A stretch of DNA of 64,000 nucleotides, taken from IMG/VR virus record IMGVR_UViG_3300045015_000053; one strand, written 5' to 3'. This stretch comes from a virus. Taxonomy: Duplodnaviria > Caudoviricetes. The position numbers were made by a program, and so were the translations under genes. The first letter of the stretch is position 1. Each line of letters begins with the position of its first letter. Positions 1 to 64,000 of this stretch are shown piece after piece. A model generated the notes under the pieces. That model did not search any database. It had not been told where the DNA came from and saw nothing but the letters and a program-made list of their open reading frames with translations.

Positions 1-56
1 CCGGCGACTTCGACTTCGCCGAGAGCAACGGGCAGATCGTCGTCACCCACAAATGA
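1..56 (+). CDS. 3' end of a hypothetical protein (partial)
   Basis: Frame from nt 3 reads GDFDFAESNGQIVVTHK* with phage-like codon usage; TGA at 54-56. Confidence 0.6.
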   Translation, partial: GDFDFAESNGQIVVTHK

Positions 57-58
57 CG

Positions 59-74
59 GCGCAATTTCGGAGAC
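59..74 (+). promoter_or_regulatory. 16-bp repeated motif GCGCAATTTCGGAGAC, copy 1
   Basis: Exact or near-exact copies at 7191, 47229, 48869, 50061 and 51228. Confidence 0.7.
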
Positions 75-82
75 TCGTCAAC

Positions 83-120
83 TAGAGGCGTGTGCCTGAT
101 GGACACGCCTCTAATCTTTT
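83..120 (+). terminator. Rho-independent terminator
   Basis: 11-bp stem TAGAGGCGTGT/ACACGCCTCTA followed by ATCTTTT. Confidence 0.7.
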
Positions 121-132
121 GGAGTTCCTGCC

Positions 133-372
133 ATGATGTTCGACGGACAACGATGGGTGATCAGTCACAAGGTCGTTCCTCTTCCACACGACATGTGGCA
201 GGGCGACTCGAAGAACTACGTCACCTTCGGGCGAATTGTCGCTCGGAACACCCCCGGCGCGATCAAGACGACCCGCGTTTACCGACACTCGTACCCCCGA
301 AACCTCTGGGGTGCGGATACTCAACCGGAGCCGGACGGGTACGAGGAGAAGACCGGCGTACTGGAGATCTGA
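133..372 (+). CDS. hypothetical protein
   Basis: GGAG upstream of ATG; codon usage matches neighbours. Confidence 0.7.
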   Translation: MMFDGQRWVISHKVVPLPHDMWQGDSKNYVTFGRIVARNTPGAIKTTRVYRHSYPRNLWGADTQPEPDGYEEKTGVLEI

Positions 373-442
373 CCTATATTGAAAGCTGTCTACTGAAGGC
401 TCGCACTCGCGAGCCGGGTCAACCCCTGATCTTGGAGAAGCG

Positions 443-712
443 ATGAACGGTCTGCCCCAACAAGCCGAAGCCGTGATCGGCCAGATTACCGACGAGAACG
501 CCAAGAAGTCGGAGCCGATTATTCTGTCTTGGAAGGGAACCAAGACGCCGCGAGGACTGTCCATCAACGGTGTCCAGATTGCGTGGGCGAAAAACGGCAT
601 CGTCACCGGCGTGAACGGTGAGATGCTCGGCACCTACGCCCGCACCAAAGAGTTTGCCGGTCCAAACAGGGATGAACACGCGATGATCGTCATCCCCCGT
701 CCAGCAAAATAG
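443..712 (+). CDS. hypothetical protein
   Basis: GGAGAAG RBS; ends in TAG, in frame with the ligase ATG at 722. Confidence 0.75.
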   Translation: MNGLPQQAEAVIGQITDENAKKSEPIILSWKGTKTPRGLSINGVQIAWAKNGIVTGVNGEMLGTYARTKEFAGPNRDEHAMIVIPRPAK

Positions 713-721
713 GAGAAGTCC

Positions 722-1811
722 ATGTTCACTCTCGCCGAAGCGATGAAGGCTCTGGAAGGACGTGAGGAGTTCGCCGTCAAGAAGAAGGACGGTCTGACCG
801 TGATCAACTATCTGATCACGCTGCCCGATTCGTTCGTTGGCATCCGCGAGAACTTCCGTGGCGTCGTGTTCGATGACGCGACCGGCGAGATCGTCTCTTT
901 GCCGCTCCATAAGTTCTACAACGTAAACCAAAAGGAACACACCCAGATCGGGCTGATCGGGGAACAAGAATGTCGCGTCCTCGAAAAGTTCGACGGAACG
1001 ATGTGCCACGCGCTGAAGGTCGGCGACCAAATCGTTCTGGCAAGTCGCATGGGGTGGGATAGCTCCCAAGCAATTGCGGCGACAAAGCTGATGTCGCGGC
1101 TGCCACGCCTGTCCGCAGGTGTTGCACGCGAAGTCAACGAGGGTCGAACGCCGATCTTCGAGTACGTCGGGCCTAACAACCCGGTGGTGCTACACTACAA
1201 GACCGAGGATCTCGTTTACCTGTGGTCACGCGACCGTAAGACCGGGGAGTACACGCGCAACGAAGAGATCATGAAGACGCAATCGTCCCCCACAGAACGC
1301 CGCATGCTCATCAAGGACGTGATGGCCGAAGTCGCGGTGCTGAAGGACAAGGAAGGGTTCGTGTGCGTTCTGCCGGGGATGTGGGTGAAGGCGAAGTGTC
1401 CGTGGTACTTGGACCGTCATCAGGCGTTCGACATGCTGATGACGGTCCAAGTACCGGCTCTACGAGGTCGGGTTGCAAGGGAAGCTGGACGACCTGATCG
1501 CGCAGTGTGCGGACCTGTACAAGCCGAAGTTGGAGAAGATTTTGGTTGAAGTCGGTCGCGACCAAATTCGTCTTCACCGCGAGCTTCGCAGCGAGTATGA
1601 TGCGTTGGTCGAGCAAGTTCCTCCGGTCGAAACGGAACACGAGCGTCGTAAGACGTTTGTGTTTCTGGCGAAGCCCAGTCCGAATTTCGGCGGGCTTATG
1701 ACGCTGTACAGCGGCCGGGAGATCGACGGGTGGGTGAACGCCCGCTTGTTCGACCAATACAAGGCGACTTATACGGGTCGCCTGTTCGCCGATCTCTCTG
1801 ACGATTCGTGA
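722..1811 (+). CDS. T4 Rnl1-like RNA ligase, split by a +1 frameshift at about 1442-1470
   Basis: Motif I EKFDGT, PLHKFYN, IFEYVGP, EGFV, KAKCPWY. ORF 1473-1811 resembles the Rnl1 C-terminal helical domain (LDDL...RKTF...LMTLYSG). Confidence 0.85.
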
Positions 1812-1818
1812 GGCTCGC

Positions 1819-2640
1819 ATGAAATCCAAATTCTCTGTCGAAAGCGGTGAGCTTTCGATAACCGTAGAGGATGTCGGCCACGAAGAGGCCGCGAAGCAAG
1901 CCCTGAAAATCTGGCAAGCCGCCGAGGAACGCCTTTGTCTCGGCGGCTTGCTCACCGTTAAGGGCAAACCCAAGAAACTCGGAGAACGTATCTTCTCGAC
2001 AGCCACCGTTTTGGCCGAACTGGGCATCAACTTTTTCAAGAACGCCGAAGACCTGATGACCATGCCCCCGGCCAAGCCCAAGATCACGAAGACCGAAGAC
2101 ATCGCCACCGAGAAGTGGCTCGCCCTCAAGCGGCTGCACTACAAGTGGCCCGGCGGCAAGAACATGGTCTGGGACTTCGTCACGCGGCCCACCCGCAAGG
2201 GCAAGCACGATGCCGTGGTCGTCGTCCCGTTTCTCAAGAACCCGAACCGGCTGGTAGTCACCCGCGAGTTCAGGCTGCCGATCAACGACTTCGAGATCGG
2301 CTTCTGCGCGGGCCTGATCGACGGGACTGAAACACCGGAGCAGGCCGCGCGACGGGAACTGAAAGAAGAAACCGGACTCGAACTGAAGAAGGTGTTGTCC
2401 GTCAGCCCGCCACTGTTCAGTTCGCCCGGCATGACGAACGAGAACGTGGTGATGGTCTTCTGCGAGGCGGAAGGCCAGTTAGTCGGCGTAGACTCGGACG
2501 AAGAACACATCGAGGCTTTTGTCCTCGATCTCAAGGGCGTAGAAGAAGTTCTCAGGAAACCACCATGCTCCATGAGCCAGAAGCTCTGGCCCGTGCTGTG
2601 CATGATGAAACAACAAGGATTCATCGGATGGAAAGCTTGA
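1819..2640 (+). CDS. Nudix hydrolase (ADP-ribose pyrophosphatase-like) with an N-terminal extension of about 80 aa
   Basis: Nudix box AGLIDGTETPEQAARRELKEETGL, REFRLP, SPG; possible second start MTMPP near 2056. Confidence 0.9.
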   Translation: MKSKFSVESGELSITVEDVGHEEAAKQALKIWQAAEERLCLGGLLTVKGKPKKLGERIFSTATVLAELGINFFKNAEDLMTMPPAKPKITKTEDIATEKWLALKRLHYKWPGGKNMVWDFVTRPTRKGKHDAVVVVPFLKNPNRLVVTREFRLPINDFEIGFCAGLIDGTETPEQAARRELKEETGLELKKVLSVSPPLFSSPGMTNENVVMVFCEAEGQLVGVDSDEEHIEAFVLDLKGVEEVLRKPPCSMSQKLWPVLCMMKQQGFIGWKA

Positions 2641-3614
2641 AATCAAAGGTCAAGGGGATGCTGTACGGGGTAGCTGTGGGTGACGCCCTCGGTCAGCCCC
2701 ACGAAATGAAGCCGCCCCTCGGTCATCCCGTCACGGATTACCCGGACACGGGAGGTCGCACGACCGACGACTGGCAGTTGACGCGGGCGATGGCTCGCGG
2801 TCTGATCGTCGGTCGCGGGTTCGACATGCCGACCTTGATCAAAGAACACGTCGCGGCCTACAAGACGACGACACGCGGGTGGGGCGGCGCACACCGGAAC
2901 GCCTGCGAAGGTCTGAGTAAGGGTGTGTCGCCGAAGGAAACCGGCAAACTCGCGCTCGATCCGGCGAAGCCGTATCGCGGACGCGGCAACGGTATGTGCA
3001 TGAAGATCTCCCCGCTCGCGGCCTACCACTTCGTCAAGAAGCAGAGCCTCGAACAACGAATGCCGACAGTGGCCGAACTCACCATGATGACCCACGCCAC
3101 CGGCATGGGCTTGGCGAGCGCAGCCGCGATGGAGGCCGCACTGTTCTACTGTCTCGGCGTGTCACCGCAGGACTTCGACCGGAACGACTTCCTCGCTATG
3201 GCTTCGGCAAGTGCGGGGTACGCCGAGTCGTGGGTGGTCAACGAGGAGAACCCGCCCGCAGAGAAGTTGTCCGAACGCCTTAGTCAGTTGGCGAAGATCG
3301 ACTGGAACAATTTCGGGCCGGAAGAAATCATCGCCGAGTACAAGGGCGGCGGGTACGTCTACGAGAGCCTGCCGTTCTCGCTGGCCTTCTTCTGTTTGGG
3401 GAAGCAAGACCTGAACTGCGTTTACGACTGCGTCGGCAGCGGCGGCGACACCGACACCAACGGCTCGATGGTGGCGGCTCTGGTCGGCGCACTTCAAGGC
3501 GAAGGAATTTTTCCCGAAAAGCTGCTTTACAAACTCAACGACTTTGTCGATATTGACCAAGTCACTGAGGCGTTCGCCGACTGGTGCAAGATCCAGACGC
3601 CTCCAGTCAACTGA
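2628..3614 (+). CDS. ADP-ribosylglycohydrolase (DraG/ARH family)
   Basis: GMLYGVAVGDALG, TTDDWQLT, GNGMCMK, GGDTDTNGSMVAALVGA; start overlaps the end of the Nudix gene. Confidence 0.92.
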   Translation: MESLKSKVKGMLYGVAVGDALGQPHEMKPPLGHPVTDYPDTGGRTTDDWQLTRAMARGLIVGRGFDMPTLIKEHVAAYKTTTRGWGGAHRNACEGLSKGVSPKETGKLALDPAKPYRGRGNGMCMKISPLAAYHFVKKQSLEQRMPTVAELTMMTHATGMGLASAAAMEAALFYCLGVSPQDFDRNDFLAMASASAGYAESWVVNEENPPAEKLSERLSQLAKIDWNNFGPEEIIAEYKGGGYVYESLPFSLAFFCLGKQDLNCVYDCVGSGGDTDTNGSMVAALVGALQGEGIFPEKLLYKLNDFVDIDQVTEAFADWCKIQTPPVN

Positions 3615-3665
3615 CTGTTCGGTAATGAAATGCGGTTCAATCCGGCTCCACTACAAGGGAAAGTC

Positions 3666-4283
3666 ATGAACGAGAACATCCGCCCCACCCAGAACGAGAT
3701 CGACACCGTCGTCGCGGGCATCGCGTACAACCAGATGGGCTACAACAGCCAACTGGCCGACGCGCGACTGGTCGATCTGGCCCTCGCCAAGCCCACCGCT
3801 GAAACCGCCCTCGCCACCGAGACGAACGGCGCGGACGGCGACGAGTACGACCCGGCGACCGCCGCGAAGAAGGCCGCGATCAACGCGGCAGACGCGGCGG
3901 CGGTCAAGCTGCACGCGGCAGCGGCCGAGACGATCAAGAAGCACCCGGAGCGGACGCTGCTCGCGAGCCGCCTCAACGTCAAGTTGCTCACCGGGAAGCC
4001 GGGCAACTTCTCCTTCACGAAGGAAGAAACGGACTTCATCGTCACCGGGCTTCGCGGCGTCGAACACTTCGACATCGAAGGCTCCCGCTACACCGAAGTG
4101 GTCATGAACGCGGTGGTCGGCACCCCCACCCACCTCGGTTCGGCCTACTCGCAACGTCAGTCGCAGGCCGAACGCGCCCGGCTCCAGACCGTCCGCGACG
4201 ACTTCCTCGCCCTGTTCTCGAAGTTCATCCAGTACCAGCGGGCCTTCGCCGCGACCCCGGAAACCAACAACAACGACCAGTGA
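3666..4283 (+). CDS. hypothetical protein (Ala-rich)
   Basis: GGGAAAG RBS; strong codon bias. Confidence 0.8.
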   Translation: MNENIRPTQNEIDTVVAGIAYNQMGYNSQLADARLVDLALAKPTAETALATETNGADGDEYDPATAAKKAAINAADAAAVKLHAAAAETIKKHPERTLLASRLNVKLLTGKPGNFSFTKEETDFIVTGLRGVEHFDIEGSRYTEVVMNAVVGTPTHLGSAYSQRQSQAERARLQTVRDDFLALFSKFIQYQRAFAATPETNNNDQ

Positions 4284-4291
4284 GTTCCGCC

Positions 4292-4321
4292 GAGGGGCGA
4301 CGGACAGTCCGTCGCCCCCTC
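4292..4321. terminator. GC-rich hairpin after a stop codon
   Basis: GAGGGGCGACGGA-cag-TCCGTCGCCCCCTC; no clear U tract. Confidence 0.5.
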
Positions 4322-4352
4322 ATCCCCCAACCCCTTGAACATTGAGACTGCC

Positions 4353-4628
4353 ATGAACGAGACGATCTACCTGAACGCGACTGGTGCGCAGAAACTGTTC
4401 GGCCACACCAACGTGATCGGCCTCCCCTGCCGCGTCACCAACCCCGGCGACGGCAACGTGTACCACGAGGTCGTGGAAGCCTCGACCGGCGCGAAGATCG
4501 GCGGCTTCATCAGCGCGGACGACTTCTCGAAACAAGACCCCGGCGAAGGCGTGCGTAACTACGCCGTCTCGGAGTACCACGCTCACACCAAGTGGCTGAA
4601 CGAAAAGTACGGCCGGACGACCTACTGA
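4353..4628 (+). CDS. hypothetical protein
   Basis: Clean ORF with biased codons. Confidence 0.75.
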   Translation: MNETIYLNATGAQKLFGHTNVIGLPCRVTNPGDGNVYHEVVEASTGAKIGGFISADDFSKQDPGEGVRNYAVSEYHAHTKWLNEKYGRTTY

Positions 4629-4658
4629 TCACACACCATCGCCCATTCGGAGAACAAG

Positions 4659-4934
4659 ATGTCTTTCTCGCTCACATGGGTAGAAGGGGTGGGGCTGGTA
4701 GTCCTCTTCCTCTTCGCCGTCCTGATGATCTGGAAACTCGGCTACCGCATCTGCATGCGGCACTACCTCGGCCTGTCGCTCGCCCTCGCCGGACTGGTGA
4801 TCGTCCTCACGAAGCAGAAACTGCTCGGACTCAACGTCGAGGGCGAGGAACGCGAATCGGTCGGCTTCATGGTGTCACTGGCCGGGGTGCTGTTGCTCTC
4901 GGCCTACAAGAAAGAACCGCCCGCAAAGACCTGA
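4659..4934 (+). CDS. small membrane protein (about 3 TM)
   Basis: GGAG RBS; three hydrophobic segments. Confidence 0.8.
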   Translation: MSFSLTWVEGVGLVVLFLFAVLMIWKLGYRICMRHYLGLSLALAGLVIVLTKQKLLGLNVEGEERESVGFMVSLAGVLLLSAYKKEPPAKT

Positions 4935-5003
4935 ACACGAGGGAACCCTGCCAACCTAAAGCCGTCCGAGGATTTGGGCGGCTTGTTTTTTTGGAGATCG
5001 CCA

Positions 5004-5486
5004 ATGTCCTACAAGTTGCTCATCACGGTTCACGCCCGCCAGCGGTGGGTGGAACGCATCCTCTGTCCCGACCGCTACGTCCATTTGCGAACTTGCAAAC
5101 GTCCCAAGCAGTGCGTCACCTGCATCGCGCAAATGGCCGAGATCAACGCCATGATTGATCGCTCCTGCCGCGAGATCGACCGGAACATCATTCGGCGTTA
5201 CTTCGCTGCTAAGGAAGCGGAGAGCTACGTTCTTGATCCCAATTTCCACGCTGCCATTCGTCAACGCTTCGGCGACGAAGAGTTCACGTTCTTGAAGGAT
5301 CACAGCGCGGTCTTCGCGATCTCGCACCCGCCGAACGAGCCGATCCCGGTGCTGAAGACGGTCATGAGCCTCGACATGATCGAAGGCATGGTGTTCCAAG
5401 TCTTCGGCAACGACCGGGAGGCGATCCAGACCGTCTTCGAGCGGTGGCGGCACGAGCGGCGTCAAGGGATTATCAGCAAGGTCTAA
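5004..5486 (+). CDS. hypothetical protein
   Basis: GGAG RBS before ATG 5004. Confidence 0.75.
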   Translation: MSYKLLITVHARQRWVERILCPDRYVHLRTCKRPKQCVTCIAQMAEINAMIDRSCREIDRNIIRRYFAAKEAESYVLDPNFHAAIRQRFGDEEFTFLKDHSAVFAISHPPNEPIPVLKTVMSLDMIEGMVFQVFGNDREAIQTVFERWRHERRQGIISKV

Positions 5487-5518
5487 TTTACAAACTTGAT
5501 CTTGCCGTCTATAGTGAC
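5487..5518 (+). promoter_or_regulatory. sigma70-type promoter TTTACA-N17-TATAGT with a GTCTATAGTGAC box
   Basis: Canonical spacing; the -10 context recurs across the window. Confidence 0.85.
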
Positions 5519-5550
5519 ATCGTGTTCAACTAGCCCTCTGGAGTTCGGTC

Positions 5551-5889
5551 ATGGCACGCAACGACGATGATTCACCGGGTGCGATTGGTGTGGGATGTGT
5601 CGCGATCATCCTGTTGATCCCGGTCGGCATCCTGATGACGGGGTTCGTCATCTCGCGACTGTGGGAGTGGTTCATGGTGCCGCTCGGAGTGTCCGCGATC
5701 ACCCTGCCGCACGCCTACGGTCTGACGATTCTGGTCGGTCTGCTGAGTATGCGGGGCATGTCGTCCGACATGAAATCACAAGAAGACACCAGCATGGCGA
5801 AGTCGGTCTTCCTGATGGTTTGGATGGCCGTGATCATGCCGCTACTCGCGTGGTTCGGCGGCTGGCTGTGCCACCTCTGGATGACGTGA
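5551..5889 (+). CDS. membrane protein (3 TM)
   Basis: GGAG RBS; hydrophobic helices. Confidence 0.8.
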   Translation: MARNDDDSPGAIGVGCVAIILLIPVGILMTGFVISRLWEWFMVPLGVSAITLPHAYGLTILVGLLSMRGMSSDMKSQEDTSMAKSVFLMVWMAVIMPLLAWFGGWLCHLWMT

Positions 5890-5909
5890 TCCGAGGCGAA
5901 GTGAAAGAC

Positions 5910-5952
5910 GAAAACACCCGGTTTACAACCGGGTGTTTTCGTCTATAGTGAC
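5910..5952 (+). promoter_or_regulatory. Perfect 14-bp inverted repeat overlapping a TTTACA-N16-TATAGT promoter
   Basis: GAAAACACCCGGTT-tac-AACCGGGTGTTTTC followed by GTCTATAGTGAC. Confidence 0.75.
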
Positions 5953-6026
5953 TTTGGCCCCTACGACCGGACGACGCGATCCCCGCGTCGGGTCGAACAG
6001 TGCCTAACCAAGAAGGAATGGCTCCC

Positions 6027-6971
6027 ATGTCCACGACCACCGACCCCAAGACCCAAGTTCAGACTACGGCCGACGCGATCCCGGCCATCAGCATCCCCGG
6101 CGCAGTCCTGCCCGGCACCACCCCGCCGGCCGCGAAGCCGAACCTCAAGGATCGGATGAAGGGTCTGAAGTCCGCGCCGAAGACGGACAAGCCCGCCGCC
6201 TCGAAGCGGCCGGAATACGACGCCCCGAAGGAAGCGGTCGAAGCCATCCGCCGGTTCATCCCGGCCGACACCATCCGTAAGATCGCCGAGAAGCGGGCCG
6301 AGAACGCCAACGCCGAGGCCAGCGAGATCCTGTTCAAAGCGTTCTGTGCCGCGCTGTGGAAGAACAAGGCGGTGCCGGCCAACCCGAAGGTCGTAGTCCG
6401 CGACGGGAACGACCAGCCGGAAATGTCGGCCATCTTCCAAGTCCAAGACCGTTTCAGCCCCAACGCGATGAAGCTGCCGGAAATCAAGCCGGAAATGGAA
6501 GAGGAAGACGCGGTCGCGGTCATCATCGCCACGCTGGTCGAAGCAGGACTGGAGAAGGCCGACGCCGAGAAGTTCGTCGCCGCTGAAGTGGAAACCACCA
6601 AGAAGCGGAACATCCGCTCGCTCAATGAACTCGCCCTCGGCCACTACGGGGCCGACAAGCAGTGGGTGGAGGCGTCCCCGGAGGAACAGTCCGTCGCCGC
6701 CAAGCTCATGGACTTCCTCGATACCCTGACGGACGCCGAGCAAGCCCTCATCCGGCGCGACGAGATGCGGATCTCCGTCAAAAAGGACACACTCGCTCGC
6801 GTCTGCCAGTACGCCCACTGCGCACCGCAGGTGGAAGCGATCCTGAAGGTGTTCCAGCCGGTGAACTTCATCAGCCACAGCGTCCTCGGCATCGCGGAAG
6901 ACGAGGCGACCAAGATCAAGAAACTCCAAGACGCGGCCAACGAGATGATCGGGAGCGTCGAGGTCAAGTAG
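6027..6971 (+). CDS. hypothetical protein (strong codon bias, likely highly expressed)
   Basis: GAAGGA RBS; long ORF with high GC3. Confidence 0.85.
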   Translation: MSTTTDPKTQVQTTADAIPAISIPGAVLPGTTPPAAKPNLKDRMKGLKSAPKTDKPAASKRPEYDAPKEAVEAIRRFIPADTIRKIAEKRAENANAEASEILFKAFCAALWKNKAVPANPKVVVRDGNDQPEMSAIFQVQDRFSPNAMKLPEIKPEMEEEDAVAVIIATLVEAGLEKADAEKFVAAEVETTKKRNIRSLNELALGHYGADKQWVEASPEEQSVAAKLMDFLDTLTDAEQALIRRDEMRISVKKDTLARVCQYAHCAPQVEAILKVFQPVNFISHSVLGIAEDEATKIKKLQDAANEMIGSVEVK

Positions 6972-6981
6972 GAGTCCGACG

Positions 6982-7191
6982 ATGGGCATGAGCGAAGACG
7001 ACTACCTCTACGAGCGATTGGAGAGGGAGTGGGAGCAATCGGGGCGACCATGCCCCGATTGCTCCACGCAAATGGTTGACGACCACGAAGAGAACAACAA
7101 GCTCACGCGACCGATCCCCGGAAACATCTACGGCACACGCGAACCCGTGTGCCGCCACTACAAATGCCCCAAGTGCGGGCGGAAAAAGTAG
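6982..7191 (+). CDS. small zinc-ribbon protein
   Basis: CPDC and CPKC pairs; AGGAG RBS. Confidence 0.75.
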   Translation: MGMSEDDYLYERLEREWEQSGRPCPDCSTQMVDDHEENNKLTRPIPGNIYGTREPVCRHYKCPKCGRKK

Positions 7192-7206
7192 CGCAGTTTC
7201 GGAGAC
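7191..7206 (+). promoter_or_regulatory. 16-bp motif, copy 2 (GCGCAGTTTCGGAGAC)
   Basis: One mismatch to consensus; starts at a stop codon. Confidence 0.7.
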
Positions 7207-7230
7207 AGTGGCACCTGCCGCTTTTACAAG

Positions 7231-7515
7231 TTGAAGTCCCAACCAACAGGTGCCGCCGTGGTCAACGACAACCTCAAGTTCTTCGTCAACACCGACAACA
7301 AAGCCAGTTTCCAGATCTGTCTGAGCGACGTTAACCGGCCGCGATCCAAGCCGGGCAAGGCGGTCGTTCTGGTGCGGTGTGATCGCCTTGACACTGAGGA
7401 TAACGAACGCGGCCTCAAGTTGGCGCAGAAGATTGTCGATAATCTCAACACCTTGACTCAGGACGAGATCAAGGCTCTGGTGGCGGATGAGTCGATTCCG
7501 CCGCTTTTTAGTTGA
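7231..7515 (+). CDS. hypothetical protein (start uncertain)
   Basis: ORF with phage-like codon usage. Confidence 0.65.
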   Translation: MKSQPTGAAVVNDNLKFFVNTDNKASFQICLSDVNRPRSKPGKAVVLVRCDRLDTEDNERGLKLAQKIVDNLNTLTQDEIKALVADESIPPLFS

Positions 7516-7541
7516 ACCTTTAGCCCACGGAAGGGTCTAAA

Positions 7542-7682
7542 ATGAAGAAGTTGATTCTTTTCGCGATGGCCGTGCTATTCCTCTGTTCGGGTTGTACGGT
7601 CATGAACCAAGAGATCCACACGTCGTTCTCCGTCAACGTGAGTGAACCGTGTGGACACCGGCACCATCGGGGTCACAGGTGA
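7542..7682 (+). CDS. 46-aa predicted lipoprotein (absent from the ORF track)
   Basis: MKKLILFAMAVLFLCSGC signal with lipobox-like SGC; GAAGGG RBS. Confidence 0.7.
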   Translation: MKKLILFAMAVLFLCSGCTVMNQEIHTSFSVNVSEPCGHRHHRGHR

Positions 7683-7921
7683 AAGTCTGGCAAGCCGCAA
7701 TTGCAGTCCTTCGCGAAACGAACAACCCTGCGGTAATGTTCGGCGACGAGGGACTGTGTCACCTGATCGCCGCGAAGCTCGGCTGGAAGCACGAAGCGTG
7801 GAAGACGAGCGAGCGGGTACTGGCGGCACTGGCGCGGACTCCGGGTGAACTGGTCAAGAAGAAAACAAGAACCGGCGGCGGAAGATTGGTTAACATCTTC
7901 CGACTGCCAGAGGACGTGTGA
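7649..7921 (+). CDS. hypothetical protein, possibly winged helix
   Basis: ORF whose stop overlaps the next ATG. Confidence 0.6.
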   Translation: MWTPAPSGSQVKVWQAAIAVLRETNNPAVMFGDEGLCHLIAAKLGWKHEAWKTSERVLAALARTPGELVKKKTRTGGGRLVNIFRLPEDV

Positions 7922-8049
7922 TGACACTCTTTGCTGAACAAGTATCCGGCCTCCAACTGTTTTTGGCGGTCGTTGTGGGTTCCTTCTGTGTCATGGGATT
8001 TTCCGCCCTGATCTTGGGGCTGGCGAAATGGATTCAAGGTAAGTCATGA
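7921..8049 (+). CDS. 42-aa single-pass membrane protein (absent from the ORF track)
   Basis: MTLFAEQVSGLQLFLAVVVGSFCVMGFSALILGLAKWIQGKS*; coupled to both neighbours. Confidence 0.7.
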   Translation: MTLFAEQVSGLQLFLAVVVGSFCVMGFSALILGLAKWIQGKS

Positions 8050-8768
8050 AAGAATATCCAAGCATCCTCGGTGTAAACGCACATGGTTGCCCCGGATTGG
8101 GACAATCTGCAATCGCTTTCAAGAAATATGACGGTTCCAACCTCCGCTTCGAGTGGAACCCGAAGAAGGGTTGGCACTTGTTTGGCACTCGGCGTCGTCT
8201 CTTCGACAAGGCCGACCCAGAGTACGGCGCGGCCATCGACATCTTCCTGAACAAGTACGGCAGCGGTCTTGAAGCCGTCATCAAGAAGGACAAGCACCTG
8301 CGGCAAGCCCGCGAGATCATCGTCTACGGCGAGTTCTTCGGGCCGTGGAGCTTCGCCGGGCAGCACGATCCGCAACACCCCGCCATGCACCCGAAGTGGA
8401 CGGCCGGGGACCACCTTCCTTACAACGGCGGGCCAAACGAACCGCTGGACGTAGTCATCTTCGATGTCAACGTCCACAAGAAGGGGCTGATGTCCCCGCG
8501 AGAATTCGTCAACACGTTCGGCCATCTGCCTATCGCCGAGATCGTGTATCAGGGGAACATGAATCAATCCTTCATCAAGGACGTGAGGGAAGGGACACGC
8601 ACCTGTCTCGGATGGGACATGAACATCCCGATCTTCGAGGGCGTGGTTTGCAAGGGGCTGACCGGGAAAGCGCCGCATGGGATTTGGATGGCGAAAATCA
8701 AAACCAACCATTACCTTTCCGAACTCAAGCGGCGGTTCGAGAAGGATTGGGAACAGTTCGGGGAGTGA
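8046..8768 (+). CDS. Rnl2-like RNA ligase / nucleotidyltransferase
   Basis: Motif I KYDGSN, VYGEFFG, IFDV, FEGVVCK, KIKT. Confidence 0.85.
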   Translation: MKEYPSILGVNAHGCPGLGQSAIAFKKYDGSNLRFEWNPKKGWHLFGTRRRLFDKADPEYGAAIDIFLNKYGSGLEAVIKKDKHLRQAREIIVYGEFFGPWSFAGQHDPQHPAMHPKWTAGDHLPYNGGPNEPLDVVIFDVNVHKKGLMSPREFVNTFGHLPIAEIVYQGNMNQSFIKDVREGTRTCLGWDMNIPIFEGVVCKGLTGKAPHGIWMAKIKTNHYLSELKRRFEKDWEQFGE

Positions 8769-8770
8769 CC

Positions 8771-9265
8771 GTGGAACACATCAACGTGGTACTCGACGGC
8801 GACCAGAAGGCGGCTCTCGTCGCCAAGTACGCGGTGGAACTCGGTGTCGTCTTCATGTTCTCGAAGAACGGAGGGATGCCGCAGTTCCAATTGCTCAAGT
8901 CGGATTACCCGCAGTTCCAGAAAGCTCTGAACCGCGCCGAGCGTGAACTGCACCCGACCCCGTGCCGCTTCAAGAAGGGGGACAAGGTCGTCGTTCGTGG
9001 GTTCGACATGGCTCTCGTATTCGACCACTACTCCGCAGACGGCAAGTTGGCGAGGGTCTTCATCGAGGGCGAAAGTTGGGACACGAAACACTCGATCCTG
9101 TTCGCGCGGCCGTTGGTTCTGGCTCCCAACGACACGCAAACGATGAATGAAGAAGGGTGGGTTCCCGATTTGACGGCCTACCAACCACTCACCGAAGAGT
9201 TCAAGAAAGCGGCCGACATCGAGGCGAACACGCCGATCACTGCCGGCCGTGAATTGATTGGCTGA
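8771..9265 (+). CDS. hypothetical protein
   Basis: GTG start after GGGAG. Confidence 0.7.
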   Translation: MEHINVVLDGDQKAALVAKYAVELGVVFMFSKNGGMPQFQLLKSDYPQFQKALNRAERELHPTPCRFKKGDKVVVRGFDMALVFDHYSADGKLARVFIEGESWDTKHSILFARPLVLAPNDTQTMNEEGWVPDLTAYQPLTEEFKKAADIEANTPITAGRELIG

Positions 9266-9297
9266 ATTCGGACGGGAACCACAAAGGTGCGTTAGTC

Positions 9298-9567
9298 ATG
9301 ATGGACGGTCCTCGCTATGTCGTCGGCCTTCGCGATCCGAAACAGAGCAATCTGTACAAGGACATGATCGAGGGCGAGAAAGAGGGCGAGGCCAAGCAAC
9401 AGGCCGAGGAACTGGCGGCGAAGGAAGGCCGCGCCACGATAGTCTGGGATCGCAAGAACCACGAAGTGATTCACAGGGTCGCGGGCAAGGACGATCCTGT
9501 TGAGAAACAAGAAACCAAGCCCGAACCGAAAAAACGGGGAAGGCGTAAACAAGAGGACGCTTCCTGA
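9298..9567 (+). CDS. hypothetical protein with a basic C-terminus
   Basis: Clean ORF. Confidence 0.75.
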   Translation: MMDGPRYVVGLRDPKQSNLYKDMIEGEKEGEAKQQAEELAAKEGRATIVWDRKNHEVIHRVAGKDDPVEKQETKPEPKKRGRRKQEDAS

Positions 9568-9582
9568 CCCTATAATACCTTG

Positions 9583-9916
9583 CCTCTGAAACTTATGAGG
9601 AACATTCGGGAGCCGAAGGAGAGACAGTTGCTGGTGACCGGACTGATCCGAGGGTAGATTTCCCCGGATCGGGTTGAAGGGCATATGGGTCTGGTGTGGA
9701 TGGGCTGTTCCCCTACCGGCGGCTTGCCGCCAACGCACATGACCCAGAGCAGCAGCGCTACCCCGTCCAAGAGTCCCAGATGTTTTGGGTTGAGGACGCG
9801 CCAACTTACCATGTTGTAAGTAGCGTTGTGGCTACCGCTAACGTGGCGGTAGGATCGAACCAACCCTTGCCGAATGGGGGTCAACACCAGCAGGAAACTG
9901 CTGGTGTTTCCTTTTT
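9583..9916 (+). ncRNA. candidate structured ncRNA, about 330 nt
   Basis: TATAAT at 9571-9576, terminator at 9883-9916, several hairpins, long-range complement CATTCGG (9603) / CCGAATG (9870), no convincing ORF. Confidence 0.4.
9883..9916 (+). terminator. Rho-independent terminator
   Basis: AACACCAGCAG-gaaa-CTGCTGGTGTT then TCCTTTTT. Confidence 0.8.
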
Positions 9917-9917
9917 G

Positions 9918-9929
9918 GTCTATACTGAC
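9918..9929 (+). promoter_or_regulatory. GTCTATACTGAC promoter box
   Basis: Exact motif upstream of the RBS and ATG 9951. Confidence 0.75.
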
Positions 9930-9950
9930 CCCAACACACAGGAGAACAAG

Positions 9951-10541
9951 ATGCTTTCTTTACAAATGGCCGGTTACGGGATGGGGATGGTCGGGGTCGC
10001 GAATAACGCGAACCTCAACGCATTGTCCTACGGGATCAGCCAGTTGATCAGTTGGGGTTTGGGCTGTGGCGCACACCGTCTGACCTTCAAGGCCGACAAG
10101 AACCGCGTCGGGATTTCGGTCTTCATGGACCCCGAAGTCGAGCCGCAGGTGATTTCGGCGGCAGGGTGCTGCACGATGCAGGGCTTGCACGAGATGGGGC
10201 TGCTGCCGCAAGACATCCCCCAGTTTGAGCGGATGAACATGGACGGCGCGACCAACACGGCGAAGGACGGGCAGTCGCGGTTCTCGTTCAAACAGGGCGA
10301 GGGAATCCTGATCCAGAACTACAACGTGAGGCCAGAACTCTCGCTCGCGACGTGGGCGTTCGCCCACGCCGACCACATCACCGGCTTCATCTGGCGGGGT
10401 GCGAGGGAAATCAAGGTCTTTCACAGCATGAAGCTGACTCAGATCTACATGAGTCCGGCGATTGCCGATGACGTGGCGAAGACCGCGATGGCGGGCGAGC
10501 AGAACTATCCGCAGGACACGCTGATCTCCAGCATCAAGTGA
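9951..10541 (+). CDS. hypothetical protein
   Basis: AGGAG RBS; the ORF-track start at 9696 is upstream of the promoter and terminator. Confidence 0.8.
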   Translation: MLSLQMAGYGMGMVGVANNANLNALSYGISQLISWGLGCGAHRLTFKADKNRVGISVFMDPEVEPQVISAAGCCTMQGLHEMGLLPQDIPQFERMNMDGATNTAKDGQSRFSFKQGEGILIQNYNVRPELSLATWAFAHADHITGFIWRGAREIKVFHSMKLTQIYMSPAIADDVAKTAMAGEQNYPQDTLISSIK

Positions 10542-10554
10542 AACGAATTCCTAT

Positions 10555-10598
10555 AACGCAGAAAGCCGCGAGTTTTTTCGCGGCTTTCTGCGTTTTTT
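10555..10598. terminator. Rho-independent terminator
   Basis: 17-bp stem AACGCAGAAAGCCGCGA / TCGCGGCTTTCTGCGTT plus T tract. Confidence 0.8.
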
Positions 10599-10729
10599 GT
10601 GTCCTGAAAATCTGCCGATTGGTGTCTTCTTTTTGTCATAAATCCGGGGACTGTGTGCGTTCTCAATGTGCGAGTCGAAAAACTCGCCGCCGGGAGCGTA
10701 GTCCTTCTGAAGACCCCAAGAGGTGACCC

Positions 10730-11140
10730 ATGCGTAAGAAACTGACCAAGACGACGACCGAGGCAATCGGCTATCTGACGCAGCAGGACGCACTGGATAA
10801 GTGCTACACGCAGGAGAACAACGCCTTCTTCGACGGGCGTTACGGTCGGCCGGACGATCTCCGCAAGGTGCGGTGCGTGATCAACAACATGAAACCCGGC
10901 ACCGAGATCCGCGCCCTCATCTACAAGTACAACTACCACGGGACGGTTTTGGGGTTCCGCTACACGCCCCGACGCGGCTGGACGATGGGGATGCTGCTCA
11001 AGAGTGGCAGCGTCAAGGACGTGAGCATCGACCCCCGCGACTGGTTCGACGGGGAGAAGACGGTCTTCGTTTACTGCGGGAAGACCGTCTACGCGATCTA
11101 CAGACACGGCTACCGACTCGCACTCGAACCCGTCGCTTAA
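10730..11140 (+). CDS. hypothetical protein
   Basis: GAGGTG RBS. Confidence 0.8.
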   Translation: MRKKLTKTTTEAIGYLTQQDALDKCYTQENNAFFDGRYGRPDDLRKVRCVINNMKPGTEIRALIYKYNYHGTVLGFRYTPRRGWTMGMLLKSGSVKDVSIDPRDWFDGEKTVFVYCGKTVYAIYRHGYRLALEPVA

Positions 11141-13503
11141 TCGCAACACAGATCCAAGATGTCGCTCAGATACGGGTTGGTTGATTCTGCGGCGACCACA
11201 CGACGTTTCTTCTTCTTAGGCACCACCGCTCCGACTGGCTTCGTCGCCGGCCCGGACCCCGCACCGCCACCGATTGCGGCAGCGTACTCGTCGTCAAACG
11301 CCTTCCGTCTCGGACCAATGTGTTGGTCCAGGGCGGAAGGGGCAGTAGTCATCGGCAGCGGAATGCGGCCGGACAGTTGGTCGTTCGGCGCACGCCCCTT
11401 GTCAGTCGCCAAGTAGTGGGGCGAACGGTCGTCCCGCTTGAACGGCGTAAGCCCGTCAAAATCTTCATCTTGGTACTTCTTGGCGACGGCGGCGTGGTAG
11501 GCGTCCTTGTCGGCGTCTTCCCACTTGATCGCCCGACGTTTTTCGGTCGGCTTGACACCTTTCATCAGTTCTTCGCGGGTGATGCCGGCACGCTCTGCGT
11601 CACGGATCTCACGGTTAATACGATTGGACAGGTCGCGTCTCGCTTGCGCTTGGAACACACTTCGGGTGAGTTCCATTGGAGACAGACCGTCCGGGTTTTC
11701 GTCACTCTTGGAATCCGGCGTTTGCGCGAGGTCATATATTGCGTTCGACCGACGCCGTTGAGCGTTCGGGCCGAAGTAGTTCACAATCCCCTGTTCGATC
11801 CTATCGGCACGAGCCAGTAGTTCTTCTTTCTCCTCGCCCGTTGCTGTAGCCGCTTTAGCACGCAGTTCAGCCACCAGTTTGGTGTCTTTTGCCTGACGAG
11901 CCGCAACGGTCTTCAAACGCTGTGGGTGGGCTTTAGATGCCGCGATGACCCATCCCTTGTTCTCCTCTTCGTATCGCAGGTGCGGGTCGTCGGGCTGGAC
12001 GACGAACACTTGCTTGCCCTGTCCGTTCGATTGAACGTACTTGGCGTCACCCTTTGCGGCCAGACCGATGATCACGCCGGTCTTGTTCTTGCCCTTTTGC
12101 ATGTCGTCAATGAACCGCAAGTCGTGAATGTCGCCGCTCACGATGCGGTAAAGCTTGCCGTTCTCACCACGCCACACCTTCGGCAGCTTGTACGGGCCGT
12201 TTTCGGCTCCGCTATTCGGATCAACGGCGTACTCTTTTCCCTTTGGGTCTTCTTTGAACTCAGGGGCGACGTACTCGGTGTTGCTTTTCCTGGCCCGCGT
12301 TTGGGCGCGAGCTTCCATAGCCCTCTTCGCTTTGGCGGGGTCGTAGTTCTTCTCCGCGAACGCGAACACCATAGCGACGTTGCCGCCGTTGTCCAGCAGT
12401 TCTTCCATCTGGTGCAGGTTGGTCTTCTCGGAATAAGAAAACGTGAGGTGGTAGTTCGCCGGCCACTTGCCGCCGCCCGACTTCATGGCCTCGGCGTGCT
12501 TCATGGCGCGGCCGATGACCTTCGTGTAGTCGTAGAACTGCACCTCTGGGAAGTGACAGAAGATCGACTTCTTCTCGTTGGGGTCGGGCGGGCAGTTCAT
12601 TGCACGAGCTTTCGGGCTGCGTTCCACAGCCCCCTCGTACCCCGGCAGTTCTTTGCCTTTGGTCTTCGGGTTCTTGCGTTGGTAGGTGAACCAGTATTTT
12701 TCGGTTTCCCACGGAATGTCGGACGTGCCGTTCAGTCTGAGGCCGAAGTTGAAGCCCTGACTGTGCGATTCCGCTGCGGCGTGTTCGACTTCTTGGGCGA
12801 GCCTCGTGAGGGCCGCGTTCTTGTTATAGGCGAACATGAACGTGCGCCGCATACGACCGGACGTTTTGACGCCCATGAAGCCGGGGTTGCCGGCCACGTC
12901 GAGACAGGACGCTGCACATTCTGGGGTGTGAGCGGAGCAGGTGTTGCACCCTGAGAAGCCGGCCGGCAACAAGTGCATGACGGCGTTCTTCATCGGCCGC
13001 ATCATGCCGTGGTGCGGGTTTGCGACGGCGTGCGGGTATCCCTTTTCGGTCTTCGGGTTGTTGTCGCCGGGGGAAACCAGAGACAAGCCGGCGTGCGGAT
13101 TCTTCAGACGCCGCTTTTTATCCCTACGCGGGCGGAACATGTCTTTGATGTCGTCTTGGTGCTGGTCCCACTGTTGACGGGTGAAATTGACTAGCTTGTT
13201 TTTCTCGTCATCCTTCTTGGTTTTTGACGTGCCGACATCAACATCGGCGTCCACCGAGTCGTCATCTTCGTCGTCCTCGACTTCGACCGGCTCCTCTCGC
13301 TTCGCTTTCTTCCTCTTCGATTCGACAACGAGGTTGCCGGCCATACTTGCAAATTCTGGCAGGTTTTCCATAACGTCATCATAGTCGGTGGAAATGCCGA
13401 GTTGCTCGTTGAACGAGAGGTGATAGGCCCACTCCTCGTCGGTCAAACGAAGATCATCGGCCCAGTCTGTTTCGCGGAAGAAGTCTCTGAAGTTCATTTT
13501 CAT
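11137..13503 (-). CDS. GP88-domain protein with an N-terminal capsid-targeting-like peptide
   Basis: CSAHTPECAASCLDVAG, LRLNGTSDIPWE, FPEVQFYDYTK, YHLTFSYSE, GDIHDLRF, IIGLAAKG; N-terminus MKMNFRDFFRE. Confidence 0.75.
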   Translation of the reverse strand: MKMNFRDFFRETDWADDLRLTDEEWAYHLSFNEQLGISTDYDDVMENLPEFASMAGNLVVESKRKKAKREEPVEVEDDEDDDSVDADVDVGTSKTKKDDEKNKLVNFTRQQWDQHQDDIKDMFRPRRDKKRRLKNPHAGLSLVSPGDNNPKTEKGYPHAVANPHHGMMRPMKNAVMHLLPAGFSGCNTCSAHTPECAASCLDVAGNPGFMGVKTSGRMRRTFMFAYNKNAALTRLAQEVEHAAAESHSQGFNFGLRLNGTSDIPWETEKYWFTYQRKNPKTKGKELPGYEGAVERSPKARAMNCPPDPNEKKSIFCHFPEVQFYDYTKVIGRAMKHAEAMKSGGGKWPANYHLTFSYSEKTNLHQMEELLDNGGNVAMVFAFAEKNYDPAKAKRAMEARAQTRARKSNTEYVAPEFKEDPKGKEYAVDPNSGAENGPYKLPKVWRGENGKLYRIVSGDIHDLRFIDDMQKGKNKTGVIIGLAAKGDAKYVQSNGQGKQVFVVQPDDPHLRYEEENKGWVIAASKAHPQRLKTVAARQAKDTKLVAELRAKAATATGEEKEELLARADRIEQGIVNYFGPNAQRRRSNAIYDLAQTPDSKSDENPDGLSPMELTRSVFQAQARRDLSNRINREIRDAERAGITREELMKGVKPTEKRRAIKWEDADKDAYHAAVAKKYQDEDFDGLTPFKRDDRSPHYLATDKGRAPNDQLSGRIPLPMTTAPSALDQHIGPRRKAFDDEYAAAIGGGAGSGPATKPVGAVVPKKKKRRVVAAESTNPYLSDILDLCCD

Positions 13504-13532
13504 CTATCTGGCTCCTCGGTTGTCTTTTCGGG

Positions 13533-13539
13533 TATATAG
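13533..13539 (-). promoter_or_regulatory. late-promoter-like box CTATATA
   Basis: Upstream of the minus-strand 13503 gene; same family as the CTAAATA copies. Confidence 0.5.
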
Positions 13540-13600
13540 CCATAAGAATTCCTCTTCTGATTTGCCGTTTTTGGTTTATCGTGAAAGTGGAGGAGTTGCG

Positions 13601-14236
13601 ATGCAGCAGTATTACACTTTCGACAAGTGCCGACTGATCAACGGGCAGCACCGTTCTCTTGACGCGCAAGTCAACATCGAAATCGACATCCAGAACAGCG
13701 ACCCTTACGGCCCACCGCCGCCGAAGGGCTACTATAATCCCTACGGCTTCGCGTGCAGGGGGGAACTCTCCGTAGAGTGGGCTTCTGACGGGCCGTCTCA
13801 CCTCAAGAAGATGTTGGAAGTCGAGCTTGTTCTCCGAGAGGAAGACCTTTCCACCAAGCTCAAAGTCGTTCTAATGGAATTCATCGGTTCCGACGTGGTG
13901 TTGCCCGGTGCCAGACCGGGGCAGCCCGCTCGGATCAAGCGGCACATGTGGTCCTTCATCTGCATCCAGCGTCCGATCAGCGACGGTCTGCAACTGTTCC
14001 CAGAGGCTTTGAAGAGAACCGTGATGAAAGTGTTCTTGTTTACCGGCTTCCTCGGCGTCTGGAACAACACCAAGACATCGGCGGTGATCGTAGCTTCGGG
14101 CAAGGCCGAAGCAATCGCGCAGATGAAAGAGGAATTGAAACAAAGAGGTCTTGCCGACTTGGAAGAGAGCGATTACTCTTTGGTTGAGATCGATCCAACT
14201 CGTCCCTGCCGCGTGATGGTCGCGGACGGGGACTAA
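13601..14236 (+). CDS. hypothetical protein; possibly two genes, with a second start at the GTGATG junction near 14021-14024
   Basis: GGAGGAG RBS; internal TGATG coupling-like signature. Confidence 0.65.
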   Translation: MQQYYTFDKCRLINGQHRSLDAQVNIEIDIQNSDPYGPPPPKGYYNPYGFACRGELSVEWASDGPSHLKKMLEVELVLREEDLSTKLKVVLMEFIGSDVVLPGARPGQPARIKRHMWSFICIQRPISDGLQLFPEALKRTVMKVFLFTGFLGVWNNTKTSAVIVASGKAEAIAQMKEELKQRGLADLEESDYSLVEIDPTRPCRVMVADGD

Positions 14237-14257
14237 TTTCACACAAGGAACACGGTC

Positions 14258-16261
14258 ATGGGAAACAAACTCACGGTTTACTCGAACGGCATCACCCACG
14301 TCCAGAAGGTCGTCGCCCTCGACGGCAGGACCACGGTTTCGATCCCCGTGCGGAAGAAGTACGTCGCCGACGTACTCGCTACCGTGGCGGTGTTCGGCAA
14401 GGTCAAGCTCGTGGAGCCGCCGTCCTACACCAACGACGCCTCGAAGAACGCGCTGACGCTCGATCCGAGCAACGTCCACTTCGCGCTCGTCACCAAGCTC
14501 TCCGGTGCGGCCGTCAAGATCAACCAATCGGGGGTCAACTACGAGGGCCGGCTGCTCGGCGCACACTCCGAAGAAGTCGCCTCCGCGAACGGCACGACCA
14601 GCGTCAAGTACCACGTCCAGATCATCGACAAGAGCGGGGTCGTCCGTCAGTTCGCTCAGGGAACTTACGCGACCCTCGAATTCACCGAGCCGGAAGTCCA
14701 GCGGCTGATCGACACCGCGATCTCCAAGAACTTCGAGAGCGTTCGGCCCGACTCCGTACTCGTCAAGCTGGTCCTCGAACCGACCGAAGGCAAGACCGGC
14801 GAGGCCAGAGTGGAGTACGCGACCCCGACCGCCGCGTGGCAGTCGATCTACCAACTGCGGTTGGGTAAGTCGGCCACACTGGAATACAACGCCAAGATCG
14901 ACAACCCGACCGACGAGGACTGGCTCAACTCGAAGGTGAGCGTCGTGGTCGGCGAGCCGATCACGCTGGAAACCACCCTCGGTGAAGTGCGGACGCCGAG
15001 CCGGTCGAAGGTCGATCTCGTCGCGAGCAAGGCGGTGGGTCCGATCCGCGATCAGAGTGCTGTGTCCCGGTCGATGACGAAGGGTGGCGGGCAGATGTAC
15101 GCCCTCTCCGCGATGCGGGGCGCACCGGAATCCATCGGTGCGGCACTGGGCGACTACGAAGTCGATGCGTGCTATGCCGAGAACAGTTTCGGCGGGGCGG
15201 CACAGGTGGCCGGCGCGACGGCCGAAGAGGTGGGGGACTTCGCCATCTTCACCTCGACCGACGAGATCGACGTGAAGGGCGGGTCGAGTGGCGTGGTGCG
15301 GCTGTTCAACGAGACGGTGGACGCAGAAGAGGTTCTGTTCTTCGACAAGAAGCAGGACGCCAACCGCGCCTACCGTGGCGTCCGGTTCAAGAACACCACC
15401 CCGAACTCGCTCGGTCAGGGCATCTGCACCGTGTACCTCGGCAACACCTTCGCGGGGCAGTCCGAGTTCAAGGCGTGCAAACCGGGCCAGAAGAAGACCA
15501 TCGTGTTCGCCCGCGAGAACGGCGTGAACGCCCACTCGACATCCGACAGCAAGAACAGTCGGATCGCGGTCGGCGTGGCGTCCGGCAAGCTGTGGGTGCG
15601 TTCGCGGTCCACGGTGGAGACGACGTATAAGTTCAACAACCTGTACAAAGACACCGCGTTCGAGGTCGAAGTCGATCACGAGTACAGCCTCGGCGAACAG
15701 GTCGATCTGGCGGTCACCAACGGCGTGAAACTCGAAAAGACCAAGACGGGCGTCAAACTGACGGCCAAGATGCCCGCGAACAGTGAAACGTCCTTCACGC
15801 TGACGGAAACGAAGGTCGTTCCGCAGGAGTGGAACGTCGTGGGGGCGAACGGTCTGGACTCGGTCCTCCGCATCTTCGGCGACGACAAGAAGCTGATCGC
15901 GAAGCTCGAAGCGTCGGCGTCGTACCAGAAGGTTCGCAAGCTGGCCGACGAACTGGACGCGATCAAGGTCGAAATCGGTGACATCAACGCCAAAGTCACC
16001 GAGTTCAACCAAGAGGCGGCTTCGCTCAAGGAAGAACAGAAGCGGCTCCTGTCGCTGGTGCAGGTGGGCAGCGCGGCCTCGCAACTCAGCAAGTGGCAGG
16101 GTGAACTGGACAAGACCGAAGACCGGATCAAGGAAATCGACAAGACTCTCGTCCCGAACACCAAGAAGGACGTGAAGGCCAAAGAGAAGGACGCTCGCGC
16201 GAAGGAAAAGGAAATCGAGGCCGCGATGAAGGAGTTCGTGTTCGAGTCCGAAGGCGTCTGA
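14258..16261 (+). CDS. DUF4139/DUF4140-like protein with a C-terminal coiled coil
   Basis: LTVYSNG N-terminus, VEYATPTAAWQSIYQL, KIDNPTDEDW, long heptad-rich C-terminus. Confidence 0.7.
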   Translation: MGNKLTVYSNGITHVQKVVALDGRTTVSIPVRKKYVADVLATVAVFGKVKLVEPPSYTNDASKNALTLDPSNVHFALVTKLSGAAVKINQSGVNYEGRLLGAHSEEVASANGTTSVKYHVQIIDKSGVVRQFAQGTYATLEFTEPEVQRLIDTAISKNFESVRPDSVLVKLVLEPTEGKTGEARVEYATPTAAWQSIYQLRLGKSATLEYNAKIDNPTDEDWLNSKVSVVVGEPITLETTLGEVRTPSRSKVDLVASKAVGPIRDQSAVSRSMTKGGGQMYALSAMRGAPESIGAALGDYEVDACYAENSFGGAAQVAGATAEEVGDFAIFTSTDEIDVKGGSSGVVRLFNETVDAEEVLFFDKKQDANRAYRGVRFKNTTPNSLGQGICTVYLGNTFAGQSEFKACKPGQKKTIVFARENGVNAHSTSDSKNSRIAVGVASGKLWVRSRSTVETTYKFNNLYKDTAFEVEVDHEYSLGEQVDLAVTNGVKLEKTKTGVKLTAKMPANSETSFTLTETKVVPQEWNVVGANGLDSVLRIFGDDKKLIAKLEASASYQKVRKLADELDAIKVEIGDINAKVTEFNQEAASLKEEQKRLLSLVQVGSAASQLSKWQGELDKTEDRIKEIDKTLVPNTKKDVKAKEKDARAKEKEIEAAMKEFVFESEGV

Positions 16262-16268
16262 TTCTCGC

Positions 16269-16304
16269 AAAAACGGGACGCGGACCTAACCGCGTCCCGT
16301 TTTT
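16269..16304. terminator. bidirectional terminator abutting a promoter box
   Basis: AAAAACGGGACGCGG / CCGCGTCCCGTTTTT, then GTTTATAGTGTC at 16305-16316. Confidence 0.8.
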
Positions 16305-16336
16305 GTTTATAGTGTCCTTTCAACGACGAGGGTGTC

Positions 16337-17029
16337 ATGGTGGAAATCACACAAGGCAAGCTGATTTCGTTCGAGATGACGCCCACAAACAAGGGCGTCG
16401 GCCGCGTCTGCGGCATCGCATACGTCGGGCAAGTCATGAACTCCGAAGACGTGGTGATGGCGTTTGGCGCTCACAGGGGCAAGAAACTGTCCCAAGTGCC
16501 GCACGACTACCTGAAGTGGATGGAAAAGGCCATTCAGGACAAACCCGAACTCATTGCGCACGTCAAAGCGGTTCTCGCCGCCAACAAACCCGTTCAAACG
16601 GTCGATCCGAACGATGTCGCCAAAGTGAAAGCGGAACTGGATCGTGAGAAGAGGAAGCCACGCCCACGGTTCACCTTAACGTCGAAGAACATCGACGCGG
16701 TACTGTCGTTGGGCGAAGCCCTCCCGCCAGAGGTTTACATCAACGCTCCATCCAAGACCGAGATGGAAGCGATCCTGATGAAGTGCGAAGAGTACACGGG
16801 CTGCATGGTCAAAACCCGTTGGGCGGCGCAAGGCCGGGTACTGCTTCCAGAGGCGACACACTCTTACGTTTTCAACTGGCTAAAAAGCGATCATCAAGGA
16901 AGGCCGATCCCCGTTTACGTCTACAACATGGACCAGACCATCTTCGACGCGGACGAAGAGGAGCGGTTGAAATGCTTGGACGCTTTGAACGCCCTCGCCA
17001 GAGGGTCAACCACTACTGAGGAAGAGTGA
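16337..17029 (+). CDS. hypothetical protein with a DUF3820/QSregVF_b-like motif
   Basis: FGAHRGKKLSQVPHDYLKW. Confidence 0.7.
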   Translation: MVEITQGKLISFEMTPTNKGVGRVCGIAYVGQVMNSEDVVMAFGAHRGKKLSQVPHDYLKWMEKAIQDKPELIAHVKAVLAANKPVQTVDPNDVAKVKAELDREKRKPRPRFTLTSKNIDAVLSLGEALPPEVYINAPSKTEMEAILMKCEEYTGCMVKTRWAAQGRVLLPEATHSYVFNWLKSDHQGRPIPVYVYNMDQTIFDADEEERLKCLDALNALARGSTTTEEE

Positions 17030-17175
17030 TGCAGAACTTCATTCTGGGACTGGCCGTTGGAGCTTTTTTGACATCGATCCTGTTCGCGCTTCTCAATCGC
17101 TCGTCCAGAGCGGAGAAGAAAGAAGATCCCGCCGACTGGTGGAAGAACGGCGGCGAACCGCCGAACCCGTTTTGA
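17029..17175 (+). CDS. 48-aa membrane-anchored peptide (absent from the ORF track)
   Basis: MQNFILGLAVGAFLTSILFALLNRSS...; TGATG coupling. Confidence 0.7.
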   Translation: MQNFILGLAVGAFLTSILFALLNRSSRAEKKEDPADWWKNGGEPPNPF

Positions 17176-17206
17176 AAAAAGCCCCGGTTCGACACCGGGG
17201 CTTTTT
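17176..17206. terminator. bidirectional terminator between convergent genes
   Basis: AAAAAGCCCCGGT-tcgac-ACCGGGGCTTTTT. Confidence 0.85.
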
Positions 17207-17517
17207 CACGCGACCGCTGTTATTAGCGACACGATGATGGAAACTATCTGAAGGATCTGCGGGAGGTTCTTCTGAAGCCAGTCGAAGAATCCGCCTTTGG
17301 ATGGTGGCGGCGGTTCGGCCCCAACCTCCATTGCGGCGAGCGCCACGGTCTTGTTGTCGAGGTCGTCAACCGCGTCGGCCGCTTGTTTGCGGCTGAAGCC
17401 GTGCTGACGCCGCAAACGGGCTTCCACGCGGTTGCGGATGACGTGTTGGAAAAGCGGGTGGTTCGAGTAGGCGTCCAGCGGGCTGGCGGCGACTTGAACA
17501 ATTTCGGTGTCTGACAT
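17206..17517 (-). CDS. hypothetical protein with a C-terminal amphipathic/TM helix
   Basis: GGFFDWLQKNLPQILQIVSIIVSLITAVA; ATAAATA box upstream. Confidence 0.75.
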   Translation of the reverse strand: MSDTEIVQVAASPLDAYSNHPLFQHVIRNRVEARLRRQHGFSRKQAADAVDDLDNKTVALAAMEVGAEPPPPSKGGFFDWLQKNLPQILQIVSIIVSLITAVA

Positions 17518-17548
17518 AATGCCTTTCGATTGGAGTTATGGGACACCG

Positions 17549-17555
17549 TATTTAT
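17549..17555 (-). promoter_or_regulatory. T4-late-like box ATAAATA
   Basis: One mismatch to T4 TATAAATA; upstream of the 17517 gene. Confidence 0.55.
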
Positions 17556-18124
17556 TACTCTCGGAAGTAAATTGCCATCCCCTCGCCGTGTCCTTCGAGC
17601 TTGCGGGCGTACCACCCCGGCAAGTTACACGTCCGGTCGAACGACCAGCCTGGGCCGTGATCGAGACTCGTTTCCGCCACGTCGTGAACCAAAATGTACC
17701 CGTGTTTCGACAGACGCAACATGGCCTGTGTCATGTCCAAGTGCGACGGTAGATCCCCGTGGTCGCCATCGACGTAGATCAGGTCGAACACGTCGTCTTT
17801 GCTCAACGATTTCCAGAAGTCCCAACTCGATGATTCGACAAACCTGAACGGGCAGTCCAAATCTTTGAGTCCTTTGGGCCGATCTTTCAGCTTGATGTCA
17901 ACGCCCGTGTAGTCGCCGAACACGTCGTGGCAGTACAGTAGCACGTCGGCCGAATCGACCCCGATTTCCAGTACGCGGGGCTTCTCGAACATCTCGGCTA
18001 CCGCCCGAATGCAGTGGCGGCGGTCCCAGAATTCGAGACGCGATTGCGGCCAGTTCAATTCGGGTTTCTTGTTCCAAAATTTGGCTCGGTCCATTTTGTC
18101 TTTCTCAAGCCATTTGCTTGGCAT
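17555..18124 (-). CDS. class I SAM-dependent methyltransferase (Methyltransf_24-like)
   Basis: VLEIGVD, GVDI, FDLIYVDGDH, GYILVHD. Confidence 0.85.
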   Translation of the reverse strand: MPSKWLEKDKMDRAKFWNKKPELNWPQSRLEFWDRRHCIRAVAEMFEKPRVLEIGVDSADVLLYCHDVFGDYTGVDIKLKDRPKGLKDLDCPFRFVESSSWDFWKSLSKDDVFDLIYVDGDHGDLPSHLDMTQAMLRLSKHGYILVHDVAETSLDHGPGWSFDRTCNLPGWYARKLEGHGEGMAIYFRE

Positions 18125-19051
18125 TAGTGTTCTTGTTCTGGACGACGTTATCTATGTTGTCTTTCAGATGGAGGAGGAATTCTTTCTGCTTGCCGTTTTT
18201 GATCGCCAAGTTCAAAGAAGCAAGAAGCTCCAGGGCGTCTTTGCTGTATTGTTCTTTGTTTTTCATCGCGTGTTTCAAGACTTCGCCCAGATTGTCTTCG
18301 GTAGCCAACTCCCCGGTCAGCCTCGCGTAGTCCCTCTTCAAAGCGGCCAGACGGACACCGATCTCTTCAAAATCGAAATAATAGTTCTCCGTATCCGAAG
18401 CCTTCTTCCCTCCGAGGACGCCGCCGGCCGCGAAGCTCATCATCCTGTCCTGGGTGGAGTGTGACAGTTCGTGAGCCAGAGTGTGGATTTTGCTAACGTC
18501 GGACACAACGCAGTATTTCTGCGATTTGCCGTTTACTGTCACAACGCCACAGAATCCGTTGACCTGTTTCTTCCCCGCGTTAGAGTTCCATCCGGCCTTT
18601 TGGAAAATTCGTTGGGATCAATTCCGACAACAACTGGCACCGGCTTGTCCAGTAGTTTCGCGTCCATCGCCGTCCCGTCGAGCCGAAAGGTTTGTTTGGA
18701 CGCGCGGTCTACCGAAGCCTTGTATAGCTTGTCGTTACCATAAAGGGGTTGGATTATTTGTGATGGGGTAATCATCTTGATGTTGTTTCTGCCGATGTTG
18801 ACATGCGGGTACTCTTTCTTCAAAGCGACAAGTATGTAATCGACTTCTTGCTCCCCGCTTTTCACCATTTGTTGTTTCGGTTCGGCAGATTGTTGTGCTT
18901 GAGGTGCGTGAGGTGACAGAGACATACCCAAACCCGTCGCTCCCAGTGTCGCAAGTCTGGCAGCGTTTTTGAAAAAACCCTCTTCAAGCGTGAAGTACTC
19001 TAAAGTAATTTCCGCGTTGACGAATTTGCTGAACTCTTTGGCACCTATCAC
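18105..19051 (-). CDS. putative HExxH metallopeptidase with a capsid-targeting-like N-terminus, split by a -1 frameshift near 18600
   Basis: ORF 19051-18539 (MIGAKEFSKFVNAE..., hydrophobic stretch) continues in the -1 frame as FQKAGWNS...HTLAHELSH. Confidence 0.65.
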
Positions 19052-22000
19052 TCTTCTCCTCCCGGCGGTCGATACCCAGGCTGGCCCTTCAGCTTCACGA
19101 TGTGCAGTTGGTCCATAGCCCGCGTGTAGGCGACGTAGCGTGCGTTCTCCTCTTGGAGTTTGTCGGCTTCCTTCGTGGCTCGCGGGTGCGGGAACTGGTC
19201 GTCACGCAGAATGTAGACGCGAGAGAACTCCAAGCCCTTCGACTTGTGAGCCGTCGTCAACACCACCGGGTGTTCCTTCTTCACCTTCTCGTTGAATGCT
19301 CTCAGGTCGGCCTCGTTGTCCTGAACGTCGAAACCGCCCAGGCGAGCCTTGAGCCACTTCTTGAAGTCTTTGACGGTCGGCATCGGTTTGGCCGCGACCG
19401 CCCGCATCATCGCGTCGTGCGCCCGGTCGTCCATCTCCTCCACGTCACGCGACATCCCGGTGAACGCCGCCAGTGCGGAGTAAAGAGCTTCCGAGGTGGC
19501 GTTCATTTCCTGTAGGTACGCCTTCTTGGAGTTCATCGAACTGAACCGCTCGTTTTCTTTCTTCTGGTACTCTTCGAGCTTCACGCCGAGGTTCGGCCGA
19601 CCGCCCGCTCGCGGGTGCGGGATCGCCGGGGAATCGTCCCTCATCTTGGCCCCCTTCAAGACCTTGCCGATGTGACGCATCAATTCGTTTGACACGTCGC
19701 GACCCACGATGATGAACGGCACGCCGTCGCCCAACATCTTCAACGCGGCCTGAACCAGCGGTTCGTTGGTACGGGCGATGAACGCCGTTTCCGGCATTTT
19801 CGGCCCGCCCTTTTTCGAGTCCTCGTGTTCCTTCTTGAGCGTGGTGAAGACCTCGCCATATTCCTTGTCTTGGTTTGTGACTTCGCCACCACCGCCGTTC
19901 GGGTACTTGCTCTCACTGTGTTTGAGGCCGGTAACGTGGCCCATGTTGTTGACGTGGTCGAGAATGCCCTTCCGCGAGCGGTAGTTCGTCGTCAGCGTGT
20001 GTTCCGTGTCCTTGTCGCCCGAAAGCTCTTTCAGGGTCCGGCCGAGGCTGTGGAAGGCGTCACCGTCAGCGCCACGGAAGCGGTAAATGGCTTGGTTCGG
20101 GTCGCCTACCGCCACGATCTTCGCGCCGGCACCGTGCAACTTCTCCAGCATCAGCTTTTGGCACGGGTTGAAGTCCTGCACCTCGTCGGCGAGGACCACG
20201 TCGTAGTGCGGCCAGTGCATGTCGTGGGCGTTGATCGCGGCGAACCAGATGTCGTCCGAGAAGTCGCGCATGCTGCCCAGGTCGTATTCCATGCCCTTGA
20301 AACTGAGGGTCTGCGTCGTTCCCTTCGGCAGACTAGCCTTCAGCAGCCACTCGGCTGCCTCAGCGATCTCGTCCTTAAAGTTCTTGCCCATGAAGTCGAA
20401 GCCGTAGACCTTCTTCAGAGCGGCCAGAACTTCCGTGACCATGCTGCTCGAACGGTACTTCCTGATGCGTTCTTTGATTTCGGCCAGCCCGGTATCGAGG
20501 TCGTAACCCTTGAACAGCTTTTCGAGTTCGGCCTTGACGTGGTTGCCGTCTTTTCGCGGATCGACGCCGTAAGCTTTCGCCAAGTCAGCGACCTTCTGCG
20601 AGACTTCCTTGAACATATAGCGGATGGAGTGTGCGCAGCTTTTCGCGGCCGTCGTTGAGTATTCCCCAATCGGCATCTTCTCGATGATGGCGTCGGCGGT
20701 CGCGTCTTCAACGATGCCTAGTTTCTTCAGCACCTCGTTGAACTGCGATCCGTCCACGATTTCGCCCATTTTGCTTCGCGGCATCGGCGACTTTTCTTCC
20801 TCGTCCTCGTCTTCCGAAGCCTTGTTCCGCTTCTTGTTGAGTACCTCGATCATCCGCTCGGTCTGGTCGATCCGGCTGACATTCTCGTTCGACTTCAGCA
20901 AGTTGCCGAGGAAGCCGTTCGTGGTGCGAACGTCAACCCAGGAGGTTGGGAACTTCTCTTGAGCCTCGACCTTGTTCTTGGTGTTGAACACCAGATACAG
21001 CCAGCGTTCGCCCGGCTTGCCGTATTTCCACGCCAAGTGCTTCAACATCGTCGTGTTGTGTGTTACGACGCAGTTTTCTGTGACGTACAAGTTGTCTTTC
21101 GCGTCAACCGCAATGCATTGACACGGTTTTTTGCCAATCGAAGTGATTGACTTGATGACCCTAGACGGCTGATACTTTGTTTTGGGAGTGTACTTCTCCT
21201 GTTTCCTTTTCAAAGAAAAGGGATTGCCAGAGATTTTGATGTACACTCGGTAGCAAGGCTTGCCTGATTTTTTGACCCCTTTGTATGTGTAACTCGTTTT
21301 CTTGTGGGTGATTTTCCCGGTTCCGCCCAGTGACTCAACGAGGAATTTAATGTCTTTGGCAAGACGATACGAAGCGGTAGGGTAGAAAATCGTGTGGGTT
21401 CCGACTTCTCCATCTGTGTCGAGAAGTCCGCTCAACACTTTCGCTCTTGTCTCAACTGTATTGAATTTGTAAATGTCTGGAACAAATTTATTGTCGGACC
21501 CCATTCTCCACAAGCCTAGTTTTTTGATCTCTGCCACAATTTCGTTCTTCCGGCCTTTGATGCCGCTTGAAATACGATAATCGCAGCCATATCCTGTCGG
21601 CCGGCTTTTCAAAGCAGGAGGCAGTAACCGATCAACGCTTTCGACTATTTCTTTGTCTTCCGATGAGTAGGACACGCAGCCGGTTCTGAAACTCCCGTCA
21701 CCCAGAAGCACGCCCATTAAATACGGATCAATGATTGTCAGTTGCGAAGCAAACTCGACGTTTTCGACCATTGGAACATAGTGTTTTGGTTGTTTTCTGT
21801 AGAGCAAATCGCCAGCAATTTCTTTGGTAGTTAGGACTTTGCCATAAGAGAAAAGAGGTATTCCCTTTTGTTGACAGTAGACTCTTTCTCGTTTGCATTC
21901 TGTCAGCCAAAGGTGATCTTCAGAGCATTCCACAATGGACCCGTCCATAAATCCGACTTCGACCACTTCTTGCATCCCTTGAGGGAAGACTCCAATAACT

Positions 22001-23019
22001 TTGTGTGGTTTGCCGTCACGTCCAATGACCAGATTATTGACTTTAATGTCGCCCATCCTGATCCAGCCTTTTGGGGTCAAGATTTTGGAATCAAGTGGTT
22101 GAGCTTTGCCCGACCCGGCCAGAGCGTTGATCATCATGTGATCCTGGCTCTTGCTGGACATCATCTGCTCGAACCGCGCGTCGATCCGTCGCTGTTCGTC
22201 CGACAATTTCTCGTGTTCGAGGACGTGCTTTTTCTTGTCCGCGTCGTTCGGCTTGCCCTTCGACAACTTGCCCTCGACCAAATCGTGCAACTCGGCCAGA
22301 CTCGGCGCGGAGTAGATGCTCTTGCCGTCATCCTGTTTGACCGACTGCACCACGTTCGGGAGGTCGGACTTGGTAGTCGCGGCCATACGCTGGCCGCCGA
22401 ACGTCCAGATCTCCCAAGCGCCGTTCTCGGCCTCGACAACGCCCACGTCTTCGTCGGCCTTGATCGTTTCGATGTCCTGCTTGGTTTTGGCGTAGATCCA
22501 CTTCTGGCCCTTAGCAGGTGCGGCCGATGGCTTTGCTTGAGTTTGAGCTTGTTGTGGTTGTTGCGGCTGTGTGGCTCTGTGGGTGGCGGCGACTTGTCGG
22601 AGAGCTTCGATGGAGTCGGCCATTACCGGGGTGTTCCCGTCGCGGACGGACTTGACGTAGTTCGCCAGTTCTTTTTCAGACACGAAGGCGCGGGCGTTCG
22701 TGTCGAGGTGGACGACTTCCCACGTCCCTTCACGGGGTTTTGAAACGCCCACGTCATCGCCGGCCTTCAATTGACCGACCGGCTTGATGATTCGACTGTA
22801 GATCCAGCGACCCGTGGGCTGTTTGTTGGTTTCCAAGAGGCACCTTGAGAGGATTTCGTCCTGAATTTCCAGATAAAATGCGTCACCCAGGTCGCTGCGG
22901 TGGTAGTTTTCAGCGATCCATTTTAGGTCGGAAACTGACGTTTCGCTGCCGAAATAGAAGTTCTTGTAGAACCGCGAGCGGCATTCTGAAACGAGCCAGT
23001 TTTTGAAGTCGAGTTTCAT
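19048..23019 (-). CDS. SF1 UvrD/Rep-like helicase with intein and a capsid-targeting-like N-terminus
   Basis: ALAGSGK|TT, ADEVQD, AVGDPNQAIYRFRGAD, NYRS, TAHKSKGLEF, YVAYTRA; N-terminus MKLDFKNWLVSE (alternative start 23043). Confidence 0.92.
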   Translation of the reverse strand: MKLDFKNWLVSECRSRFYKNFYFGSETSVSDLKWIAENYHRSDLGDAFYLEIQDEILSRCLLETNKQPTGRWIYSRIIKPVGQLKAGDDVGVSKPREGTWEVVHLDTNARAFVSEKELANYVKSVRDGNTPVMADSIEALRQVAATHRATQPQQPQQAQTQAKPSAAPAKGQKWIYAKTKQDIETIKADEDVGVVEAENGAWEIWTFGGQRMAATTKSDLPNVVQSVKQDDGKSIYSAPSLAELHDLVEGKLSKGKPNDADKKKHVLEHEKLSDEQRRIDARFEQMMSSKSQDHMMINALAGSGKAQPLDSKILTPKGWIRMGDIKVNNLVIGRDGKPHKVIGVFPQGMQEVVEVGFMDGSIVECSEDHLWLTECKRERVYCQQKGIPLFSYGKVLTTKEIAGDLLYRKQPKHYVPMVENVEFASQLTIIDPYLMGVLLGDGSFRTGCVSYSSEDKEIVESVDRLLPPALKSRPTGYGCDYRISSGIKGRKNEIVAEIKKLGLWRMGSDNKFVPDIYKFNTVETRAKVLSGLLDTDGEVGTHTIFYPTASYRLAKDIKFLVESLGGTGKITHKKTSYTYKGVKKSGKPCYRVYIKISGNPFSLKRKQEKYTPKTKYQPSRVIKSITSIGKKPCQCIAVDAKDNLYVTENCVVTHNTTMLKHLAWKYGKPGERWLYLVFNTKNKVEAQEKFPTSWVDVRTTNGFLGNLLKSNENVSRIDQTERMIEVLNKKRNKASEDEDEEEKSPMPRSKMGEIVDGSQFNEVLKKLGIVEDATADAIIEKMPIGEYSTTAAKSCAHSIRYMFKEVSQKVADLAKAYGVDPRKDGNHVKAELEKLFKGYDLDTGLAEIKERIRKYRSSSMVTEVLAALKKVYGFDFMGKNFKDEIAEAAEWLLKASLPKGTTQTLSFKGMEYDLGSMRDFSDDIWFAAINAHDMHWPHYDVVLADEVQDFNPCQKLMLEKLHGAGAKIVAVGDPNQAIYRFRGADGDAFHSLGRTLKELSGDKDTEHTLTTNYRSRKGILDHVNNMGHVTGLKHSESKYPNGGGGEVTNQDKEYGEVFTTLKKEHEDSKKGGPKMPETAFIARTNEPLVQAALKMLGDGVPFIIVGRDVSNELMRHIGKVLKGAKMRDDSPAIPHPRAGGRPNLGVKLEEYQKKENERFSSMNSKKAYLQEMNATSEALYSALAAFTGMSRDVEEMDDRAHDAMMRAVAAKPMPTVKDFKKWLKARLGGFDVQDNEADLRAFNEKVKKEHPVVLTTAHKSKGLEFSRVYILRDDQFPHPRATKEADKLQEENARYVAYTRAMDQLHIVKLKGQPGYRPPGGEE
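21055..22104 (-). mobile_element. class 3 intein (350 aa) with a LAGLIDADG endonuclease, inserted in Walker A
   Basis: Starts AQPLDSKILTP, ends VVTHN before Thr; HLW, CQCIAV and THN give the W-C-T triplet; LLGDG and LLDTDG motifs; lower GC. Confidence 0.92.
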
Positions 23020-23049
23020 GTTGTCCTTGTTCTGCTTTCCCATCACGGT

Positions 23050-23056
23050 TATGTAG
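23050..23056 (-). promoter_or_regulatory. late-promoter-like box CTACATA
   Basis: 6 nt upstream of the ATG at 23043. Confidence 0.5.
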
Positions 23057-23150
23057 TTACGCGGAACCGAACTCAAACTGGCAGTTTTTCGATCTCGGCA
23101 TTGTCACAATCGAGCGTTTCGGTTACGCTTTCTCGAAACGGAGGTTTACG

Positions 23151-23682
23151 ATGTGGCCCGAAGACATGGTGGTCGATTCCCCCGACTACATCCCCCTTCA
23201 GCCGAACATCGAGCCGAGGGAAATCGTCCGTAAAGTTTACAATTCCTACTACTTCGCACGCGATTGCGAAATGACGGACAGGTGTTACCGGATCGGCGTC
23301 CGCATTCGCGGGGCCGACAACGTTTCCTACGTCACCCGCAAGGAGTTCCAGAAGCACTCCATCGACCCGGTCGGCTATCTGGCCGGCAAAACCAAATTGG
23401 TTGACGTGGGCGTTTCCGACCACACGAAGACCATCATCTTCTTCTTCGTGGGACGAGCTTCATGCCGCGACACTCACGAGGGAGCAAATCTTCTACGTCG
23501 CGTGCTGTTTGTCGGGCGGCGAGAAGGGAACGTATATCCCAGAGTGGCAGTTGCGACTCTGGGAGATCAAGACACTGGTTCTCTGCGGCGTCAAATACGA
23601 GTTCGCCATCTACGAGCGCCCGCCGCTCAACTGGTGGCAGTTTCCAGACATCATGATGTACCTGAAGAGGGTCGAGCCGTGA
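23151..23682 (+). CDS. hypothetical protein, split by a +1 frameshift at about 23440
   Basis: Frame switches in the TTCTTCTTC run from ...KTIIF to SSWDELHAATL...KRVEP*. Confidence 0.6.
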
Positions 23683-24031
23683 ACTACCTGATCGAACACA
23701 AAGAACTGGCGATCTGCTCGCTGATCGTCGGGCTGTTCCTGCCGATGGTCGTGCGAAAGATCTACTCGACGTTCTGCTGGTGCGGGGAGAAGGCCGTCGC
23801 GTTCTTCGACAACCCCTACGGCACTGGCATACTGACTGCGATTCTGGTGGCGGGCCAGTTTTTCTGGCTCCAGCAGTGGATTTTCGCCTATAACGAGGTT
23901 ACACAACACGACCGTACAACAGGTTCGTATACACGCCGATCACGGTGGCGATTCCGATGTTCTTCGCGAACATCGCGTTCATCATCATGGCGGCACTTCG
24001 GACGGTCGGCGCAATCGACGCGAGAAAGTGA
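23679..24031 (+). CDS. membrane protein, split by a -1 frameshift at about 23895
   Basis: GTGA coupling; hydrophobic segments continue in the -1 frame (YTPITVAIPMFFANIAFIIMAAL...RK*). Confidence 0.6.
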
Positions 24032-24381
24032 TGAAAGTCATCGACCGCTACGAAGATGACATGAAGCTCGGCGAGCCTGTTCGCAGCAAGCTCGCCGAGG
24101 CTTATCGCATTTTGAATGACACCAAGACCCGGCTCCGCGAACACGCCGCCGCCAACAGGGTTGACATTTCTTTCTACATGCGGGCGTTGAACACCGCCTT
24201 CCAAATCACTCGTTCCGCCATTGTCGCGGGACGCGATAGGGATCGGATGAATCTCCTTTTCAGCTTGTACAAGGCCGAAATGATGTTGAAGTTTCGGTCG
24301 TCGCCGCGACTCGAAAAGCTGCTCAAGTGTGAAGAACTCGCCAAACAAATCGCCGTCGAACTTTTCGGGGGACTTCTGTGA
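24028..24381 (+). CDS. hypothetical protein
   Basis: Translationally coupled ORF. Confidence 0.75.
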   Translation: MMKVIDRYEDDMKLGEPVRSKLAEAYRILNDTKTRLREHAAANRVDISFYMRALNTAFQITRSAIVAGRDRDRMNLLFSLYKAEMMLKFRSSPRLEKLLKCEELAKQIAVELFGGLL

Positions 24382-25106
24382 TCATCGCCACTAACATGAG
24401 CAAGAAAAACCCGATCCACGACGTGATCGCTTACTCGCCCGTCGAACGACAGGTCTACGACCTTTTCAGGCCGAAAGCCAAAGTCGGCTACCGGATCGAA
24501 GATTTCTTAGTTCTTGAAATCAACGGAGTCAGTTGCGGCGTCGAAAGCAGTTACAAGAACGCAAAGTTGTCTGTGATCCGTGGTTACGACCCCGACGAGC
24601 CAAACTTCCACGGCCAGTACCCCTCGGCCATCCTGCCTTACAACAAGGACGTGTCGAAAGACGTGACGAAGTTCATCGCCGCCCTGTCGAAGATCAACGA
24701 CCTTCACGCCCGCGCCAAAGCCCTCGTGAGGAAATTGCCCGCGTCCGATAAGGTCGAAGACTTCTTGAAACAAAAACTTGCCGGGGACGGCCTCACCGTT
24801 CGTTACTGGCACGCGATTGGTGAAATCAGCGGGTTGGAACTTATGTTCCACGTCATGCCCGAAGGTCAAGCTCCTGCTCAGGGCGTGATGCTATGTTTTG
24901 AACACAACACGCACAAGATCAATCCGTTCTGGAACGGTTTCACCAAGCGTCGTTCCAAGCATTACGGGCCGGTCGATACCGTCGATCTGGCGGCGGGGCC
25001 GTGTGGCACGGGCGTTGACGCCATGAAACGCCACGTTCGGGTAATTGAAAACCTCAACAAGCGGATCGCCGCGTTCGAGATCGGGCGGTCAGGTCAACGT
25101 GGTTGA
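24378..25106 (+). CDS. hypothetical protein
   Basis: Translationally coupled ORF. Confidence 0.75.
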   Translation: MIIATNMSKKNPIHDVIAYSPVERQVYDLFRPKAKVGYRIEDFLVLEINGVSCGVESSYKNAKLSVIRGYDPDEPNFHGQYPSAILPYNKDVSKDVTKFIAALSKINDLHARAKALVRKLPASDKVEDFLKQKLAGDGLTVRYWHAIGEISGLELMFHVMPEGQAPAQGVMLCFEHNTHKINPFWNGFTKRRSKHYGPVDTVDLAAGPCGTGVDAMKRHVRVIENLNKRIAAFEIGRSGQRG

Positions 25107-25668
25107 CGCTACCCCGGAAGAAGAAGTCGCCTACTTAAAGGAACGTGGCATGTTGAACGTCGAGATCAAAGCACGCTGTGCGAAGGAACTTCACGCCGAG
25201 TTCGAGAAGACAGTTCTGGGACGCGGCGGCGAATTCCACGGCTGCGACCACCAGATCGACACCTACTTCAACGTTCCGATGGGCCGGCTGAAGCTGCGAG
25301 AGGGGAACATCGAGAACTTCCTCGTGCAGTATAGCCGCCCCGACCAAGCCGGGCCAAAGATCAGCCAGTTCCGGTTGGTGAAGAACCCAAAGGACTCTGG
25401 GCTGAAAGAGGCTCTGACGGCTGCTCTCGGTGTGCTGGCGGTCGTGGATAAGTGGCGTGACATCTACTGGATCGGCAACGTCAAGATCCACTTCGATTCG
25501 GTGGATAGCCTCGGCACGTTTGTCGAGATCGAGGCTCAGGACAAAGACGGTACAATGACAGTGGATCGGCTCCGCGAACAGACCGATGAACTGATCGCTG
25601 CTTTCGGGATCAAGCCGGAAGACCTGATCTCCGAGAGCTACAGCGACATGATCCTGAAAGGCGTGTAA
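25099..25668 (+). CDS. CYTH-domain protein (class IV adenylate cyclase CyaB-like)
   Basis: NVEIKAR, QIDTYF, RLKLRE, VVDKWRDIY, IHFDSVDSLGTFVEIEA; alternative start 25150. Confidence 0.9.
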   Translation: MVDATPEEEVAYLKERGMLNVEIKARCAKELHAEFEKTVLGRGGEFHGCDHQIDTYFNVPMGRLKLREGNIENFLVQYSRPDQAGPKISQFRLVKNPKDSGLKEALTAALGVLAVVDKWRDIYWIGNVKIHFDSVDSLGTFVEIEAQDKDGTMTVDRLREQTDELIAAFGIKPEDLISESYSDMILKGV

Positions 25669-25729
25669 GAAAAAGACATCAGAATTTCTTAGCTCGGTGT
25701 GGTGAAATGAACTGCGTGAAGGTGGTACT

Positions 25730-25930
25730 ATGACTCTGAAGCAACTGCGGGCGCGTATTGCGGCCAAGAAAGCCGCCAAAGAGCCGCATAATCTCGCCGG
25801 CATCCGTAACGGCGGCGAGTTGTACATCAACGACCAGACGGGTAAAACCGTCTTCGGGCCGATGCACATGGAACGCGACTTCGCGAAAAAGTTCTGCGAA
25901 GAACTGGGGATTCCTTTTACCGAGGACTGA
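25730..25930 (+). CDS. hypothetical protein
   Basis: GAAGGTGG RBS. Confidence 0.7.
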   Translation: MTLKQLRARIAAKKAAKEPHNLAGIRNGGELYINDQTGKTVFGPMHMERDFAKKFCEELGIPFTED

Positions 25931-25931
25931 G

Positions 25932-26186
25932 ATGAAGGTCTGGTTTACTAAAGAGGCCAACTCGGACAATCTGCACGAGGGCTTCTTGATCAGTGACGGC
26001 CCTCGGCGTTTGCGAGTCATCGCGATGGGCAGCGTCAATGACAGCATTGTCGTTCTCGATCCGCAAATCGAGTTCTTCAGCAGCATGATGGTGATCAAGG
26101 GGTTCGAGGAGGCGGGCGCACTCCTGAACGACAAGGACGTGTTCCATTTGGTCAGCGTCATGGCTTTGTACGAAAACCCCAAATAG
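25932..26186 (+). CDS. hypothetical protein
   Basis: GAGGA RBS; ends in TAG. Confidence 0.7.
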   Translation: MKVWFTKEANSDNLHEGFLISDGPRRLRVIAMGSVNDSIVVLDPQIEFFSSMMVIKGFEEAGALLNDKDVFHLVSVMALYENPK

Positions 26187-26193
26187 GTGCAAA

Positions 26194-26385
26194 ATGGACG
26201 AACTCATCAAGGCGGCAGACATCGTTACCACCGTTCTCTGGAACGAGATGGAGCGAAACGAACTGTCGCCTGACAAGCCCACGCTGGAACGGGTCAATCG
26301 AATCGGACCAAACACGACCGAAATCGAGATCCGGTTCCCCGGCCGCAAGTTCAAGAAGTTCGTGCTGACTATTGACCCGCAATAG
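26194..26385 (+). CDS. hypothetical protein
   Basis: AGGTG RBS; ends in TAG. Confidence 0.7.
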   Translation: MDELIKAADIVTTVLWNEMERNELSPDKPTLERVNRIGPNTTEIEIRFPGRKFKKFVLTIDPQ

Positions 26386-26392
26386 CCAACCC

Positions 26393-26463
26393 CCACCTTT
26401 GGGCCAGTGGCTGGCCAGCGATCTCTAAAATCGCGCACATCGGTTCGATTCCGATAAGGTGGG
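26393..26463 (+). tRNA. amber-suppressor tRNA, anticodon CUA
   Basis: Full cloverleaf: acceptor CCACCTT/AAGGTGG, D stem GGCC/GGCC with GG in the loop, anticodon stem GCGAT/ATCGC with loop CT-CTA-AA, 4-nt variable loop, T arm ATCGG-TTCGATT-CCGAT, G73; CCA not encoded. Confidence 0.9.
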
Positions 26464-26528
26464 CTGAATCTAAAACAAAATTTGCATTGGTCAGAACGAC
26501 AATCGGTTCGATCCCCACAAGGTGGGCT
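26464..26528 (+). pseudogene. degenerate tandem copy of the tRNA 3' half
   Basis: ATCGGTTCGATCCCCACAAGGTGGGCT vs ATCGGTTCGATTCCGATAAGGTGGGCT, plus a TCTAAAA remnant. Confidence 0.6.
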
Positions 26529-26542
26529 GGAGGAAAACAAAA

Positions 26543-27100
26543 ATGAACGCTAATGATCTCGTCAACGTATTGTCCGGCACGACCACTCGCAGGGGCTTCC
26601 TCGCCGAGACAATGGGTGTTGTGACCGCTCCGTTCTTCGCCACTGACAACCTGCTGGCGGATGTCCCTCTCGTTCAGGAACACATCGTCGCCCGCGCCGA
26701 CCGCCCGAACGGGAACAAACGGATCTACCCGCTCTCCGTGCTGCAAAGAGTTGTCGCAGATTCGGCCGACGCGGTCGCGCACAGACAGATGATCGGTCAG
26801 TTGGGGATGCCCGCCGACAGCATCATCCACTTCAGTCAGGCGAGCCACATTGTTAGGTCGCTCAAACTGAGTGACTTCGGCCCGCAGATCGGGTGGCAGT
26901 TGATCGCCGAAATCGAACTGCTCGCCACCCCCTGCGGCGTCATCCTGAAGAAGCTGTTGGCATCGCCCGGACAGGTGGCGTTCAGGACGGCCGGGGTGGG
27001 CCACGGCAAGATCAACGATGACGGCATTCTGGTGATTGACGATTCTTACAAGCTGGTCGGCGTTCACGCTGTTCCGGCAAAAGACGCCGTGTGGATTTGA
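26543..27100 (+). CDS. T4 gp21-like prohead protease homologue with catalytic residues replaced and a Tat-like signal
   Basis: ADRPNGNKRIYP, GQLGMP (vs GELDHP), SQASHIV, IELLATPCG, VAFRTAG (vs GVSSRG); N-terminal TRRGFL. Confidence 0.75.
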   Translation: MNANDLVNVLSGTTTRRGFLAETMGVVTAPFFATDNLLADVPLVQEHIVARADRPNGNKRIYPLSVLQRVVADSADAVAHRQMIGQLGMPADSIIHFSQASHIVRSLKLSDFGPQIGWQLIAEIELLATPCGVILKKLLASPGQVAFRTAGVGHGKINDDGILVIDDSYKLVGVHAVPAKDAVWI

Positions 27101-27101
27101 C

Positions 27102-27308
27102 ATGAAAGACAAGCCCCTGCCGCCGCTCAAACTGGTTGACGCCTCGCTTGACAAGCAGAACGCGGCGGCACTATACTTCACGCTCGTTTTCGAGGACGCG
27201 GCCGGTCGCAAGTGGACGACTTGGGGCGGCAAGTTCTTCGATGATCTCAAACCCGTGGGTGAACCGTGCCAGCAGACAGAATGTCCCGCAAATACGCCGA
27301 AGGCGTAG
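27102..27308 (+). CDS. hypothetical protein; may be the 5' part of a frameshifted gene with 27281-27466
   Basis: 28-nt overlap with the next ORF. Confidence 0.6.
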   Translation: MKDKPLPPLKLVDASLDKQNAAALYFTLVFEDAAGRKWTTWGGKFFDDLKPVGEPCQQTECPANTPKA

Positions 27309-27466
27309 TGAAAACCCTCGGCGAGTGCGTCGAGAAGATCGACGCCGTGATCGAACACGAACTGGCGCACAACAACTTCGAGGCGGTCGCCACGATGAAG
27401 GAGATGCGCGGCCGGTGGGAAACAAAAATCGAAGAAGCCGAAAAACGCCTGAAGGAAGACGACTAA
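27281..27466 (+). CDS. hypothetical helical protein
   Basis: MSRKYAEGVVKTLGECVEK... Confidence 0.65.
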   Translation: MSRKYAEGVVKTLGECVEKIDAVIEHELAHNNFEAVATMKEMRGRWETKIEEAEKRLKEDD

Positions 27467-27469
27467 ACG

Positions 27470-27481
27470 GTCTATACTGGC
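27470..27481 (+). promoter_or_regulatory. GTCTATACTGGC promoter box
   Basis: Motif copy immediately after a stop codon. Confidence 0.65.
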
Positions 27482-27542
27482 AAGGCGAAAGGGGGCAAGT
27501 CGCCCCCTCAAACGAAACGAAAACCCTGACCGAGTTGCGACA

Positions 27543-27893
27543 ATGTCCACCAACGATCTGGATCGCCTGAACAACACCGCGCCGCACATGCACGGCAAGA
27601 AGCTCGCCGACGTGAACCTCGAACAACTCTGCACCGCCATCGAAGTGTGGAACTACACGAACGCCGGCAAGAAGTCCAACGGCACGCAGACCTTCGACAT
27701 GCGGGACATCATCGAGGGTGCCGCCCTGTTCGCCTCGCCCGATACGCCGTGGGTGGTGATCGAGAGCGGCCCGCTCACCGGCCACCGCTACTGCAAGACG
27801 CAGCACGGGCTGGTCCTGCAAGCCCCCAAGCCCTCGAACGAGATGAGCCTGCTGGCCGAGGCGACCGCGCGGACCCTCGGCGTCAAGGTCTAA
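27543..27893 (+). CDS. hypothetical protein
   Basis: Clean ORF with biased codons. Confidence 0.75.
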   Translation: MSTNDLDRLNNTAPHMHGKKLADVNLEQLCTAIEVWNYTNAGKKSNGTQTFDMRDIIEGAALFASPDTPWVVIESGPLTGHRYCKTQHGLVLQAPKPSNEMSLLAEATARTLGVKV

Positions 27894-27906
27894 ACCGGAG
27901 TGAGCA

Positions 27907-28179
27907 ATGGCGACGTTACGGGAACTACGGACGAACGCGGGCCTCAGCCAGTTCCGATTGGCCGAACTAGCTGGTGTTCCGTTCCGCGAAGCGAGCCGAC
28001 TGGAACACGGTCGGCCCGTCCCGCCCGAAACGAAGGCCAAACTGCTCGCCTACTTCGGCGTGACCGAGTTCGATGATCCTCCGATGGACGCGCCGGCCGA
28101 CAACCCGGCGCGTCCATTCCCAGACGATGATGACGACCTCTACCGTTGTCAGTGGCCTTTACCCATTCCGAGGCTGTAA
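27907..28179 (+). CDS. XRE/Cro-family HTH regulator
   Basis: LRELRTNAGLSQFRLAELAGV...SRLEHG. Confidence 0.85.
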   Translation: MATLRELRTNAGLSQFRLAELAGVPFREASRLEHGRPVPPETKAKLLAYFGVTEFDDPPMDAPADNPARPFPDDDDDLYRCQWPLPIPRL

Positions 28180-28181
28180 AC

Positions 28182-28382
28182 ATGATCGGTGCTTTCATCG
28201 GGTTCGTCATCAGTTTGCCGTTCGTGATCGCGGTCGATAGCGTCAGCAACTGGTGGATGCTGTGGGCCGCTCTGATCGGCTTCTTCTTTGAACTCGTCGT
28301 CCGGCTCGGCGGCGGGGAAGGATTCGGTGACGCCCTCTTACACTTCGGAGCATGGTCATGGGTCGCAAGCGAGACAACGTGA
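28182..28382 (+). CDS. small membrane protein
   Basis: Two hydrophobic segments; GAGG RBS. Confidence 0.7.
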   Translation: MIGAFIGFVISLPFVIAVDSVSNWWMLWAALIGFFFELVVRLGGGEGFGDALLHFGAWSWVASETT

Positions 28383-28702
28383 AAGCTCTCGAAAAGTTCA
28401 GCACCGCCGAACTCGAAGGGGAGATCGTCAGACGCAAACAGGGCAGCAGCGAGTGGGGCTATGTCGTCATGACCAATGACGAGGACTATGACGACAAGCG
28501 CCCACGATTCGGCATCGTTAACGTCAAATACTGGCAGAAAAACGAGGGACTCGAAGATCGCTGCCTCGGCCACGACGTTCGTCTCCCTCGCGGGTTTCAC
28601 GAGTCGCAAGAGTCCCAGTATACATACAGCGGCACTCTGAAGGACGGGAAGACGGCACTTGATAGTGCCGGTTTCAAGTACCTCGGCGAGTGTGACGATT
28701 AA
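28352..28702 (+). CDS. hypothetical protein
   Basis: GGAG RBS. Confidence 0.7.
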   Translation: MVMGRKRDNVKALEKFSTAELEGEIVRRKQGSSEWGYVVMTNDEDYDDKRPRFGIVNVKYWQKNEGLEDRCLGHDVRLPRGFHESQESQYTYSGTLKDGKTALDSAGFKYLGECDD

Positions 28703-28711
28703 GGTGCAATC

Positions 28712-28918
28712 ATGGCAGAAGAACGGAACAAGAAGTGTCCGGCGTGCGGTGGGACGGGAGAACTCGCCACCTCTCACCGCTTTACCTGCTACGAGTGTAA
28801 CGGCCACGGCAAAGTCACCGACTCCGAACACGCGAGGATCGCCAAGAGCGAGGCCGAAATCGGCCGTGCCTTTGACGCCAGACTGACCGCGAGTGAATAC
28901 CGACAGATGGGTGGATGA
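28712..28918 (+). CDS. DnaJ-type zinc-finger small protein
   Basis: CPACGGTG and CYECNGHG (CxxCxGxG twice). Confidence 0.8.
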   Translation: MAEERNKKCPACGGTGELATSHRFTCYECNGHGKVTDSEHARIAKSEAEIGRAFDARLTASEYRQMGG

Positions 28919-29337
28919 TGTTCGCGGTTCTTGTTTCTGACGGCACGCTGGAAAACAAGTGGGGACTGGACATGTTCGCCGTACTCTGTTCGGACGGTGC
29001 CATAACCGTCGAAGACGTGACCGGAGCCTGCCGCCGCGAGCAGTGGGTTCCTTTGGCAGTCACCCGGCCGCGAGGTCAGCCCGAAGCCAACCCCACCCTT
29101 CTGCTGTTCGACAACGAGCGAACCGCGCGGAAGTTCGCGATGAAGAACTTCCCGAAGGACTGGCTCGTCTCGGTCGTACAACTCGCCGACGCCGACCACG
29201 AGTGGGTGAAAAACAGGGGCTGGCTGACGGAGAAAATCGACTATCCACGCACCATGAACTCACACCCGGACTACGAATTGACATACGCCGTCCTCGAATT
29301 TAGGAACGTCCCCGATGTCGGCATCATCCGAATGTGA
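28915..29337 (+). CDS. hypothetical protein
   Basis: Coupled ORF. Confidence 0.75.
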   Translation: MMFAVLVSDGTLENKWGLDMFAVLCSDGAITVEDVTGACRREQWVPLAVTRPRGQPEANPTLLLFDNERTARKFAMKNFPKDWLVSVVQLADADHEWVKNRGWLTEKIDYPRTMNSHPDYELTYAVLEFRNVPDVGIIRM

Positions 29338-30286
29338 CAACGATCTCGATGCCAAAAGCCGAGTGGCCAGAGAGGTTTTCGACCAACTGCCTCTCCGCAA
29401 GAAGGTCGAGTTTGTCCTGCTTTACGGGGAGTGGCAGTACCGCCCCGCAGAGTCAATCGCGGCCGAACTCGGCGTCACGGTGAAAGAGGTCCAGTGGATT
29501 CTGGGCGAGTTGGTGTTCGACGGTATTGCAGTGCTTCACTCTCACAGCGATTCATACAGACACGTTGAGAGGACGAACGTGGAAATGAGCCGCGAAGAGA
29601 AGTCGCTCAAAGAAGCGATGTTGTGGGAGAAAGCTCGGCCAATCGATCCGAACACATTCCTGCCGATAGACGATCTTGCTTCGGGCGAATCCGTACTCGA
29701 TACGGATCAAGATGAGATGTGTGAAACCGCAAACGCTGGATTCTCTATGTCAGCGAATCCACGACCGCAAAGACAAAAACATCGCCGACACATGAGGGAC
29801 TTGGTCATGTTGACTGGATACCTGCCGGAAAACCTGATCGTCAAGGCGATCACGGACGCCATGATGCACGCCCGCGAGGTGTCCGAGCGGGAACACATCA
29901 AGGCCGACCGCATCGAGCGTGTCAACCAGTTCATCGTCAGCCTGCGCCGTCAACTCGGCTACATGGACGACAAGTACCGTACCGAACGTGAGTACCTGTC
30001 CGCGAAGCTCACGAACAAGGAAGTCTGGTACGACATTGGCGTGTTGAACCCGGAACGCATCTGGGGCATCCACGACATGCCGTACACCACCGTTCAGCGG
30101 TGGGTTCTCCAAGCTCAAGCCGGAATTTCTGTCACCGGCAACCTTCAGCAAGCCATTGATGGTAGCCTGATGAACCTGAAGGGTACGATCTTGGTGGCGC
30201 AGGGTTGCAACCTTGTCACCGACCAACTCAACAAGGACGCGGACAAGGTGGTTTCTGAAATGGCGGCAATCGCCGCCAATCTCTAA
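29315..30286 (+). CDS. protein with an N-terminal HTH (start uncertain)
   Basis: PAESIAAELGVTVKEVQWILGEL. Confidence 0.65.
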   Translation: MSASSECDNDLDAKSRVAREVFDQLPLRKKVEFVLLYGEWQYRPAESIAAELGVTVKEVQWILGELVFDGIAVLHSHSDSYRHVERTNVEMSREEKSLKEAMLWEKARPIDPNTFLPIDDLASGESVLDTDQDEMCETANAGFSMSANPRPQRQKHRRHMRDLVMLTGYLPENLIVKAITDAMMHAREVSEREHIKADRIERVNQFIVSLRRQLGYMDDKYRTEREYLSAKLTNKEVWYDIGVLNPERIWGIHDMPYTTVQRWVLQAQAGISVTGNLQQAIDGSLMNLKGTILVAQGCNLVTDQLNKDADKVVSEMAAIAANL

Positions 30287-30300
30287 GAGGACCGAACGTC

Positions 30301-31035
30301 ATGGGCAACGATCCGCAGACACAACAGCCGACCAACTTCGACCGCTTCTTCGCCGTTCTCGGATTCGATCCGGGGAAGGAAACGGGTCCGAAGGAAGAGG
30401 TCAAGGGACTCGGTCTGTTCGCCGAGGCGATGCGTGAAGTCGTCAAGGAACGCACCGAGGCCAACAAGGTCAAGGCGGTCGCCGCGATCCGTCAGGTGAT
30501 CGACCTGAAGACCAAGTGGGACGACGAGGAACGCAAGTTCCTCGTGAGCAAGAACAAGTTCTTCAACGACTTTGGCAAGGTCGTCGCGAAGATCGAAGCC
30601 ATGTCCCGTGGTGAAAGCCTCACCAGCATCGAAGCGTCCGAAGCCCGCGAGAAGGAAGGCGTCGAGAACGTCGTGCCACAAACGGCCGGCGCGGAGTTCG
30701 ACCGCCTGTTCAAGACGCTCGGTTTCGATCCGAGCCGCGAGGTCGGGCCGAAGGAAGAGGTCAGTGGTTCCGGCCTGTTCGCCGAGGCGATGAAGGAAGT
30801 CGTCAAGGAGCGGACGGAGGCGAACAAGGTCAAGGCCGTGGCGGTCATCCGTCAGGTGATCGACCTGAAAGCCAAGTGGGACGAAGAGGAACGCAAGTTC
30901 AACTCCGCGAAGAAGAAGTTCTTCAAGGAGTTCGACAAGGCGCTCAAGCGGATCGAGGGGATGGCTCGCGGGGAGAACCTCGCGAGCGTCGAAGCGAAAG
31001 AGAAGGAAGAAGAAGGCGGCAAGAAGGACGAGTAA
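30301..31035 (+). CDS. hypothetical protein made of two tandem repeats of about 120 aa
   Basis: FDR.F..LGFDP..E.GPKEEV.G.GLFAEAM.EVVKERTEANKVKAV occurs twice. Confidence 0.85.
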   Translation: MGNDPQTQQPTNFDRFFAVLGFDPGKETGPKEEVKGLGLFAEAMREVVKERTEANKVKAVAAIRQVIDLKTKWDDEERKFLVSKNKFFNDFGKVVAKIEAMSRGESLTSIEASEAREKEGVENVVPQTAGAEFDRLFKTLGFDPSREVGPKEEVSGSGLFAEAMKEVVKERTEANKVKAVAVIRQVIDLKAKWDEEERKFNSAKKKFFKEFDKALKRIEGMARGENLASVEAKEKEEEGGKKDE

Positions 31036-32115
31036 TCAGTCCGAATCGGCGATCACGACCCACGCATTGTGGGTCGTGTCCCATTTCGGCAGTTCGGCGA
31101 TGCCACTCTGTTCGTAGCCGAAGCTGATCTTGAAGTCGTCCCCGTACCGGCCTTTGGTCTTGGTGTTAACCTTGCCCATGAGCCGGACATTTCTTTTCAT
31201 GTACTCCGAATACCCGTAGTTGCTTATGCCATTGTAAAAATCATCGATGTAGTCAGGTACGTCGAGTTCGATCACGCCCTGGCTCCAGCCGTGGTATTGC
31301 ACCATCGCTCTGTCGCCGTCCCGCATCAGTTTCGGCCATTTTACATCGGCCATAAACCGTTTCACGAATTGCGGTTTGGTCATCTTTGTTTCGTCGGCCA
31401 GATCTTCGTGTACTTCCGGTGGTTGGAACTCGGCCATCGCCTCTGCCACTTCGGGTTCGCGTAGGAAGTCGATCTTCTGGGCCTTCTCGCCACGCAGTTT
31501 GTTGATGGCGTCTTTCATCTCGTCAACTTTGCCGCCCATCCTCTGAACCCACTCCTTGATCACCTCGGCCATAACCGCCGCGAAGATCTTGTCGGCGATG
31601 TTGTCGTAGCCGTTCGCGAGGCCGGCGACGAACCGCTTGGTCCCTTCCGCCCAAGCCGCACTGCCCACGTCGTCAAAGAGTTCTCCGTCAACCTCGAAGA
31701 CGGCGTCAATGATCGCTTCCGTCGTCTCGTCGTCCAGTTCTTCTTTTTCTTTGAGGTGCTTCCGCAGTTCTTCCATGTGCTTGTTGACTTCGAGGACGTA
31801 AGCCGCTGTTTTACCGGCACGCCACACCTTCGACCCACCCGACACAGCCCCGGATACGATCTTCCAGATACTTGTTGCCGCGCCTACAACGTTGCCCGTC
31901 GCCGCACTAGCCGCCAACCCGGTGACGCCTTTGGCGAGGCTCCAGGCGTCACCTGCGGCACCGGCCACGTCTTTGTTCCTCATCGCGTGTGCGGTCGCCA
32001 CACTCGAAGTCGATGGCTTGCCCAAGATCTTGTCCTTCAAGTCTTTCAGCCTGCCCTCGTCAATGAGCGGATCGCGGTTCTGAACGTATTCGTTGAATGA
32101 TAGTGGTCACGCCAT
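31036..32115 (-). CDS. putative capsid-internal protein; natural start at 32115 is interrupted by TGA at codon 3
   Basis: GGAGG-ctaa-ATG GCG TGA CCA CTA TCA TTC AAC GAA... is in frame with ORF 31036-32040. Confidence 0.65.
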
Positions 32116-32179
32116 TTAGCCTCCGTTTTTAGTTAGACTTGGTTGGTGAACTTTGCCGACCCGCGACTATAATTTCATC

Positions 32180-32692
32180 ATGAGCAAAGAACAAACAATT
32201 CAGCACATCAACCGCGTCCGCAAGCTGATGAGCCGGGCCGTCTCCAGCCTCGTCGTTCGCGCCGTCAAACACGATGAGAGCAAGCTCAAGTCGCCCGAAG
32301 TCGAGATCTTCGAGGAATACACACCAAAACTTGCCGGAAGCACATACGGCAGCGAAGAATACGAGAGCTTCCGCAAGGCGATGAAACCGGGCCTTGACCA
32401 TCACTACGCACACAATTCTCATCATCCTGAGCATTTCGCCGATGGCGTTCACGGGATGAGTCTTTTGGACCTTTTGGAAATGGTGTGCGACTGGAAGGCC
32501 GCGACCGAACGACACAACGACGGGGACATCCTCAAGAGCCTCGAAATCAACCAGAAGCGGTTCGGCTACGACGACAATCTGAAGAAGATCTTCTTCAACA
32601 CCGTCAAGGAACTCGGTTTTCTGAACGAAGTGCCTACAGAACAACCGAAGCCGAACCCGGATCGTCCGGTATACCCGCGAAAAGAGGGATAA
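32180..32692 (+). CDS. DUF5662-like HD-type protein
   Basis: HDESKL, HHYAHNSHHPEH, MSLLDLLEMVCDWKAA; TATAAT at 32168. Confidence 0.75.
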   Translation: MSKEQTIQHINRVRKLMSRAVSSLVVRAVKHDESKLKSPEVEIFEEYTPKLAGSTYGSEEYESFRKAMKPGLDHHYAHNSHHPEHFADGVHGMSLLDLLEMVCDWKAATERHNDGDILKSLEINQKRFGYDDNLKKIFFNTVKELGFLNEVPTEQPKPNPDRPVYPRKEG

Positions 32693-33072
32693 TGTCAGCC
32701 TACGAACTTGCAGAAACACTCAAAGAGTTGTTACTCGAAGATGGCCGCGAAAATCCCTTCTACATGTCAAGCGACGACAAGGGTGACAGGTACAAAGCGG
32801 CCGTTACCGAAGTCATCAAAAGACTTCAACACAGATTCGACAAAAACATGCCCAAAGAGGTTGTCACCGTTGGCGATCTCCGCGCCGCGTTGAGCTATTC
32901 GGAGGACGAAGAACCCGTCGTCTTCGATCTCAAGGAAGACACAGTTTACGGGCAGAAGACCGTTCCGCTCAAATGCAGCGGCGTCGGTTCCAGTGGCGGC
33001 GGCAGGATCACGGTCCTCTGGCTCGACAAGAAAAACTACCCAAAAGACTACCTCCCGAAGAATGATGACTGA
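32692..33072 (+). CDS. hypothetical protein
   Basis: TAATG coupling. Confidence 0.75.
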   Translation: MSAYELAETLKELLLEDGRENPFYMSSDDKGDRYKAAVTEVIKRLQHRFDKNMPKEVVTVGDLRAALSYSEDEEPVVFDLKEDTVYGQKTVPLKCSGVGSSGGGRITVLWLDKKNYPKDYLPKNDD

Positions 33073-33077
33073 ATCCG

Positions 33078-33089
33078 GTCTATACTGAC
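33078..33089 (+). promoter_or_regulatory. GTCTATACTGAC promoter box
   Basis: Exact motif. Confidence 0.75.
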
Positions 33090-33118
33090 CCGGATTCCAT
33101 ACTCAACCAGAGGCTGTC

Positions 33119-33718
33119 ATGGAAAGCGCCATTTATGGCAAAGGCATGGCCGGCAAGGGAGTTACGCCGTCCATCGCCCTTTGCAATCCGAAGTACGCTC
33201 ACAACGTGGGTACGATTGTCCGCGCCGCTTCTTGTTTCGGAGCGAAGCAAGTTTGGTTTTCCGGCAACCGGGTGTCGCTCGACCCGAAGAAGGGGGAGCG
33301 GTTGCCGCGAGAGGAGCGGATGAAGGGCTACAAGAACGTCGAACTGCGTCAGTACGACTACTTCTTCGACATGTTCGAGAAGGACGTGGTTCCGGTGGCG
33401 ATTGAGCTTCGCCCCGGCAGCGAGTTGTTGACGGACTTCGTCCACCCGGAGAAGGCGTTGTACGTCTTCGGGCCGGAAGACGGCAGCATCCCGCAAGTCA
33501 TGATGCGTCACTGCCATCGGTTCGTCGTGATCCCCACACACCACTGCGTCAACCTCGCGGCGGCGGTCTACATGATCCTGTACGACCGCATGTTGAAGCG
33601 GCACCAGACCGGCGAGGAACCGATCACCTCGATGGACGAAATCCTGAAAGAGAATCGGGGCTGGTCGTCGCCCGACAACAACGGCGAAACCCGTGACTTG
33701 CTGGAAACGATGAAGTAA
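33119..33718 (+). CDS. SpoU/TrmH-family SPOUT RNA 2'-O-methyltransferase
   Basis: NPKYAHNVGTIVRAASCFG, YVFGPEDG, IPTHHCVNLAAA. Confidence 0.9.
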   Translation: MESAIYGKGMAGKGVTPSIALCNPKYAHNVGTIVRAASCFGAKQVWFSGNRVSLDPKKGERLPREERMKGYKNVELRQYDYFFDMFEKDVVPVAIELRPGSELLTDFVHPEKALYVFGPEDGSIPQVMMRHCHRFVVIPTHHCVNLAAAVYMILYDRMLKRHQTGEEPITSMDEILKENRGWSSPDNNGETRDLLETMK

Positions 33719-33774
33719 AAGGCTCCCCGTGGCACAAACCACGGGGGGTTTTGCTAAAAATGGCCTATAGTGAC
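33717..33774 (+). terminator. terminator followed by a GCCTATAGTGAC promoter box
   Basis: CTCCCCGTGG/CCACGGGGGG stem plus TTTT; box at 33763-33774. Confidence 0.7.
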
Positions 33775-33802
33775 GGTGTTTCCACAAGAAGGGGATGTTG
33801 CC

Positions 33803-34315
33803 GTGAACTATGCTCGTAAGCTTCTCGCTTGGACGAACCGCTCCGAGAAGCCGTATGCGACTCACTCGGTCGTTTTGGTCGTAGAAGACAACAAGCGGAA
33901 AGGCACCTTCGGGCTGTGCATCAACCGCCCCGCGCCGATCCTGCCGTGTACCTGTGGTCAGTGTCCGGTTCCGCCCGTGCCTCTGTACCTCGGCGGGCCG
34001 AAGCATCTTGACAACCGATACTTTCTTCTCCATGATCAACCGCTGGCTGCGGACAAGCGTGACCGCGTCATCGAAAAGGTGTACGTCTCATGCCCATACG
34101 CTCTGAAGGAACTTCAGGGTGAAGGCAAGGACCGGGGCAAGATGATCACCGGGTACTTCCACTGGCTTCCCGGCGAACTCGAAGAAGAGGTCGCGATGGG
34201 CTGGTGGGAGGTCAATGACAAGCCCACGCACGAACAGGTTCTTGTTTCGGAACCGCGCCACGTTTGGGGGAAACTGGTCCCCCTGACCGAACGGATCTAT
34301 CCGAGTGCGAACTGA
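33803..34315 (+). CDS. YqgE/AlgH (DUF179) family protein
   Basis: SVVLVV...GTFGLCINRP, YLGGP, GYFHWLPGELEEE...W. Confidence 0.85.
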   Translation: MNYARKLLAWTNRSEKPYATHSVVLVVEDNKRKGTFGLCINRPAPILPCTCGQCPVPPVPLYLGGPKHLDNRYFLLHDQPLAADKRDRVIEKVYVSCPYALKELQGEGKDRGKMITGYFHWLPGELEEEVAMGWWEVNDKPTHEQVLVSEPRHVWGKLVPLTERIYPSAN

Positions 34316-35379
34316 TGCTCACCTGTCCCGAATGCGGCGCGGAAATGATTCTCCGCGAGACGACGAAGTACACCTACAAGAACGGCGACCCTCGCAAGTT
34401 CTACGGGTGCAGCAGATGGCCGGATTGTAACGCCACGCACGGCGCACACCCCAACGGTTCGCCGTTGGGTGTTCCGGCCAACAAGGAAACGAAAGACGCT
34501 CGAATCGCCGCACACGCGGCCTTCGACGGCCACTGGCAGGAACTCGGCCTTCAACGCAACGAGGGCTACCGGCTGCTCAGGGACATCATGGGTATGAGCA
34601 AAGAAGAAGCTCATATCGCCAACTTCAACAAGGAACAGTGCCAAACATTGATCGACAAGATCAAGCAACGCAGGGAGAATCCGATGGTCAGGGGCTTCAA
34701 AGGCGTCACCTTTTCTGGCGCGGACTGTGACACCGAGATCGGGACTCTCGTTGAGCTTCAGGGGCGGTTTCCGTACATGGAGGTTGGCGTTCTCTGGTCG
34801 CTGACGAAAGCCGGTACTCCGCGTTACCCACACCGAGATTGGATCGAAAAGGCCACCGAGCGTGGTCTGCGGTTCTCGCTGCACCTGTGCGGCAAGGTCG
34901 CGCGGACGATGGTAGAAGGCACCGAAACACCGGAAATCCCCGGCAAGCCGAAACGCATCCAGATCAACTGTAACGGGATGCGGGGGATGACGGGCTGGTT
35001 CCGGGCGTTCCACTCGATCATCCAAAAGAACACGGAACTGGACAGCGACCTTCAGTTCATCATTCAGGCCGGCGAAGCGGCGGGTGCGTACTGGGTCGGC
35101 CGTGCCGAGGGCGAAGGTCACAACGTCGCGCCGCTGTTCGACAAGAGCGGCGGGCGTGGTGTGGAGACGGACGACTGGCCCGCCCCGCTCGCGGTCAGTT
35201 ACAACGGGTACGCGGGCGGCATCGGCCCGGACAACGTGCAGGCGGTCGTGAAGAAGATCGGGACGTTCAAGACCGACTTCTGGATCGACATGGAGTCTCG
35301 CATCAGGACGGGGGACAAGTTCGACTTGGACAAAGTCGTCCACGTCCTCAATCTCGTGGACACAATGATCGAACGGTGA
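34315..35379 (+). CDS. zinc-finger (topoisomerase C4/DUF3268-like) fused to a PRAI-like TIM barrel; probable internal start near 34683
   Basis: CPECG, FYGCSRWPDC, HPNGSPLG, AHAAFD; C-terminal PLFDKSGGRG, GYAGGIGPDNV, FWIDMESRIR. Confidence 0.75.
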   Translation: MLTCPECGAEMILRETTKYTYKNGDPRKFYGCSRWPDCNATHGAHPNGSPLGVPANKETKDARIAAHAAFDGHWQELGLQRNEGYRLLRDIMGMSKEEAHIANFNKEQCQTLIDKIKQRRENPMVRGFKGVTFSGADCDTEIGTLVELQGRFPYMEVGVLWSLTKAGTPRYPHRDWIEKATERGLRFSLHLCGKVARTMVEGTETPEIPGKPKRIQINCNGMRGMTGWFRAFHSIIQKNTELDSDLQFIIQAGEAAGAYWVGRAEGEGHNVAPLFDKSGGRGVETDDWPAPLAVSYNGYAGGIGPDNVQAVVKKIGTFKTDFWIDMESRIRTGDKFDLDKVVHVLNLVDTMIER

Positions 35380-35382
35380 CAA

Positions 35383-35607
35383 ATGACTCTCGAAGAACTG
35401 AAAGAAATCGTGATCGAGAAGTTCAAGGCGTCTTTGATTCAACGCAATCAGTGGTCAAAGGTGATCATTGATTCCCCAGACGTTTTGCGAGCCGCCATTC
35501 TTCAAGAGGACGGGATGATTATCGCTTACGGCGACATCATCAAAACGATTGACCCGGATTGGGAACTGGACCCCAATTTCAAAGCATACGAAGTACAAAC
35601 AGGGTGA
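35383..35607 (+). CDS. hypothetical protein
   Basis: ORF in operon context. Confidence 0.7.
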   Translation: MTLEELKEIVIEKFKASLIQRNQWSKVIIDSPDVLRAAILQEDGMIIAYGDIIKTIDPDWELDPNFKAYEVQTG

Positions 35608-35614
35608 GGAAGTC

Positions 35615-35923
35615 ATGACGCTTCAAGAGATCTATGCGATCATCTGGAAAGAAGGCGTGAATTCGCCTTCTTTGCCGCGAGGGTGGCTTCTTCCGCAAAA
35701 CCTGAAACCGGCCCAGATCAACGAACATTTCCCGGTCGATGCTTTGGTCATGGTTATGGCCGATTCTTACGGGGAACGCGATTTCGTTTACCCGAATCTG
35801 AGAAAGAGATCGTGGTGGTTCGGTCGTGTCGAGGCAGCAACAAGTGACAGGAACGTTCGTGTCAGAAGTACGTTTTCGGGAGCAGTTCGTTCGGTTCCGT
35901 ACAATAAGATCAGGATTTACTAA
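35615..35923 (+). CDS. hypothetical protein
   Basis: GAGGAA RBS. Confidence 0.7.
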   Translation: MTLQEIYAIIWKEGVNSPSLPRGWLLPQNLKPAQINEHFPVDALVMVMADSYGERDFVYPNLRKRSWWFGRVEAATSDRNVRVRSTFSGAVRSVPYNKIRIY

Positions 35924-35924
35924 C

Positions 35925-36362
35925 ATGACCGTCGTCTGCCAGAACCGCAAAGCCCGCTTCGATTATGAGGTTGTCGAAACCGTCGAAGCGGGTATTGTGC
36001 TGAAAGGCACGGAAATCAAATCCGTGCGAAACCACCGCGTTTCTCTCGACGGAGCGTATGCCAGCGTGGACGCCGGAAACGTTACGCTAGTCGGCTGCAA
36101 CATCGAGCCGTATTCGCACGGCAATGTTCACAATCACGAAGCCAAGCGTGACCGACGCCTGTTGCTCAACCGGAGCGAGATCGACAAGATCGCGAGCAAA
36201 GCGGCGGTGAGGGGGTTCACGTTGATCCCGCTGTCGATGTACATCAAGGACGGTCGCGCCAAGATCGAACTGGCCGTCTGTCGCGGTCGGCAGACGCACG
36301 ACAAGCGGCACGCCATCAAGGACCGCGAAGTGAAGAAGGCGATGAAACGGGGAAAATTCTGA
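35925..36362 (+). CDS. smpB: SsrA-binding protein SmpB
   Basis: NRKARFDY, EAGIVLKGTEIKSVR, RRLLL, GFTLIPL, HDKR. Confidence 0.97.
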   Translation: MTVVCQNRKARFDYEVVETVEAGIVLKGTEIKSVRNHRVSLDGAYASVDAGNVTLVGCNIEPYSHGNVHNHEAKRDRRLLLNRSEIDKIASKAAVRGFTLIPLSMYIKDGRAKIELAVCRGRQTHDKRHAIKDREVKKAMKRGKF

Positions 36363-36432
36363 TTTTTCATGCCCGCGCAGGCGGTCGAGGCGACATACCT
36401 CTATAGAAGACCGCTCCCACATGAGGTGTATC

Positions 36433-36915
36433 ATGACGAATCTGGCAAAGCTCCATCAGGCGGCTCGGTTAATCGCCGAGGTCAACGCAACCCTCAACAA
36501 CACCAGTCGCAAGTGCGACTGCTGCGGGTTGACGGTCTACGAGAAACCCGACGAGTGGGATCTGAAACAGATGCTCTCGGCCGCGTTGAGCAGAGTCGAA
36601 AAGGTCGTCGGCAAGATGAAAAACAACGACAAAAAAGACCAGCGGGTCACGCCCGCTGCGATGATTCTGGATGTGGACGGGGTCGCCATCGTCAACAAAA
36701 AAGATGGCGTCAACCCGGATCAAGATCCGGCCAACATGCTGTTGTTCGACCGCTTCGGTGACGGGCGGTGGTACATCGCCTATCTTTCCAAAAAGACTTT
36801 GGGGGATAGTTGGGTTATGGTGACCGTGTATTCCACCGAAAACGGCAAGCGTGTCTCGTGTGATTACGGAGTTTCACCCGAAAACCAACTCACACGCATC
36901 CGTAAGGTTTCGTAA
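36433..36915 (+). CDS. hypothetical protein (possibly two fused ORFs)
   Basis: GAGGTG RBS; CDCC motif. Confidence 0.7.
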   Translation: MTNLAKLHQAARLIAEVNATLNNTSRKCDCCGLTVYEKPDEWDLKQMLSAALSRVEKVVGKMKNNDKKDQRVTPAAMILDVDGVAIVNKKDGVNPDQDPANMLLFDRFGDGRWYIAYLSKKTLGDSWVMVTVYSTENGKRVSCDYGVSPENQLTRIRKVS

Positions 36916-36948
36916 GAAAAGAAACCCGAAATTCCTATCAACTGCGTG

Positions 36949-36956
36949 TATTTATA
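36949..36956 (-). promoter_or_regulatory. exact T4 late promoter consensus TATAAATA with no obvious downstream gene
   Basis: The + strand reads TATTTATA. Confidence 0.4.
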
Positions 36957-37008
36957 GGAACGGCGGCGCGAATCCCACGCCGCAAACTTTTCCAAGTAAA
37001 AGAGGAAT

Positions 37009-37515
37009 ATGGGTTCCAAACCACACAGCAGGCCGTGGCACAACGGCACAATCGAAGACTGCGAAATCAAAGAGCCGAGGCTCTACAATCGCGAAGAAGT
37101 CGATCAGCCGATGCTCGACATTCGCGAAGAGGCCAACAAAGCTCGCGAGAGCGGGATCATCGGCGAGTCCGGCGCGGAAGCATTCTTCTGCAACACCACC
37201 GTCTGCATCAAAGAGAAGAATGACGCCTTGAAGTTGTCGGGCCTCCAGTGCCACGACGACCTCATCATGGATCTGTTCAAAGAGAAGTGCGAGCAGTACA
37301 AACGCGGTCACGACCGCATCAAAGACATCCGCGAGGAACAGGTGCAGCAAGAAAAGCTGCTCGAAGCTCTCGCTTTGAAGATCGGTTACGACGCGGTTTC
37401 CTTCTCGGAGTACGGCGTCAAAGTCAGTCGCGGGTTGTTGAAGCAGAACTTCCCCTCGATTTACGACAATCGCGGGCGTAGAATCGAAAACTACGGTGAC
37501 GGTTGGGATGCCTGA
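37009..37515 (+). CDS. hypothetical protein
   Basis: GAGGA RBS. Confidence 0.8.
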   Translation: MGSKPHSRPWHNGTIEDCEIKEPRLYNREEVDQPMLDIREEANKARESGIIGESGAEAFFCNTTVCIKEKNDALKLSGLQCHDDLIMDLFKEKCEQYKRGHDRIKDIREEQVQQEKLLEALALKIGYDAVSFSEYGVKVSRGLLKQNFPSIYDNRGRRIENYGDGWDA

Positions 37516-37524
37516 GATTTTTGG

Positions 37525-37553
37525 TTGACAACGGTGCGAAACTGGCCTACATT
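37525..37553 (+). promoter_or_regulatory. sigma70 promoter TTGACA-N17-TACATT
   Basis: Perfect -35 and canonical spacing. Confidence 0.85.
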
Positions 37554-37590
37554 GATTTCATCAGGCCGCAGCACCACCCGTGGGCCGCAA

Positions 37591-37620
37591 CCCCGGAGCG
37601 AGCCAAAATTCGCTCCGGGG
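37591..37620 (+). other. 11-bp GC-rich hairpin in the 5' leader of the Pth2-like gene
   Basis: CCCCGGAGCGA-gccaaaat-TCGCTCCGGGG. Confidence 0.75.
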
Positions 37621-37645
37621 CATTTAACTCAAACTGGATACTACG

Positions 37646-38026
37646 ATGAAGACTCAGATCACTGCCGAACACCTGTAGGTTTCTGAAGAGAACACTCCGT
37701 ACTGTTACCTCTTCTTGCGGGAAGATCTTCCCCGCGTCTACAGTGCGGTCCAAGCGTGCCATGCCGCCATCGGCGGCGGGCAGTTCTTGATCCCCCAAAA
37801 CATCCCACACCCGCACCTCGTTCTGCTCAGGGCTTCCTCCGAGCAGGAGCTTCGCAACATCGCGTCCCGTTTGGAACGCGACGGGGTACGTCATTACGTT
37901 TTCACCGAGCCAGACATCGGTAATCAAACTACTGCGTTGATTACCGAGCCGGTATATGGTGACAAGCGTCGAGCGTTCCGTCGTTATCGCTGTGTGAACG
38001 AACCGCCGAAATTAGATAGCGGATAA
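37646..38026 (+). CDS. peptidyl-tRNA hydrolase II (Pth2)-like protein with an in-frame TAG at codon 11
   Basis: MKTQITAEHL*VSEENTPYCYLFLREDL...AVQACHAA...LVLLRA..E.EL...F.EPDIGNQTTAL; TAG at 37676-37678. Confidence 0.75.
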
Positions 38027-38064
38027 TTGTATGGAAACACATATGTGTTTCCATACATGGCGGC

Positions 38065-38544
38065 ATGGAAACAATCACTTGTATTCGATGCCGCCAATCC
38101 AAACCTCCAGAAGCTTTTCGTTTTAGAAACAAGTCTCTGGGGAAACGAGACACGCGATGTCGCGAATGTTTTTGCGACTATCACAAGCTGGTTTACGACC
38201 GGCTAACACCAGAACAAAAACAACAAAAAACGAAGTCTTCAACCGACTGTCGGAGGCGACTTAGGGCGAAGCTACATGCGGTGGTGTGGAATTACCTGTC
38301 TACGCACCCATGTGTGGATTGCGGTGAAAACGACCCGGTCGTTCTGGAGTTCGATCACCGCGATCCTGAGCAAAAAGTAGAAACGATCTGCGGCTTGCTC
38401 AGAAATCTGGCTGACAACCACACGCTGCTGACTGAAATTGCAAAATGCGACGTAAGGTGTGCCAATTGCCACCGACGCAAAACAGCAAAGCAATTTGGTT
38501 GGCACGCATTACGAGAGACTTATTATGAACACGAAAACGAATGA
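38065..38544 (+). CDS. HNH homing endonuclease
   Basis: CIRC, CRECF, HPCVDCGE, LEFDHRDP, CANCHRRKT; lower GC than flanking genes. Confidence 0.9.
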   Translation: METITCIRCRQSKPPEAFRFRNKSLGKRDTRCRECFCDYHKLVYDRLTPEQKQQKTKSSTDCRRRLRAKLHAVVWNYLSTHPCVDCGENDPVVLEFDHRDPEQKVETICGLLRNLADNHTLLTEIAKCDVRCANCHRRKTAKQFGWHALRETYYEHENE

Positions 38545-39016
38545 AAAGGGTGCCTTCGAGGGTCGATTTGGTTGGCACCCGTGCGACCGGGAAACCTACC
38601 TCAAGCTGAAGCTGATCCACAAGGTCTTCTGGGAGTCGATCTTCCGGTCGGCCCAGTGGTATCGGTGGGACCGCAAGGAACCCCAGAACCGCGTACAGCG
38701 GTTCCATCGGGTCGAGGGCAAGCGGGAGAAGCTGTTTCCGCCGAAGCCGCTGCCCGAACCGAAGCTTCCGCCGTACCTGCTGAAGATCGAACACAAGAAG
38801 ATCCACCGGACGTACACCGGGGACTACAAGCAGTGGATCGACCACGAGAAAGAAGTGGTCTGGTACACGCTGAAGATGAACCCGGACCTGTACGCGGCCG
38901 TCGCGGACTTCCAGAACGCGCGGACGCCGGTGATCGAAAGTCAGGTTCGGCCGCTGTCCTGCACGGCCGAAAAGATCGAAACCCTGTACCAGCAAGCCGT
39001 GGAGTGGCTTCGCTGA
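38525..39016 (+). CDS. hypothetical phage protein (FGWHPCD..TYLKLK motif)
   Basis: Clean ORF with high GC3. Confidence 0.8.
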   Translation: MNTKTNEKGAFEGRFGWHPCDRETYLKLKLIHKVFWESIFRSAQWYRWDRKEPQNRVQRFHRVEGKREKLFPPKPLPEPKLPPYLLKIEHKKIHRTYTGDYKQWIDHEKEVVWYTLKMNPDLYAAVADFQNARTPVIESQVRPLSCTAEKIETLYQQAVEWLR

Positions 39017-39021
39017 GAAAC

Positions 39022-39063
39022 AAGAAGCCCGGTAGTCAAAAAGACTACCGGGCTTCTTACATA
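39022..39063 (+). terminator. terminator hairpin running into a late-like box TTACATA
   Basis: AAGAAGCCCGGTAGTC-aaaaa-GACTACCGGGCTTCTT; box at 39057-39063, ATG at 39068. Confidence 0.7.
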
Positions 39064-39067
39064 ACGT

Positions 39068-39652
39068 ATGCAAACGTCTTTCCTTTTGTGGATCGAAAAC
39101 AAAGATCCCGAACTCGCCCGTCTGTTGGAAGCGGAATGGGGCCGACGCGACCGCAAGGGCCGCGTGGGACTCATCGCCGGTTCCGCCGCCGCTGCCGCCG
39201 CTGCTCTGGCTGGAGCTTGGTGGATGGGCGGCAGCGATGCAAAACCCACTTCCCACGCCGCGCCCCTGCCCGCACAAGTTGCTAAGAAAGAAGCCTCTCC
39301 GAAGCCGGTTTCGACGGAATTAGACTGGTACACGGGGCCGGACAAAGAGTATATTTTCAAGTACGCTTGTGACCCGTCGAACAACGGAAACACTTACTTC
39401 CGTTACTATGGTAGAGACGGGGCGACACAAGAGGGTTGGATCGCCAGAGTTCAGATGCCGGCTTCCGACACACAACCTCTGCGAGACGAAGACCTCGAAG
39501 CCCGGTTCAAGAGGCTCGCCCACGACGCCACGGACAAGATGAAGGACGTAAAGTGGCAGATCATAGCAAAAGGCCGAAAGAATCCGTACCCCAGAGAGGC
39601 GGGGACGGTGGAGATCGTGCTGTACGCCAAAAAACCAGTCGGAGAAAGATGA
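39068..39652 (+). CDS. putative capsid-internal protein with a TM segment
   Basis: MQTSFLLWIENKDPELARLLEAE; Ala-rich hydrophobic stretch. Confidence 0.7.
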   Translation: MQTSFLLWIENKDPELARLLEAEWGRRDRKGRVGLIAGSAAAAAAALAGAWWMGGSDAKPTSHAAPLPAQVAKKEASPKPVSTELDWYTGPDKEYIFKYACDPSNNGNTYFRYYGRDGATQEGWIARVQMPASDTQPLRDEDLEARFKRLAHDATDKMKDVKWQIIAKGRKNPYPREAGTVEIVLYAKKPVGER

Positions 39653-40650
39653 GCGAGACTGAAACCCAGTCGCCCGCCCGTTACCGTATTCAAGTAATTG
39701 TGAACCGCGAGATCATCTGCTCGCCCGCGAACGTGGACGAAACCGTGTCCTTCGAGTTGGGACGGCTCGCCAGTATGGGCTGCACATGCGTCGGCCACAA
39801 CGTCACCAAGATCAAAGAAAAGCCCCAGAAAAAGCGGCTCGGCGAGTTCACGCTCGATGACGTGATCCCCTACATCGCTACCTGCTCCCAACGAAACTAC
39901 GTCGCCAACGGCCACACCTACACCGTGCGAATGAACTCGCAGCGGTACTTCGTGTTCCGCGACAGTCCGAGTTGCGTGGCGTGCGGCTTGACCGGCACCA
40001 AGATGATCTTGGAACAGCATCCCGGTGACAAAACCGCTCACTTCAACCTGTACGCCGAAGAGAACGGCGAACTGGTGCTGATGACGAAGGACCACATCCG
40101 CGCCAGGAGTGCCGGCGGCGAGGACCGCCACAGCAACTACCAGACGATGTGCAGTATCTGCAACAACATCAAGGCACACGAGTCGGTCGCACTGGAAGAC
40201 CTCAGAAATCTGAGAGCGATCTACAACCGGCACGTCAACACGATGGCGAAGCGGGAATTGCACAAGGTTCTCGAAGAGGCCAAGAGACAGGTCGTCAGGA
40301 AGTCACTGCAAGAGGCGAAATGGGACGCAACTTACATTACGCAGCAGGATCTGAACGTTTTTGTCTATACTGACGGGGAACTGGAAGCGGTCAGCGTTTA
40401 CGCGCCGCTCGACGGCGAACACGTCTCTTGCATCTGCAAGGGGTGTCCGATGTCGGGAACGGTAGTCAACGGCTGGTTCGTGGCCGAACTCGTGGACGGC
40501 ACCAAAGTGCGTATGCCGTCTCGGTTCGTCAGACTCCTCGAAAAGAGTGGCGACGATGAAACGGGACTGTCGGACTCTGGAACTGCGTGTAATGACTTCG
40601 CCGAAGACTTGGGAGAAGTTCAAGCAGAAGGTGCGGGAAGCACGTCCTGA
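39649..40650 (+). CDS. HNH-domain protein
   Basis: CVACG, MTKDHIRARSAGGED, NYQTMCSICNNIKA. Confidence 0.85.
   Translation: MSETETQSPARYRIQVIVNREIICSPANVDETVSFELGRLASMGCTCVGHNVTKIKEKPQKKRLGEFTLDDVIPYIATCSQRNYVANGHTYTVRMNSQRYFVFRDSPSCVACGLTGTKMILEQHPGDKTAHFNLYAEENGELVLMTKDHIRARSAGGEDRHSNYQTMCSICNNIKAHESVALEDLRNLRAIYNRHVNTMAKRELHKVLEEAKRQVVRKSLQEAKWDATYITQQDLNVFVYTDGELEAVSVYAPLDGEHVSCICKGCPMSGTVVNGWFVAELVDGTKVRMPSRFVRLLEKSGDDETGLSDSGTACNDFAEDLGEVQAEGAGSTS
40363..40374 (+). promoter_or_regulatory. GTCTATACTGAC box inside coding sequence
   Basis: Exact motif about 220 nt upstream of ATG 40592. Confidence 0.5.
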
Positions 40651-41023
40651 TTTCCCGCCCTACGCCCGCGCCTTCTGTGCCATGCTCCTGTACGTCTTGG
40701 AGAACGCCGACGAAGGCGTCTTCAAAAGCAACCAGACCGCCATTCTCGCCCGCCTTCCCTTCACTCAGTACAACATGATGGTTGGGCCTGAGCGGGACAG
40801 GCAGCTTTTCTTCTACACCCCGTTCGGCGACACGATCTTCGTGACGGACGAAAAGCACTTTTTGGACGAAACGACCTCAAGTGACGCACTTCTGGAGCCG
40901 ATCCAGATTGTGTACCCCGATTGCCTCGACCGCGACGAACTGAAATGGACGCGATTCCCGCTCCCGTTCGGTTCACACGGCCAGAACGCGATCAACCTGA
41001 ACTCATTCGGAAAATGGTCATGA
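40592..41023 (+). CDS. hypothetical protein
   Basis: ORF coupled to the downstream gene. Confidence 0.7.
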   Translation: MTSPKTWEKFKQKVREARPDFPPYARAFCAMLLYVLENADEGVFKSNQTAILARLPFTQYNMMVGPERDRQLFFYTPFGDTIFVTDEKHFLDETTSSDALLEPIQIVYPDCLDRDELKWTRFPLPFGSHGQNAINLNSFGKWS

Positions 41024-41466
41024 AAGATCTTCTTCGCAATCTGCATGTCGTCACCACGCACCAAACGTGGAGCCTGTTCGTGAAACAGGTTTCTGCAATC
41101 CCAGAGGCCACGCCAGAAACCGCCTTCCGTCAGATTCTGAAAATGGCAATTCAGACCTTCCCCGCAGCACGGTATTCTGACAACATGAAGGCACTGCGCA
41201 AAAGATGGGAAGGGAAAGCGGCCAGCGTCAAGGCGTGGACTGCCAGCATCGGTCTGCCTAGCGAGGCCGAAACCTTCCAGATCATCCCGGCCGAAAATAG
41301 GCTTGTGTTTTCCGCCGAGAAGTGTGGTGTGCCGTTTTTGGAAGACATGATCCAGATCGCATATCCTGAGTGCATGTACAAGCCGTTTAACTGGATGCCG
41401 TTTAGCCGTCAAGTAGTTTTTGAAGGTCAAAACAAGTCCGGCATTAACATTGGAGACGTGAAGTGA
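41020..41466 (+). CDS. hypothetical protein
   Basis: ATGA coupling. Confidence 0.75.
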   Translation: MKDLLRNLHVVTTHQTWSLFVKQVSAIPEATPETAFRQILKMAIQTFPAARYSDNMKALRKRWEGKAASVKAWTASIGLPSEAETFQIIPAENRLVFSAEKCGVPFLEDMIQIAYPECMYKPFNWMPFSRQVVFEGQNKSGINIGDVK

Positions 41467-42740
41467 ACCCCAACATCCGCCCACTCCCCGACAAAATCGG
41501 CGTCGGCTTCCTGAGTCCTGAAAAGATCGGCGCGAGCGATTACCGCGAGGAGCGGGCCGCTCACGTCTGGCACTACTTCTTCACACCAGAACGTTGGACT
41601 TGGCCGCTGTGGGACTCGGCCGATCAAGAGAAACCCGGCCCGTCGTTCAAGATCGACGCCTTCTCGCCCAATCTCAACAAGAGCCTGCACTTCGGCCATT
41701 TGCGTCAACTCGCACTGGCCCATTGCATCGGCCGTCTACTGCCACGCACGCAATTCGTTTCGCTGTTGGGATGCACCGGCATCCTTCAGTCGGCACAAGA
41801 CGAACTGAAGGACTGGCTCGATTTCCTCAACATGCGTCCGAAACTGTACTACGACGCCCTGATGCCGCACGACCCGACCATCGTGGAGCGTCACGATGGA
41901 GAAGGCGACAAGGCCGGCGCGATGGTGTGGGACGGACCACTCGGCCCGGTCGTCGTCATGCGGAAGCCGGACGAATCGGGTCACCGCCGTCCGACTTATG
42001 CCTTCCACGATCTCGCTTTTGCGAAGATCGTGGGACCGGACTATTACATCACCGGCGCGGAACAAGTTGAACACTTCCGCAGTCTGGGGTTGGGCAACAA
42101 GCACCTGCCGATGGGCCTCGTCGTTGACGCCGAGGGCAAAAAGCTGAAGAGTCGTTCCGGTGACGCGATGACGGCCAAAGAGGGCTTCGAGGCGGTCGAA
42201 CTCGCCATGAAGCCGGTTCCAGATCCGAAGAAGATCGTCTGGAACATCGTGGCGTGGAACATGCTGTCGGTCGGCCGCAGCACGAACGTCAAGTTCGAGC
42301 CGGAAAAGTGGGTGAAGCCGGAAGCTCCGGGGATGTACTGCTCGTACACATGGGCGCGGCTGTACTCCGCTCTGGGCGGGCTGTACCGTGGCGACGGCAG
42401 TGACATGACCCAGAGCGATGCGGAACTGGCGGGGTATTCTCAGTACCGCCACTACTACATCGCGAAGGCTCGCCAGAGCATGGACCCGGCTCCGCTGGCG
42501 AACTACCTGTACGATCTGTGCCGCCGCGCTACGAAGGCGTACCACAGCGAGCGTATTCGTGACGGTCGTCGCGGGTTCCAGTTCGCGGTGAGCCACGCGA
42601 TGAACGGCATCTACGACTGCATGAACGCCCTCGGCCTGTTCCCAATCAAGATGCGGGAGGAAGACGATGTTCGAGACAACGGGGCCGCATTACTGCCCGA
42701 ACTGCGAGCCGATACTGAACAAGAAAGACCGTCGTGTTGA
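41463..42740 (+). CDS. argS: minimal arginyl-tRNA synthetase-like protein
   Basis: SPNLNKSLHFGHLR (HIGH), TYAFHDLA, YITGAEQVEHF, KKLKSRSG (KMSKS), YCSYTWARLYS and YLYDLCRRATKAYH (DALR domain), LGLFPIKM. Confidence 0.85.
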   Translation: MNPNIRPLPDKIGVGFLSPEKIGASDYREERAAHVWHYFFTPERWTWPLWDSADQEKPGPSFKIDAFSPNLNKSLHFGHLRQLALAHCIGRLLPRTQFVSLLGCTGILQSAQDELKDWLDFLNMRPKLYYDALMPHDPTIVERHDGEGDKAGAMVWDGPLGPVVVMRKPDESGHRRPTYAFHDLAFAKIVGPDYYITGAEQVEHFRSLGLGNKHLPMGLVVDAEGKKLKSRSGDAMTAKEGFEAVELAMKPVPDPKKIVWNIVAWNMLSVGRSTNVKFEPEKWVKPEAPGMYCSYTWARLYSALGGLYRGDGSDMTQSDAELAGYSQYRHYYIAKARQSMDPAPLANYLYDLCRRATKAYHSERIRDGRRGFQFAVSHAMNGIYDCMNALGLFPIKMREEDDVRDNGAALLPELRADTEQERPSC

Positions 42741-42936
42741 CGAGCCGCTGAAGCTGGTCGTCAAGAACTACTCAGGGTGCGCCGTGGACATCGCCGTGTG
42801 TCCCCGGTGCAATCACCGCTTCCAGATCTCGTACAAGGTCGATAAGGTTTTGGACGTGGAAGAAGAGTTTCGCAAGATCGAGAGGTCTTACGAAGAACAG
42901 TACGCAAACATTCGAGACAAAAAGAAGAAGAAATGA
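42667..42936 (+). CDS. zinc-ribbon protein
   Basis: CPNC and CPRC; GGGAGG RBS. Confidence 0.75.
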   Translation: MFETTGPHYCPNCEPILNKKDRRVDEPLKLVVKNYSGCAVDIAVCPRCNHRFQISYKVDKVLDVEEEFRKIERSYEEQYANIRDKKKKK

Positions 42937-43316
42937 CACTCGAAGAGTTCCTCGCCGCACCGTATCCCACCAACGCATTCATCGACCGCGAGGGGTGGGA
43001 CACGTTGTACGTCCGCAAGGCTCCCATTGGCGTCAAGATCAACGGCAAAGTCCACCGCGTGAACAAGGTCTTCACGTTCGCGAACATCGGCGTGGACGAG
43101 CCGGGGCAAGGACTGTTCACTAAGTTGGTTGAGGAGTTGGTGGCACAAGGGTGGGCGATCTACGTCGAGTGCGTCCACGACTTGAACCCGCGATTCCAAG
43201 ACGGGTTGCGGCGGCGCGGTTATCTGGAGTTGAGGGAAGAGGGCGGGCGGTCCTCGAACTTTCTGTTCAACTACGAGGGACACACCCACGAATGGGTGTA
43301 TCACGGCGGAATTTAG
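42933..43316 (+). CDS. GNAT-like N-acetyltransferase
   Basis: FANIGVDEPGQGLFTKLV, IYVECV..LNPRF...L.RRGY. Confidence 0.65.
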   Translation: MTLEEFLAAPYPTNAFIDREGWDTLYVRKAPIGVKINGKVHRVNKVFTFANIGVDEPGQGLFTKLVEELVAQGWAIYVECVHDLNPRFQDGLRRRGYLELREEGGRSSNFLFNYEGHTHEWVYHGGI

Positions 43317-43990
43317 AGTTCGCGGGGCGACATAATCTTGTCGTACTTGTCGTAGTTGATGTAATCCCTCATCGCCGAACACAGGTATTCGGCCGTCAGT
43401 TCAGAGATGCCCCGGTCGTTCCTGATGTTGCGGGACAGTTCGATCTGCATGCTCGACACTTTGTTGTCGTACTTGTGCTTGCGGAAGAATTGGTTCATGT
43501 TGTTTCTGGCCCACCCACTGTACATGCCGCCGGACTTCCCGACCCACACGTCCATGCCTTCGTTCTGCAACAGCGTGTAGAACAGGTTCTTCCTCCACGG
43601 TTCGCAACTGAAGCTGTTGGGCGACCCCGCGCCGTAGCCGATCACGGCGTCAACGCCGGGTTGAGCGGCCATACCGTGGATGAAGAAGATGTGGCAGAAG
43701 GGGTTCTTTTTCAGTATCTCGTTCTTGAGCGTCCAGAGCGGAATCAAGAACTCGTCAAACACCACATCGACCATGTGGGTCTGGTTATTACAGTCGGCCG
43801 TTTCGGTCGCGTAATCGTAAGCACTGCCCCGTCGCCAGCCGTGGTTGATCACCGCGCTGCACTGCAACAGATCGACCAGATGGTGGGCGACGATGTCCGT
43901 GTTCACGTCGTCGCCTTTGGCCGCGTGAGGAGCGACGATCAGAATGGGCGACTTGCGTCCCCGGTGAATGCCAACTCGTTCCAAATACAT
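43313..43990 (-). CDS. N-formylglutamate amidohydrolase / poly-gamma-glutamate hydrolase-like zinc hydrolase
   Basis: IVAPHA..DD..TD, FFIHGM, MQIELSRNIR. Confidence 0.7.
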   Translation of the reverse strand: MYLERVGIHRGRKSPILIVAPHAAKGDDVNTDIVAHHLVDLLQCSAVINHGWRRGSAYDYATETADCNNQTHMVDVVFDEFLIPLWTLKNEILKKNPFCHIFFIHGMAAQPGVDAVIGYGAGSPNSFSCEPWRKNLFYTLLQNEGMDVWVGKSGGMYSGWARNNMNQFFRKHKYDNKVSSMQIELSRNIRNDRGISELTAEYLCSAMRDYINYDKYDKIMSPREL

Positions 43991-44007
43991 TGTACCCCTC
44001 TGGTATT

Positions 44008-45591
44008 CTAGCCCTTTTTCCTTACCGCGAACCAGTCCCAGTCGTATTTGTTGAGGTAGCTACAAACGTGGCTCCCCAGTTCTTTTGAGTAGCTCTCTTT
44101 GCAGTCTTCCCAACCGGCCAGCCTCAACATGCTCGCCCACCACTCCATTGATCTTATGCAGAGGTGGGTCGGATCTTCGTTTTCATTCGCACGCTTCTGT
44201 CTGTCAAATGAGTTGGCCGTATCTAGTACCGCAAAGAAAGTAGCTCCAGACCGACAGACGCGATTCAACTCTTTCAACACGAACGGAACCAGTTCCGGCC
44301 TCATGTGTTCGAGTACCTGTTGCGAGTGAACGCCTGCGAACTTTTGATCCTCGAACATGTGCATGTTAGCGCCGTCGCCAACGTAAAGTGGGATTTCGGG
44401 CCATTTCTCTCGGCCCAGTTTGACGGTGTATTCGTTCAGGTCGATTCCAGACGGTTTGCAGCCGTTTTCTTGAAGTCCCTTCGCAATCGCGCCGCACGCA
44501 CAACCGAACTCAAGTACCTCTTTGCCTCTCCACTTCATGCAGTCGGCGATCCATCGGCCGTACTCTCGCTGCCAATCTCCGTAGGCGGCATAATCACACC
44601 CCGCCTCTTTGTGCTGTTCGTAGTAGGCTCGGTCATACGCGGTGGACCTGAGCAGTTTGGACTGTTGCATCGGGTTGCCGCAGTACGGAGCCGTTTTCAG
44701 CTTCTCGACAACCGTTTCCAGCAGCGTTGATCTGAAGTCGGCGTAGCGGCGGTATTGGTACTTTCGCTCGAAGTATTCGATGCCGAACGGACGGTTCTTG
44801 GCCTTCATGAACTTGCCGGCGTCGGACGGGATCAGGTGCAGAACGTCGCTCAACTCGAAGAAGTGAATCGGGTGGTGCCTGACCCAAATGCCGATTGACG
44901 GCGTTTGAGTAGCGCCGGCGACGTGTAACGGCCCGCTGTCAACTCCGATGAACAGTTTCGACTTCGAGATCAACGCGGCGATTGTCGCCATGCAGCCGGT
45001 GCTGGTGCCGCCCCACATCGGGTGAAGTTTGTCCGGGTTGAAGATGGTGCGTTGATCGGGGAGCGGGCTTCTCCGGTCCCAGTCGAGGATTACCGGCGTG
45101 TAGTCGTTCCGAACGAGGTGTCTGCACACTTCGCCGACATCATCGTGGTTGATGTTCTTCTTGTCCTGGCTGCTCGTACCCTGATAGTGGATCGTGACGA
45201 TTCCCTTCGACGGCGGCAACGACTTCAGGTAATCGTCAACGAGACTGAGGTGTTGTCGTTCGGGGTCGATCTGATACCTGAACAGCGACTCGTCGGGAGC
45301 GATTTTGAACTCTTCCAGAAGAGATCTGGTGACTTTGCCGCTCGGCAGGTTTTCGTAGCACTGTTGCGGCTCGAACCATTTTGTCGATACGATCTGGTCG
45401 AACGTGAGTTTGGGTGGCCGCGAGCCGCGAACGAACGAGTTTTCGCAAAGTTGTCTGAGGCCGGTGTGTTTGCCAACGGGGATCTCCGTAAACACCTTCC
45501 AGTCGGGTCGGTATTTACGGAGGTGTTTGAGTACGATGGAGAACTGAGCGGTGTCGCCGAGGCCGTGGTTGTGGCTGATAAGTACGTTCAT
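44008..45591 (-). CDS. GT9 (heptosyltransferase-like) glycosyltransferase fused to a class I SAM methyltransferase
   Basis: HGLGD, FIGVDSGPLHVAGAT; VLEFGCACG, GIDLN, QVLEH. Confidence 0.88.
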   Translation of the reverse strand: MNVLISHNHGLGDTAQFSIVLKHLRKYRPDWKVFTEIPVGKHTGLRQLCENSFVRGSRPPKLTFDQIVSTKWFEPQQCYENLPSGKVTRSLLEEFKIAPDESLFRYQIDPERQHLSLVDDYLKSLPPSKGIVTIHYQGTSSQDKKNINHDDVGEVCRHLVRNDYTPVILDWDRRSPLPDQRTIFNPDKLHPMWGGTSTGCMATIAALISKSKLFIGVDSGPLHVAGATQTPSIGIWVRHHPIHFFELSDVLHLIPSDAGKFMKAKNRPFGIEYFERKYQYRRYADFRSTLLETVVEKLKTAPYCGNPMQQSKLLRSTAYDRAYYEQHKEAGCDYAAYGDWQREYGRWIADCMKWRGKEVLEFGCACGAIAKGLQENGCKPSGIDLNEYTVKLGREKWPEIPLYVGDGANMHMFEDQKFAGVHSQQVLEHMRPELVPFVLKELNRVCRSGATFFAVLDTANSFDRQKRANENEDPTHLCIRSMEWWASMLRLAGWEDCKESYSKELGSHVCSYLNKYDWDWFAVRKKG

Positions 45592-45596
45592 CCGCC

Positions 45597-45603
45597 TATT
45601 TAG
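45597..45603 (-). promoter_or_regulatory. late-promoter-like box CTAAATA
   Basis: 5 nt before ATG 45591, the same spacing as at 57555. Confidence 0.65.
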
Positions 45604-45691
45604 CCGCGTCCCAGAACTCTTCCGCTTTCGTCATGGCGGCGATGATGTTGTCCGCGCCGGTGGCCATGCCAGTCGGCAGTCAACCACGTCT

Positions 45692-46066
45692 TCATTTGAC
45701 TTCTCTGTGTTCGTGACCAATGGGGACGCTCATAACCCCGTGTTCGCGACAGGATCGGATCTCGTTCGGATCGTTGTCGTAGTGAAGGCTGACGCCAAGT
45801 TCTTTGGCGAACGGGCCTTTCGGCATGTGGGCAGTATAGACCACTTTGAGGTGATCCAGCCCCAGAATCTTGAGATGCTCGATCAGTACGATTCGGTCTG
45901 GTTTATTAACCCTGTACCACTCTTCTTTGTCGTGCGACGGATCGCGGGCGGTGAGGATTATTACCTCGTCTCCGAAAGCGATGTGATTGTGCAGGATCTC
46001 GCAGATGTGTTCGACGTGGTCGTGGACGCCGGAAATCGTGTCATCGAAGTCGAAACTAACCTTCAT
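45692..46066 (-). CDS. HAD-superfamily phosphatase-like protein
   Basis: MKVSFDFDDT (DxDxT), IILTAR, K, LHYDND. Confidence 0.8.
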   Translation of the reverse strand: MKVSFDFDDTISGVHDHVEHICEILHNHIAFGDEVIILTARDPSHDKEEWYRVNKPDRIVLIEHLKILGLDHLKVVYTAHMPKGPFAKELGVSLHYDNDPNEIRSCREHGVMSVPIGHEHREVK

Positions 46067-46731
46067 GCGTAACTCCTGTTTAGATTCCCTTCGTATTTTA
46101 CACCATTCACAATTCTTGTTGTAGCCCAAAGAGGGCGAAGATTGGACAAAGCGTTTACTACAGATGGCGGGGTGTTTTGATGGAAGGCTGCGACGGGGAT
46201 GATATGGTCAACGTGCCATTCTCCGTGGTTATCCCAAGACATTCCTTCAGTCCAAAGGGACTCTAAGTGCTTTCGGAGTTCCTTCGCCGAATAGCCCAAC
46301 ATGTTTATCGTTCGGTCGTTTTTCTTTGTGTTCATCCTTCGCAAAGATCCCGACAACAACGAACGCCAGACAACAATTGGCTTGTTCTTTTTACGCCATT
46401 TGCGTGCATAATTTGCAGCCCGTTTTTTCGATGACGGTTTGGCCCAGTACGCGGGGTAGTTTGCATTTGTCCTGGCTTTGATTGATTCTTTGTTTTTCTG
46501 GTAGTGGGCTTTTTTGTACTCTTTGACACAAGGCAGTTTCTGTCGCTCGCACATGCGAGCTATTACCGATTTGCGATTTGCGGCGTACCAGTTTTTCTTT
46601 CGCTCGCTATTTTGTGGATAGGTTTTGCGGCAGTCGCGGCAATAAGGTTGCAGGCCGTCTTTTCGAGAGGCATCCTTCCCAAAAGCGACTGCCGGCTTTA
46701 GCACGGAACATTTGGCACAAAGTTTGTTCAT
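46063..46731 (-). CDS. HNH homing endonuclease
   Basis: CAKC..CRDC, WDNHGEWHVDHIIP, NLRPLWA; low GC. Confidence 0.9.
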   Translation of the reverse strand: MNKLCAKCSVLKPAVAFGKDASRKDGLQPYCRDCRKTYPQNSERKKNWYAANRKSVIARMCERQKLPCVKEYKKAHYQKNKESIKARTNANYPAYWAKPSSKKRAANYARKWRKKNKPIVVWRSLLSGSLRRMNTKKNDRTINMLGYSAKELRKHLESLWTEGMSWDNHGEWHVDHIIPVAAFHQNTPPSVVNALSNLRPLWATTRIVNGVKYEGNLNRSYA

Positions 46732-46933
46732 GTTGGCTCCTAAATACGGAATCCTATGCAGCAAATCGAGATTAACATTGTTGACCTGACCTCTGCCATT
46801 CTAGAGGTTCGTTCTTATTTCGCAAAGCGCGGAATTCGAGTGAACCTTGCCAAGAAAAAAGCGCAGCACAACTTTACAAGTGGCCCACTTTTGCCTATCC
46901 TGATAAAACCAACTGAACCGGGAGGGAGCAACA

Positions 46934-47257
46934 ATGGGCCACGTCTTTTTGAAAGAAGACGAGTTTCTGGCGGCGTCGGCCGAGATTCGGCGTAACCGCC
47001 ACGGCTACCGAGTCCAGCACGGCTCCCAAACCTATTACGTCTGGGCTTCCACTTCTACCCACGCGATGGGCCTCGTCGCCAAGCACACTCAGGCGATGAC
47101 TTCCGAGGTCTACACCCAACGCGAAATCAAACACAACGTCTCGGCCCCGTCAACCATTGACGCCAAGCTCGTTTCCTACGTTTCCGCGATGACTCCCGAC
47201 CAGCAGCAGAAACTTCGCGAAATCCTTCGCGCAATTCCAGAGACTCCGCAGTCCTGA
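46934..47257 (+). CDS. hypothetical protein
   Basis: GGAGGGAG RBS. Confidence 0.75.
   Translation: MGHVFLKEDEFLAASAEIRRNRHGYRVQHGSQTYYVWASTSTHAMGLVAKHTQAMTSEVYTQREIKHNVSAPSTIDAKLVSYVSAMTPDQQQKLREILRAIPETPQS
47229..47244 (+). promoter_or_regulatory. 16-bp motif, copy 3 (GCGCAATTCCAGAGAC)
   Basis: Identical to the copy at 51228; lies in the 3' end of a CDS. Confidence 0.65.
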
Positions 47258-47296
47258 ACTTGTCAGGGGTGTGGCGTCTCTCATTCGAGGTGATTT

Positions 47297-47542
47297 ATGG
47301 GTGTCGCCAACTACGCGATCCTCGAAAACCGGAGCAACGACAAGGTTCTCGTGATCGAGGATCGCGGCCCGTGGCACAGGTACAAAACTGTGACCAACGC
47401 GGCCGAAGAGGTGGTCGCCGAGTTGCACGCCTCCGGGCGGCTCGGCACCCGTCGCCTGTTCTACTACGACAGCGACGGGCGGAAAGACGAACTCACACAC
47501 AACGGGAACGGCGTGTTCACCGGCTTCGCTCCCGGCAGTTGA
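47297..47542 (+). CDS. hypothetical phage protein
   Basis: GAGGTG RBS; VTNAAEEVV and YYDSDG motifs. Confidence 0.8.
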   Translation: MGVANYAILENRSNDKVLVIEDRGPWHRYKTVTNAAEEVVAELHASGRLGTRRLFYYDSDGRKDELTHNGNGVFTGFAPGS

Positions 47543-47550
47543 GGACGATC

Positions 47551-47796
47551 ATGCCACAGGTCGATTTTGCCGCGAACCACCGAGAGATCTTGGCCTCTCT
47601 GTGGATTACGGAAAACCAGAAGAAATTGGTCGAGATGGACACGCCCGGCAGCAACGAGGCGTGGCGTGCGTTGGCCGCAATCATCCTGACCGAAAAGCAC
47701 GCGATGTACCTCGCGCGGCACGAACCCAGACTCCTCGAACAGTGTCAAAAGGCACTGCTCTCGAAGGGCGAACCCAAACAGGAACCCAAGTCATGA
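47551..47796 (+). CDS. hypothetical protein
   Basis: GAGGA RBS. Confidence 0.75.
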   Translation: MPQVDFAANHREILASLWITENQKKLVEMDTPGSNEAWRALAAIILTEKHAMYLARHEPRLLEQCQKALLSKGEPKQEPKS

Positions 47797-48173
47797 CCAT
47801 CTGGGAAGCAGAGATCGGTTTCCGTCGCGTTGTTCAGACGCCCGGCAACACCATCGAAAAGATCAGTGCGGCAGCGGAACAGGAGTTCCAGCGGCTGACC
47901 GGAACCGACTCGGATTTCTTGTTTTGCAAAGTCGGGGATCTCGACCCCATTCAGAGGAAGATCCAACATATCGGCAACGAGCCGATCACTGTGTTCGAGA
48001 TCAAGATCGGCGTCGAGGACAACGTGAAACTCCCAGACGGCGCGGACCTCCCCATGCGTCTGGCGGTCGGAGCAGCGTTCGCGAAAGTGACCGGCTTCGG
48101 CCAAGACTACTTGTACAGCGGGTGGGGTGCGAGCCTGACGCCCGACGAACTCAACCGACTGGAGAGCAAGTGA
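47793..48173 (+). CDS. hypothetical protein
   Basis: ATGA coupling. Confidence 0.75.
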   Translation: MTIWEAEIGFRRVVQTPGNTIEKISAAAEQEFQRLTGTDSDFLFCKVGDLDPIQRKIQHIGNEPITVFEIKIGVEDNVKLPDGADLPMRLAVGAAFAKVTGFGQDYLYSGWGASLTPDELNRLESK

Positions 48174-48799
48174 TGCGTCGTGCCGTCAAGATCACCAACA
48201 AGACCGAATTCTGCACGCGGGCCATCCGCAGCATGATTCTGGCGGTGGCCCGGCGGGAACTCAAGAAGGGCGAATACAAAAACTTCGTCGTCAATGTCGG
48301 GACGCCCAAGAGCGCATTCGTGACCGGGAACGCCATGATCTCCCGGCACGGTGCGACGGCCAGCTTCTCACTGTTCATCCCGAAGGCCCAGACCGACATG
48401 GTTGAAGTCGCCAACCGCGTCAAGACGTGCCTCGATTACGTTCGCGGGCGGTTCGGGTACAAGGACGGAACGCTGTTCCGCGACTGGTACGAACGCAAGG
48501 GCAAAGCCGAAGACTTTCAGTACCTGCCATCCCAGACGCTCCCGAAGGCCGCGCCGAAGCCGCCGAAGGCCAAAGGTGCCGCAGCCGCTCTGGAAGGCAT
48601 GGCGAAGGCTCAAGAGCGTGTGACGCATTGGGAAGGCCGGTTGCGGTCGGCCGAGACTCGCCTCAAGAAGTGGAGACGACGGTTGCGGTACTACGAAAAC
48701 CGCAGCCACGATCTCGGCAAGTCCGAGGCGGCGGCGAAGGAAGCCAACAGCATGACGGCTTCGGAGTTCAGCAAGATGACACCCGTCAACGAGCAATGA
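48173..48799 (+). CDS. hypothetical basic protein with a C-terminal coiled coil
   Basis: TGATG coupling. Confidence 0.75.
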   Translation: MRRAVKITNKTEFCTRAIRSMILAVARRELKKGEYKNFVVNVGTPKSAFVTGNAMISRHGATASFSLFIPKAQTDMVEVANRVKTCLDYVRGRFGYKDGTLFRDWYERKGKAEDFQYLPSQTLPKAAPKPPKAKGAAAALEGMAKAQERVTHWEGRLRSAETRLKKWRRRLRYYENRSHDLGKSEAAAKEANSMTASEFSKMTPVNEQ

Positions 48800-48868
48800 T
48801 TTCTGGAAACAAGAGCGGCGTTTTACGCCGCTCTTGTCATGTCTTTTCTTGGGTCGGGAAAAACTTTG

Positions 48869-48912
48869 GCGCAATTTCGGAGACGGCGGATTCCTGTGCG
48901 TATCGGTAGTGT
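48869..48912 (+). promoter_or_regulatory. 16-bp motif, copy 4, plus N22 and TAGTGT
   Basis: Upstream of the ParB-like gene. Confidence 0.7.
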
Positions 48913-48946
48913 GGACACGACGATCACAACCCAAACGGAGCGAGCC

Positions 48947-50059
48947 ATGAGCCGCACGACCACTTTCCGCAACCAGAGCTACAACGTCATCGCCTACCCG
49001 TTGAGCCAGATCATCGGCACCGACAACTGCCGTCGTCCCTGCCCGATGCTGTGGAACCTCGGCCTCGATCCGTGGGAGGCGTACCGCCAAGTCATCAGTG
49101 ACGACCTTGCCGAAGTGCGGAAGGGCGTGGCGGTTCTGGAACAGTCGCCCCGGTTCTGCGAGATGGCGGCGACCCTCAAAGACGACACCCAACTTCAGGC
49201 CATCGGCCTTCGCAGCTACCGCGCCCGCGCCGGCAAGGTGGAAGGCGAGCAGCAGTACGAAGACCGCGCGGCCCTCTCGTTCGGCAACGGCCGGTTGTTC
49301 GGAATGGCGTTGCTGGAAGGGCGGCGGAAGCTGGCCCTCGCGGACGGCGAGAAGGTCAGCAAGACCCCGCTCACCATCGACGCGATCCTGATGCGTCTGA
49401 CGCGGGAAGAGAGCTACGAGTTGAGCATCATCGAGAACGACAAGCGTTCCGAGATGGATGACCTCGACTGGGGTCTGCTGTTCGACCGCGACCTCAAGAC
49501 GGTCAACCCGCAAACCAAGAAGCTGCACACGATCAAGGAAGTCGCGGAGAAGCGGGGCAAGAACTACCACTGGGTTCGCGGCCGTGCGGCTCTGCCGTAC
49601 CTGCCGGCCGAAATGCTCGCCGAGATCACCGACTGGGACAAGGTGAACATTGACGCCCTCTGCCAAACGGCGTTGACGTACAAGGCGGGCGCGAAGCAGG
49701 ACGCGGTCGTGGATCAGGGCGAAGCCCCCGCGACTAGCACCGTGCCGACCAACAAGACTTCCGATGCGGTCGCGATCCTGTCGATGGACTCGGACGGCGA
49801 AGAAACGCCCTCGACCGGGACCGGGAACGAGCCGAAGAACGAAGGCGAAGGCGACAAGGAAACCGTCGTCCAGACCCCGGAGCGGAAGTCGCGGTTGCCG
49901 CGTTCGGTTCAGCCGAAGAAGCGTCGGACGGTGATGACGATGAAGGAAATGGGCGAGTTCTTCGCCGAACAGGAAGACGACGCGGCGAAGGCGATCATCG
50001 CGCAGTGCATGAAGATGACCGTCGAAGAGGCGAAAGCTTACGCCGAAACGCTGAACTGA
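48947..50059 (+). CDS. ParB/Spo0J-like protein
   Basis: MAATLK..TQLQAI, FGNGRL (cf. AGERR), LSIIENDKRSEM (cf. IENLQREDL), HTH TIKEVAEKRGKNYHWV. Confidence 0.75.
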   Translation: MSRTTTFRNQSYNVIAYPLSQIIGTDNCRRPCPMLWNLGLDPWEAYRQVISDDLAEVRKGVAVLEQSPRFCEMAATLKDDTQLQAIGLRSYRARAGKVEGEQQYEDRAALSFGNGRLFGMALLEGRRKLALADGEKVSKTPLTIDAILMRLTREESYELSIIENDKRSEMDDLDWGLLFDRDLKTVNPQTKKLHTIKEVAEKRGKNYHWVRGRAALPYLPAEMLAEITDWDKVNIDALCQTALTYKAGAKQDAVVDQGEAPATSTVPTNKTSDAVAILSMDSDGEETPSTGTGNEPKNEGEGDKETVVQTPERKSRLPRSVQPKKRRTVMTMKEMGEFFAEQEDDAAKAIIAQCMKMTVEEAKAYAETLN

Positions 50060-50060
50060 C

Positions 50061-50104
50061 ACGCAATTTCGGAGACAAGCGGAAACCCCGCTTGTCTCTA
50101 GTGT
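50061..50104 (+). promoter_or_regulatory. 16-bp motif, copy 5, plus hairpin and TAGTGT at N22
   Basis: ACGCAATTTCGGAGAC; hairpin GAGACAAGCGG/CCGCTTGTCTC. Confidence 0.7.
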
Positions 50105-50139
50105 TGCCCAAAGAATCGCCCGGCTCTCGCGTATCACTC

Positions 50140-50168
50140 TTGACGGCACTAAGCTGTCCGCGTAAACT
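50140..50168 (+). promoter_or_regulatory. sigma70 promoter TTGACG-N17-TAAACT
   Basis: Canonical spacing upstream of the sigma gene. Confidence 0.75.
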
Positions 50169-50203
50169 GGGTCAGTTGTAAAGACTACAAACCGGAGAAT
50201 GCC

Positions 50204-51205
50204 ATGACGGACTTCGACGTGATCGTCCCGCACAAGTCGGTCAGCAGCGAACGCCTCGGCGAGTGCTGTGAGATCATGATTCGCGGCAACGACGCTTACC
50301 GCAAGTGGATGCCGAACATCACCCGGCGTCGGAGTCGCGAGTGCCGCGACCTGATCGTCAAGGGCAAGAGCGACGAGGTTCTGAAGTACATTCCGGCCGA
50401 GCGGCACGCCGAGTTCAAGGCCGATCTGCCGGTGATCTGCAACGTCGAGTCCGTGATGAACGACTTGCTCGGCCACCACGTCAGGATGATCGTCAAACTC
50501 GCAACCCGCTGGTCAAAGACCAACGAGGGCGAGAAGTCGGCGAAGCGGTCCTACTACGACGGCGGCGATCTGGCGAGCGAAGGGTTCATCGCCATGTTCG
50601 ACGCCATCCGCAACTACAACCGGGACCACATCAAGTTCGTGACCTACGCTTGGACCACTGTGAACCGCCGGATGTTCGCCTCCCTCATGGCGACTTCCCC
50701 CATGTCTTGCTTCACGCGGCAAGAGCAGAAGATGCTCAAGAACGCCGTCAAGAAGCAGTTGGAAACCGGGAACCGCAATCTGGCGGATGCGGTCGCGGGC
50801 GGTGTCGTGACGGGCGACCAAGCCGCGCTGGTGCGGGAAATGCTCACGATCAAGGTGGTTCTGGCGTCCCGTCTGGAAGAGTCGATGGGACCGGACAGCG
50901 AGGGGTTCGACTTCACCAGCATGCGGGAAGGCGTCTCTACCGACCGTTCGGGGCAGCCCAACGATGCTTGGGGGTTGTACGACTTCATGGAACGTGCGGA
51001 ACTGGACGACTGCGAGCAGGACGTGCTGTTGTCGAGCCTCACGCCCTTCCGGGGCTGGCAGGCCGAATGCTCCACGCGGCACAACCTGTCGCGAACCTCC
51101 GTCCACAACATTCTGCAACGGGCGTGCAACAAGATTCGGCACGTTGCCGGTCTGCGCGAAACCGACGCCAACATCGCCCAGTTGATGGTGTCGATGTCTG
51201 ACTAA
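50204..51205 (+). CDS. sigma70-family RNA polymerase sigma factor
   Basis: Region 2: HHVRMIVKLATRW, DLASEGFIAMFDAIRNYN, KFVTYAW; region 4: LDDCEQDVL...NLSRTSVHNILQRACNKIR. Confidence 0.9.
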   Translation: MTDFDVIVPHKSVSSERLGECCEIMIRGNDAYRKWMPNITRRRSRECRDLIVKGKSDEVLKYIPAERHAEFKADLPVICNVESVMNDLLGHHVRMIVKLATRWSKTNEGEKSAKRSYYDGGDLASEGFIAMFDAIRNYNRDHIKFVTYAWTTVNRRMFASLMATSPMSCFTRQEQKMLKNAVKKQLETGNRNLADAVAGGVVTGDQAALVREMLTIKVVLASRLEESMGPDSEGFDFTSMREGVSTDRSGQPNDAWGLYDFMERAELDDCEQDVLLSSLTPFRGWQAECSTRHNLSRTSVHNILQRACNKIRHVAGLRETDANIAQLMVSMSD

Positions 51206-51227
51206 GAAATTGTCTCATGGAATGAGG

Positions 51228-51271
51228 GCGCAATTCCAGAGACTTCGCCCTAGACTGTTTGTTAGTAGCGT
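51228..51271 (+). promoter_or_regulatory. 16-bp motif, copy 6, plus N22 and TAGCGT
   Basis: Downstream of the sigma gene; same spacing as copies 4 and 5. Confidence 0.7.
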
Positions 51272-51296
51272 CGGCATACCCTAACAGGAGTTCGAG

Positions 51297-51743
51297 ATGA
51301 ACGAGCAACCCTACTTCGGCTGGTACTCTCAAGAAGCGGCCGAAAACTACGGTAGCGTGATCTACGTCAAAGACGGTGTCAACATCGAATGCACTACCGT
51401 CGCCAAAGACCCGAACTATCAGTACGGGTTCAAGGACGCCGTGTTCCTCGGCGAAGTCGGCCAGTACAGCCACAAGGGGCGGCACGGCACCAACGAACCA
51501 CGCCAGTTCACGCCGCTACGCGAATTCGATCCCCCGTTCACGCTCAAGAGCCACCTCAACTACCCGGTTATCGCGCCGGAAAAGGTTCAGGAGTTCATCG
51601 ACAAGCTCAACGCGAGCGGCTTCACCTTCGACAAGTCGCTCGCCGACGTGAAGAAGGTACAGGTTCAAGAAGAATGCGATCAGCCGACCGTTCTGGCGGT
51701 CGAGGCCAACGGCGACACGGTCGTCGTTTCGGGAGGCAAGTGA
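51297..51743 (+). CDS. hypothetical protein
   Basis: AGGAG RBS. Confidence 0.8.
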   Translation: MNEQPYFGWYSQEAAENYGSVIYVKDGVNIECTTVAKDPNYQYGFKDAVFLGEVGQYSHKGRHGTNEPRQFTPLREFDPPFTLKSHLNYPVIAPEKVQEFIDKLNASGFTFDKSLADVKKVQVQEECDQPTVLAVEANGDTVVVSGGK

Positions 51744-52249
51744 TGAACCTCGCCGACCTTCGAGCCGCCCGCGACGAAACAGCCGTCGCACACACGCTGC
51801 TCCGCGACCAGATGAGTAACGAGATTAGCCAGCGGCTCGAAGAGGCGAAAAGACAGATCAGCAGGGAAGTTCACGACAAGTACAACGTCGAACTGGAACG
51901 GGCCTTCAAAGCCCGAACAGAAGCGTTCACGGCCTGCCAGAAGGCCGAGGTCGCGGCTGCTGCGGAAAACGCCCCGGTTCCGGTCGGCACCAAGCTGATC
52001 GGTTGGGGATACCCCAAGTACGCCGGCTACGGGGCCAAGCGTGAGGCTCAGGTTACTGGTGTGCTGGAGGTATATTCCAACAGCACACAGGTGCAGGCCA
52101 ACGCCCGCCGGAAGATGATGCTGTCGCCCGGCGTTTACATTGTTCGGTTGCTCAAGAAGGACAACACGCCCGGCGCGATTGTCGAACGCTACGGCGTCGG
52201 CAAATACGTCTGGCTCCCCGAAGGCGAAACCCCGAAAGAGGGCAAGTGA
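51743..52249 (+). CDS. hypothetical protein with an N-terminal coiled coil
   Basis: TGATG coupling. Confidence 0.8.
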   Translation: MNLADLRAARDETAVAHTLLRDQMSNEISQRLEEAKRQISREVHDKYNVELERAFKARTEAFTACQKAEVAAAAENAPVPVGTKLIGWGYPKYAGYGAKREAQVTGVLEVYSNSTQVQANARRKMMLSPGVYIVRLLKKDNTPGAIVERYGVGKYVWLPEGETPKEGK

Positions 52250-52827
52250 TGGTTCGCACACTGGCACAAGAAGGCCGCGCACCGACAGAGGCTCACTACC
52301 TCTCCGACCACGGCAAACCGCTCGAAATGTCGAACGGGTTGTACAAGCGGGTGATCCCGTTGAAAGAGGTCGCGGCGACCGGCCACTACTCCGATATGGC
52401 GAAGCTTGCCAAGATCTTCAATCACGAAGTCTTGGAAGACAATCACGGGACGTGGCGGTGGCGGCGGAACCTCCTGACGACATGGGTTTTTGAACACGGG
52501 CCGTTCCACACGCCCTCAAACACGTCCGACGCCACCGACCACAAAGAGCCGTGGGCGCGGCCCACGAAGCAGTATCGCGGGACCATCGACCTCAACAACC
52601 TGTGGACCGACTTCCACAACGGAATGTTCTCGCTCGAAGAGATGATGAAGTTCTACATGGAGATCGGGTACTCGCTCTGTGGTTACGCGGAGGTCTTCGG
52701 CCAACGCGAGGCGTTCGAGTTCGGACTGCCCGACGCCAAGAAGCCGAAAGGGAACCGCGACAGTTACACCGAAACGCTGATCGACTACGTCGCTCGCGTC
52801 CACAAGGGGAAGGTACTCAGTCTGTGA
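52246..52827 (+). CDS. hypothetical protein
   Basis: Coupled ORF. Confidence 0.8.
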   Translation: MMVRTLAQEGRAPTEAHYLSDHGKPLEMSNGLYKRVIPLKEVAATGHYSDMAKLAKIFNHEVLEDNHGTWRWRRNLLTTWVFEHGPFHTPSNTSDATDHKEPWARPTKQYRGTIDLNNLWTDFHNGMFSLEEMMKFYMEIGYSLCGYAEVFGQREAFEFGLPDAKKPKGNRDSYTETLIDYVARVHKGKVLSL

Positions 52828-52831
52828 CGCC

Positions 52832-53359
52832 ATGAACGAATTCATCTACGACAAGATCTTCATTTTGAATGGAGATCAAACCCTCCCCGACGATCTGGCG
52901 GCGTTGACGGTCGCTGCTGTCAACGCCGCCTCTGATTTGAAGCTGACCCAAGTTCCCAGTTTCGATGACGTGAAGCGAGAAGACGATGGCGACTTCTACA
53001 CGGCAGCCAACTCCGCGAAGGAAGAAAACCTGTATGTCGCGACTGTCGGCGTGGCGTGGTTCAAAGACCGGCGCGGCCTCAAGCACGTTCGTGTGATCGG
53101 TGCGACGGTGAAGTCCAAGTCGTGGAAGTCGAACCGCCTGTGGCCCGCCCACCTCGTGCCGGCCGAGGTCGTCTACCCAGGAGTTCGTTGGGACGGCAGC
53201 GGGTACACCCTCCACTGCAAGTGCGGCCGACAAATGGCGTGCGAAGCCCCGCGTTGGAACGGCCGGACCTGTGAAATCTGTCAGGAGTTGGAGCAGTATG
53301 CGAAGGACAACGACGGGGCCGAGGTGTATTTGCCCGCGCAAAAGCGGAGACAGAAATAG
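52832..53359 (+). CDS. hypothetical protein with a C-terminal zinc ribbon
   Basis: CKCG and CEIC. Confidence 0.8.
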   Translation: MNEFIYDKIFILNGDQTLPDDLAALTVAAVNAASDLKLTQVPSFDDVKREDDGDFYTAANSAKEENLYVATVGVAWFKDRRGLKHVRVIGATVKSKSWKSNRLWPAHLVPAEVVYPGVRWDGSGYTLHCKCGRQMACEAPRWNGRTCEICQELEQYAKDNDGAEVYLPAQKRRQK

Positions 53360-53395
53360 GTGTGCTTGTTATGGGTGTCCCCATGAGGTAGAGAG

Positions 53396-53803
53396 ATGTC
53401 TGCTGTAAACAAGAACGTCCTGACGATCCGCTACATCGGCCCCGACGACGCACACGAGTACGTCGTTCAACGCGGCGATAAAATGTTCTGGAGCGGCTTC
53501 AACTGGGTGAAAACCATTGACTCCGCGAAGGTGTTCACCGACCACAAGGCGGCGCAAGCCACGGTCGCGGCCCTGATGCACCAGCGGCACAAGGGTAAGC
53601 CGAGCCGCAAGTTCAAGTTGAACGTCACCGTCACCCTGACCGACGAAAACGTTCAGAACATTCCGGCCTCCTCGCTCGCCGCGTGGTTGCACGCCGCGCT
53701 GCGGCTGGACATCGAGAACTTGATCTACGGCGACGGCCCGACCGCCGACAGCTACGTCAAGGCACGGATCGAGATGTCCTCGTTCCAAGAAACCCCGGAG
53801 TGA
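53396..53803 (+). CDS. hypothetical protein
   Basis: GAGGTAG RBS. Confidence 0.8.
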   Translation: MSAVNKNVLTIRYIGPDDAHEYVVQRGDKMFWSGFNWVKTIDSAKVFTDHKAAQATVAALMHQRHKGKPSRKFKLNVTVTLTDENVQNIPASSLAAWLHAALRLDIENLIYGDGPTADSYVKARIEMSSFQETPE

Positions 53804-53806
53804 GCA

Positions 53807-54031
53807 ATGGTTGCCGTCAACATGTCCAATTTCGGGTTCGACGGCGACCGGCCGTTCACGAAGGAAGACGCCCTCAACTTCGAGGGCGAGAACGTGGCTG
53901 TCAAACTGTTTGATTCGGGGCTTTCTCGCATCTGCGAGGGCGTCCTGAGCGAAGTCACTGACACGACGATCAAGGTCGGTGACGAAGTCCTCCTCAACGA
54001 GTGCGTCCGCAAAGTCACCTTCAAGGATTAA
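53807..54031 (+). CDS. hypothetical protein (small beta-rich, Sm/SH3-like size)
   Basis: GGAG RBS. Confidence 0.7.
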   Translation: MVAVNMSNFGFDGDRPFTKEDALNFEGENVAVKLFDSGLSRICEGVLSEVTDTTIKVGDEVLLNECVRKVTFKD

Positions 54032-54034
54032 GTC

Positions 54035-54835
54035 ATGCCCGCCAAGAAGCCCGCCAAAGAAGTCGATCCGCTGGACGATTTCCGCAAGAAGATGAACCGT
54101 GAAAACCGCGCCAACAAGAAAGCGTTGGATGGCCTGAAGGCCAACAAGCACTTCAATGCTGAGACGGTCATGGCCGAGCTTTTCGCCGGTCTGGAATGCG
54201 GCTCCCTTCACATCGGTTGGGCGTTAGACAAGTTCTGGGGTCTGAAGGTCGCGGAGACGATGCCCAAGCTGCAAAAGATCTACGACGAGGCCGTGAAGCG
54301 GAACTACACCCGCGAGAACAACCTGTCCTTCAACGACATGGACGACAAGCTGTTCGTCATGCCGCACGACCAGTATTGTGTCCTCTGCCACGAGTTGCAG
54401 AGTTCCAACTACGTCTACGTCTGGGAACGGAACGCGCCGTCCAAGTTCCAGAAACTGCACGTCCGGCGTTACTTCGACGTACTGAAGGTCGAAGACAAGT
54501 TCGACAAGCAGGAAGAAGCCGAGTTCAAGAAAAAGGTTCGTGAGAAGGGCAAGCGTGCGGGGATCATCGCCGCGCAACGGTTCGTTGAGAACTACGCCGA
54601 CGACTACCCGGAAAATCCGTACCCGAAGCGGCTCTCGCTGGACAGCTACATCAAGGCCGGCTTCGAGATGAAGTACGGCGACTGCCGTGACGAGGGCTAC
54701 ATCCTGACGTGGGACCAGTTCCGCGACTCGGTTGATCGGTCGTACTACGAACACAGTCGGATCGAAGCAGTCCTCGACTGCTACATTCCGAGCATCGAAT
54801 ACGCACTCTTTGAAGAAGGGCGGGAAGAAGAATGA
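54035..54835 (+). CDS. hypothetical protein
   Basis: Long ORF with high GC3. Confidence 0.8.
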   Translation: MPAKKPAKEVDPLDDFRKKMNRENRANKKALDGLKANKHFNAETVMAELFAGLECGSLHIGWALDKFWGLKVAETMPKLQKIYDEAVKRNYTRENNLSFNDMDDKLFVMPHDQYCVLCHELQSSNYVYVWERNAPSKFQKLHVRRYFDVLKVEDKFDKQEEAEFKKKVREKGKRAGIIAAQRFVENYADDYPENPYPKRLSLDSYIKAGFEMKYGDCRDEGYILTWDQFRDSVDRSYYEHSRIEAVLDCYIPSIEYALFEEGREEE

Positions 54836-55605
54836 AGCTCACATTCGCCGGTGTCGGTTCGGCCTTCACCGACAGCCGTTACTGGCAATCGAACATGTTC
54901 TTCACCTCGAAGCAGGGGAAGAGATTGATGATCGATTGCGGCGGTGATGCCCGGTTCAGTTTCGGCGAACACGGCGCTACCAACCGCAACATCGGGGATT
55001 GGTCGGATGGCGTTTACATCAGCCACCTTCACGCCGACCACATCGGCGGGCTGGAGTGGTACGCCTTCTGCACCTACTTCAATCCCAACGTGTCGCGGCC
55101 CAAGTTGTTCATCGTGGACGAACTGGTCGATCCGCTGTGGGAGAGCTTGAAGGGCGGGCTGGCCTCGCTGGAAGGCAAGGTCATGACGCTCGAAGACTTC
55201 TTCGACGTGCGTGAGTTGCACATCAACAGCAGCTTCGTCTGGGAGGAACTGAACTTCACCCCGATTCAGACCGTTCACATTATGAACGGCATGGGGATCG
55301 TGCCTTCTTACGGGTTGCTCGTCAAAGAAAACGGCAACCCCGCGACCGCGTTCATCACCACGGACACGCAATACTGTCCGCGCCAGATCGAGCGATTCTA
55401 CGAACGCTCCAGCATCATCTTCCACGACGCCGAAACCGGCGCGAGACGGAGCGGCATTCACGCATACTACGACGACCTCAAGACGTTGCAAGCCGAACAC
55501 AAGGCGAAGATGTGGTTGTATCACTACAACCCCGACCCGACCCAAGAAGCCGAGGCAGACGGGTTCAAAGGGTTTGTGAAAAAGGGACAAACCTTCGAGA
55601 TCTAA
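54832..55605 (+). CDS. MBL-fold metallohydrolase, Apyc1 (anti-Pycsar)-like
   Basis: GVGSAF, LMIDCG, SHLHADHIGGLE, LWESLKGGL, TTDT, IFHD, GIHA, LYHY. Confidence 0.85.
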   Translation: MKLTFAGVGSAFTDSRYWQSNMFFTSKQGKRLMIDCGGDARFSFGEHGATNRNIGDWSDGVYISHLHADHIGGLEWYAFCTYFNPNVSRPKLFIVDELVDPLWESLKGGLASLEGKVMTLEDFFDVRELHINSSFVWEELNFTPIQTVHIMNGMGIVPSYGLLVKENGNPATAFITTDTQYCPRQIERFYERSSIIFHDAETGARRSGIHAYYDDLKTLQAEHKAKMWLYHYNPDPTQEAEADGFKGFVKKGQTFEI

Positions 55606-55615
55606 AGTCTTCTCG

Positions 55616-55627
55616 GTCTATACTGAC
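55616..55627 (+). promoter_or_regulatory. GTCTATACTGAC promoter box
   Basis: Exact motif. Confidence 0.75.
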
Positions 55628-55650
55628 GGTGAAGAAAGAGGACTCAAAAC

Positions 55651-56046
55651 ATGATCAGCCCAAAAGAACTCCGCAAACTGACTGACGAAGCTCTGGTCAA
55701 CGCCGAGAAGGAACGAACTCGGCAGGCCGAGGAGCAGTTGCGGATTGCCGAAGAGAACAAAAAGAAACGCGAGAACCGCGCCGCGACGATTCTGGCCGAG
55801 ATCCCCGCAAAAGCTCGCGAGGCGGCGGTGAAGGGGAGTTGTTCGGTCGCCATCATGCGACTAGAATACCCTGAGTTCGACAAACCGTCCGGCACCCACT
55901 TCGCCCTTTGCGAACCGCAATGGTTGAAGGGCGCGGCCAAGATCGTGTGGGATCACTGCGTCGAGGCCAATCTGAAGCCGAGGCTGGAACACTGGCACGA
56001 CGGCGTGGGCATCCACGAGAGCTTCGACATCATCGTACAATGGTAG
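55651..56046 (+). CDS. hypothetical protein with an N-terminal coiled coil
   Basis: GAGGA RBS. Confidence 0.8.
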   Translation: MISPKELRKLTDEALVNAEKERTRQAEEQLRIAEENKKKRENRAATILAEIPAKAREAAVKGSCSVAIMRLEYPEFDKPSGTHFALCEPQWLKGAAKIVWDHCVEANLKPRLEHWHDGVGIHESFDIIVQW

Positions 56047-56387
56047 TCTTCTTGAAGGGTAGGCCACAACCAAAGGGTGGCCGGCTCGGTAAGAGCCGCA
56101 GTCGGGAATCTTGCCCGGTCTGGCATACATCGTGATAGACATAGTATGCCCACGAGGAGCCGCGCGAAAACTGGTGTATAACACTGGTGGCCTAGACGAA
56201 TCCAAAGTCGAGAAATTGGGACGGTGGTAACGTCGTAAGCGTTACCGCACCAACGCGAAAAATGGCCCGGTCGCTCTGGGGAACAGGGCGGCGACGAGCA
56301 AAGGTCGAAAACGCCGTCCGTGGTTGACGTAAAACTAGCCCTTCCTGGCGCGAAGTGAAACTCGTTGTGTTTTCTGGTTGTCGCTAC

Positions 56388-56479
56388 AACCGGCCCCATT
56401 TCAACAGTTGGGGGCAAATTAACTGGCCCTTTTCAATGGTTGGGGTAACTAACTAGCCCTTTTAAGCGGGTTGGGGCAA
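56388..56479. repeat. three imperfect 28-30 bp direct repeats AACYRGCCC(N7-9)RGTTGGGGYAA
   Basis: Units at 56388-56417, 56421-56448 and 56451-56479; partial copy AACTAGCCCTT near 56332. Confidence 0.85.
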
Positions 56480-56654
56480 GCTCAGGAATCTGAGCGGACT
56501 AACTGCCGATCTTGTCAGTTCTCCGTAACTGAACTGACCCGATGACGCCGGATCGTGAAGCCGTCCAGCTAGAAAACCCGTCATGCGTGTGGTTCGCCAT
56601 TGCATGGGGATGCTGGCCCTTGAAATAGATCGTTCCGGCGTTTGACGCACTCAT

Positions 56655-56687
56655 CGCCCCGGTCAGAAATGGCCGGGGCGTTTTCTT
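56655..56687 (+). terminator. Rho-independent terminator
   Basis: CGCCCCGGTCA-gaaa-TGGCCGGGGCG then TTTTCTT. Confidence 0.8.
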
Positions 56688-56759
56688 GTTCCAAAAAACT
56701 CGGACAGCCGCCCGTAGTCACCGTTAAGAACCAACGTCGCCCCCAACAAGGTACTCAAG

Positions 56760-57512
56760 ATGAGCAGCATCCACATCACGAGCTTCGTTCGCCGCCAAAC
56801 CCCGCAGAGCGGTTTCTCGCACTGGACGATCAGTGACGACGAACTGATCTCTCGCGTGGTGGCGGGCCTCCCCAACGCCAAGCGGGGCTACCGCGACGGC
56901 GTGTTACTCGTGCCGGTCAAGCCGGACGGGTTCTTCGCCGGCCTCGTCAAACTCAAGGACGGGGACAAGCTCGTCGGCGAGTACAAAGCACGCAGACCCG
57001 GCGAAGACCCACGCAAGTCAACATACGCCCTCGACGGCGTCAAGATGCCCGCCGTGAGCGTGTACGTCGTCCTCTACGCTCACGACGTGTTGGCCGAGAA
57101 GAACGAAAACGAAACCGACGCGGCGTTCGAGGTCGTGTCCGTCAACGCGAACGTGACGGAAGAGGAAGCTCCGATTCCGACCGGCGCTCTCATCGCCAAC
57201 CACTTCGGGCTGTCCGGTGGCACGAACACCAACATGACGGACAGCGAGTTCGTCGCGTTGCTCCGCAAGAGCGTGGAGTTCTGGAAGGACAAGGCTTTGG
57301 CCTGTCCGCAGGAACTGAAGCCCGACGCAGTCGCAGTTGATATTTTCAACTGCATGTTCCGTGGGTGGGCTGCTGGCGACTTCCGCCTCGCGTCCGGCAT
57401 CAGCTATGGGCAAGTGATCGAGTGGACGAAGTCGCAGGGCGGCGATCCCACACCGCTACTCAGGCGAATGGCGGAACTCGAAGAGTTGGCTAAGAACTAC
57501 AAAGACAGCTAA
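56760..57512 (+). CDS. DUF3228-like protein
   Basis: GYRDGVLLV, YKARRPGE, VVLYAHDVL, EVVS, EAPI..L.ANHFG..GG resemble the family pattern. Confidence 0.55.
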   Translation: MSSIHITSFVRRQTPQSGFSHWTISDDELISRVVAGLPNAKRGYRDGVLLVPVKPDGFFAGLVKLKDGDKLVGEYKARRPGEDPRKSTYALDGVKMPAVSVYVVLYAHDVLAEKNENETDAAFEVVSVNANVTEEEAPIPTGALIANHFGLSGGTNTNMTDSEFVALLRKSVEFWKDKALACPQELKPDAVAVDIFNCMFRGWAAGDFRLASGISYGQVIEWTKSQGGDPTPLLRRMAELEELAKNYKDS

Positions 57513-57526
57513 AAGACGGCTCGACA

Positions 57527-57561
57527 ATTTAGCCGCAGGAAACACATCCTGCGGCTAAATA
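57527..57561. promoter_or_regulatory. 14-bp inverted repeat whose right arm carries the CTAAATA late-like box
   Basis: ATTTAGCCGCAGGA-aacaca-TCCTGCGGCTAAAT; ATG 5 nt after the box. Confidence 0.7.
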
Positions 57562-57566
57562 GTTTC

Positions 57567-58142
57567 ATGAAAACCTTCGCAGAGTGGCTCGCCGTGGAAG
57601 CTCGCGCACCCAAGAACGAGTTGTTGCAATACGCACCCAACAAGAAGTATTTCACCATTTCTCCGCAATGGCACGACTTCTCTATTTGGTTTGAAAAGCA
57701 ACCGCCGTCCGACGCCGAACTCAGGATGATGGCCGAAATCATCAGCGGTCACGGATTCCCGACCAGAGTTGCCAAGACGGGCGAGCAATGGCCCTACAGC
57801 GGTGACAGGCGGTACGACGATCTGGCTGACGAAATCCGTCACAAGTGGGACGTTGCAGTTGATGACGCCGTCGAGGGCGTCCGAAAGTATCGCGCCGTTG
57901 TCGGCAGGAAGATCTCACACGGCACTCACCACGACGGCGGCGAGCGGATGCCATTCTATAACGACCAGATCGCCACCATCGTACACAACCTGCGATACGT
58001 CAAAGACGACCCCGAAAAAGCCAAGAAGATGTTCGACGCAATGGACCGCAACACCAAGTTCATTCTCGTTCACGACGCCGGTATGTTCACCTCGGACGGC
58101 GCATTGACTCCAGTCGCATCACAGTACCTCCGAGGCTACTAA
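57567..58142 (+). CDS. putative capsid-internal protein
   Basis: MKTFAEWLAVE closely resembles the T4 internal protein targeting sequence MKTYQEFIAE. Confidence 0.75.
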   Translation: MKTFAEWLAVEARAPKNELLQYAPNKKYFTISPQWHDFSIWFEKQPPSDAELRMMAEIISGHGFPTRVAKTGEQWPYSGDRRYDDLADEIRHKWDVAVDDAVEGVRKYRAVVGRKISHGTHHDGGERMPFYNDQIATIVHNLRYVKDDPEKAKKMFDAMDRNTKFILVHDAGMFTSDGALTPVASQYLRGY

Positions 58143-59098
58143 CTAAGATGAGGGATTGCCTTCTCGCCCACCCACGCGAGAATCTTGGTATCACCACGCT
58201 CTACCGCCTCGATCCAGCGGTGTTTGCCTTCGATAACGACCACCGGCCCTTTCACTGTGTAGGTGGGGTGTTTGCTCAACACTTCGTTCGCTTCCACGAT
58301 GATCGGCCCTAAGCTTTGGCTGCACGGCAGGTACTGCGGTCCTGTCGGTTTGAGTTTGGCGGTTTCCACTTCCATCAACTTGAACTTCTTGCTCACCACC
58401 AGATCAATCGGCACCGGGTCCAGCATTCCACGCACCTGATGCTCGTCAACTTCGGCTGCGTACTGGAAGAAACCCCACGAAACGGCTTGTTTGAAGAAGT
58501 CCTTCATCTTCCCGAACATCACGAACTTCTGGTCGTCGTCCTCCACGATTCCGTCTTTGGCCGCGAACGCGGTCATGGGATTCTTGTTTTCCGATTTTAG
58601 CAGCCGGCTCAGGTACGGGAAAACGGCGGGCGGCACCAGTGATCGCGCCGCTTCGTAGCCTTTGTTGATGCACACGTCTTTGACGGTACTGGATCGGATG
58701 TTCCTGATCTTGTCCGGGCCGAAGACGTAGTAGAAGTTGAGTTGCGGGCCGTGCGCCCGCATGTTCCGCTCGATGGCCTGCTCGTACACCAGATCGCGAG
58801 CATCGCGAACCCCACGAACGAGACAGATGTCGTTAAAATGAATGCCGCGTTCTGCGACCTGTTTCTTGCACCAGTCAACTGTCGTGGGGGTGTCAAGTAT
58901 CTGGACGTAGGCTTTGGTGTGGGAGATTGATAGGGAGAGCATGTCCGCGCGTTCGCGGAGGGTGAAGGTGTAGTGCTTGGCGGGGTTGGGGCCAATGACC
59001 GCCTGAACCTCGTCGGCCATCTTGCAGGCTTGTTCGATGAGGTAAACGTGGCCGAGTTGTACGGGATCGTAACTGCCGGCGACGACAGCGATTTTCAT
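58139..59098 (-). CDS. coaD: phosphopantetheine adenylyltransferase (CoaD)-like domain fused to a ParB-N/sulfiredoxin-like domain
   Basis: AVVAGSYDPVQLGH, NPAK, FTLRER, LVRGVRD...YE, IRSSTVK; C-terminal PVVVIEGKHRWIEAVERG. Confidence 0.8.
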   Translation of the reverse strand: MKIAVVAGSYDPVQLGHVYLIEQACKMADEVQAVIGPNPAKHYTFTLRERADMLSLSISHTKAYVQILDTPTTVDWCKKQVAERGIHFNDICLVRGVRDARDLVYEQAIERNMRAHGPQLNFYYVFGPDKIRNIRSSTVKDVCINKGYEAARSLVPPAVFPYLSRLLKSENKNPMTAFAAKDGIVEDDDQKFVMFGKMKDFFKQAVSWGFFQYAAEVDEHQVRGMLDPVPIDLVVSKKFKLMEVETAKLKPTGPQYLPCSQSLGPIIVEANEVLSKHPTYTVKGPVVVIEGKHRWIEAVERGDTKILAWVGEKAIPHLS

Positions 59099-59169
59099 CT
59101 TATTCCTCGAACTGGTTTACAATGTGACCTAGCCGGCCTATTTTGATTTTACCACGAACGGGGGTTCCC

Positions 59170-59523
59170 ATGACGACGACTGACGCGATTCGGAAGGCTC
59201 TCACCGACTATCGTCGGGATCAAGTAGCGGTCATTCACCAGATGGCCCGCGAACGCGGCATGGACGAACGCGACCTCTCCGTCGCGCAGTACCGCTACTT
59301 GATTCTCGAAGAGGCGTCGTGGTCCGAGAAGGCGTCCCGCGCCACCTGCCTCCCGGCAGACGAGCGGGAGATGGAGAGCCGCTACGCCGCGAAACTTCGC
59401 TCCATCGCCTCCAACATCACAACCAGCGAGAAGGATCATGGGCTTCAACACGACGGTGGTCGTTCTGAACGACGTTCTGGGCGAAATCGAGAAGGACGAA
59501 AAGTTCGGCGAGAAGCTCGCTGA
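59170..59523 (+). CDS. hypothetical protein (3' end overlaps the next gene)
   Basis: GGGG RBS-like; ORF. Confidence 0.6.
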   Translation: MTTTDAIRKALTDYRRDQVAVIHQMARERGMDERDLSVAQYRYLILEEASWSEKASRATCLPADEREMESRYAAKLRSIASNITTSEKDHGLQHDGGRSERRSGRNREGRKVRREAR

Positions 59524-59752
59524 CGCGATCAAGTCGTTGTCCGGCCCCGACCCCGTTTCCATGTTGGGTGGCGGGGTCAAGGTGCTGGCAACGCACCACA
59601 ACAGCAACGTAGCTGTTGTGGCGGTCGGCGGCAACTACGGAACGGTTCTCGCGTGGGGACCGGACGTTTCACACCACACCTACGAAGGTCAAGAAAAGCT
59701 TCTCAAGGCTCTGGCCGAGAAGCTCGGATACCGCCTTACCAAGAAGCCATGA
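59438..59752 (+). CDS. hypothetical phage protein
   Basis: GAAGGA RBS. Confidence 0.8.
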   Translation: MGFNTTVVVLNDVLGEIEKDEKFGEKLADAIKSLSGPDPVSMLGGGVKVLATHHNSNVAVVAVGGNYGTVLAWGPDVSHHTYEGQEKLLKALAEKLGYRLTKKP

Positions 59753-60003
59753 AATACATCGTCTGGGATCTGATTTCTGACTACGACGGCTTCTGGCAAA
59801 CCGAGTGCGCCACTTGGGAAGAAGCTGTCGCGTGCGTCCGTGCGGCCTGCAAAGAAAACAAAAAGGCTCTCGCCCAGTTCAAGAAGTGGCAAGAGGGCAA
59901 GATCGCCGAAATCCGCGTCATGGGCAAGGGGTTCGGCAAGTCCGAAGCCACCGAAGTCAACGTCTTCGTCACCAGCAAAAAACTCACCGAGCCGCAAGAA
60001 TGA
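59749..60003 (+). CDS. hypothetical protein
   Basis: ATGA coupling. Confidence 0.75.
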   Translation: MKYIVWDLISDYDGFWQTECATWEEAVACVRAACKENKKALAQFKKWQEGKIAEIRVMGKGFGKSEATEVNVFVTSKKLTEPQE

Positions 60004-60371
60004 ATCTCGCGTTCTTCAACTTCTCCGTCAAGATGACCGACGCCGACATTCGGCGCTCGGTCTACGAGGCAGCCGTCATCACCCAGAAGATGGGCGAAGG
60101 CGTACTCGTCAGCATCGACGGATACGACAACGACCCCCGCGACCTCTGGAACATCCCCGAAGTCGTCGTCTTTGCCAAGCGATTGGTCGCCAACGGCGTG
60201 TGCAGCGTAGCCGTCGTTTCGACCATCCTCGACCCGAAGTTCGACGGGCCGGGTGGCAGACCGTTCGGCGGCTTCGAGGTCTGGTTGCTGCTGGTGGCCG
60301 AGAAGGTGGGCGTCCCGTACAACGCGGCACCCCCATCGGTCCCGCTGCCGGTCGCCAACGGCAAGAAGTAA
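60000..60371 (+). CDS. hypothetical protein
   Basis: ATGA coupling; DPRDLWNIPEV motif. Confidence 0.75.
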   Translation: MNLAFFNFSVKMTDADIRRSVYEAAVITQKMGEGVLVSIDGYDNDPRDLWNIPEVVVFAKRLVANGVCSVAVVSTILDPKFDGPGGRPFGGFEVWLLLVAEKVGVPYNAAPPSVPLPVANGKK

Positions 60372-60441
60372 AATGACCGCTGACGTGCGGACATATCATT
60401 GTGTCCGCACGTCCTTTGTCACATTTACATGGGTGCCAATC

Positions 60442-61578
60442 ATGCCTGCTTCAGTCAAGCCCCCGTTGGTTTCCGAGCTTCAATACTTCAGCCGCATTTG
60501 CGCCCAAGCAATCGGTCGCGTCAAGCCGGAAAACCTGTTCTTCTTCTCGATCCAGAACATCAACCAGATCCACCGCGATGCACTGCTCAACACGAGCGTG
60601 TTGCTGGACACGTTGCCGCTCGGCGAGAACTGTGCCACGGTTCTGTCCACGTCAATTCGCAAGTCCCCCTTCAATCAGCTTTCGATCAGGCTGATGTATC
60701 AGAAAGACACGGGCGTCAAGTATGCTCTGCTCTACTACCTGAACAACTTCGGACAGGCCCAATACTATCTGGTCGTCCAACAAACCAAGTTCAGGAAACT
60801 TTACCAGTACGCAATCAGGACCGGGCGGAACAACCTGAAGTTGGAGCCGCCGGTTCTTTACGACAACGTGATCGACAAGATCAACGACCTCGTCATGGGC
60901 GTCAAGAAGGACCGGGTCTTCAAAGACTACGGCATCCGCCTGAATCGCGGTCTGATCTTCTACGGCCCACCGGGTAACGGCAAGACGTTCGCGAGCAGGT
61001 ACATTCAACAGCTTTGCGCCAAACACCTGATACCCTGCGGCGTGTACAAGACCGTTGACATCGAAGTCGCGTACAAGGAAAACAGACTGGCCCACGTTTT
61101 CAACGTGGCACACGTTCAAATCTTCGATGACGTGGACATCAACCTGTTCGTTCGTCGGGGTGCGAACACGGTAACGTCTTCGATCCTGTCCGCAATGGAC
61201 GGCGTGACGACCAGCCAGAAAGCGTGTCTTCGGTTCTTCACGACCAACGAAGACATCGACAGCATGGACTACGCTTTCCTTCGCCCCGGACGCATCGACA
61301 CCTGCGTCAAGATTGACAAGCCCGACCAGAAGTTGACGGCCATCTTTTGGGAGCGGTGGAAGAAGAAACCGAAAGAACTGGTGGTCGAAAAGCTGGTGAA
61401 GGCTTCGGCCGATATGTCCTTCGCGCAGATGGAGTTTCTGAAGATCATCCTCGTTCAGAACTTCCAGCAGAACAAGCAGTGGGACATTACGAAAGCGGTC
61501 GAGATGCTGAAGGCGTCTTATTCGAGGCGGCGCGGCAAGAACGCCGGGTTCCGCCCCGACACCTGTGTGGAAGAATAA
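60442..61578 (+). CDS. AAA+ ATPase (classical clade)
   Basis: GLIFYGPPGNGKT, IFDDVD, FTTN, LRPGRID. Confidence 0.9.
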   Translation: MPASVKPPLVSELQYFSRICAQAIGRVKPENLFFFSIQNINQIHRDALLNTSVLLDTLPLGENCATVLSTSIRKSPFNQLSIRLMYQKDTGVKYALLYYLNNFGQAQYYLVVQQTKFRKLYQYAIRTGRNNLKLEPPVLYDNVIDKINDLVMGVKKDRVFKDYGIRLNRGLIFYGPPGNGKTFASRYIQQLCAKHLIPCGVYKTVDIEVAYKENRLAHVFNVAHVQIFDDVDINLFVRRGANTVTSSILSAMDGVTTSQKACLRFFTTNEDIDSMDYAFLRPGRIDTCVKIDKPDQKLTAIFWERWKKKPKELVVEKLVKASADMSFAQMEFLKIILVQNFQQNKQWDITKAVEMLKASYSRRRGKNAGFRPDTCVEE

Positions 61579-61653
61579 AACCGCCGCTTCCCTATCACGA
61601 TTTTTTTTGATATGATAGGGTGGGGTTGAAGGCGGTTTACACAAAGGTGTGTT

Positions 61654-61842
61654 ATGAAGATGTCATGGGACGATTTCCGTTATCTGGGTTACATCCTCTT
61701 CGGCGTGGGCATCGCCACGCTCGCCAAGTCGGGCGGCATGGCCTGCGCGGGCTACGAGATCTCGCCCACTCAAACAGGCATCTTCGGTGCTGTCTGTTTG
61801 ATCTTCGGTAGCTCGTGGTTGTCTCGTACCGACAAGAAGTGA
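61654..61842 (+). CDS. small 2-TM membrane protein
   Basis: Two hydrophobic helices. Confidence 0.7.
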   Translation: MKMSWDDFRYLGYILFGVGIATLAKSGGMACAGYEISPTQTGIFGAVCLIFGSSWLSRTDKK

Positions 61843-61846
61843 GATC

Positions 61847-62053
61847 ATGAGCAAGCACAAGAAAAAGTTCGGCGTCTACCACTGGGACACGTTCGACAAC
61901 ACGAGCCTGTTCCTAAAGGACTTCGACACCGAAGAAGAGGCCGAAGCGTTCGTCCACGAACGGTATGCCGGTCGCATCCGAAGTACCGGCGCGGATCGCG
62001 TGGACATCGTTGAAGGTCCGGGGCATGTGGTTCAATCTTTTTCTGTAAGTTGA
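61847..62053 (+). CDS. hypothetical protein
   Basis: Clean ORF. Confidence 0.75.
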   Translation: MSKHKKKFGVYHWDTFDNTSLFLKDFDTEEEAEAFVHERYAGRIRSTGADRVDIVEGPGHVVQSFSVS

Positions 62054-62142
62054 TCCTGAAAAATTACTGCGAATTCAATTTCGCATCTTTACAACAGGCG
62101 CAGGAAACTTTAGACTCTAAGAACACTCAACGGAGGTTCGTC

Positions 62143-62628
62143 ATGAGTTTCGAGGAAGTCCTGCGGCAGAAGATCAGCGGCACCAAGTCCAAAGTCGGCC
62201 GCAGCGTGCTGAAGGTCGCTCTGGGCGAGTTCCAGCAGAAGAACGCCAACGGAAAGGCTACCGAACAGGACGGCCTTTCCGTTGTCGAGAAGATCATCAA
62301 CGGCAACCGCGAAACGCTCGCCGTTTTGAAACAAGAAGACGCCCGTCGCGCCGACCTCGAAGAAGAGATCGTTACCCTCTCGTCGCTCCTCCCGACCTAC
62401 CTGACGGCGGATGAGGTGTTGGAGAAGGTCCGCGCCGACAGTTCGCTGTTCGGGGAAGTCAATACAGTGCTGAGTCAAGGCGACAAAACCCGTCCGGTCG
62501 AAGACCCTGCGAACGCCAAGCTGGTCGGTCGCGCGACGGGTTCGGTCGTCAAGTTCTTCAAGTCGGCAAACATTGCCGTGAAGGGCGACACCGTCAAAGA
62601 AGCCCTGTCGCGGTTGTTTCGTGAATAG
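62143..62628 (+). CDS. GatB/YqeY-domain protein
   Basis: SVLKVALGEFQQK, VVEKII...RE, EEEIVTLSSLLPTYLTADE; GGAGG RBS. Confidence 0.75.
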   Translation: MSFEEVLRQKISGTKSKVGRSVLKVALGEFQQKNANGKATEQDGLSVVEKIINGNRETLAVLKQEDARRADLEEEIVTLSSLLPTYLTADEVLEKVRADSSLFGEVNTVLSQGDKTRPVEDPANAKLVGRATGSVVKFFKSANIAVKGDTVKEALSRLFRE

Positions 62629-62636
62629 GAGCTAAC

Positions 62637-63029
62637 ATGTCCACCATCGCTGACACGACCGAGTTCTCTCTCGACATCGGTGTCAACCCCGGTTTCTTCC
62701 ACGACAACGCGGTTAAAGACCCGTTGAAGGTGGTCGCAGACCTGTGGCAGAAGTTCGCGGAAGAGATCTTCAAGGACTGTAACGTCTACGTCGCGGCGGT
62801 GATCTGCCCCACGAAAACCGTGTACAACACGGCGTGGGGCTGCCCGGCCGGTGGCGAAGACACCATCACCATCCACGGCGTTCGGAACCCGGAATTCACT
62901 CCGAACGAGGACGTGTGGAAGGTGACGGTGGGCCGCGTGGCGATTCGGTTGGCGAAAGAACTTCAACAATCTACGGCCTACTTGGTGTTCAGGAAGGTCG
63001 AGTTGTTGTACCTCAAGGCGAGTGCCTAG
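62637..63029 (+). CDS. hypothetical protein
   Basis: AGGAG RBS. Confidence 0.8.
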   Translation: MSTIADTTEFSLDIGVNPGFFHDNAVKDPLKVVADLWQKFAEEIFKDCNVYVAAVICPTKTVYNTAWGCPAGGEDTITIHGVRNPEFTPNEDVWKVTVGRVAIRLAKELQQSTAYLVFRKVELLYLKASA

Positions 63030-63031
63030 TC

Positions 63032-63370
63032 ATGCCGAAGCCGAACCCGCTGAACGAGATCCCCATCGCGCAGATCCTGTACCTGCACAAGATGTTCGGG
63101 GTCCAGCAAAAGGCAGAAAATCACGTTTCAATCGATTTTCTGCCCTATACTGTGCAGATCAAGTGGCTCGTCGCGGAGATGCTGAAGCGTTTCCCGAAGA
63201 GTCCGTGGACCGAAAAGCTCGTTTACCGTACCCTCATCCGGCTGCGGAAAGCGGACTTGGTCGGGAAGACCGAACGCGGCGGCAACGAACAGCCCCCGCA
63301 GTTCCCCGACGATAACGACCACGGCGGCGAGAACGAAAAACTCGTCTTCCAAGAAGAAGGCGAAGTCTAA
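63032..63370 (+). CDS. hypothetical protein, possibly winged helix
   Basis: LVYRTLIRLRKADLV. Confidence 0.7.
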   Translation: MPKPNPLNEIPIAQILYLHKMFGVQQKAENHVSIDFLPYTVQIKWLVAEMLKRFPKSPWTEKLVYRTLIRLRKADLVGKTERGGNEQPPQFPDDNDHGGENEKLVFQEEGEV

Positions 63371-63385
63371 CCAAGAAGGTGTCCC

Positions 63386-64000
63386 ATGTTCAAGTGGCTC
63401 AAGCGATGGTTCGGTATGGACGACGAACCCGTCCGAAGCGACGAGTTCGTCCGTCAAAAACAAGAATTCGACAAGCACAAGGCTCGCGTTGTCGAAACCT
63501 CAAGGACCGTCTCGAAGCCGGTTTCCATCCCGACGATTTCAACCGCCCCGAAGCCGCAATTACAGCCCTACGTCGGCCACGACGAAGCTGTCATCGTGGC
63601 CTGCTTCTTCAACCCCCAGAACTCGCCGTACCGCCTTCTGGCCTTCCAGAAGTGGTACAGCAGCATCAAGCACCTGAACCACCGCATCATCGAGTGCCTC
63701 ATCGGTGACGCCGAGAGCCAACTGCCGGAAAGCCCGTACATCACGCAGGTGACGACGGACTCCCTGCTGTGGCACAAGGAATCGCTGCTGAACAAGGTGA
63801 TCTCCGAACTGCCCTTCCAGTACAAGTACGTCTTCTGGCTGGACACGGACGTACTTTTCACCAACCCGAACTGGTTGGTCGAGGGGGTCGAGAAGCTCCA
63901 GACGGCCAAGATCATTCAGCCGTTCGAGTATTGCGTCCACCTCCAGAAGAACCAGACGGCTCCCGACTTCGATGTCAACCAGTACCGCTCGCTGGTCAAC
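63386..64000 (+). CDS. GT-A-fold glycosyltransferase-like protein (partial; runs off the window; absent from the ORF track)
   Basis: MFKWLKRWFG...; LWHKESLLN, YVFWLDTDVLF (DxD), IIQPF. Confidence 0.8.
   Translation, partial: MFKWLKRWFGMDDEPVRSDEFVRQKQEFDKHKARVVETSRTVSKPVSIPTISTAPKPQLQPYVGHDEAVIVACFFNPQNSPYRLLAFQKWYSSIKHLNHRIIECLIGDAESQLPESPYITQVTTDSLLWHKESLLNKVISELPFQYKYVFWLDTDVLFTNPNWLVEGVEKLQTAKIIQPFEYCVHLQKNQTAPDFDVNQYRSLVN

Follow-up and report, generated by a model that had tools for sequence, protein, structure and literature searches.

Why do several unrelated genes of a ~475-kb lake-water phage begin with one shared short peptide, and what might that peptide do? The window analyzed here is a 64,000-nucleotide stretch of DNA (IMG/VR record IMGVR_UViG_3300045015_000053), in which an earlier note quoted six N-termini resembling those of T4 internal proteins and predicted that their bearers are packaged and ejected with the phage DNA. 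All six N-termini read as quoted, and four of the six tagged genes do lie on the minus strand, while the plus strand holds most genes (Table 1; genes are named by the coordinate of their start). Five of the six are sound, whereas the sixth (32115, minus strand) has an in-frame TGA at codon 3. The explanation we favor, with a probability of roughly 0.6, is that the leader is a T4-type capsid-targeting label on a variable set of late-made, injected cargo proteins.

Beyond the leader, the six window genes have no similarity to one another, and each has a Phe between residues 3 and 7. The leader consensus is M-x-(T/N/K)-F-(K/R)-(E/D)-(W/F/Y)-(L/I/V/F)-x(0-3)-E (in short form, M-K-T-F-K-E-W-L-x-E), with a core of F-x-x-(W/F/Y)-(L/I/V/F) followed by an acidic residue. 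Phe4 and Trp7 are exact in 57567, and the other window leaders show the same i/i+3 pair shifted by 0–3 residues; the second aromatic is followed by a conserved aliphatic residue, and a Glu occurs 2–6 residues beyond that aromatic. Within the first 12 residues, the pattern F..[WFY][LIVFM] was observed six times compared with 0.64 expected from its rate inside proteins, an approximately nine-fold enrichment for a pattern picked post hoc, with the data already seen. A looser hydrophobic pattern (P5) showed no enrichment at N-termini. A regex match at 28182 was rejected as a leader, being a plain membrane helix. Four further tagged genes were confirmed as far as 46 kb left of the window; the product of one is an ART-PolyVal ADP-ribosyltransferase (L008:8249), whose 31.2 bits equal the cut-off. 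Membrane-type segments are present in some tagged proteins. The shared N-terminus of the window genes is real, and is independently supported by its association with a promoter-like box, by conservation in orthologues and by a census of a complete relative, each described below.

Table 1. Coordinates and strand of tagged genes, boxes and neighboring features in the window
Feature	Coordinates	Strand	Details
788-aa GP88 (PF17338) protein, leader MKMNFRDFFRE	11137..13503	-	Pfam
TATATA box	13533..13538	-	29 nt before the GP88 start, then GAGGAG Shine-Dalgarno
189-aa methyltransferase-like protein, last enzyme of the helicase operon	17555..18124	-	Weak Methyltransf_24/23 match, below the Pfam cut-off
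145-aa translationally coupled ORF with HELSH	18105..18542	-	Leader absent
170-aa protein, leader MIGAKEFSKFVNAE	18539..19051	-	GTG start coupled to and overlapping the helicase stop (GTGA)
SF1 UvrD-type helicase, 1323 aa, leader MKLDFKNWLVSE	19048..23019	-	Pfam
TACATA box	23050..23055	-	~30 nt before the helicase start, AAGGA Shine-Dalgarno between
Peptidase_S77 / T4 gp21 paralogue, predicted catalytically dead	26543..27100	+	Context, not cargo
Leader-like PLSFNEYVQNRDPLIDE behind ATG GCG TGA	31036..32115	-	In-frame opal codon at 32107-32109
194-aa protein, leader MQTSFLLWIE	39068..39652	+	Then a basic stretch, a hydrophobic membrane-type segment (~33-55) and a 140-aa domain
GT9-like + methyltransferase protein	44008..45591	-	ggcTAAATA 5 nt before ATG, without leader
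Terminator-like hairpin, then ggcTAAATA (box 57556-57561)	57532..57561	+	5 nt before the 57567 ATG, without Shine-Dalgarno
191-aa protein, leader MKTFAEWLAVE	57567..58142	+	Closest match to T4 IPI/IPII among the leaders

Orthologues retain the F, W and L of the leader despite synonymous codon changes, which indicates that selection acts on it at the peptide level. For example, the orthologue of 57567 (78% identity) begins MRTFTEWLVTE, with the Thr, Phe and Leu codons changed synonymously. A distant orthologue of the GP88 protein starts MGQIYEFTFRHFLEA, and the following ~240 residues cannot be aligned, so that over this stretch the leader core alone is common to both. The helicases of two relatives (975 and 883 aa) have kept the leaders MKLDFKHWLVEE and MNKLDFKRWLTAD, one helicase orthologue has Asp in place of the leader Glu, and a leader in another relative (L012) reads MKKFQEFLKY.

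The domain assignments previously made for the GP88 protein (99.6 bits, cut-off 24.4) and for the helicase (UvrD-helicase and UvrD_C, 58.5 and 60.8 bits, both above Pfam cut-offs) were borne out. A LAGLIDADG intein sits within the Walker A motif (P-loop) of the window helicase, and the helicases of the two relatives are intein-free. The helicase start at 23019 is correct; the helicase of a more distant relative, in which the upstream ATG is absent, begins MNKLDFKRWL. The peptidase label attached to 19051 was misplaced, as its 170-aa product contains no HExxH, and HELSH is found in the next coupled ORF (18542-18105), which gave no Pfam peptidase match. Gene 19051 is absent at the syntenic place in a relative of ~80% identity, and the methyltransferase-like gene adjoins the helicase in relative L009 too. 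Comparison of the 57567 protein with Pfam, PHROG and Atlas yielded no match. For gene 32115, a strong GGAGG Shine-Dalgarno stands ahead of ATG GCG TGA CCA, the TGA is identical across contigs of four separate sequencing runs (2018 and 2025), and TGA is the main stop codon (101/166 genes). Hence, the in-frame TGA is genuine, and either the leader depends on read-through for its translation or the 5' part of the gene is interrupted; no copy was found at the syntenic place in L009 (~80% identity).

The box associated with the leader, TAnATA, is otherwise avoided: an assembly of 111 kb that includes the window has 28 copies, compared with about 104 expected from composition. Of these 28 boxes, 12 are located no more than 45 nt upstream of a gene start (0.8 expected, P 1e-11). 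Possession of a leader and of a TAnATA box within 45 nt upstream are associated (Fisher P 1.6e-5). Two placements were found. In one, the box stands 4–6 nt before the ATG, so that the mRNA would be almost leaderless; in the other, it lies ~30 nt upstream and a Shine-Dalgarno is present. For example, a hairpin and TACATA (39058-39063) precede 39068 by 4 nt without a Shine-Dalgarno. The box and spacing of 57567 are identical in relative L001, and the helicase box position is occupied by TAAATA or TACATA in relatives. TAnATA also stands ahead of major capsid, portal, protease and terminase genes in relatives; we read it as a T4-late-like, late-promoter-like element that predicts late expression. 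Box and peptide are nonetheless separable, since the gene at 44008..45591 has the one without the other, as one of three such box-proximal genes near the window (45591, L002:18712 and L006:2279).

The complete 527-kb relative G001 has ~30 homologous proteins in common with the window and its fetched flanks. Leaders were counted on 37 of its 780 genes compared with 4.6 expected (P 2e-21), with Phe at residue 3 or 4 in 25 of the 37, and were associated with the box (odds ratio 15, P 5e-12), although 43 box-proximal genes have no tag and 19 tagged genes have no proximal box. The tagged set of G001 includes a NUDIX hydrolase, a P-loop kinase, a CCA/poly(A) polymerase-type enzyme, a PRTase-domain protein and a Toprim protein. 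No homologue of any of the six window tagged genes was found in G001, and the tagged gene set is variable between relatives. A search of IMG/VR with a DNA pattern combining box and leader matched 28 contigs, compared with seven for a scrambled control, and the position after Trp, which was unspecified in the query, is Leu in 17 of 24 unique peptides.

Relatives also provide the head-gene context. The T4-type head module of G001 (portal, S77 protease and gp23-like capsid protein) uses the same box and contains leader-type genes, and some tagged genes lie inside the head module of two relatives. Among huge IMG/VR records with a box-plus-leader match, four of five have an S77 protease above the Pfam cut-off. 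Within the window, the product of 26543-27100 matches Peptidase_S77 weakly (23 bits, cut-off 27; PDB 5JBL, E 7.5e-4), and alignment with T4 gp21 and active homologues shows Met in place of the catalytic His and Arg-Thr in place of Ser-Ser. It was therefore rejected as an active S77 protease and is, judging from these replacements, a derived inactive paralogue of the prohead protease. Its nearest active relatives belong to T4-type modules (TerL - Portal_T4 - S77 - scaffold-like - Gp23), and an active S77 protease with Portal_T4 and Gp23 was seen in relatives L015 and G001, whereas the window has the dead paralogue only.

As the leader closely matches the head-loading tag of T4, it is probable that the tagged proteins are loaded into the virion and injected together with the DNA. 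Each tagged gene would form its own small late unit within early regions, often oppositely oriented, and would be expressed from TAnATA. The amphipathic leader would dock the protein onto a T4-type prohead scaffolding core, a gp21-family (S77) protease would probably cut the leader after the first Glu, and the mature protein would remain in the head and enter the next host alongside the DNA. Docking, cleavage, packaging, ejection and late timing of the tagged proteins are predictions read from genes. The predicted cargo of the window comprises the SF1 helicase, the GP88-domain protein, the 191-aa protein, the membrane-type protein and the 170-aa protein, and the operon partners of the helicase (the 170-aa protein, the HExxH ORF and the methyltransferase-like protein) might be carried along. 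A wider proposal, which we hold tentatively and at slightly under even odds, is that in huge phages with T4-type heads, one T4-IP-like leader serves as a general loading label, making ~5% of genes a fast-changing injected "starter kit" of helicase, primase-like, RNA- and nucleotide-handling enzymes, ADP-ribosyltransferase, membrane proteins and many proteins of no assigned function.

The breadth of tagging speaks against head cargo, as a tag on about 5% of G001 genes far exceeds any head cargo documented so far and would be compatible with a different late sorting signal as well. The leader could be a sorting or docking label for late proteins with a destination elsewhere (an assembly site, a phage-built compartment, a membrane, or a hub or chaperone), its likeness to the T4 tag being the convergent outcome of a short amphipathic helix with two aromatics. 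Among the 37 tagged genes of G001, enzymes that act on nucleic acids and nucleotides (primase-like Toprim, NUDIX, kinase and CCA-type) are abundant, and these would suit a replication or repair compartment; membrane-type segments in some tagged proteins also favor a destination other than the head interior, and the position and neighboring residue of the Glu match no defined protease site. However, the match to T4 IPI/IPII extends past the two aromatics to M1, K2, T3 and E6, the promoter box is common to tagged and head genes, some tagged genes lie within the head modules mentioned above, and leaders co-occur with S77 proteases. We know of no N-terminal import signal of such a form, and consider a destination other than the head unlikely.

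Selection on the 5' coding sequence for initiation, in which case the conserved start would serve the translation or the mRNA of late messages that are almost leaderless, would account for the half of the tagged genes that have a box 4–6 nt before the ATG and no Shine-Dalgarno. It is improbable given that the peptide survives synonymous codon changes, that the leader is also found on ordinary Shine-Dalgarno genes (13503, 19051, L007:3024 and 19/37 in G001), and that box-proximal genes occur without it, both in G001 and near the window. We give still less credence to a degradation or timing tag through which phage ClpS and AAA+ proteins would limit the lifetime of late proteins. Genes for ClpS (L008:4385-4729) and a ClpX/ClpA-like AAA+ protein (L006:7338-8615) do lie no more than 35 kb left of the window, and Phe, Trp and Leu, which ClpS reads (N-end rule), abound in the leader. 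Nonetheless, ClpS requires such residues at the very N-terminus and methionine aminopeptidase leaves Met-Lys untrimmed, whereas those of the leader stand at positions 3–8 behind Met-Lys, and their i, i+3, i+4 spacing places them on one face of a helix. Chance, whereby look-alikes were picked from among common amphipathic N-terminal helices, is suggested by the post hoc definition of the motif, the unenriched P5 pattern and the membrane helix at 28182, but is very unlikely, indeed barely credible, in view of the enrichment, box association, orthologue conservation, G001 census and controlled IMG/VR scan.

Most genes of huge phages have no assigned function. Should the leader prove to be a loading label, sequence alone would suffice to list the proteins that uncultured huge phages inject, flagging those genes likeliest to act in the first seconds of infection (anti-defense and takeover). 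The T4 capsid-targeting principle would grow from a few small internal proteins to dozens of enzymes, and the very large capsid would become a protein delivery vehicle. The near-identity to the T4 capsid-targeting sequence (CTS) makes the label testable in T4 directly and may yield tags for phage-based protein delivery. Even with another destination, a peptide label on ~5% of a phage proteome, combined with a dedicated and often leaderless promoter arrangement, would constitute a regulatory and sorting system, of which we found no published description.

The closest known parallel is T4 (NC_000866), in which N-termini read MKTFKEFTS (ipI), MKTYQEFIAE (ipII/ipIII), MELITELFDE (alt) and MAKINELLRE (gp24). 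In T4 IPIII, residues 4 and 7 act in targeting and residues 8 and 10 in processing, and Asp for Glu in the T4 leader blocks processing (PMC9026906); the leader residues conserved here (aromatic 4, aromatic 7, aliphatic 8, then Glu) are the positions mapped in IPIII. The likeness claimed in the earlier note proved stronger than anticipated: at the residues mapped for targeting, the consensus M-K-T-F-K-E-W-L-x-E is almost equal to IPI (MKTFKEF) and to IPII/IPIII (MKTYQEFIAE), and MKTFAEWLAVE is the closest of the leaders. It does not extend to the T4 L/I-x-E rule: the residue two before the Glu is A, V, F, W, N, I or G, fitting neither that rule nor the phiKZ motif S/A-x-E. Both systems place an N-terminal leader on the 10-residue scale, near-identical in wording, on unrelated proteins. 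T-even internal proteins are described as a diverse set with the CTS alone in common (PMC3012670), and the predicted cargo here is likewise diverse and variable; the packaged T4 Alt finds a parallel in the tagged ART-PolyVal ADP-ribosyltransferase. The leaders of IPI, IPII, IPIII, Alt and gp24 are removed by gp21, and here a gp21-family lineage and gp23-type head are found in relatives. In contrast, T4 tags a handful of genes, compared with the 37 of G001; CTS position 7 is Phe in T4, whereas Trp is found in the leaders here, in which Glu spacing is variable; and the tagged genes here are scattered single units, predicted to be late and often nearly leaderless, whose predicted cargo, known from genes alone, takes in large enzymes and membrane-type proteins.

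A helicase as injected cargo is not without precedent, as phage P1 packages DarB, a 250 kDa anti-restriction protein paired with helicase-type ATPase activity (PMC5512222) and loaded into the head through an N-terminal signal (PMC9024508). P1 thus offers a very large enzyme with helicase-type activity that is N-terminally loaded and shields incoming DNA, and the window helicase with its methyltransferase-like operon gene loosely parallels the DarB-like methylase-helicase dyad. However, the Dar proteins have no consensus leader, the DarB signal exceeds nine residues (PMC9024508), and the helicase-type activity of the DarB-like methylase is SWI2/SNF2 (PMC5512222), whereas the window helicase is of the SF1 UvrD type. 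The giant phages phiKZ, 201phi2-1 and SPN3US have many internal head proteins and a gp21-related protease with a diverged paralogue (PMC5694885), but their propeptides, mostly of 80–160 residues, have no common short motif and are cut after S/A/G-x-E. The polyvalent proteins of phages and conjugative elements (Iyer et al. 2017) are predicted to be injected and include ARTs, helicase-methylase pairs, peptidases and enzymes of nucleic-acid metabolism. Their domains form a single giant polypeptide by fusion, whereas here the domains are separate genes, each with its own leader.

The six N-termini from which the earlier note had proposed a shared leader, in the genes starting at 57567(+), 23019(-), 13503(-), 39068(+), 19051(-) and 32115(-), were all confirmed by translation. 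The motif that they share (core F-x-x-(W/F/Y)-(L/I/V/F), then an acidic residue) is real and spreads much wider than the window, into flanking genes, other IMG/VR contigs and the gene set of a complete 527-kb relative, G001. Within the first 12 residues of window genes, F..[WFY][LIVFM] occurred six times, compared with 0.64 expected from the rate at internal positions, with a membrane helix accounting for one of the six matches. As the pattern had been chosen with the data already in view, independent evidence was sought. The leaders of the helicase, the GP88 protein and the 191-aa protein are kept by orthologues in two relatives (~80% and ~55% protein identity), with Phe, Leu, Thr and Lys codons changed synonymously. 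Across the first ~240 residues of the GP88 orthologues, the leader core F-R-x-F-(F/L)..E is the sole alignable part.

The window comes from a huge phage of lake water. Its 191-aa protein is encoded on a 475,914-bp contig, and lake-water metagenome runs dated 2018 and 2025 contain the DNA. The window (GC ~57%) holds ~97 genes by a codon-model gene call, mostly on the plus strand, with several minus-strand islands (Table). Contigs encoding the edge proteins extended it to 111 kb, with 10 kb added later on the left, so that coverage runs from 48 kb left of the window to 9 kb right of it. Four tagged genes were confirmed to the left, giving ten verified tagged genes in this phage; the left flank also encodes several recognizable proteins within 40 kb of the window. 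No GenBank phage matched window positions 11–24 kb by megablast, exact 38-mer and GP88 protein searches of IMG/VR gave no relative, and the ESM Atlas held nothing usable for the 191-aa protein. Xanthomonas phage Xoo-sp13, which has a weak GP88 match, was rejected as a cultured model because 24 neighbouring genes lack the leader.

Table. Features of the window, its flanks and related contigs (window positions unless a contig is named; islands from the codon-model gene call)
Feature	Position	Strand	Details
Minus-strand island	11137-13503	-	
Minus-strand island	17206-23046	-	
Minus-strand island	31036-32115	-	
Minus-strand island	43313-46066	-	
Minus-strand island	58139-59098	-	
Tagged gene	left of window		MESFVKWGKE; 296 aa, GYF_2 domain; TATATA ~34 nt upstream
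Tagged gene	left of window		MNFRVWLES; 241 aa, ART-PolyVal at Pfam cut-off; box 4-6 nt before ATG
Tagged gene	left of window		MMNFDQFLDLVNE; 151 aa; box 4-6 nt before ATG
Tagged gene	left of window		MKNFRSWFEE; 334 aa; box 4-6 nt before ATG
Tagged gene	57567-58142	+	191 aa
Tagged helicase gene	19048-23019	-	LAGLIDADG intein
ORF with HELSH	18542-18105		coupled, next to the 19051 gene
Predicted gp21-type paralogue	26543-27100	+	
tRNA(CUA)	26393-26464		
Terminator hairpin	57532-57555		
Terminator hairpin	39026-39052		
Box gene without leader	44008-45591	-	ggcTAAATA box
Box gene without leader	46756-46995	+	tccTAAATA box
Anti-Pycsar_Apyc1 / Lactamase_B_2 matches	54832-55605	+	257 aa
ClpS	L008:4385-4729		left flank
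Ro60-like vWA protein	L008:1933-3726		left flank
MotA/ExbB-like protein	L008:6324-6908		left flank
ClpX/ClpA-like AAA+ protein	L006:7338-8615		left flank
WGR-PARP protein	L004:4292-5872		left flank
Portal gene	L015:4396-7011		
Portal gene	G001 431912	-	

Pfam agreed with the proposed UvrD-type helicase and with the GP88 domain of the 13503 gene. The helicase intein splits the Walker A motif (GSGK / T) and is absent from the helicases of both relatives (975 and 883 aa); an internal leader-like DFKKWLKA lies near residue 1218. The start at 23019 was upheld by a distant relative that begins MNKLDFKRWL and has no upstream ATG; 23043 was rejected as the main start. The 19051 gene, which starts with a GTG overlapping the helicase stop, had been described as an HExxH peptidase; its product contains no HExxH, and the motif belongs to the neighbouring ORF. 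Elsewhere in the window, the product with Anti-Pycsar_Apyc1 matches (from a precomputed table, via the identical gene in contig L002) is a candidate cyclic-nucleotide-degrading counter-defence enzyme.

At 32115, the leader-like PLSFNEYV reads as quoted in the earlier note, but an in-frame TGA stands at codon 3. The 5' end on the minus strand (ATG GCG TGA CCA CTA TCA TTC..., with the TGA in the 32107-32115 region) follows a strong GGAGG Shine-Dalgarno sequence, and contigs from four runs, belonging to separate studies of 2018 and 2025, all have the identical TGA. Since this TGA is constant and TGA is the commonest stop codon in this phage, PLSFNEYV is made only by read-through, or the gene is broken at its 5' end. 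The codon would be a stable 5' nonsense lesion in the one case, and in the other a means of controlling a late gene through low-level read-through. Frameshifting by +1 at GCG-TGA was rejected because the +1 frame closes after ~20 codons.

A TAnATA hexamer, or box, lies at most 48 nt upstream of 8 of the 10 verified tagged genes; it is missing before 32115 and before 19051, whose start is coupled to the helicase gene. The association of leader with box holds across 166 genes (Fisher P = 1.6e-5). The hexamer is 3.7-fold depleted in the 111 kb (28 occurrences vs ~104 expected from composition), and 12 of the 28 lie immediately before gene starts, in stretches that make up 3% of the sequence (P = 1e-11). 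Two layouts were seen, with the box either 4-6 nt before the ATG without a Shine-Dalgarno sequence or ~30 nt upstream with one. Many box genes in the merged 111 kb and in G001 have the former layout, and nearly leaderless late mRNAs are therefore implied. Terminator hairpins lie directly 5' of several boxes and would insulate single late genes inside early operons. Two window genes have a box and no leader peptide, one of them a fusion of glycosyltransferase-9-like and methyltransferase parts; both probably belong to a different class of late genes.

Searching IMG/VR with the DNA pattern TAAATA-N4-6-ATG-Lys-x-Phe-x-Glu-Trp retrieved 28 contigs, compared with 7 for a scrambled control. The residue after Trp, left unspecified, was Leu in 17 of the 24 unique peptides and aliphatic in 22, and an acidic residue followed at most five positions further on in 19. 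In G001, which has ~30 proteins homologous to the window and fetched flanks, an unbiased gene call gave 37 of 780 genes with the leader vs 4.6 expected (P = 2e-21), and the consensus was M-x-(T/K/D/N)-F-(K/R)-(E/D)-(W/F/Y)-(L/I/V/F)-(E/D)-E. Of these 37 genes, 18 have a box placed 3-7 nt ahead of the ATG, vs 43 of the 743 others (odds ratio 15, P = 5e-12). [quoted passage not shown]

Several findings connect the leader and box to a T4-type head. Of five huge records with a pattern match, four encode Peptidase_S77, the family of the T4 prohead protease gp21, above the cut-off. Active S77 homologues lie in modules with TerL, Portal_T4, a scaffold-position gene and Gp23, and the G001 capsid protein matches the whole T4 superfamily. 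The capsid, portal, protease and terminase genes of these modules have TAAATA ~20-30 nt upstream, which supports the reading of TAnATA as a putative T4-type TATAAATA late promoter. In the G001 head module, a tagged 1292-aa gene lies between TerL and portal, and in both G001 and L015 (a related huge-phage contig) a small leader-type gene of opposite orientation adjoins the portal gene. The G001 copy (428861, MITFKDYVQN) has the aromatic core and fell outside the strict census because no acidic residue occurs within the six following positions. The two portals share the N-terminus MAAW(Y/W)D(F/Y)FKLFQYA, whose aromatic i/i+3 pattern would fit the leader. The head module of this phage was not encountered in the window or in the 48 kb (left) and 9 kb (right) of flanking sequence covered.

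The window does encode a product with a weak Peptidase_S77 and 5JBL match, adjoining tRNA(CUA). Aligned with T4 gp21 and active huge-phage homologues, it lacks the catalytic His and Ser and is predicted to be a catalytically dead gp21-type paralogue. Huge-phage contigs carry both dead (~170 aa) and active (~226 aa) forms; a profile built from the dead paralogues detected no other S77 protein on the 475,914-bp contig, which does not imply absence. In all relatives of the window paralogue, the N-terminal region has (D/N/T)-R-R-x-F-L-x-E-T before a hydrophobic stretch, resembling a twin-arginine signal yet aligning with the LLIE-T propeptide region of T4 gp21.

The best explanation for the leader, judged from sequence, is a T4-type CTS, to which we give a probability of roughly 0.6, and packaging of the tagged proteins is predicted accordingly with the same reserve. 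A label of another late sorting system would also suit, and the G001 tagged set, including a NUDIX hydrolase, a P-loop kinase, a CCA/poly(A)-polymerase-type enzyme, a PRTase-domain protein and a Toprim protein, agrees with such a system; to our knowledge, this set is broader than any known head cargo. We reject the peptide as a by-product of leaderless translation, because it is also found on genes with Shine-Dalgarno leaders and is missing from many box-proximal genes.

The CTS reading draws on several likenesses to T4, whose record N-termini are MKTFKEFTS (ipI), MKTYQEFIAE (ipII, ipIII), MELITELFDE (alt) and MAKINELLRE (gp24). In IPIII, a ten-residue leader is enough for head targeting, with residues 4 and 7 mapped to targeting and 8 and 10 to processing (PMC9026906). 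The huge-phage leader keeps these four positions, though Glu spacing varies, and 57567 is identical to IPI at M1, K2, T3, F4 and E6. Cleavage by T4 gp21 occurs after L/I-x-E (PMC9026906), whereas the huge-phage residue two before Glu departs from both the T4 and the phiKZ motifs, and one helicase orthologue has Asp in place of the Glu. T-even internal proteins are described as a highly diverse anti-defence set with the CTS alone in common (PMC3012670), and the tagged set is likewise variable: the ~80%-identity relative lacks the 19051 and 32115 genes at the syntenic positions, and G001 has no homologue of any of the six window genes. P1 DarB is a precedent for a large packaged enzyme (PMC9024508), and T4 Alt, a packaged ADP-ribosyltransferase (PMC5512222), for the tagged ART-PolyVal gene.

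Follow-up and report, generated by a model that had tools for sequence, protein, structure and literature searches.

A suppressor tRNA and a Pth2-like gene closed by the matching early stop codon: a probable conserved cassette of phages

Comparison of a 64,000-nucleotide stretch of DNA from a Caudoviricetes virus (IMG/VR record IMGVR_UViG_3300045015_000053; hereafter, the window) with related phage loci points to a conserved cassette, which probably comprises a suppressor tRNA and a Pth2-like gene whose frame is blocked shortly after its start by the very stop codon this tRNA reads. Gating of the gene by amber read-through is well supported by comparison. Because this lock-and-key arrangement is found again in distant phages by the dozen, the locus looks like a natural translational switch and not a broken gene. 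The copy of the cassette in the window is dispersed.

No published description of a cassette of suppressor tRNA and stop-gated Pth2-like gene was found. PTH2 has been noted in jumbo phages in a survey that mentions neither the in-frame stop nor a tRNA link (Iyer et al. 2021, PMC7824862). A tRNA(CUA) is reported in the XacN1 paper, whose authors sought targets and found none (PMC5852040), and in the RsoM2USA paper, where no targets were identified and many were only assumed (PMC8504454). The gated gene would provide a concrete client for the tRNA(CUA) of unclear purpose that many large standard-code phages carry and, being tRNA hydrolase-like, would tie the switch to translation quality control.

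The tRNA and the Pth2-like gene in the window

The elements of the cassette and its surroundings are as follows.

26393-26464, + strand: suppressor tRNA with anticodon CUA, which reads UAG (ARAGORN, Rfam RF00005, fold)
37525-37553, + strand: sigma-70-like promoter candidate (TTGACA, 17 nt, TACATT; 10 of 12 matches in a consensus scan, a pattern match only)
37594-37623, + strand: G+C-rich 11-bp hairpin in the presumed 5' leader (sequence, fold)
37646-37675, + strand: ten-codon leader, ATG and nine sense codons (sequence; design shared by relatives)
37676-37678, + strand: putative gating amber TAG, codon 11, next base G (sequence; identical in four assemblies, position conserved in 79 of 90 related loci)
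37679-38026, + strand: Pth2-fold domain, 115 codons and TAA (profile, AlphaFold, Foldseek)

The canonical tRNA with anticodon CUA named in the original prediction is the single tRNA that ARAGORN returns for the window. It matches Rfam RF00005 over its full length with 53.9 bits (local search; cut-off 29), and its minimum-energy fold is a cloverleaf (z -3.0). The acceptor stem has 7 bp with C1-G72, followed by G73; the anticodon loop reads CU-CUA-AA, the variable loop has 4 nt and CCA is not encoded. The anticodon matches the early in-frame stop codon of the Pth2-like gene, which lies 11.2 kb downstream on the same strand.

The Pth2-like gene spans 37646-38026, with a frame that is open from the TAG at 37676-37678 to the TAA at 38024-38026. 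As had been predicted, the ATG at 37646, preceded by a weak GGA Shine-Dalgarno site, is the sole canonical start in frame upstream of the Pth2-fold domain. The only ATG, GTG or TTG codon after the TAG and before the body of the domain is the TTG at 37715, which is located within the first beta strand, so that a start there would remove this strand; a complete Pth2 fold is not obtainable from any start codon downstream of the TAG. Further upstream, the promoter candidate begins directly past the stop of the preceding gene. The hairpin forms in the minimum-energy fold of 37516-37720 (z -3.1) as well as in the centroid fold and ends 22 nt 5' of the ATG; its candidate roles are a leader structure or a weak terminator for the upstream gene. 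Contigs of four lake-water metagenome runs, one of them possibly the source of the window itself, cover this stretch with zero differences. An assembly error at 37676 is accordingly rejected, and the sense codon that would have undermined the prediction was not seen.

The early stop codon and its tRNA in related phages

The original prediction had allowed that homologues might lack the upstream ATG and in-frame TAG. Most do not: TAG is the first in-frame stop upstream of the domain in 79 of 90 related phage loci, and even deeply separated branches of the family retain the early stop. The usual layout is a Shine-Dalgarno site, an ATG with one to three further codons and the stop, with no other start available. 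As gated under a strict test, which capped the ATG leader at 12 codons and required that no canonical start lie 6 or more codons ahead of the first-strand R-x-D motif, 44 distinct variants qualified. The same design occurs in cultured jumbo phages (Acinetobacter ME3, Ralstonia RsoM2USA, Yersinia fHe-Yen9-04 and Pectobacterium CBB) as well as in huge metagenomic phages. Directly after the gating TAG, 31 of the 44 variants have A and 13 have G, and none has C or T; where TAG ends long ORFs in these loci, the next base is a purine in 83/151 cases (55%). As related loci share ancestry, these counts overstate the number of independent events. Several of the database records have no CDS annotated under the Pth2-like gene, and standard gene callers routinely overlook or shorten it.

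Co-occurrence of the tRNA with the gene, proposed in the original prediction as a check, is borne out. Of 80 IMG/VR loci, 63 have a suppressor tRNA in the flanking sequence retrieved, encoded on the strand of the gene in all but two cases; it commonly sits 50-500 bp upstream of the gene or some 1 kb downstream of it. Among non-redundant gated loci with full flanks, 21 of 25 have a tRNA(CUA) within 10 kb. Moreover, anticodon and stop change together. Three lineages (L043, L062 and L059) carry a gate of Shine-Dalgarno site, ATG, leader and TGA, with a tRNA(UCA) 58-258 bp upstream, and L043 and L062 fall in separate clades among TAG-gated relatives in a tree that does not include L059. The switch of the stop to TGA where the tRNA switches to UCA points to stop suppression as gene-specific control and not as a change of code. 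The suppressor tRNAs themselves are very diverse. Gating is not obligatory, since several lineages (L037, L045 and L061) start at an ordinary ATG and still have a suppressor tRNA nearby.

The window conforms to this design in its ATG at 37646, its TAG at 37676 followed by G and the lack of a start before the first strand. It is nevertheless at the edge of the family range, which counts against it: the Shine-Dalgarno site is weak, the leader has 10 codons versus 2-4 in most relatives, and the tRNA is 11.2 kb away versus 50 bp-5 kb in most relatives.

The Pth2-like protein, other translation genes and the genetic code

Taken alone, the window protein scores 20.3 bits against Pfam PF01981, under the cut-off of 23, versus 25.3 bits for the XacN1 homologue, and it forms the second-longest branch in the family tree. 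A profile of 40 homologues matches solved Pth2 structures with E values of 3.9e-9 to 6e-5. The AlphaFold model of the domain (pLDDT 92.2, pTM 0.85) has the predicted alpha/beta fold of Pth2, and the best 13 Foldseek matches in the PDB are all members of the Pth2 family, with TM scores of 0.63-0.69 for most. The similarity in fold and profile extends to canonical archaeal and eukaryotic enzymes (PDB codes: 3erj, 2zv3, 1wn2, 1q7s and 1xty), with which the phage family has in common an R-x-D strand, a Q-x-x-H-A helix motif and an acidic residue with a threonine.

The catalytic residues reported for archaeal Pth2 are the lysine of the GK motif and a conserved aspartate. The invariant E77 and T85 of the phage family align with the canonical D and T. 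However, the two-residue GK segment of canonical Pth2 is missing or replaced: where its lysine would stand, the family alignment has a gap or Q, and the window sequence reads as Tyr. As this lysine is not conserved, peptidyl-tRNA hydrolase chemistry is not assured. In other phages the Pth2-like protein is fused to an HD domain, in both orders; this domain resembles part of CCA-adding enzymes, with matches among tRNA nucleotidyltransferase structures (3wfo-3wfs).

Four further genes had been predicted to belong with the tRNA and the hydrolase in a wider ribosome-rescue system.

33119-33718: SpoU methylase (E 2.9e-17)
35826-36362: SmpB ORF (PF01668, E 3.6e-54)
41463-42740: ArgRS-like ORF (weak DALR and class I matches, E 0.002-0.005)
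62050-62628: YqeY-like ORF (Pfam E 0.0013; PHROGs 'tRNA amidotransferase', 1e-10)

The SmpB and SpoU genes are indeed present, as are the other two ORFs, although the ArgRS-like assignment holds in part only. The protein scores 42 bits against the argS equivalog TIGR00456 (cut-off 262), has 425 aa versus about 580, and aligns only over the HIGH region and the DALR part, not over the full length of an arginyl-tRNA synthetase with its N-terminal tRNA-binding domain. Its homologues were confined to two other huge phages, and no link between it and the tRNA(CUA) was found. Of the two components of trans-translation, SmpB and a tmRNA, the window has the SmpB domain, and ARAGORN and Rfam return no tmRNA in it. 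Among 80 related loci, none has SmpB, ArgRS-like or YqeY genes within 10 kb of the cassette, and a SpoU gene lies within this distance once (L042). The four genes are thus not supported as a unit linked with the cassette, and the wider rescue system finds no support in the form proposed.

The window uses the standard code, with TAG as an ordinary stop. A rough GC3-filtered gene set comprises 84 ORFs, of which 14 have TAG as their stop; one of the 14 is the antisense shadow of the Pth2-like gene, so that the earlier count of more than ten TAG-ended genes holds. Neither a second gated gene nor any other well-framed ORF that needs TAG as a sense codon was found in the 64 kb. Genome-wide reassignment of TAG (code 15) is consequently not indicated for this stretch, in which one gene has TAG as sense and 13-14 of 84 ORFs end with it.

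Possible mechanism, alternatives and known systems

As read from the sequence, ribosomes that start at the ATG at 37646 meet UAG at codon 11. Where charged tRNA(CUA) is lacking, RF1 would free a 10-residue peptide and the hydrolase would be absent; where it is available, a 126-residue protein would be made at a rate set by competition between suppressor and RF1. Any amino acid inserted at the UAG would probably be tolerated, because the codon sits in an unconserved N-terminal tail, and read-through would be favoured by the early position of the TAG and the purine 3' of it. The level of the protein would in this way be tied to the strength of UAG read-through. The original prediction, that the hydrolase is made only upon amber read-through as a gene-specific switch involving no reassignment, is favoured by comparison, namely by the conserved stop, the co-localised tRNA and the covarying anticodon.

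On weaker grounds, the Pth2 fold and the HD fusions in both orders suggest that the product might hydrolyse the ester bond at the 3' end of tRNA; its role may be to remove peptidyl-tRNA that arises as a by-product of read-through, or to hold the suppressor itself in check. We tentatively suggest that the cassette could be a self-contained read-through sensor and actuator, in which the early UAG gauges the ratio of charged suppressor to RF1 and the gated Pth2-like enzyme, joined in some phages to an HD phosphohydrolase, works on the 3' ends of tRNAs, restraining the suppressor or clearing read-through peptidyl-tRNA. If true, the suppressor tRNAs that standard-code jumbo phages carry as 'orphans' would gain a first natural client, and the cassette would constitute a natural, portable, anticodon-matched translational gate.

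A rival reading, somewhat less likely still, retains the gating and makes the enzyme a negative-feedback homeostat, which deacylates the suppressor tRNA (aminoacyl or peptidyl) and so keeps UAG read-through low in a genome with TAG stops. With about 13 genes of the window ending in TAG, a strong suppressor should be costly if unrestrained, a cost that also weighs against the main reading. The pairing of tRNA and hydrolase outlasts the gating in the lineages with an ordinary ATG, which suggests the tRNA as either the target of the protein or the reason for its action, and the missing canonical lysine hints at a changed substrate or chemistry. Canonical Pth2 enzymes, however, act on N-blocked (peptidyl) tRNA and not on free aminoacyl-tRNA; no sign of specificity for a single tRNA was seen in a family whose suppressors are so diverse, and the proposal leaves unexplained why the phage keeps a suppressor at all.

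Much less probable is termination at the TAG followed by restart at the next codon or nearby, the leader being a mini-ORF and the tRNA(CUA) irrelevant. In relatives the TAG is frequently followed by ATT, a weak start codon, and fused forms carry an ATG four codons past the TAG; against this, the next codon in the window is GTT, with no ATG, GTG, TTG, ATT, ATA, ATC or CTG before the TTG at 37715, and codons for N, T, G, A, E or S occur after the TAG in relatives as well. Restarting accounts neither for TAG in 79 of 90 loci nor for tRNA(UCA) alongside the TGA variants. Wider reassignment of TAG, resembling code 15 and perhaps affecting late genes outside the window, is very improbable. The genome is much larger than 64 kb and a few relatives (L009, L017, L019-L024 and L027) have a second in-frame TAG inside the domain, but the window, which includes the head maturation protease gene, holds its many TAG-ended genes beside a single gene with TAG as sense, and the extreme N-terminal position of the TAG is conserved in standard-code cultured phages. 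An ordinary gene starting at the TTG at 37715, with the ATG and TAG as chance intergenic features, is the least credible, since this TTG, although in frame and opening a 103-codon ORF under table 11, has no Shine-Dalgarno site, would forfeit a conserved and confidently modelled first strand, stands at codon 24 whereas homology to relatives begins at about residue 15, and leaves aside the recurrence of the ATG-leader-TAG design in 44 distinct variants.

Gating by a suppressor tRNA is reminiscent of several known systems. In prfB (RF2) an early in-frame stop, UGA, likewise ties the output of a translation-factor gene to termination efficiency. That gene depends on a +1 frameshift promoted by a Shine-Dalgarno-like element, and encodes the factor that reads the stop, whereas here the zero frame continues, the stop has to be decoded by a tRNA and the gene encodes a Pth2-like hydrolase. 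With its domain in the zero frame after the TAG, and a Pth2 fold instead of a release-factor fold, the locus does not belong to autoregulatory recoding of the prfB type.

The bar minigenes of lambda are two- or three-codon ORFs whose peptidyl-tRNA drops off and which are linked to Pth; short leaders of this type make a context of inefficient termination and high peptidyl-tRNA drop-off. Their arrangement of a strong Shine-Dalgarno site, an ATG, one to three codons and a stop is shared by the gated genes, and the connection to peptidyl-tRNA hydrolase is suggestive. Unlike the gated gene, bar minigenes neither share a frame with a protein encoded downstream nor involve a suppressor tRNA, and the window leader differs from them in its 10 codons.

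In code 15 phages (crAss-like, Lak and others), where TAG is read as Gln, a phage tRNA(CUA) likewise overrides host termination at UAG and is needed for expression of the TAG-containing phage genes. Here, in contrast, a single gene contains TAG in 64 kb, the TAG always lies at the extreme N-terminus before the folded domain, and client gene and tRNA appear to travel as a cassette in which stop and anticodon change together.

Anatomy and conservation of the stop-interrupted frame

A Pth2-like protein is encoded in the window by a frame that is interrupted early by TAG. The elements at this locus are as follows:

37525-37553, 5' of the ATG: match to a sigma-70-like promoter
37594-37623, 5' of the ATG: 11-bp hairpin
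37646-38026, plus strand: Pth2-like frame, with ATG at 37646, nine further sense codons, TAG at 37676, GTT, and an open frame to the TAA at 38024

Past the TAG, the sole canonical start is a TTG at 37715, which has no Shine-Dalgarno sequence and falls inside the first beta strand. Contigs from four lake-water runs, one of which is possibly the window's own source, show zero differences in the Pth2-like gene region, and the in-frame TAG of the original prediction is thus borne out, with no sense codon in its place. An origin of this TAG in a pseudogene or a sequencing error is rejected on the basis of the four-run agreement together with conservation of the stop in relatives, the comparative evidence being the stronger of the two.

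Homologues were identified with tblastn in 37 GenBank phage records, all from jumbo or huge phages, and several of these records have no CDS annotated beneath the match. The DNA of each unfused homologue fetched (Acinetobacter phage ME3, Ralstonia phage RsoM2USA, Yersinia phage fHe-Yen9-04, Pectobacterium phage CBB and three uncultured huge phages) carries a Shine-Dalgarno sequence and an ATG with one to three codons behind it; a TAG comes next, ahead of the conserved domain. From IMG/VR, a profile search returned 80 further loci with 10-kb flanks, for 90 loci overall, and TAG is the first in-frame stop 5' of the domain in 79 of the 90. Once identical N-termini had been removed, 44 variants remained under a strict gating test: the ATG leader could not exceed 12 codons, the first strand had to lie at most 16 codons from the stop, and canonical starts located six codons or further ahead of the first-strand R-x-D motif were disallowed. 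The upstream ATG and in-frame TAG, on which the proposed switch depends, are widely kept in homologues.

The base that follows the gating TAG is a purine in all 44 strict variants (A in 31, G in 13), as compared with only 83 of 151 cases where TAG terminates a long ORF in these same loci. Efficient amber suppression is reportedly favoured by a 3' purine, the classical context described by Bossi in 1983 and by Miller and Albertini in 1983. The leader comprises two codons in 28 of the 44 variants, and the ten codons of the window lie at the long end. At several related phage loci (L009, L017, L019-L021, L023, L024 and L027) the Pth2-like domain itself contains a second in-frame TAG, in the loop that follows the first helix, which reflects either double gating or wider TAG reassignment. 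In a coding-density test of the related loci, the gain with TAG as a sense codon was no larger than that with TGA as a sense codon.

The suppressor tRNA and its covariation with the stop

Exactly one tRNA was identified in the window by ARAGORN:

26393-26464, plus strand: tRNA with anticodon CUA

The sequence folds as a cloverleaf and is a full-length match to the Rfam tRNA model in a local search (53.9 bits, cut-off 29), with the anticodon loop CU-CUA-AA and neither a long variable arm nor an encoded CCA. It resembles none of 341 typed phage tRNAs, and nearest-neighbour comparison with that set gave no consistent isotype. A 43-nt repeat of its 3' part (T arm, 3' acceptor strand and trailer; 79% identical) sits 63 nt 3' of the original at 26502-26544. 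The T stem of this partial copy no longer pairs, and the repeat may be att-like or may have been left by a tandem duplication of the tRNA. With its tRNA 11 kb away from the gene and its ten-codon leader, the window copy of the cassette is dispersed.

Among the 80 IMG/VR loci, 63 have a suppressor tRNA within the fetched flank (ARAGORN; 59 CUA, three UCA and one UUA), on the strand of the gene in all but two cases and often 50-500 bp 5' of the leader or approximately 1 kb 3' of the gene. Of 25 non-redundant gated loci whose flanks reach at least 5 kb in each direction, 21 have tRNA(CUA) within 10 kb, so that the expected co-occurrence with TAG-containing Pth2 genes is indeed seen in related phages. 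Every cultured carrier has tRNA(CUA), located 418 bp 5' of the Pth2-like gene in ME3 and 3-4 kb 3' of it in CBB, GAP32 and fHe-Yen9-04 (loci L069, L083 and L076, respectively). A single tRNA(CUA) is described for RsoM2USA (PMC8504454) and two for XacN1, whose authors sought targets for them and found none (PMC5852040).

The decisive observation for the link to the tRNA, judged from sequence comparison, is the covariation of stop and anticodon. Three loci (L043, L062 and L059) share the same design but have TGA after the Shine-Dalgarno sequence and ATG leader, and in each a tRNA(UCA) is found 58-258 bp 5'. A maximum-likelihood tree built from the domain places TAG gating in every deep clade (50 of 62 rows); L043 and L062 group with TAG-gated relatives but in different clades, L059 being absent from the tree, and ungated forms with an ordinary ATG have at least six origins. 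As tRNA(CUA) is retained near several ungated genes (L037, at 106 bp, L045 and L061), the association between tRNA and protein extends further than gating alone. Other anticodons are encountered at L033, where a tRNA(UUA), an ochre reader, occupies 8782-8857, 1.1 kb 5' of a Pth2-like gene with an ordinary ATG start, and at L049 (12598-12669), where tRNA(CUA) and tRNA(UCA) are both present.

The Pth2-like fold and its HD-domain fusions

The window protein matches Pfam PTH2 with an E-value of 7e-4 and 20.3 bits, below the 23-bit threshold. A profile built from 40 family members matches solved Pth2 structures with E-values of 3.9e-9 to 6e-5, and the 13 best PDB matches of the AlphaFold model (pLDDT 92) are all Pth2. 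Residues D16, V24, Q25, H28, A29, L58, E77 and T85 are invariant (counting the codon that follows the TAG as 1), with E77 and T85 aligning with the canonical Asp and Thr. Taken with the profile and model matches, the loss or replacement in the family of the two-residue segment that holds the canonical Lys marks the window product as a divergent Pth2-fold protein and putative hydrolase.

The fold also occurs in an HD + Pth2-like fusion family of at least 364 members of approximately 280 residues, in which an N-terminal domain of approximately 175 residues bears an H...HD...H...D signature. Carriers include L001 (XacN1), L002 (Xoo-sp13), L007 (Stenotrophomonas CM1), L018 and L036, and the proteins concerned are P0001-P0120. 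Stand-alone HD forms exist, one of them labelled 'HD superfamily phosphodiesterase' by its source, and the order is reversed, Pth2-like then HD, in P0099. In the fusion model (pLDDT 95.6), the C-terminal part matches Pth2 structures and the N-terminal part matches those of class II tRNA nucleotidyltransferases (3wfo-3wfs; E 4e-4 to 2e-2); this resemblance of the HD part supports a predicted action at tRNA 3' ends.

No HD-domain partner is encoded anywhere in the window. The upstream gene at 37009-37515 was considered as a split-off N-terminal domain of a fused XacN1-type protein, and was rejected for lack of similarity. The XacN1-type fused genes have a Shine-Dalgarno sequence, ATG, AAA and TAG just 5' of the annotated ATG, and their gating is ambiguous because an ATG follows four codons later.

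Genomic setting and proposed mechanism

The window has a G+C content of 57% and comes from a large phage; one lake-water metagenome contig that carries the stretch is 155 kb in size. A head maturation protease homologue and other phage-type genes are encoded, including:

2565-3614: ADP-ribosylglycohydrolase (E 6e-42)
19048-23076, minus strand: UvrD-like helicase, 1341 residues
38065-38544 and 39436-40650, plus strand: HNH endonuclease genes, on either side of gene 38459-39016
44008-45591, minus strand: glycosyltransferase-9 and methyltransferase fusion
50204-51205: sigma-70 region 2-like protein

The first and the last two of these are accessory genes with no relation to the Pth2-like finding. 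Between the helicase parts of the UvrD-like protein lies a LAGLIDADG domain (residues 542-598), which resembles an inserted intein or homing endonuclease. The HNH genes are just 3' of the Pth2-like gene. Homologues of 38459-39016 directly follow the Pth2-like gene in L020, L021, L024 and L027 and lie within 2 kb in L003 and L011, and part of 39436-40650 has 45-48% identity to cassette-neighbour genes in L011, L014, L015 and L022.

The original prediction joined SmpB, SpoU, ArgRS-like and YqeY-like genes with the cassette in one rescue system. All four are present, SmpB as a strong match, SpoU as a clear one and the other two as weak ones. Within the 10-kb flanks of the 80 related loci, SmpB, ArgRS-like and YqeY genes occur in none and SpoU occurs once, in L042, and on present evidence their inclusion in a single system is rejected for want of linkage. 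The content suggests a wide set of translation genes of the kind typical for huge phages, and not one amber-gated operon. The SpoU-type methyltransferase of L042 (9260-9700) is directly 5' of the tRNA(CUA) and gated gene, with 29% identity to that of the window (33119-33718), which is weakly TrmL/TrmJ-like (2'-O-methylation of tRNA position 34 or 32). In the ArgRS-like protein, an HFGH motif and a DALR-like domain are preserved but the N-terminal domain is missing, and the score is far below the argS cut-off; its phage homologues are confined to two other huge phages. A kinship of the window YqeY to the XacN1 'amidotransferase' gene near the Pth2-like gene of that phage was dismissed, there being no similarity.

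In a rough set of 84 ORFs the stops are TGA in 49, TAA in 21 and TAG in 14, in keeping with the claim that more than ten genes end in TAG, one of the 14 being an antisense shadow of the Pth2-like gene. Most well-framed ORFs, as judged with a GC3-based filter, are free of internal TAG, and TAGs are located at gene ends or 5' of starts. A scan of the window for further arrangements of leader, TAG, purine and long ORF gave none that was convincing; the early-TAG candidates at 710 and 39412 have ordinary starts just 3' of the TAG. Since TAG serves as a stop in the window and no other convincing early-TAG gene is found there, the proposed gating is a gene-specific device and not a reassignment, at least within these 64 kb.

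The present analysis establishes the anatomy of the cassette, its conservation, the anticodon-stop match with its covariation, and the fold. In the proposed mechanism, RF1 would terminate translation at the UAG of codon 11 except where charged tRNA(CUA) reads it, and hydrolase output would depend on how well the suppressor competes with RF1. A TAG placed this close to the N-terminus would allow any inserted amino acid to be tolerated, with only a short peptide wasted. More speculatively, the Pth2-like enzyme could conceivably clear peptidyl-tRNA made as a side effect of read-through, a role to which we give somewhat less than even chances; that it restrains the suppressor tRNA itself is equally speculative and appears unlikely.

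PTH2 in jumbo phages has already been published (PMC7824862), as have phage suppressor tRNAs. In the literature on suppressor tRNA, PTH2 or peptidyl-tRNA hydrolase, and amber read-through in phages, no paper was found to connect the two or to report the in-frame stop. What the window adds is a carrier that is a high-G+C freshwater huge phage, with its TAG checked across four assemblies.

Follow-up and report, generated by a model that had tools for sequence, protein, structure and literature searches.

What does an amber-decoding tRNA read in a phage that otherwise ends its genes with TAG? Suppressor tRNAs in standard-code phages are a puzzle, and the authors who described those of Xanthomonas phage XacN1 sought their targets without success. 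We studied this question in a 64-kb stretch of DNA (hereafter the window, meaning the whole stretch analysed), which belongs to a huge phage from lake-water metagenomes and has a GC content of 57%. Its genes include those of a UvrD helicase with an intein, sigma factors, SmpB, a SpoU methylase and an ArgRS-like protein, and it carries a tRNA gene with the anticodon CUA, here called tRNA(CUA). Our preferred reading, to which we give a probability of about two in three from sequence comparison, is that tRNA(CUA) would be a functional suppressor, selected for reading through an amber codon that gates a Pth2-like gene, whatever the amino acid inserted. The gene and its surroundings were as follows.

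25932-26186, plus strand: small gene ending in TAG (gene call on Logan contig L150, 3390-3644, and list of open reading frames).
26194-26385, plus strand: small gene ending in TAG, 7 nt before tRNA(CUA) (gene call on L150, 3652-3843).
26393-26463, plus strand: tRNA(CUA), 71 nt, class I, no encoded CCA (ARAGORN, Rfam RF00005 and fold).
26502-26544, plus strand: degenerate second copy of the T arm, 3' acceptor strand and 18-nt trailer of tRNA(CUA) (repeat search).

The initial annotation had proposed ARAGORN as a check, and this program called a single tRNA in the 64-kb window (26393-26464, plus strand, anticodon cta); its label 'Pyl' is given to every CUA tRNA, merely names the anticodon and is no evidence of identity. 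The Rfam model RF00005 aligned end to end (model positions 1-71) with 26393-26463 at 53.9 bits, against a gathering score of 29, with E values of 4e-11 in a local scan and 8.4e-9 in a scan of the whole window. In a permissive E-value scan of the whole window this was the sole match to any Rfam family in the 64 kb. The default whole-window gathering scan returned nothing, tRNA(CUA) included, which is a speed-filter artefact that could hide other RNAs in similar scans.

The cloverleaf presented an acceptor stem of seven Watson-Crick pairs (CCACCUU/AAGGUGG, with C1-G72, C2-G71 and A3-U70), a D stem of 4 bp (GGCC/GGCC) closing a 7-nt D loop with G18G19 (AGUGGCU), an anticodon stem of 5 bp (GCGAU/AUCGC) with the loop CUCUAAA (U33, CUA and A37), a variable region of only 4 nt (GCAC), and a T stem of 5 bp (AUCGG/CCGAU) with the loop UUCGAUU. 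The discriminator was G73, at 26463, and was followed by the trailer GCUGAA. All 21 stem pairs were Watson-Crick, and U8, A14, G18G19, U33, T54-Psi55-C56 and A58 were all present, the one deviation being U21 for A21. The cloverleaf was also the minimum-energy fold (-29.7 kcal/mol, z -3.45), and none of 200 shuffled sequences folded equally well. The initial annotation had described four canonically paired arms with U33, CUA and A37, a possible extra C(-1):G73 pair and the absence of an encoded CCA. The sequence, the RF00005 score and ARAGORN agreed on the arms, and the trailer on the missing CCA; C26392 at position -1 was indeed able to pair with G73, but a -1:73 pair occurs in ~46-49% of all tRNAs of the comparison set. 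We conclude that tRNA(CUA) is a genuine, canonical elongator-type tRNA and that, from these features, it is probably functional and reads UAG.

The two genes directly upstream had been noted to end in TAG, and both ends were reproduced by the independent calls on contig L150. A promoter scan found no promoter-like site between the gene at 26194-26385 and tRNA(CUA), and the tRNA is therefore probably cut out of an operon transcript. Downstream, a 43-nt direct repeat of 79% identity joined a reference copy at 26439-26481 to the second copy at 26502-26544, located 39 nt past the tRNA. This second copy ended at the ATG (26543) of the next gene and included the GGAGG ribosome-binding site of that gene; the fold of 26464-26543 (z +0.14) gave no structure for it alone. 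It probably derives from an older tRNA gene or from a duplication that was only partial. The stretch with tRNA(CUA) was sequence-identical in four further lake-water metagenome DNA runs, i.e., it showed no population variation; the sequencing runs listed as carrying it included no RNA run. A DNA search of positions 24000-30000 against 50,697 phage records gave no match, an exact-pattern scan of IMG/VR for the tRNA with a free anticodon found none, and neither did a scan of 185,579 species genomes for the tRNA 3' end. Over the 66 kb walked upstream, the only tRNAs met were tRNA-Arg(UCU), Thr(UGU), Thr(CGU) and Gly(UCC), the main tRNA arrays of the phage being farther away.

Some other loci of the window deserve mention in their own right. 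A T4 Rnl1-type RNA ligase was split both in the window (722-1549 and 1473-1811; 275 aa and 112 aa) and in contig L002, and was a single 362-aa gene in the lake contig L001 (8905-9993); the split may be due to a frameshift variant or to differing assemblies. A 69-aa zinc-ribbon-like gene (6982-7191), ended by TAG, was in frame with the gene at 7231-7515 and separated from it by 22 codons without another stop, an arrangement that could be a read-through fusion or chance. The metallo-beta-lactamase-fold protein encoded at 54832-55605 matched the anti-Pycsar Apyc1 family (E 8.6e-22).

Two screens of the window for gate-like in-frame TAG codons returned one, at 37676, within a gene whose parts are listed below.

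37646-37675, plus strand: leader of ten codons, MKTQITAEHL (translations).
37676-37678, plus strand: in-frame TAG at codon 11, followed by G; the proposed client codon and the only gate-like TAG found in the window.
37679-38026, plus strand: Pth2-like hydrolase domain (weak Pfam PTH2 hit, family profile and alignments).

The frame reads MKTQITAEHL-TAG-VSEENTPYCYLFLREDL, and from the gate TAG to the conserved first strand (YCYLFLREDL) there was no ATG, GTG or TTG. The Pfam PTH2 model matched the gene weakly (E 7e-4, below the Pfam cut-off); the profile of the Pth2-like family, in turn, matched solved Pth2 structures over its own full length (24bt, E 1.8e-8; 2zv3, E 4e-6). On these matches, the gated gene is a divergent PTH2 paralogue. 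Both the leader and the TAG were kept in two relatives, L036 and L037, the leaders of the two being MQTQLTANHL and MNAQLTAEHL. L036, a 586-kb contig, encodes a tRNA(CUA) 8.9 kb upstream of the gate; although L036 keeps the gate, this tRNA is very different from that of the window. In the window, the gate is 11.2 kb downstream of tRNA(CUA) on the same strand, the largest distance seen, and the link between them therefore rests on the family pattern described below and not on adjacency. Directly after the Pth2-like gene lies a gene for an unknown 185-aa protein (38459-39016), which had no Pfam hit and for which an Atlas search was uninformative. In at least 10 further phage loci, a homologue of this protein (motif GxHPC..ETYLKLK....W.RW.RK.PQNR) directly followed the Pth2-like gene, so the module may have a third component.

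A profile search of IMG/VR yielded 76 loci with Pth2-like homologues. A tRNA(cta) was present in 53 of 78 loci with such a homologue and was the commonest anticodon (55 of 387 tRNAs). After deduplication, 45 of 67 distinct Pth2-like genes had a tRNA(CUA) within ~10 kb, although many loci came from related phages, so that these counts are not independent events. The nearest tRNA(CUA) was within 600 nt in 30 of the 45, on the same strand in 42, and the sole tRNA in 20 kb in 23; the remaining 22 genes had no tRNA(CUA) within reach. At least 33 loci presented a short leader, then TAG, then the domain, without any other start, the commonest leader being ATG-NNN-TAG. About half of the homologues were ungated, and these usually had a tRNA(CUA) 6-560 nt downstream.

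The anticodon of the suppressor matched the type of stop in the gate. Among the distinct gates, 25 of 26 were TAG accompanied by CUA, and the two other stop codons were represented by one locus each: the gate of L089 is MK-TGA, with a tRNA(UCA) ~260 nt upstream, and that of L074 is MKRPDT-TAA, with a tRNA(UUA) in the locus. A purine directly after the stop is a context long known to favour suppression, and it was found in 25 of 26 distinct gates, being a G in the window. Six genes (L049, L053, L056, L058, L069 and L098) had a second in-frame TAG, located in a variable loop before the conserved HPHLV strand, where homologues have N, D, S or L. All this suggests that tRNA(CUA) and the gated gene fit each other like lock and key, a pairing repeated across many phage lineages, and that the tRNA of the window has one detectable client, the UAG of the Pth2-like gene at 37646-38026.

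According to the proposed mechanism, tRNA(CUA) would be co-transcribed with the upstream small genes, excised by host RNase P and 3' processing, completed by a CCA-adding enzyme and charged by some host synthetase. It would then insert its amino acid at UAG in competition with RF1, and the full-length Pth2-like enzyme would be made only upon read-through of the codon-11 UAG. The gate lies in a non-conserved N-terminal leader, and the second gates in a variable loop, so any amino acid should do. Such tolerance would in turn explain the free drift of the acceptor stem and the discriminator within the tRNA(CUA) family.

The alternative that survives best, although we regard it as unlikely, is that tRNA(CUA) is a general read-through or counter-defence tRNA without a dedicated client and that the Pth2-like gate is incidental. 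Possible roles of such a tRNA are the extension of proteins of the phage or its host, the rescue of phage genes that have acquired nonsense mutations, and compensation when the host attacks termination or tRNAs. Jumbo phages that keep the standard code, XacN1 among them, are reported to carry CUA suppressors for which no target is known (PMC5852040), which would agree with this view, as would the ungated Pth2-like domain of XacN1 and the two TAG-ended genes directly before tRNA(CUA). However, the type of stop in the gate tracked the neighbouring suppressor anticodon in all three classes, most of the nearest tRNA(CUA) genes were within 600 nt of the Pth2-like gene, and a purine nearly always followed the gate; none of these would be expected if the gate were incidental.

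If tRNA(CUA) serves the gate, the next question is which amino acid it would insert. The initial annotation had stated that the acceptor is unlike that of bacterial tRNA-Gln, that the architecture is not that of tRNA-Pyl and that the charged amino acid is not inferable from sequence, and our comparisons led to the same view on each point. The identity set of E. coli GlnRS comprises U1-A72, G2-C71, G3-C70, G73, G10, U35, A37 and U38. An assignment to tRNA-Gln, or to a supE-type suppressor, was rejected since tRNA(CUA) has C1-G72, C2-G71, A3-U70 and A38, and agrees only in G73, G10, U35 and A37. In the comparison set, phage tRNA-Gln had U-A or A-U at 1:72 in 10 of 11 cases and G73 in 8 of 11. 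In 46 tRNA(CUA) of the Pth2-linked family, by contrast, the 1:72 pair was G-C in 36, G-U in 4, C-G in 4 and U-A in 2, and position 73 was A in 26, U in 11, G in 8 and C in 1; the anticodon loop YU-CUA-AA was kept in 46 of 49. On this tally, the non-Gln acceptor is a trait of the whole family and not an oddity of the window copy.

tRNA-Pyl is characterized by a 6-bp anticodon stem, a 3-nt variable loop, a small D loop without G18G19, the absence of T-Psi-C and a G1-C72 pair. It was ruled out by the 5-bp anticodon stem, the normal 7-nt D loop with GG, the T loop UUCGAUU, which retains T-Psi-C, and C1-G72, only G73 being in agreement. Likewise, tRNA-Sec has a UCA anticodon, an 8+5 acceptor/T helix, a long variable arm and a 6-bp D stem, and was ruled out by the CUA anticodon, the 7+5 helix (8 only if C-1:G73 forms), the 4-nt variable region and the 4-bp D stem.

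A nearest-neighbour isotype assignment over 348 phage tRNAs had a leave-one-out accuracy of 54%, which is unreliable, and no call was made from it. The best sense-isotype neighbour of tRNA(CUA) was 57% identical, which is no close relative. For 35 of 49 CUA tRNAs the nearest neighbour was another CUA tRNA, and there was no clustering with any one sense isotype. The nearest relative of the window tRNA was the second tRNA(CUA) of L048, with C1-G72 and G73 and 60% identity. The identical acceptor stem, CCACCUU/AAGGUGG, was shared by streptococcal tRNA-Arg(CCG) with A73, a tRNA-Ile(UAU) of Saccharibacteria and a phage tRNA(GCA) with the loop CCGCAAA, C33 and U73 (loci L119-L143 from Streptococcus genomes, plus L124 and L144); being common to Arg, Ile and GCA tRNAs, this stem points to no single isotype. 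The gate codons fall at non-conserved positions and L036 has a different tRNA(CUA) with the same gate, so that the most parsimonious view is that selection does not act on the inserted residue, which, as these patterns suggest, is probably unconstrained. In E. coli, synthetic amber suppressors without strong acceptor determinants tend to receive Gln or Lys via U35, and by analogy Gln or Lys would be the default expectation here, which is a guess and no more.

One enzyme of the phage itself could be considered for the charging. The ArgRS-like gene at 41463-42740 encodes a stripped-down protein of 425 aa with weak hits to the ArgRS catalytic and DALR anticodon-binding domains in the right order, and a pattern search of IMG/VR found no relatives of it. 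Charging of tRNA(CUA) by this enzyme, with UAG read as arginine, would fit with the position of the gene 4 kb past the gate, its weak class-I and DALR signatures, its conservation in L036 and L037 (64-71% identity) and the acceptor stem shared with the streptococcal tRNA-Arg(CCG). Nevertheless, we regard it as very unlikely. The main identity elements of ArgRS are C35 and A20, and tRNA(CUA) has U35 and C20 instead; the same acceptor stem also occurs in tRNA-Ile(UAU) and in tRNA(GCA) with U73; in L036, which retains the ArgRS-like gene, the acceptor of tRNA(CUA) is entirely different; and none of the other 75 Pth2-like loci has this gene. The compact Arg tRNAs of the phage, one of them at 6209-6278 of contig L041, are more natural partners of this protein.

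The genetic code of the phage bears both on the gate and on the best-known role of suppressor tRNAs in phages. TAG ended 10 of 74 genes called independently on the Logan contig and about 11 of 82 in our own calls (~13%), and the TAG-ended genes showed no excess of back-up stops. When TAG was read through, the open frame of the window hardly increased (0.97 to 0.99), less than when TGA was; for the relatives, six-frame read-through coverage was too coarse to class the code of each, and at most a handful hint at TAG recoding. In the genes called, with about a third of the genome visible, TAG was a regular terminator, and it was found in frame once in 64 kb, as opposed to code 15, in which in-frame TAGs are many and TAG is rare as a terminator. 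The phage keeps the standard code and is not TAG-recoded, and 'suppressor of a recoded phage' is therefore the wrong frame for tRNA(CUA).

A code change in which tRNA(CUA) turns TAG into a sense codon, usually Gln, for late genes, as in Lak and crAss-like phages, is thus about as improbable here as charging by the ArgRS-like enzyme. It remains the most familiar function of such tRNAs (bioRxiv 10.1101/2021.08.26.457843), and the visible sequence amounts to ~130 kb of a roughly 400-kb genome. Against it stand the share of genes ended by TAG, the near absence of frames opened by read-through, the single in-frame TAG found in 64 kb, the acceptor that is not Gln-like and a GC content of 57%, as compared with the low GC linked to recoding.

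Two further points count against the gate model. An efficient suppressor should be costly in a genome in which ~13% of the genes end in TAG without compensating back-up stops. Besides, the phage encodes an RF1-like factor (contig L039, 2620-3186, with PCRF and RF-1 domains), located 25 kb upstream of the window, which would oppose suppression. The phage also has a canonical, ungated PTH2 with a clear Pfam hit (contig L040, 9391-9756), 28 kb upstream of the window. The presence of the canonical PTH2 and the RF1-like gene suggests that the gated Pth2-like gene would be a paralogue with a specialised role, and that this genome interferes with termination as well.

That tRNA(CUA) is a decaying or silent gene left by tRNA-gene turnover or mobile-element traffic, as the degenerate copy downstream, the lack of its own promoter and of an encoded CCA, and the differing sequences and sites of the tRNA(CUA) genes in relatives might suggest, is the least probable of these alternatives in view of the perfect stems and intact universal tRNA positions, the identical sequence in four further lake metagenome runs and the conservation of the gate in relatives.

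Starting from the gate reading, a tentative and rather doubtful extension is that tRNA(CUA) and the gated hydrolase form a self-setting circuit, with a tRNA that has no fixed amino-acid identity. In such a circuit, synthesis of the Pth2-like enzyme would scale with UAG read-through, and the enzyme would act on the ester bond of the aminoacyl- or peptidyl-tRNA of the suppressor itself. Minigenes of the lambda bar type shed dipeptidyl-tRNAs, and the enzyme might also clear those expected from a two-codon ATG-NNN-TAG leader. Read-through would then limit itself to a low set-point, tolerable with 13% TAG stops. The release factor gene prfB (RF2) is autoregulated via an in-frame UGA and a +1 frameshift and senses the release factor itself. 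As in prfB, an early in-frame stop in a translation-factor gene would tie its synthesis to the decoding of that stop; unlike prfB, a dedicated tRNA must read the stop here, and the feedback of the hydrolase on that tRNA is hypothetical. If true, the circuit would be a tRNA-based counterpart of RF2 autoregulation and a natural example of a tRNA under selection for the codon it reads rather than the amino acid it carries.

Among the known systems, the TAG-recoded (code 15) phages, such as Lak, crAss-like and Agate phages, carry a suppressor tRNA(CUA) (Borges et al., bioRxiv 10.1101/2021.08.26.457843). The window tRNA resembles these suppressors in being a phage-encoded canonical cloverleaf that would read UAG in a standard-code host and is presumably host-charged. 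The recoded phages, however, have many in-frame TAGs in structural and lysis genes and read TAG as Gln, whereas here TAG is a normal stop, one client codon is visible and the acceptor is non-Gln.

XacN1 is closer, being a large standard-code phage with tRNA(CUA). It carries two CUA suppressor tRNAs, and when its authors read through the annotated amber stops, no target emerged (PMC5852040). Here, in contrast, a candidate target can be named, and a leader before the gate that is too short for gene annotation would have made such a target invisible to their test. In XacN1 itself (L148, AP018399.1, 243756-244595), the Pth2-like domain is the ungated C-terminal third of the 279-aa ORF364.

Acinetobacter phage vB_AbaM_ME3 (KU935715.1) is a cultured phage with the same module. 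Its ME3_tRNA4, annotated 'tRNA-OTHER, anticodon CTA', also has C1-G72; 427 nt separate it from the downstream Pth2-like gene ME3_195, whose frame begins MT-TAG-IHENKK. The differences are that its gate is at codon 3 (codon 11 in the window) and that its tRNA has A73 and an encoded CCA and adjoins the gene, which is 11 kb away in the window. The record KU935715.1 annotates ME3_195 from an internal start and does not mention the gate; if the gate reading is true, it shows how gene callers truncate gated genes.

Jumbo phages carry a PTH2 of archaeal/eukaryotic type, for which a role in ribosome rescue was proposed (Iyer et al. 2021, PMC7824862). The present phage, with its canonical ungated PTH2, agrees with that survey, in which suppressor tRNA and stop-codon gate are unmentioned; the gated gene studied here is a divergent paralogue. 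A literature search found no paper linking a suppressor tRNA with PTH2 or describing the gate. Thus phage suppressor tRNAs, orphan CUA suppressors and jumbo-phage PTH2 are known, and what would be new, judging from the sequences, is the link between them and the gate. If true, this link would explain the absence of a recognisable amino-acid identity set by the tolerance of the gate positions for any residue, and a suppressor tRNA plus a gate would be a natural, compact translational switch. Were the amber gate its client, the puzzle left by XacN1 would become open to direct experiment, in vB_AbaM_ME3 or with cloned parts in E. coli.
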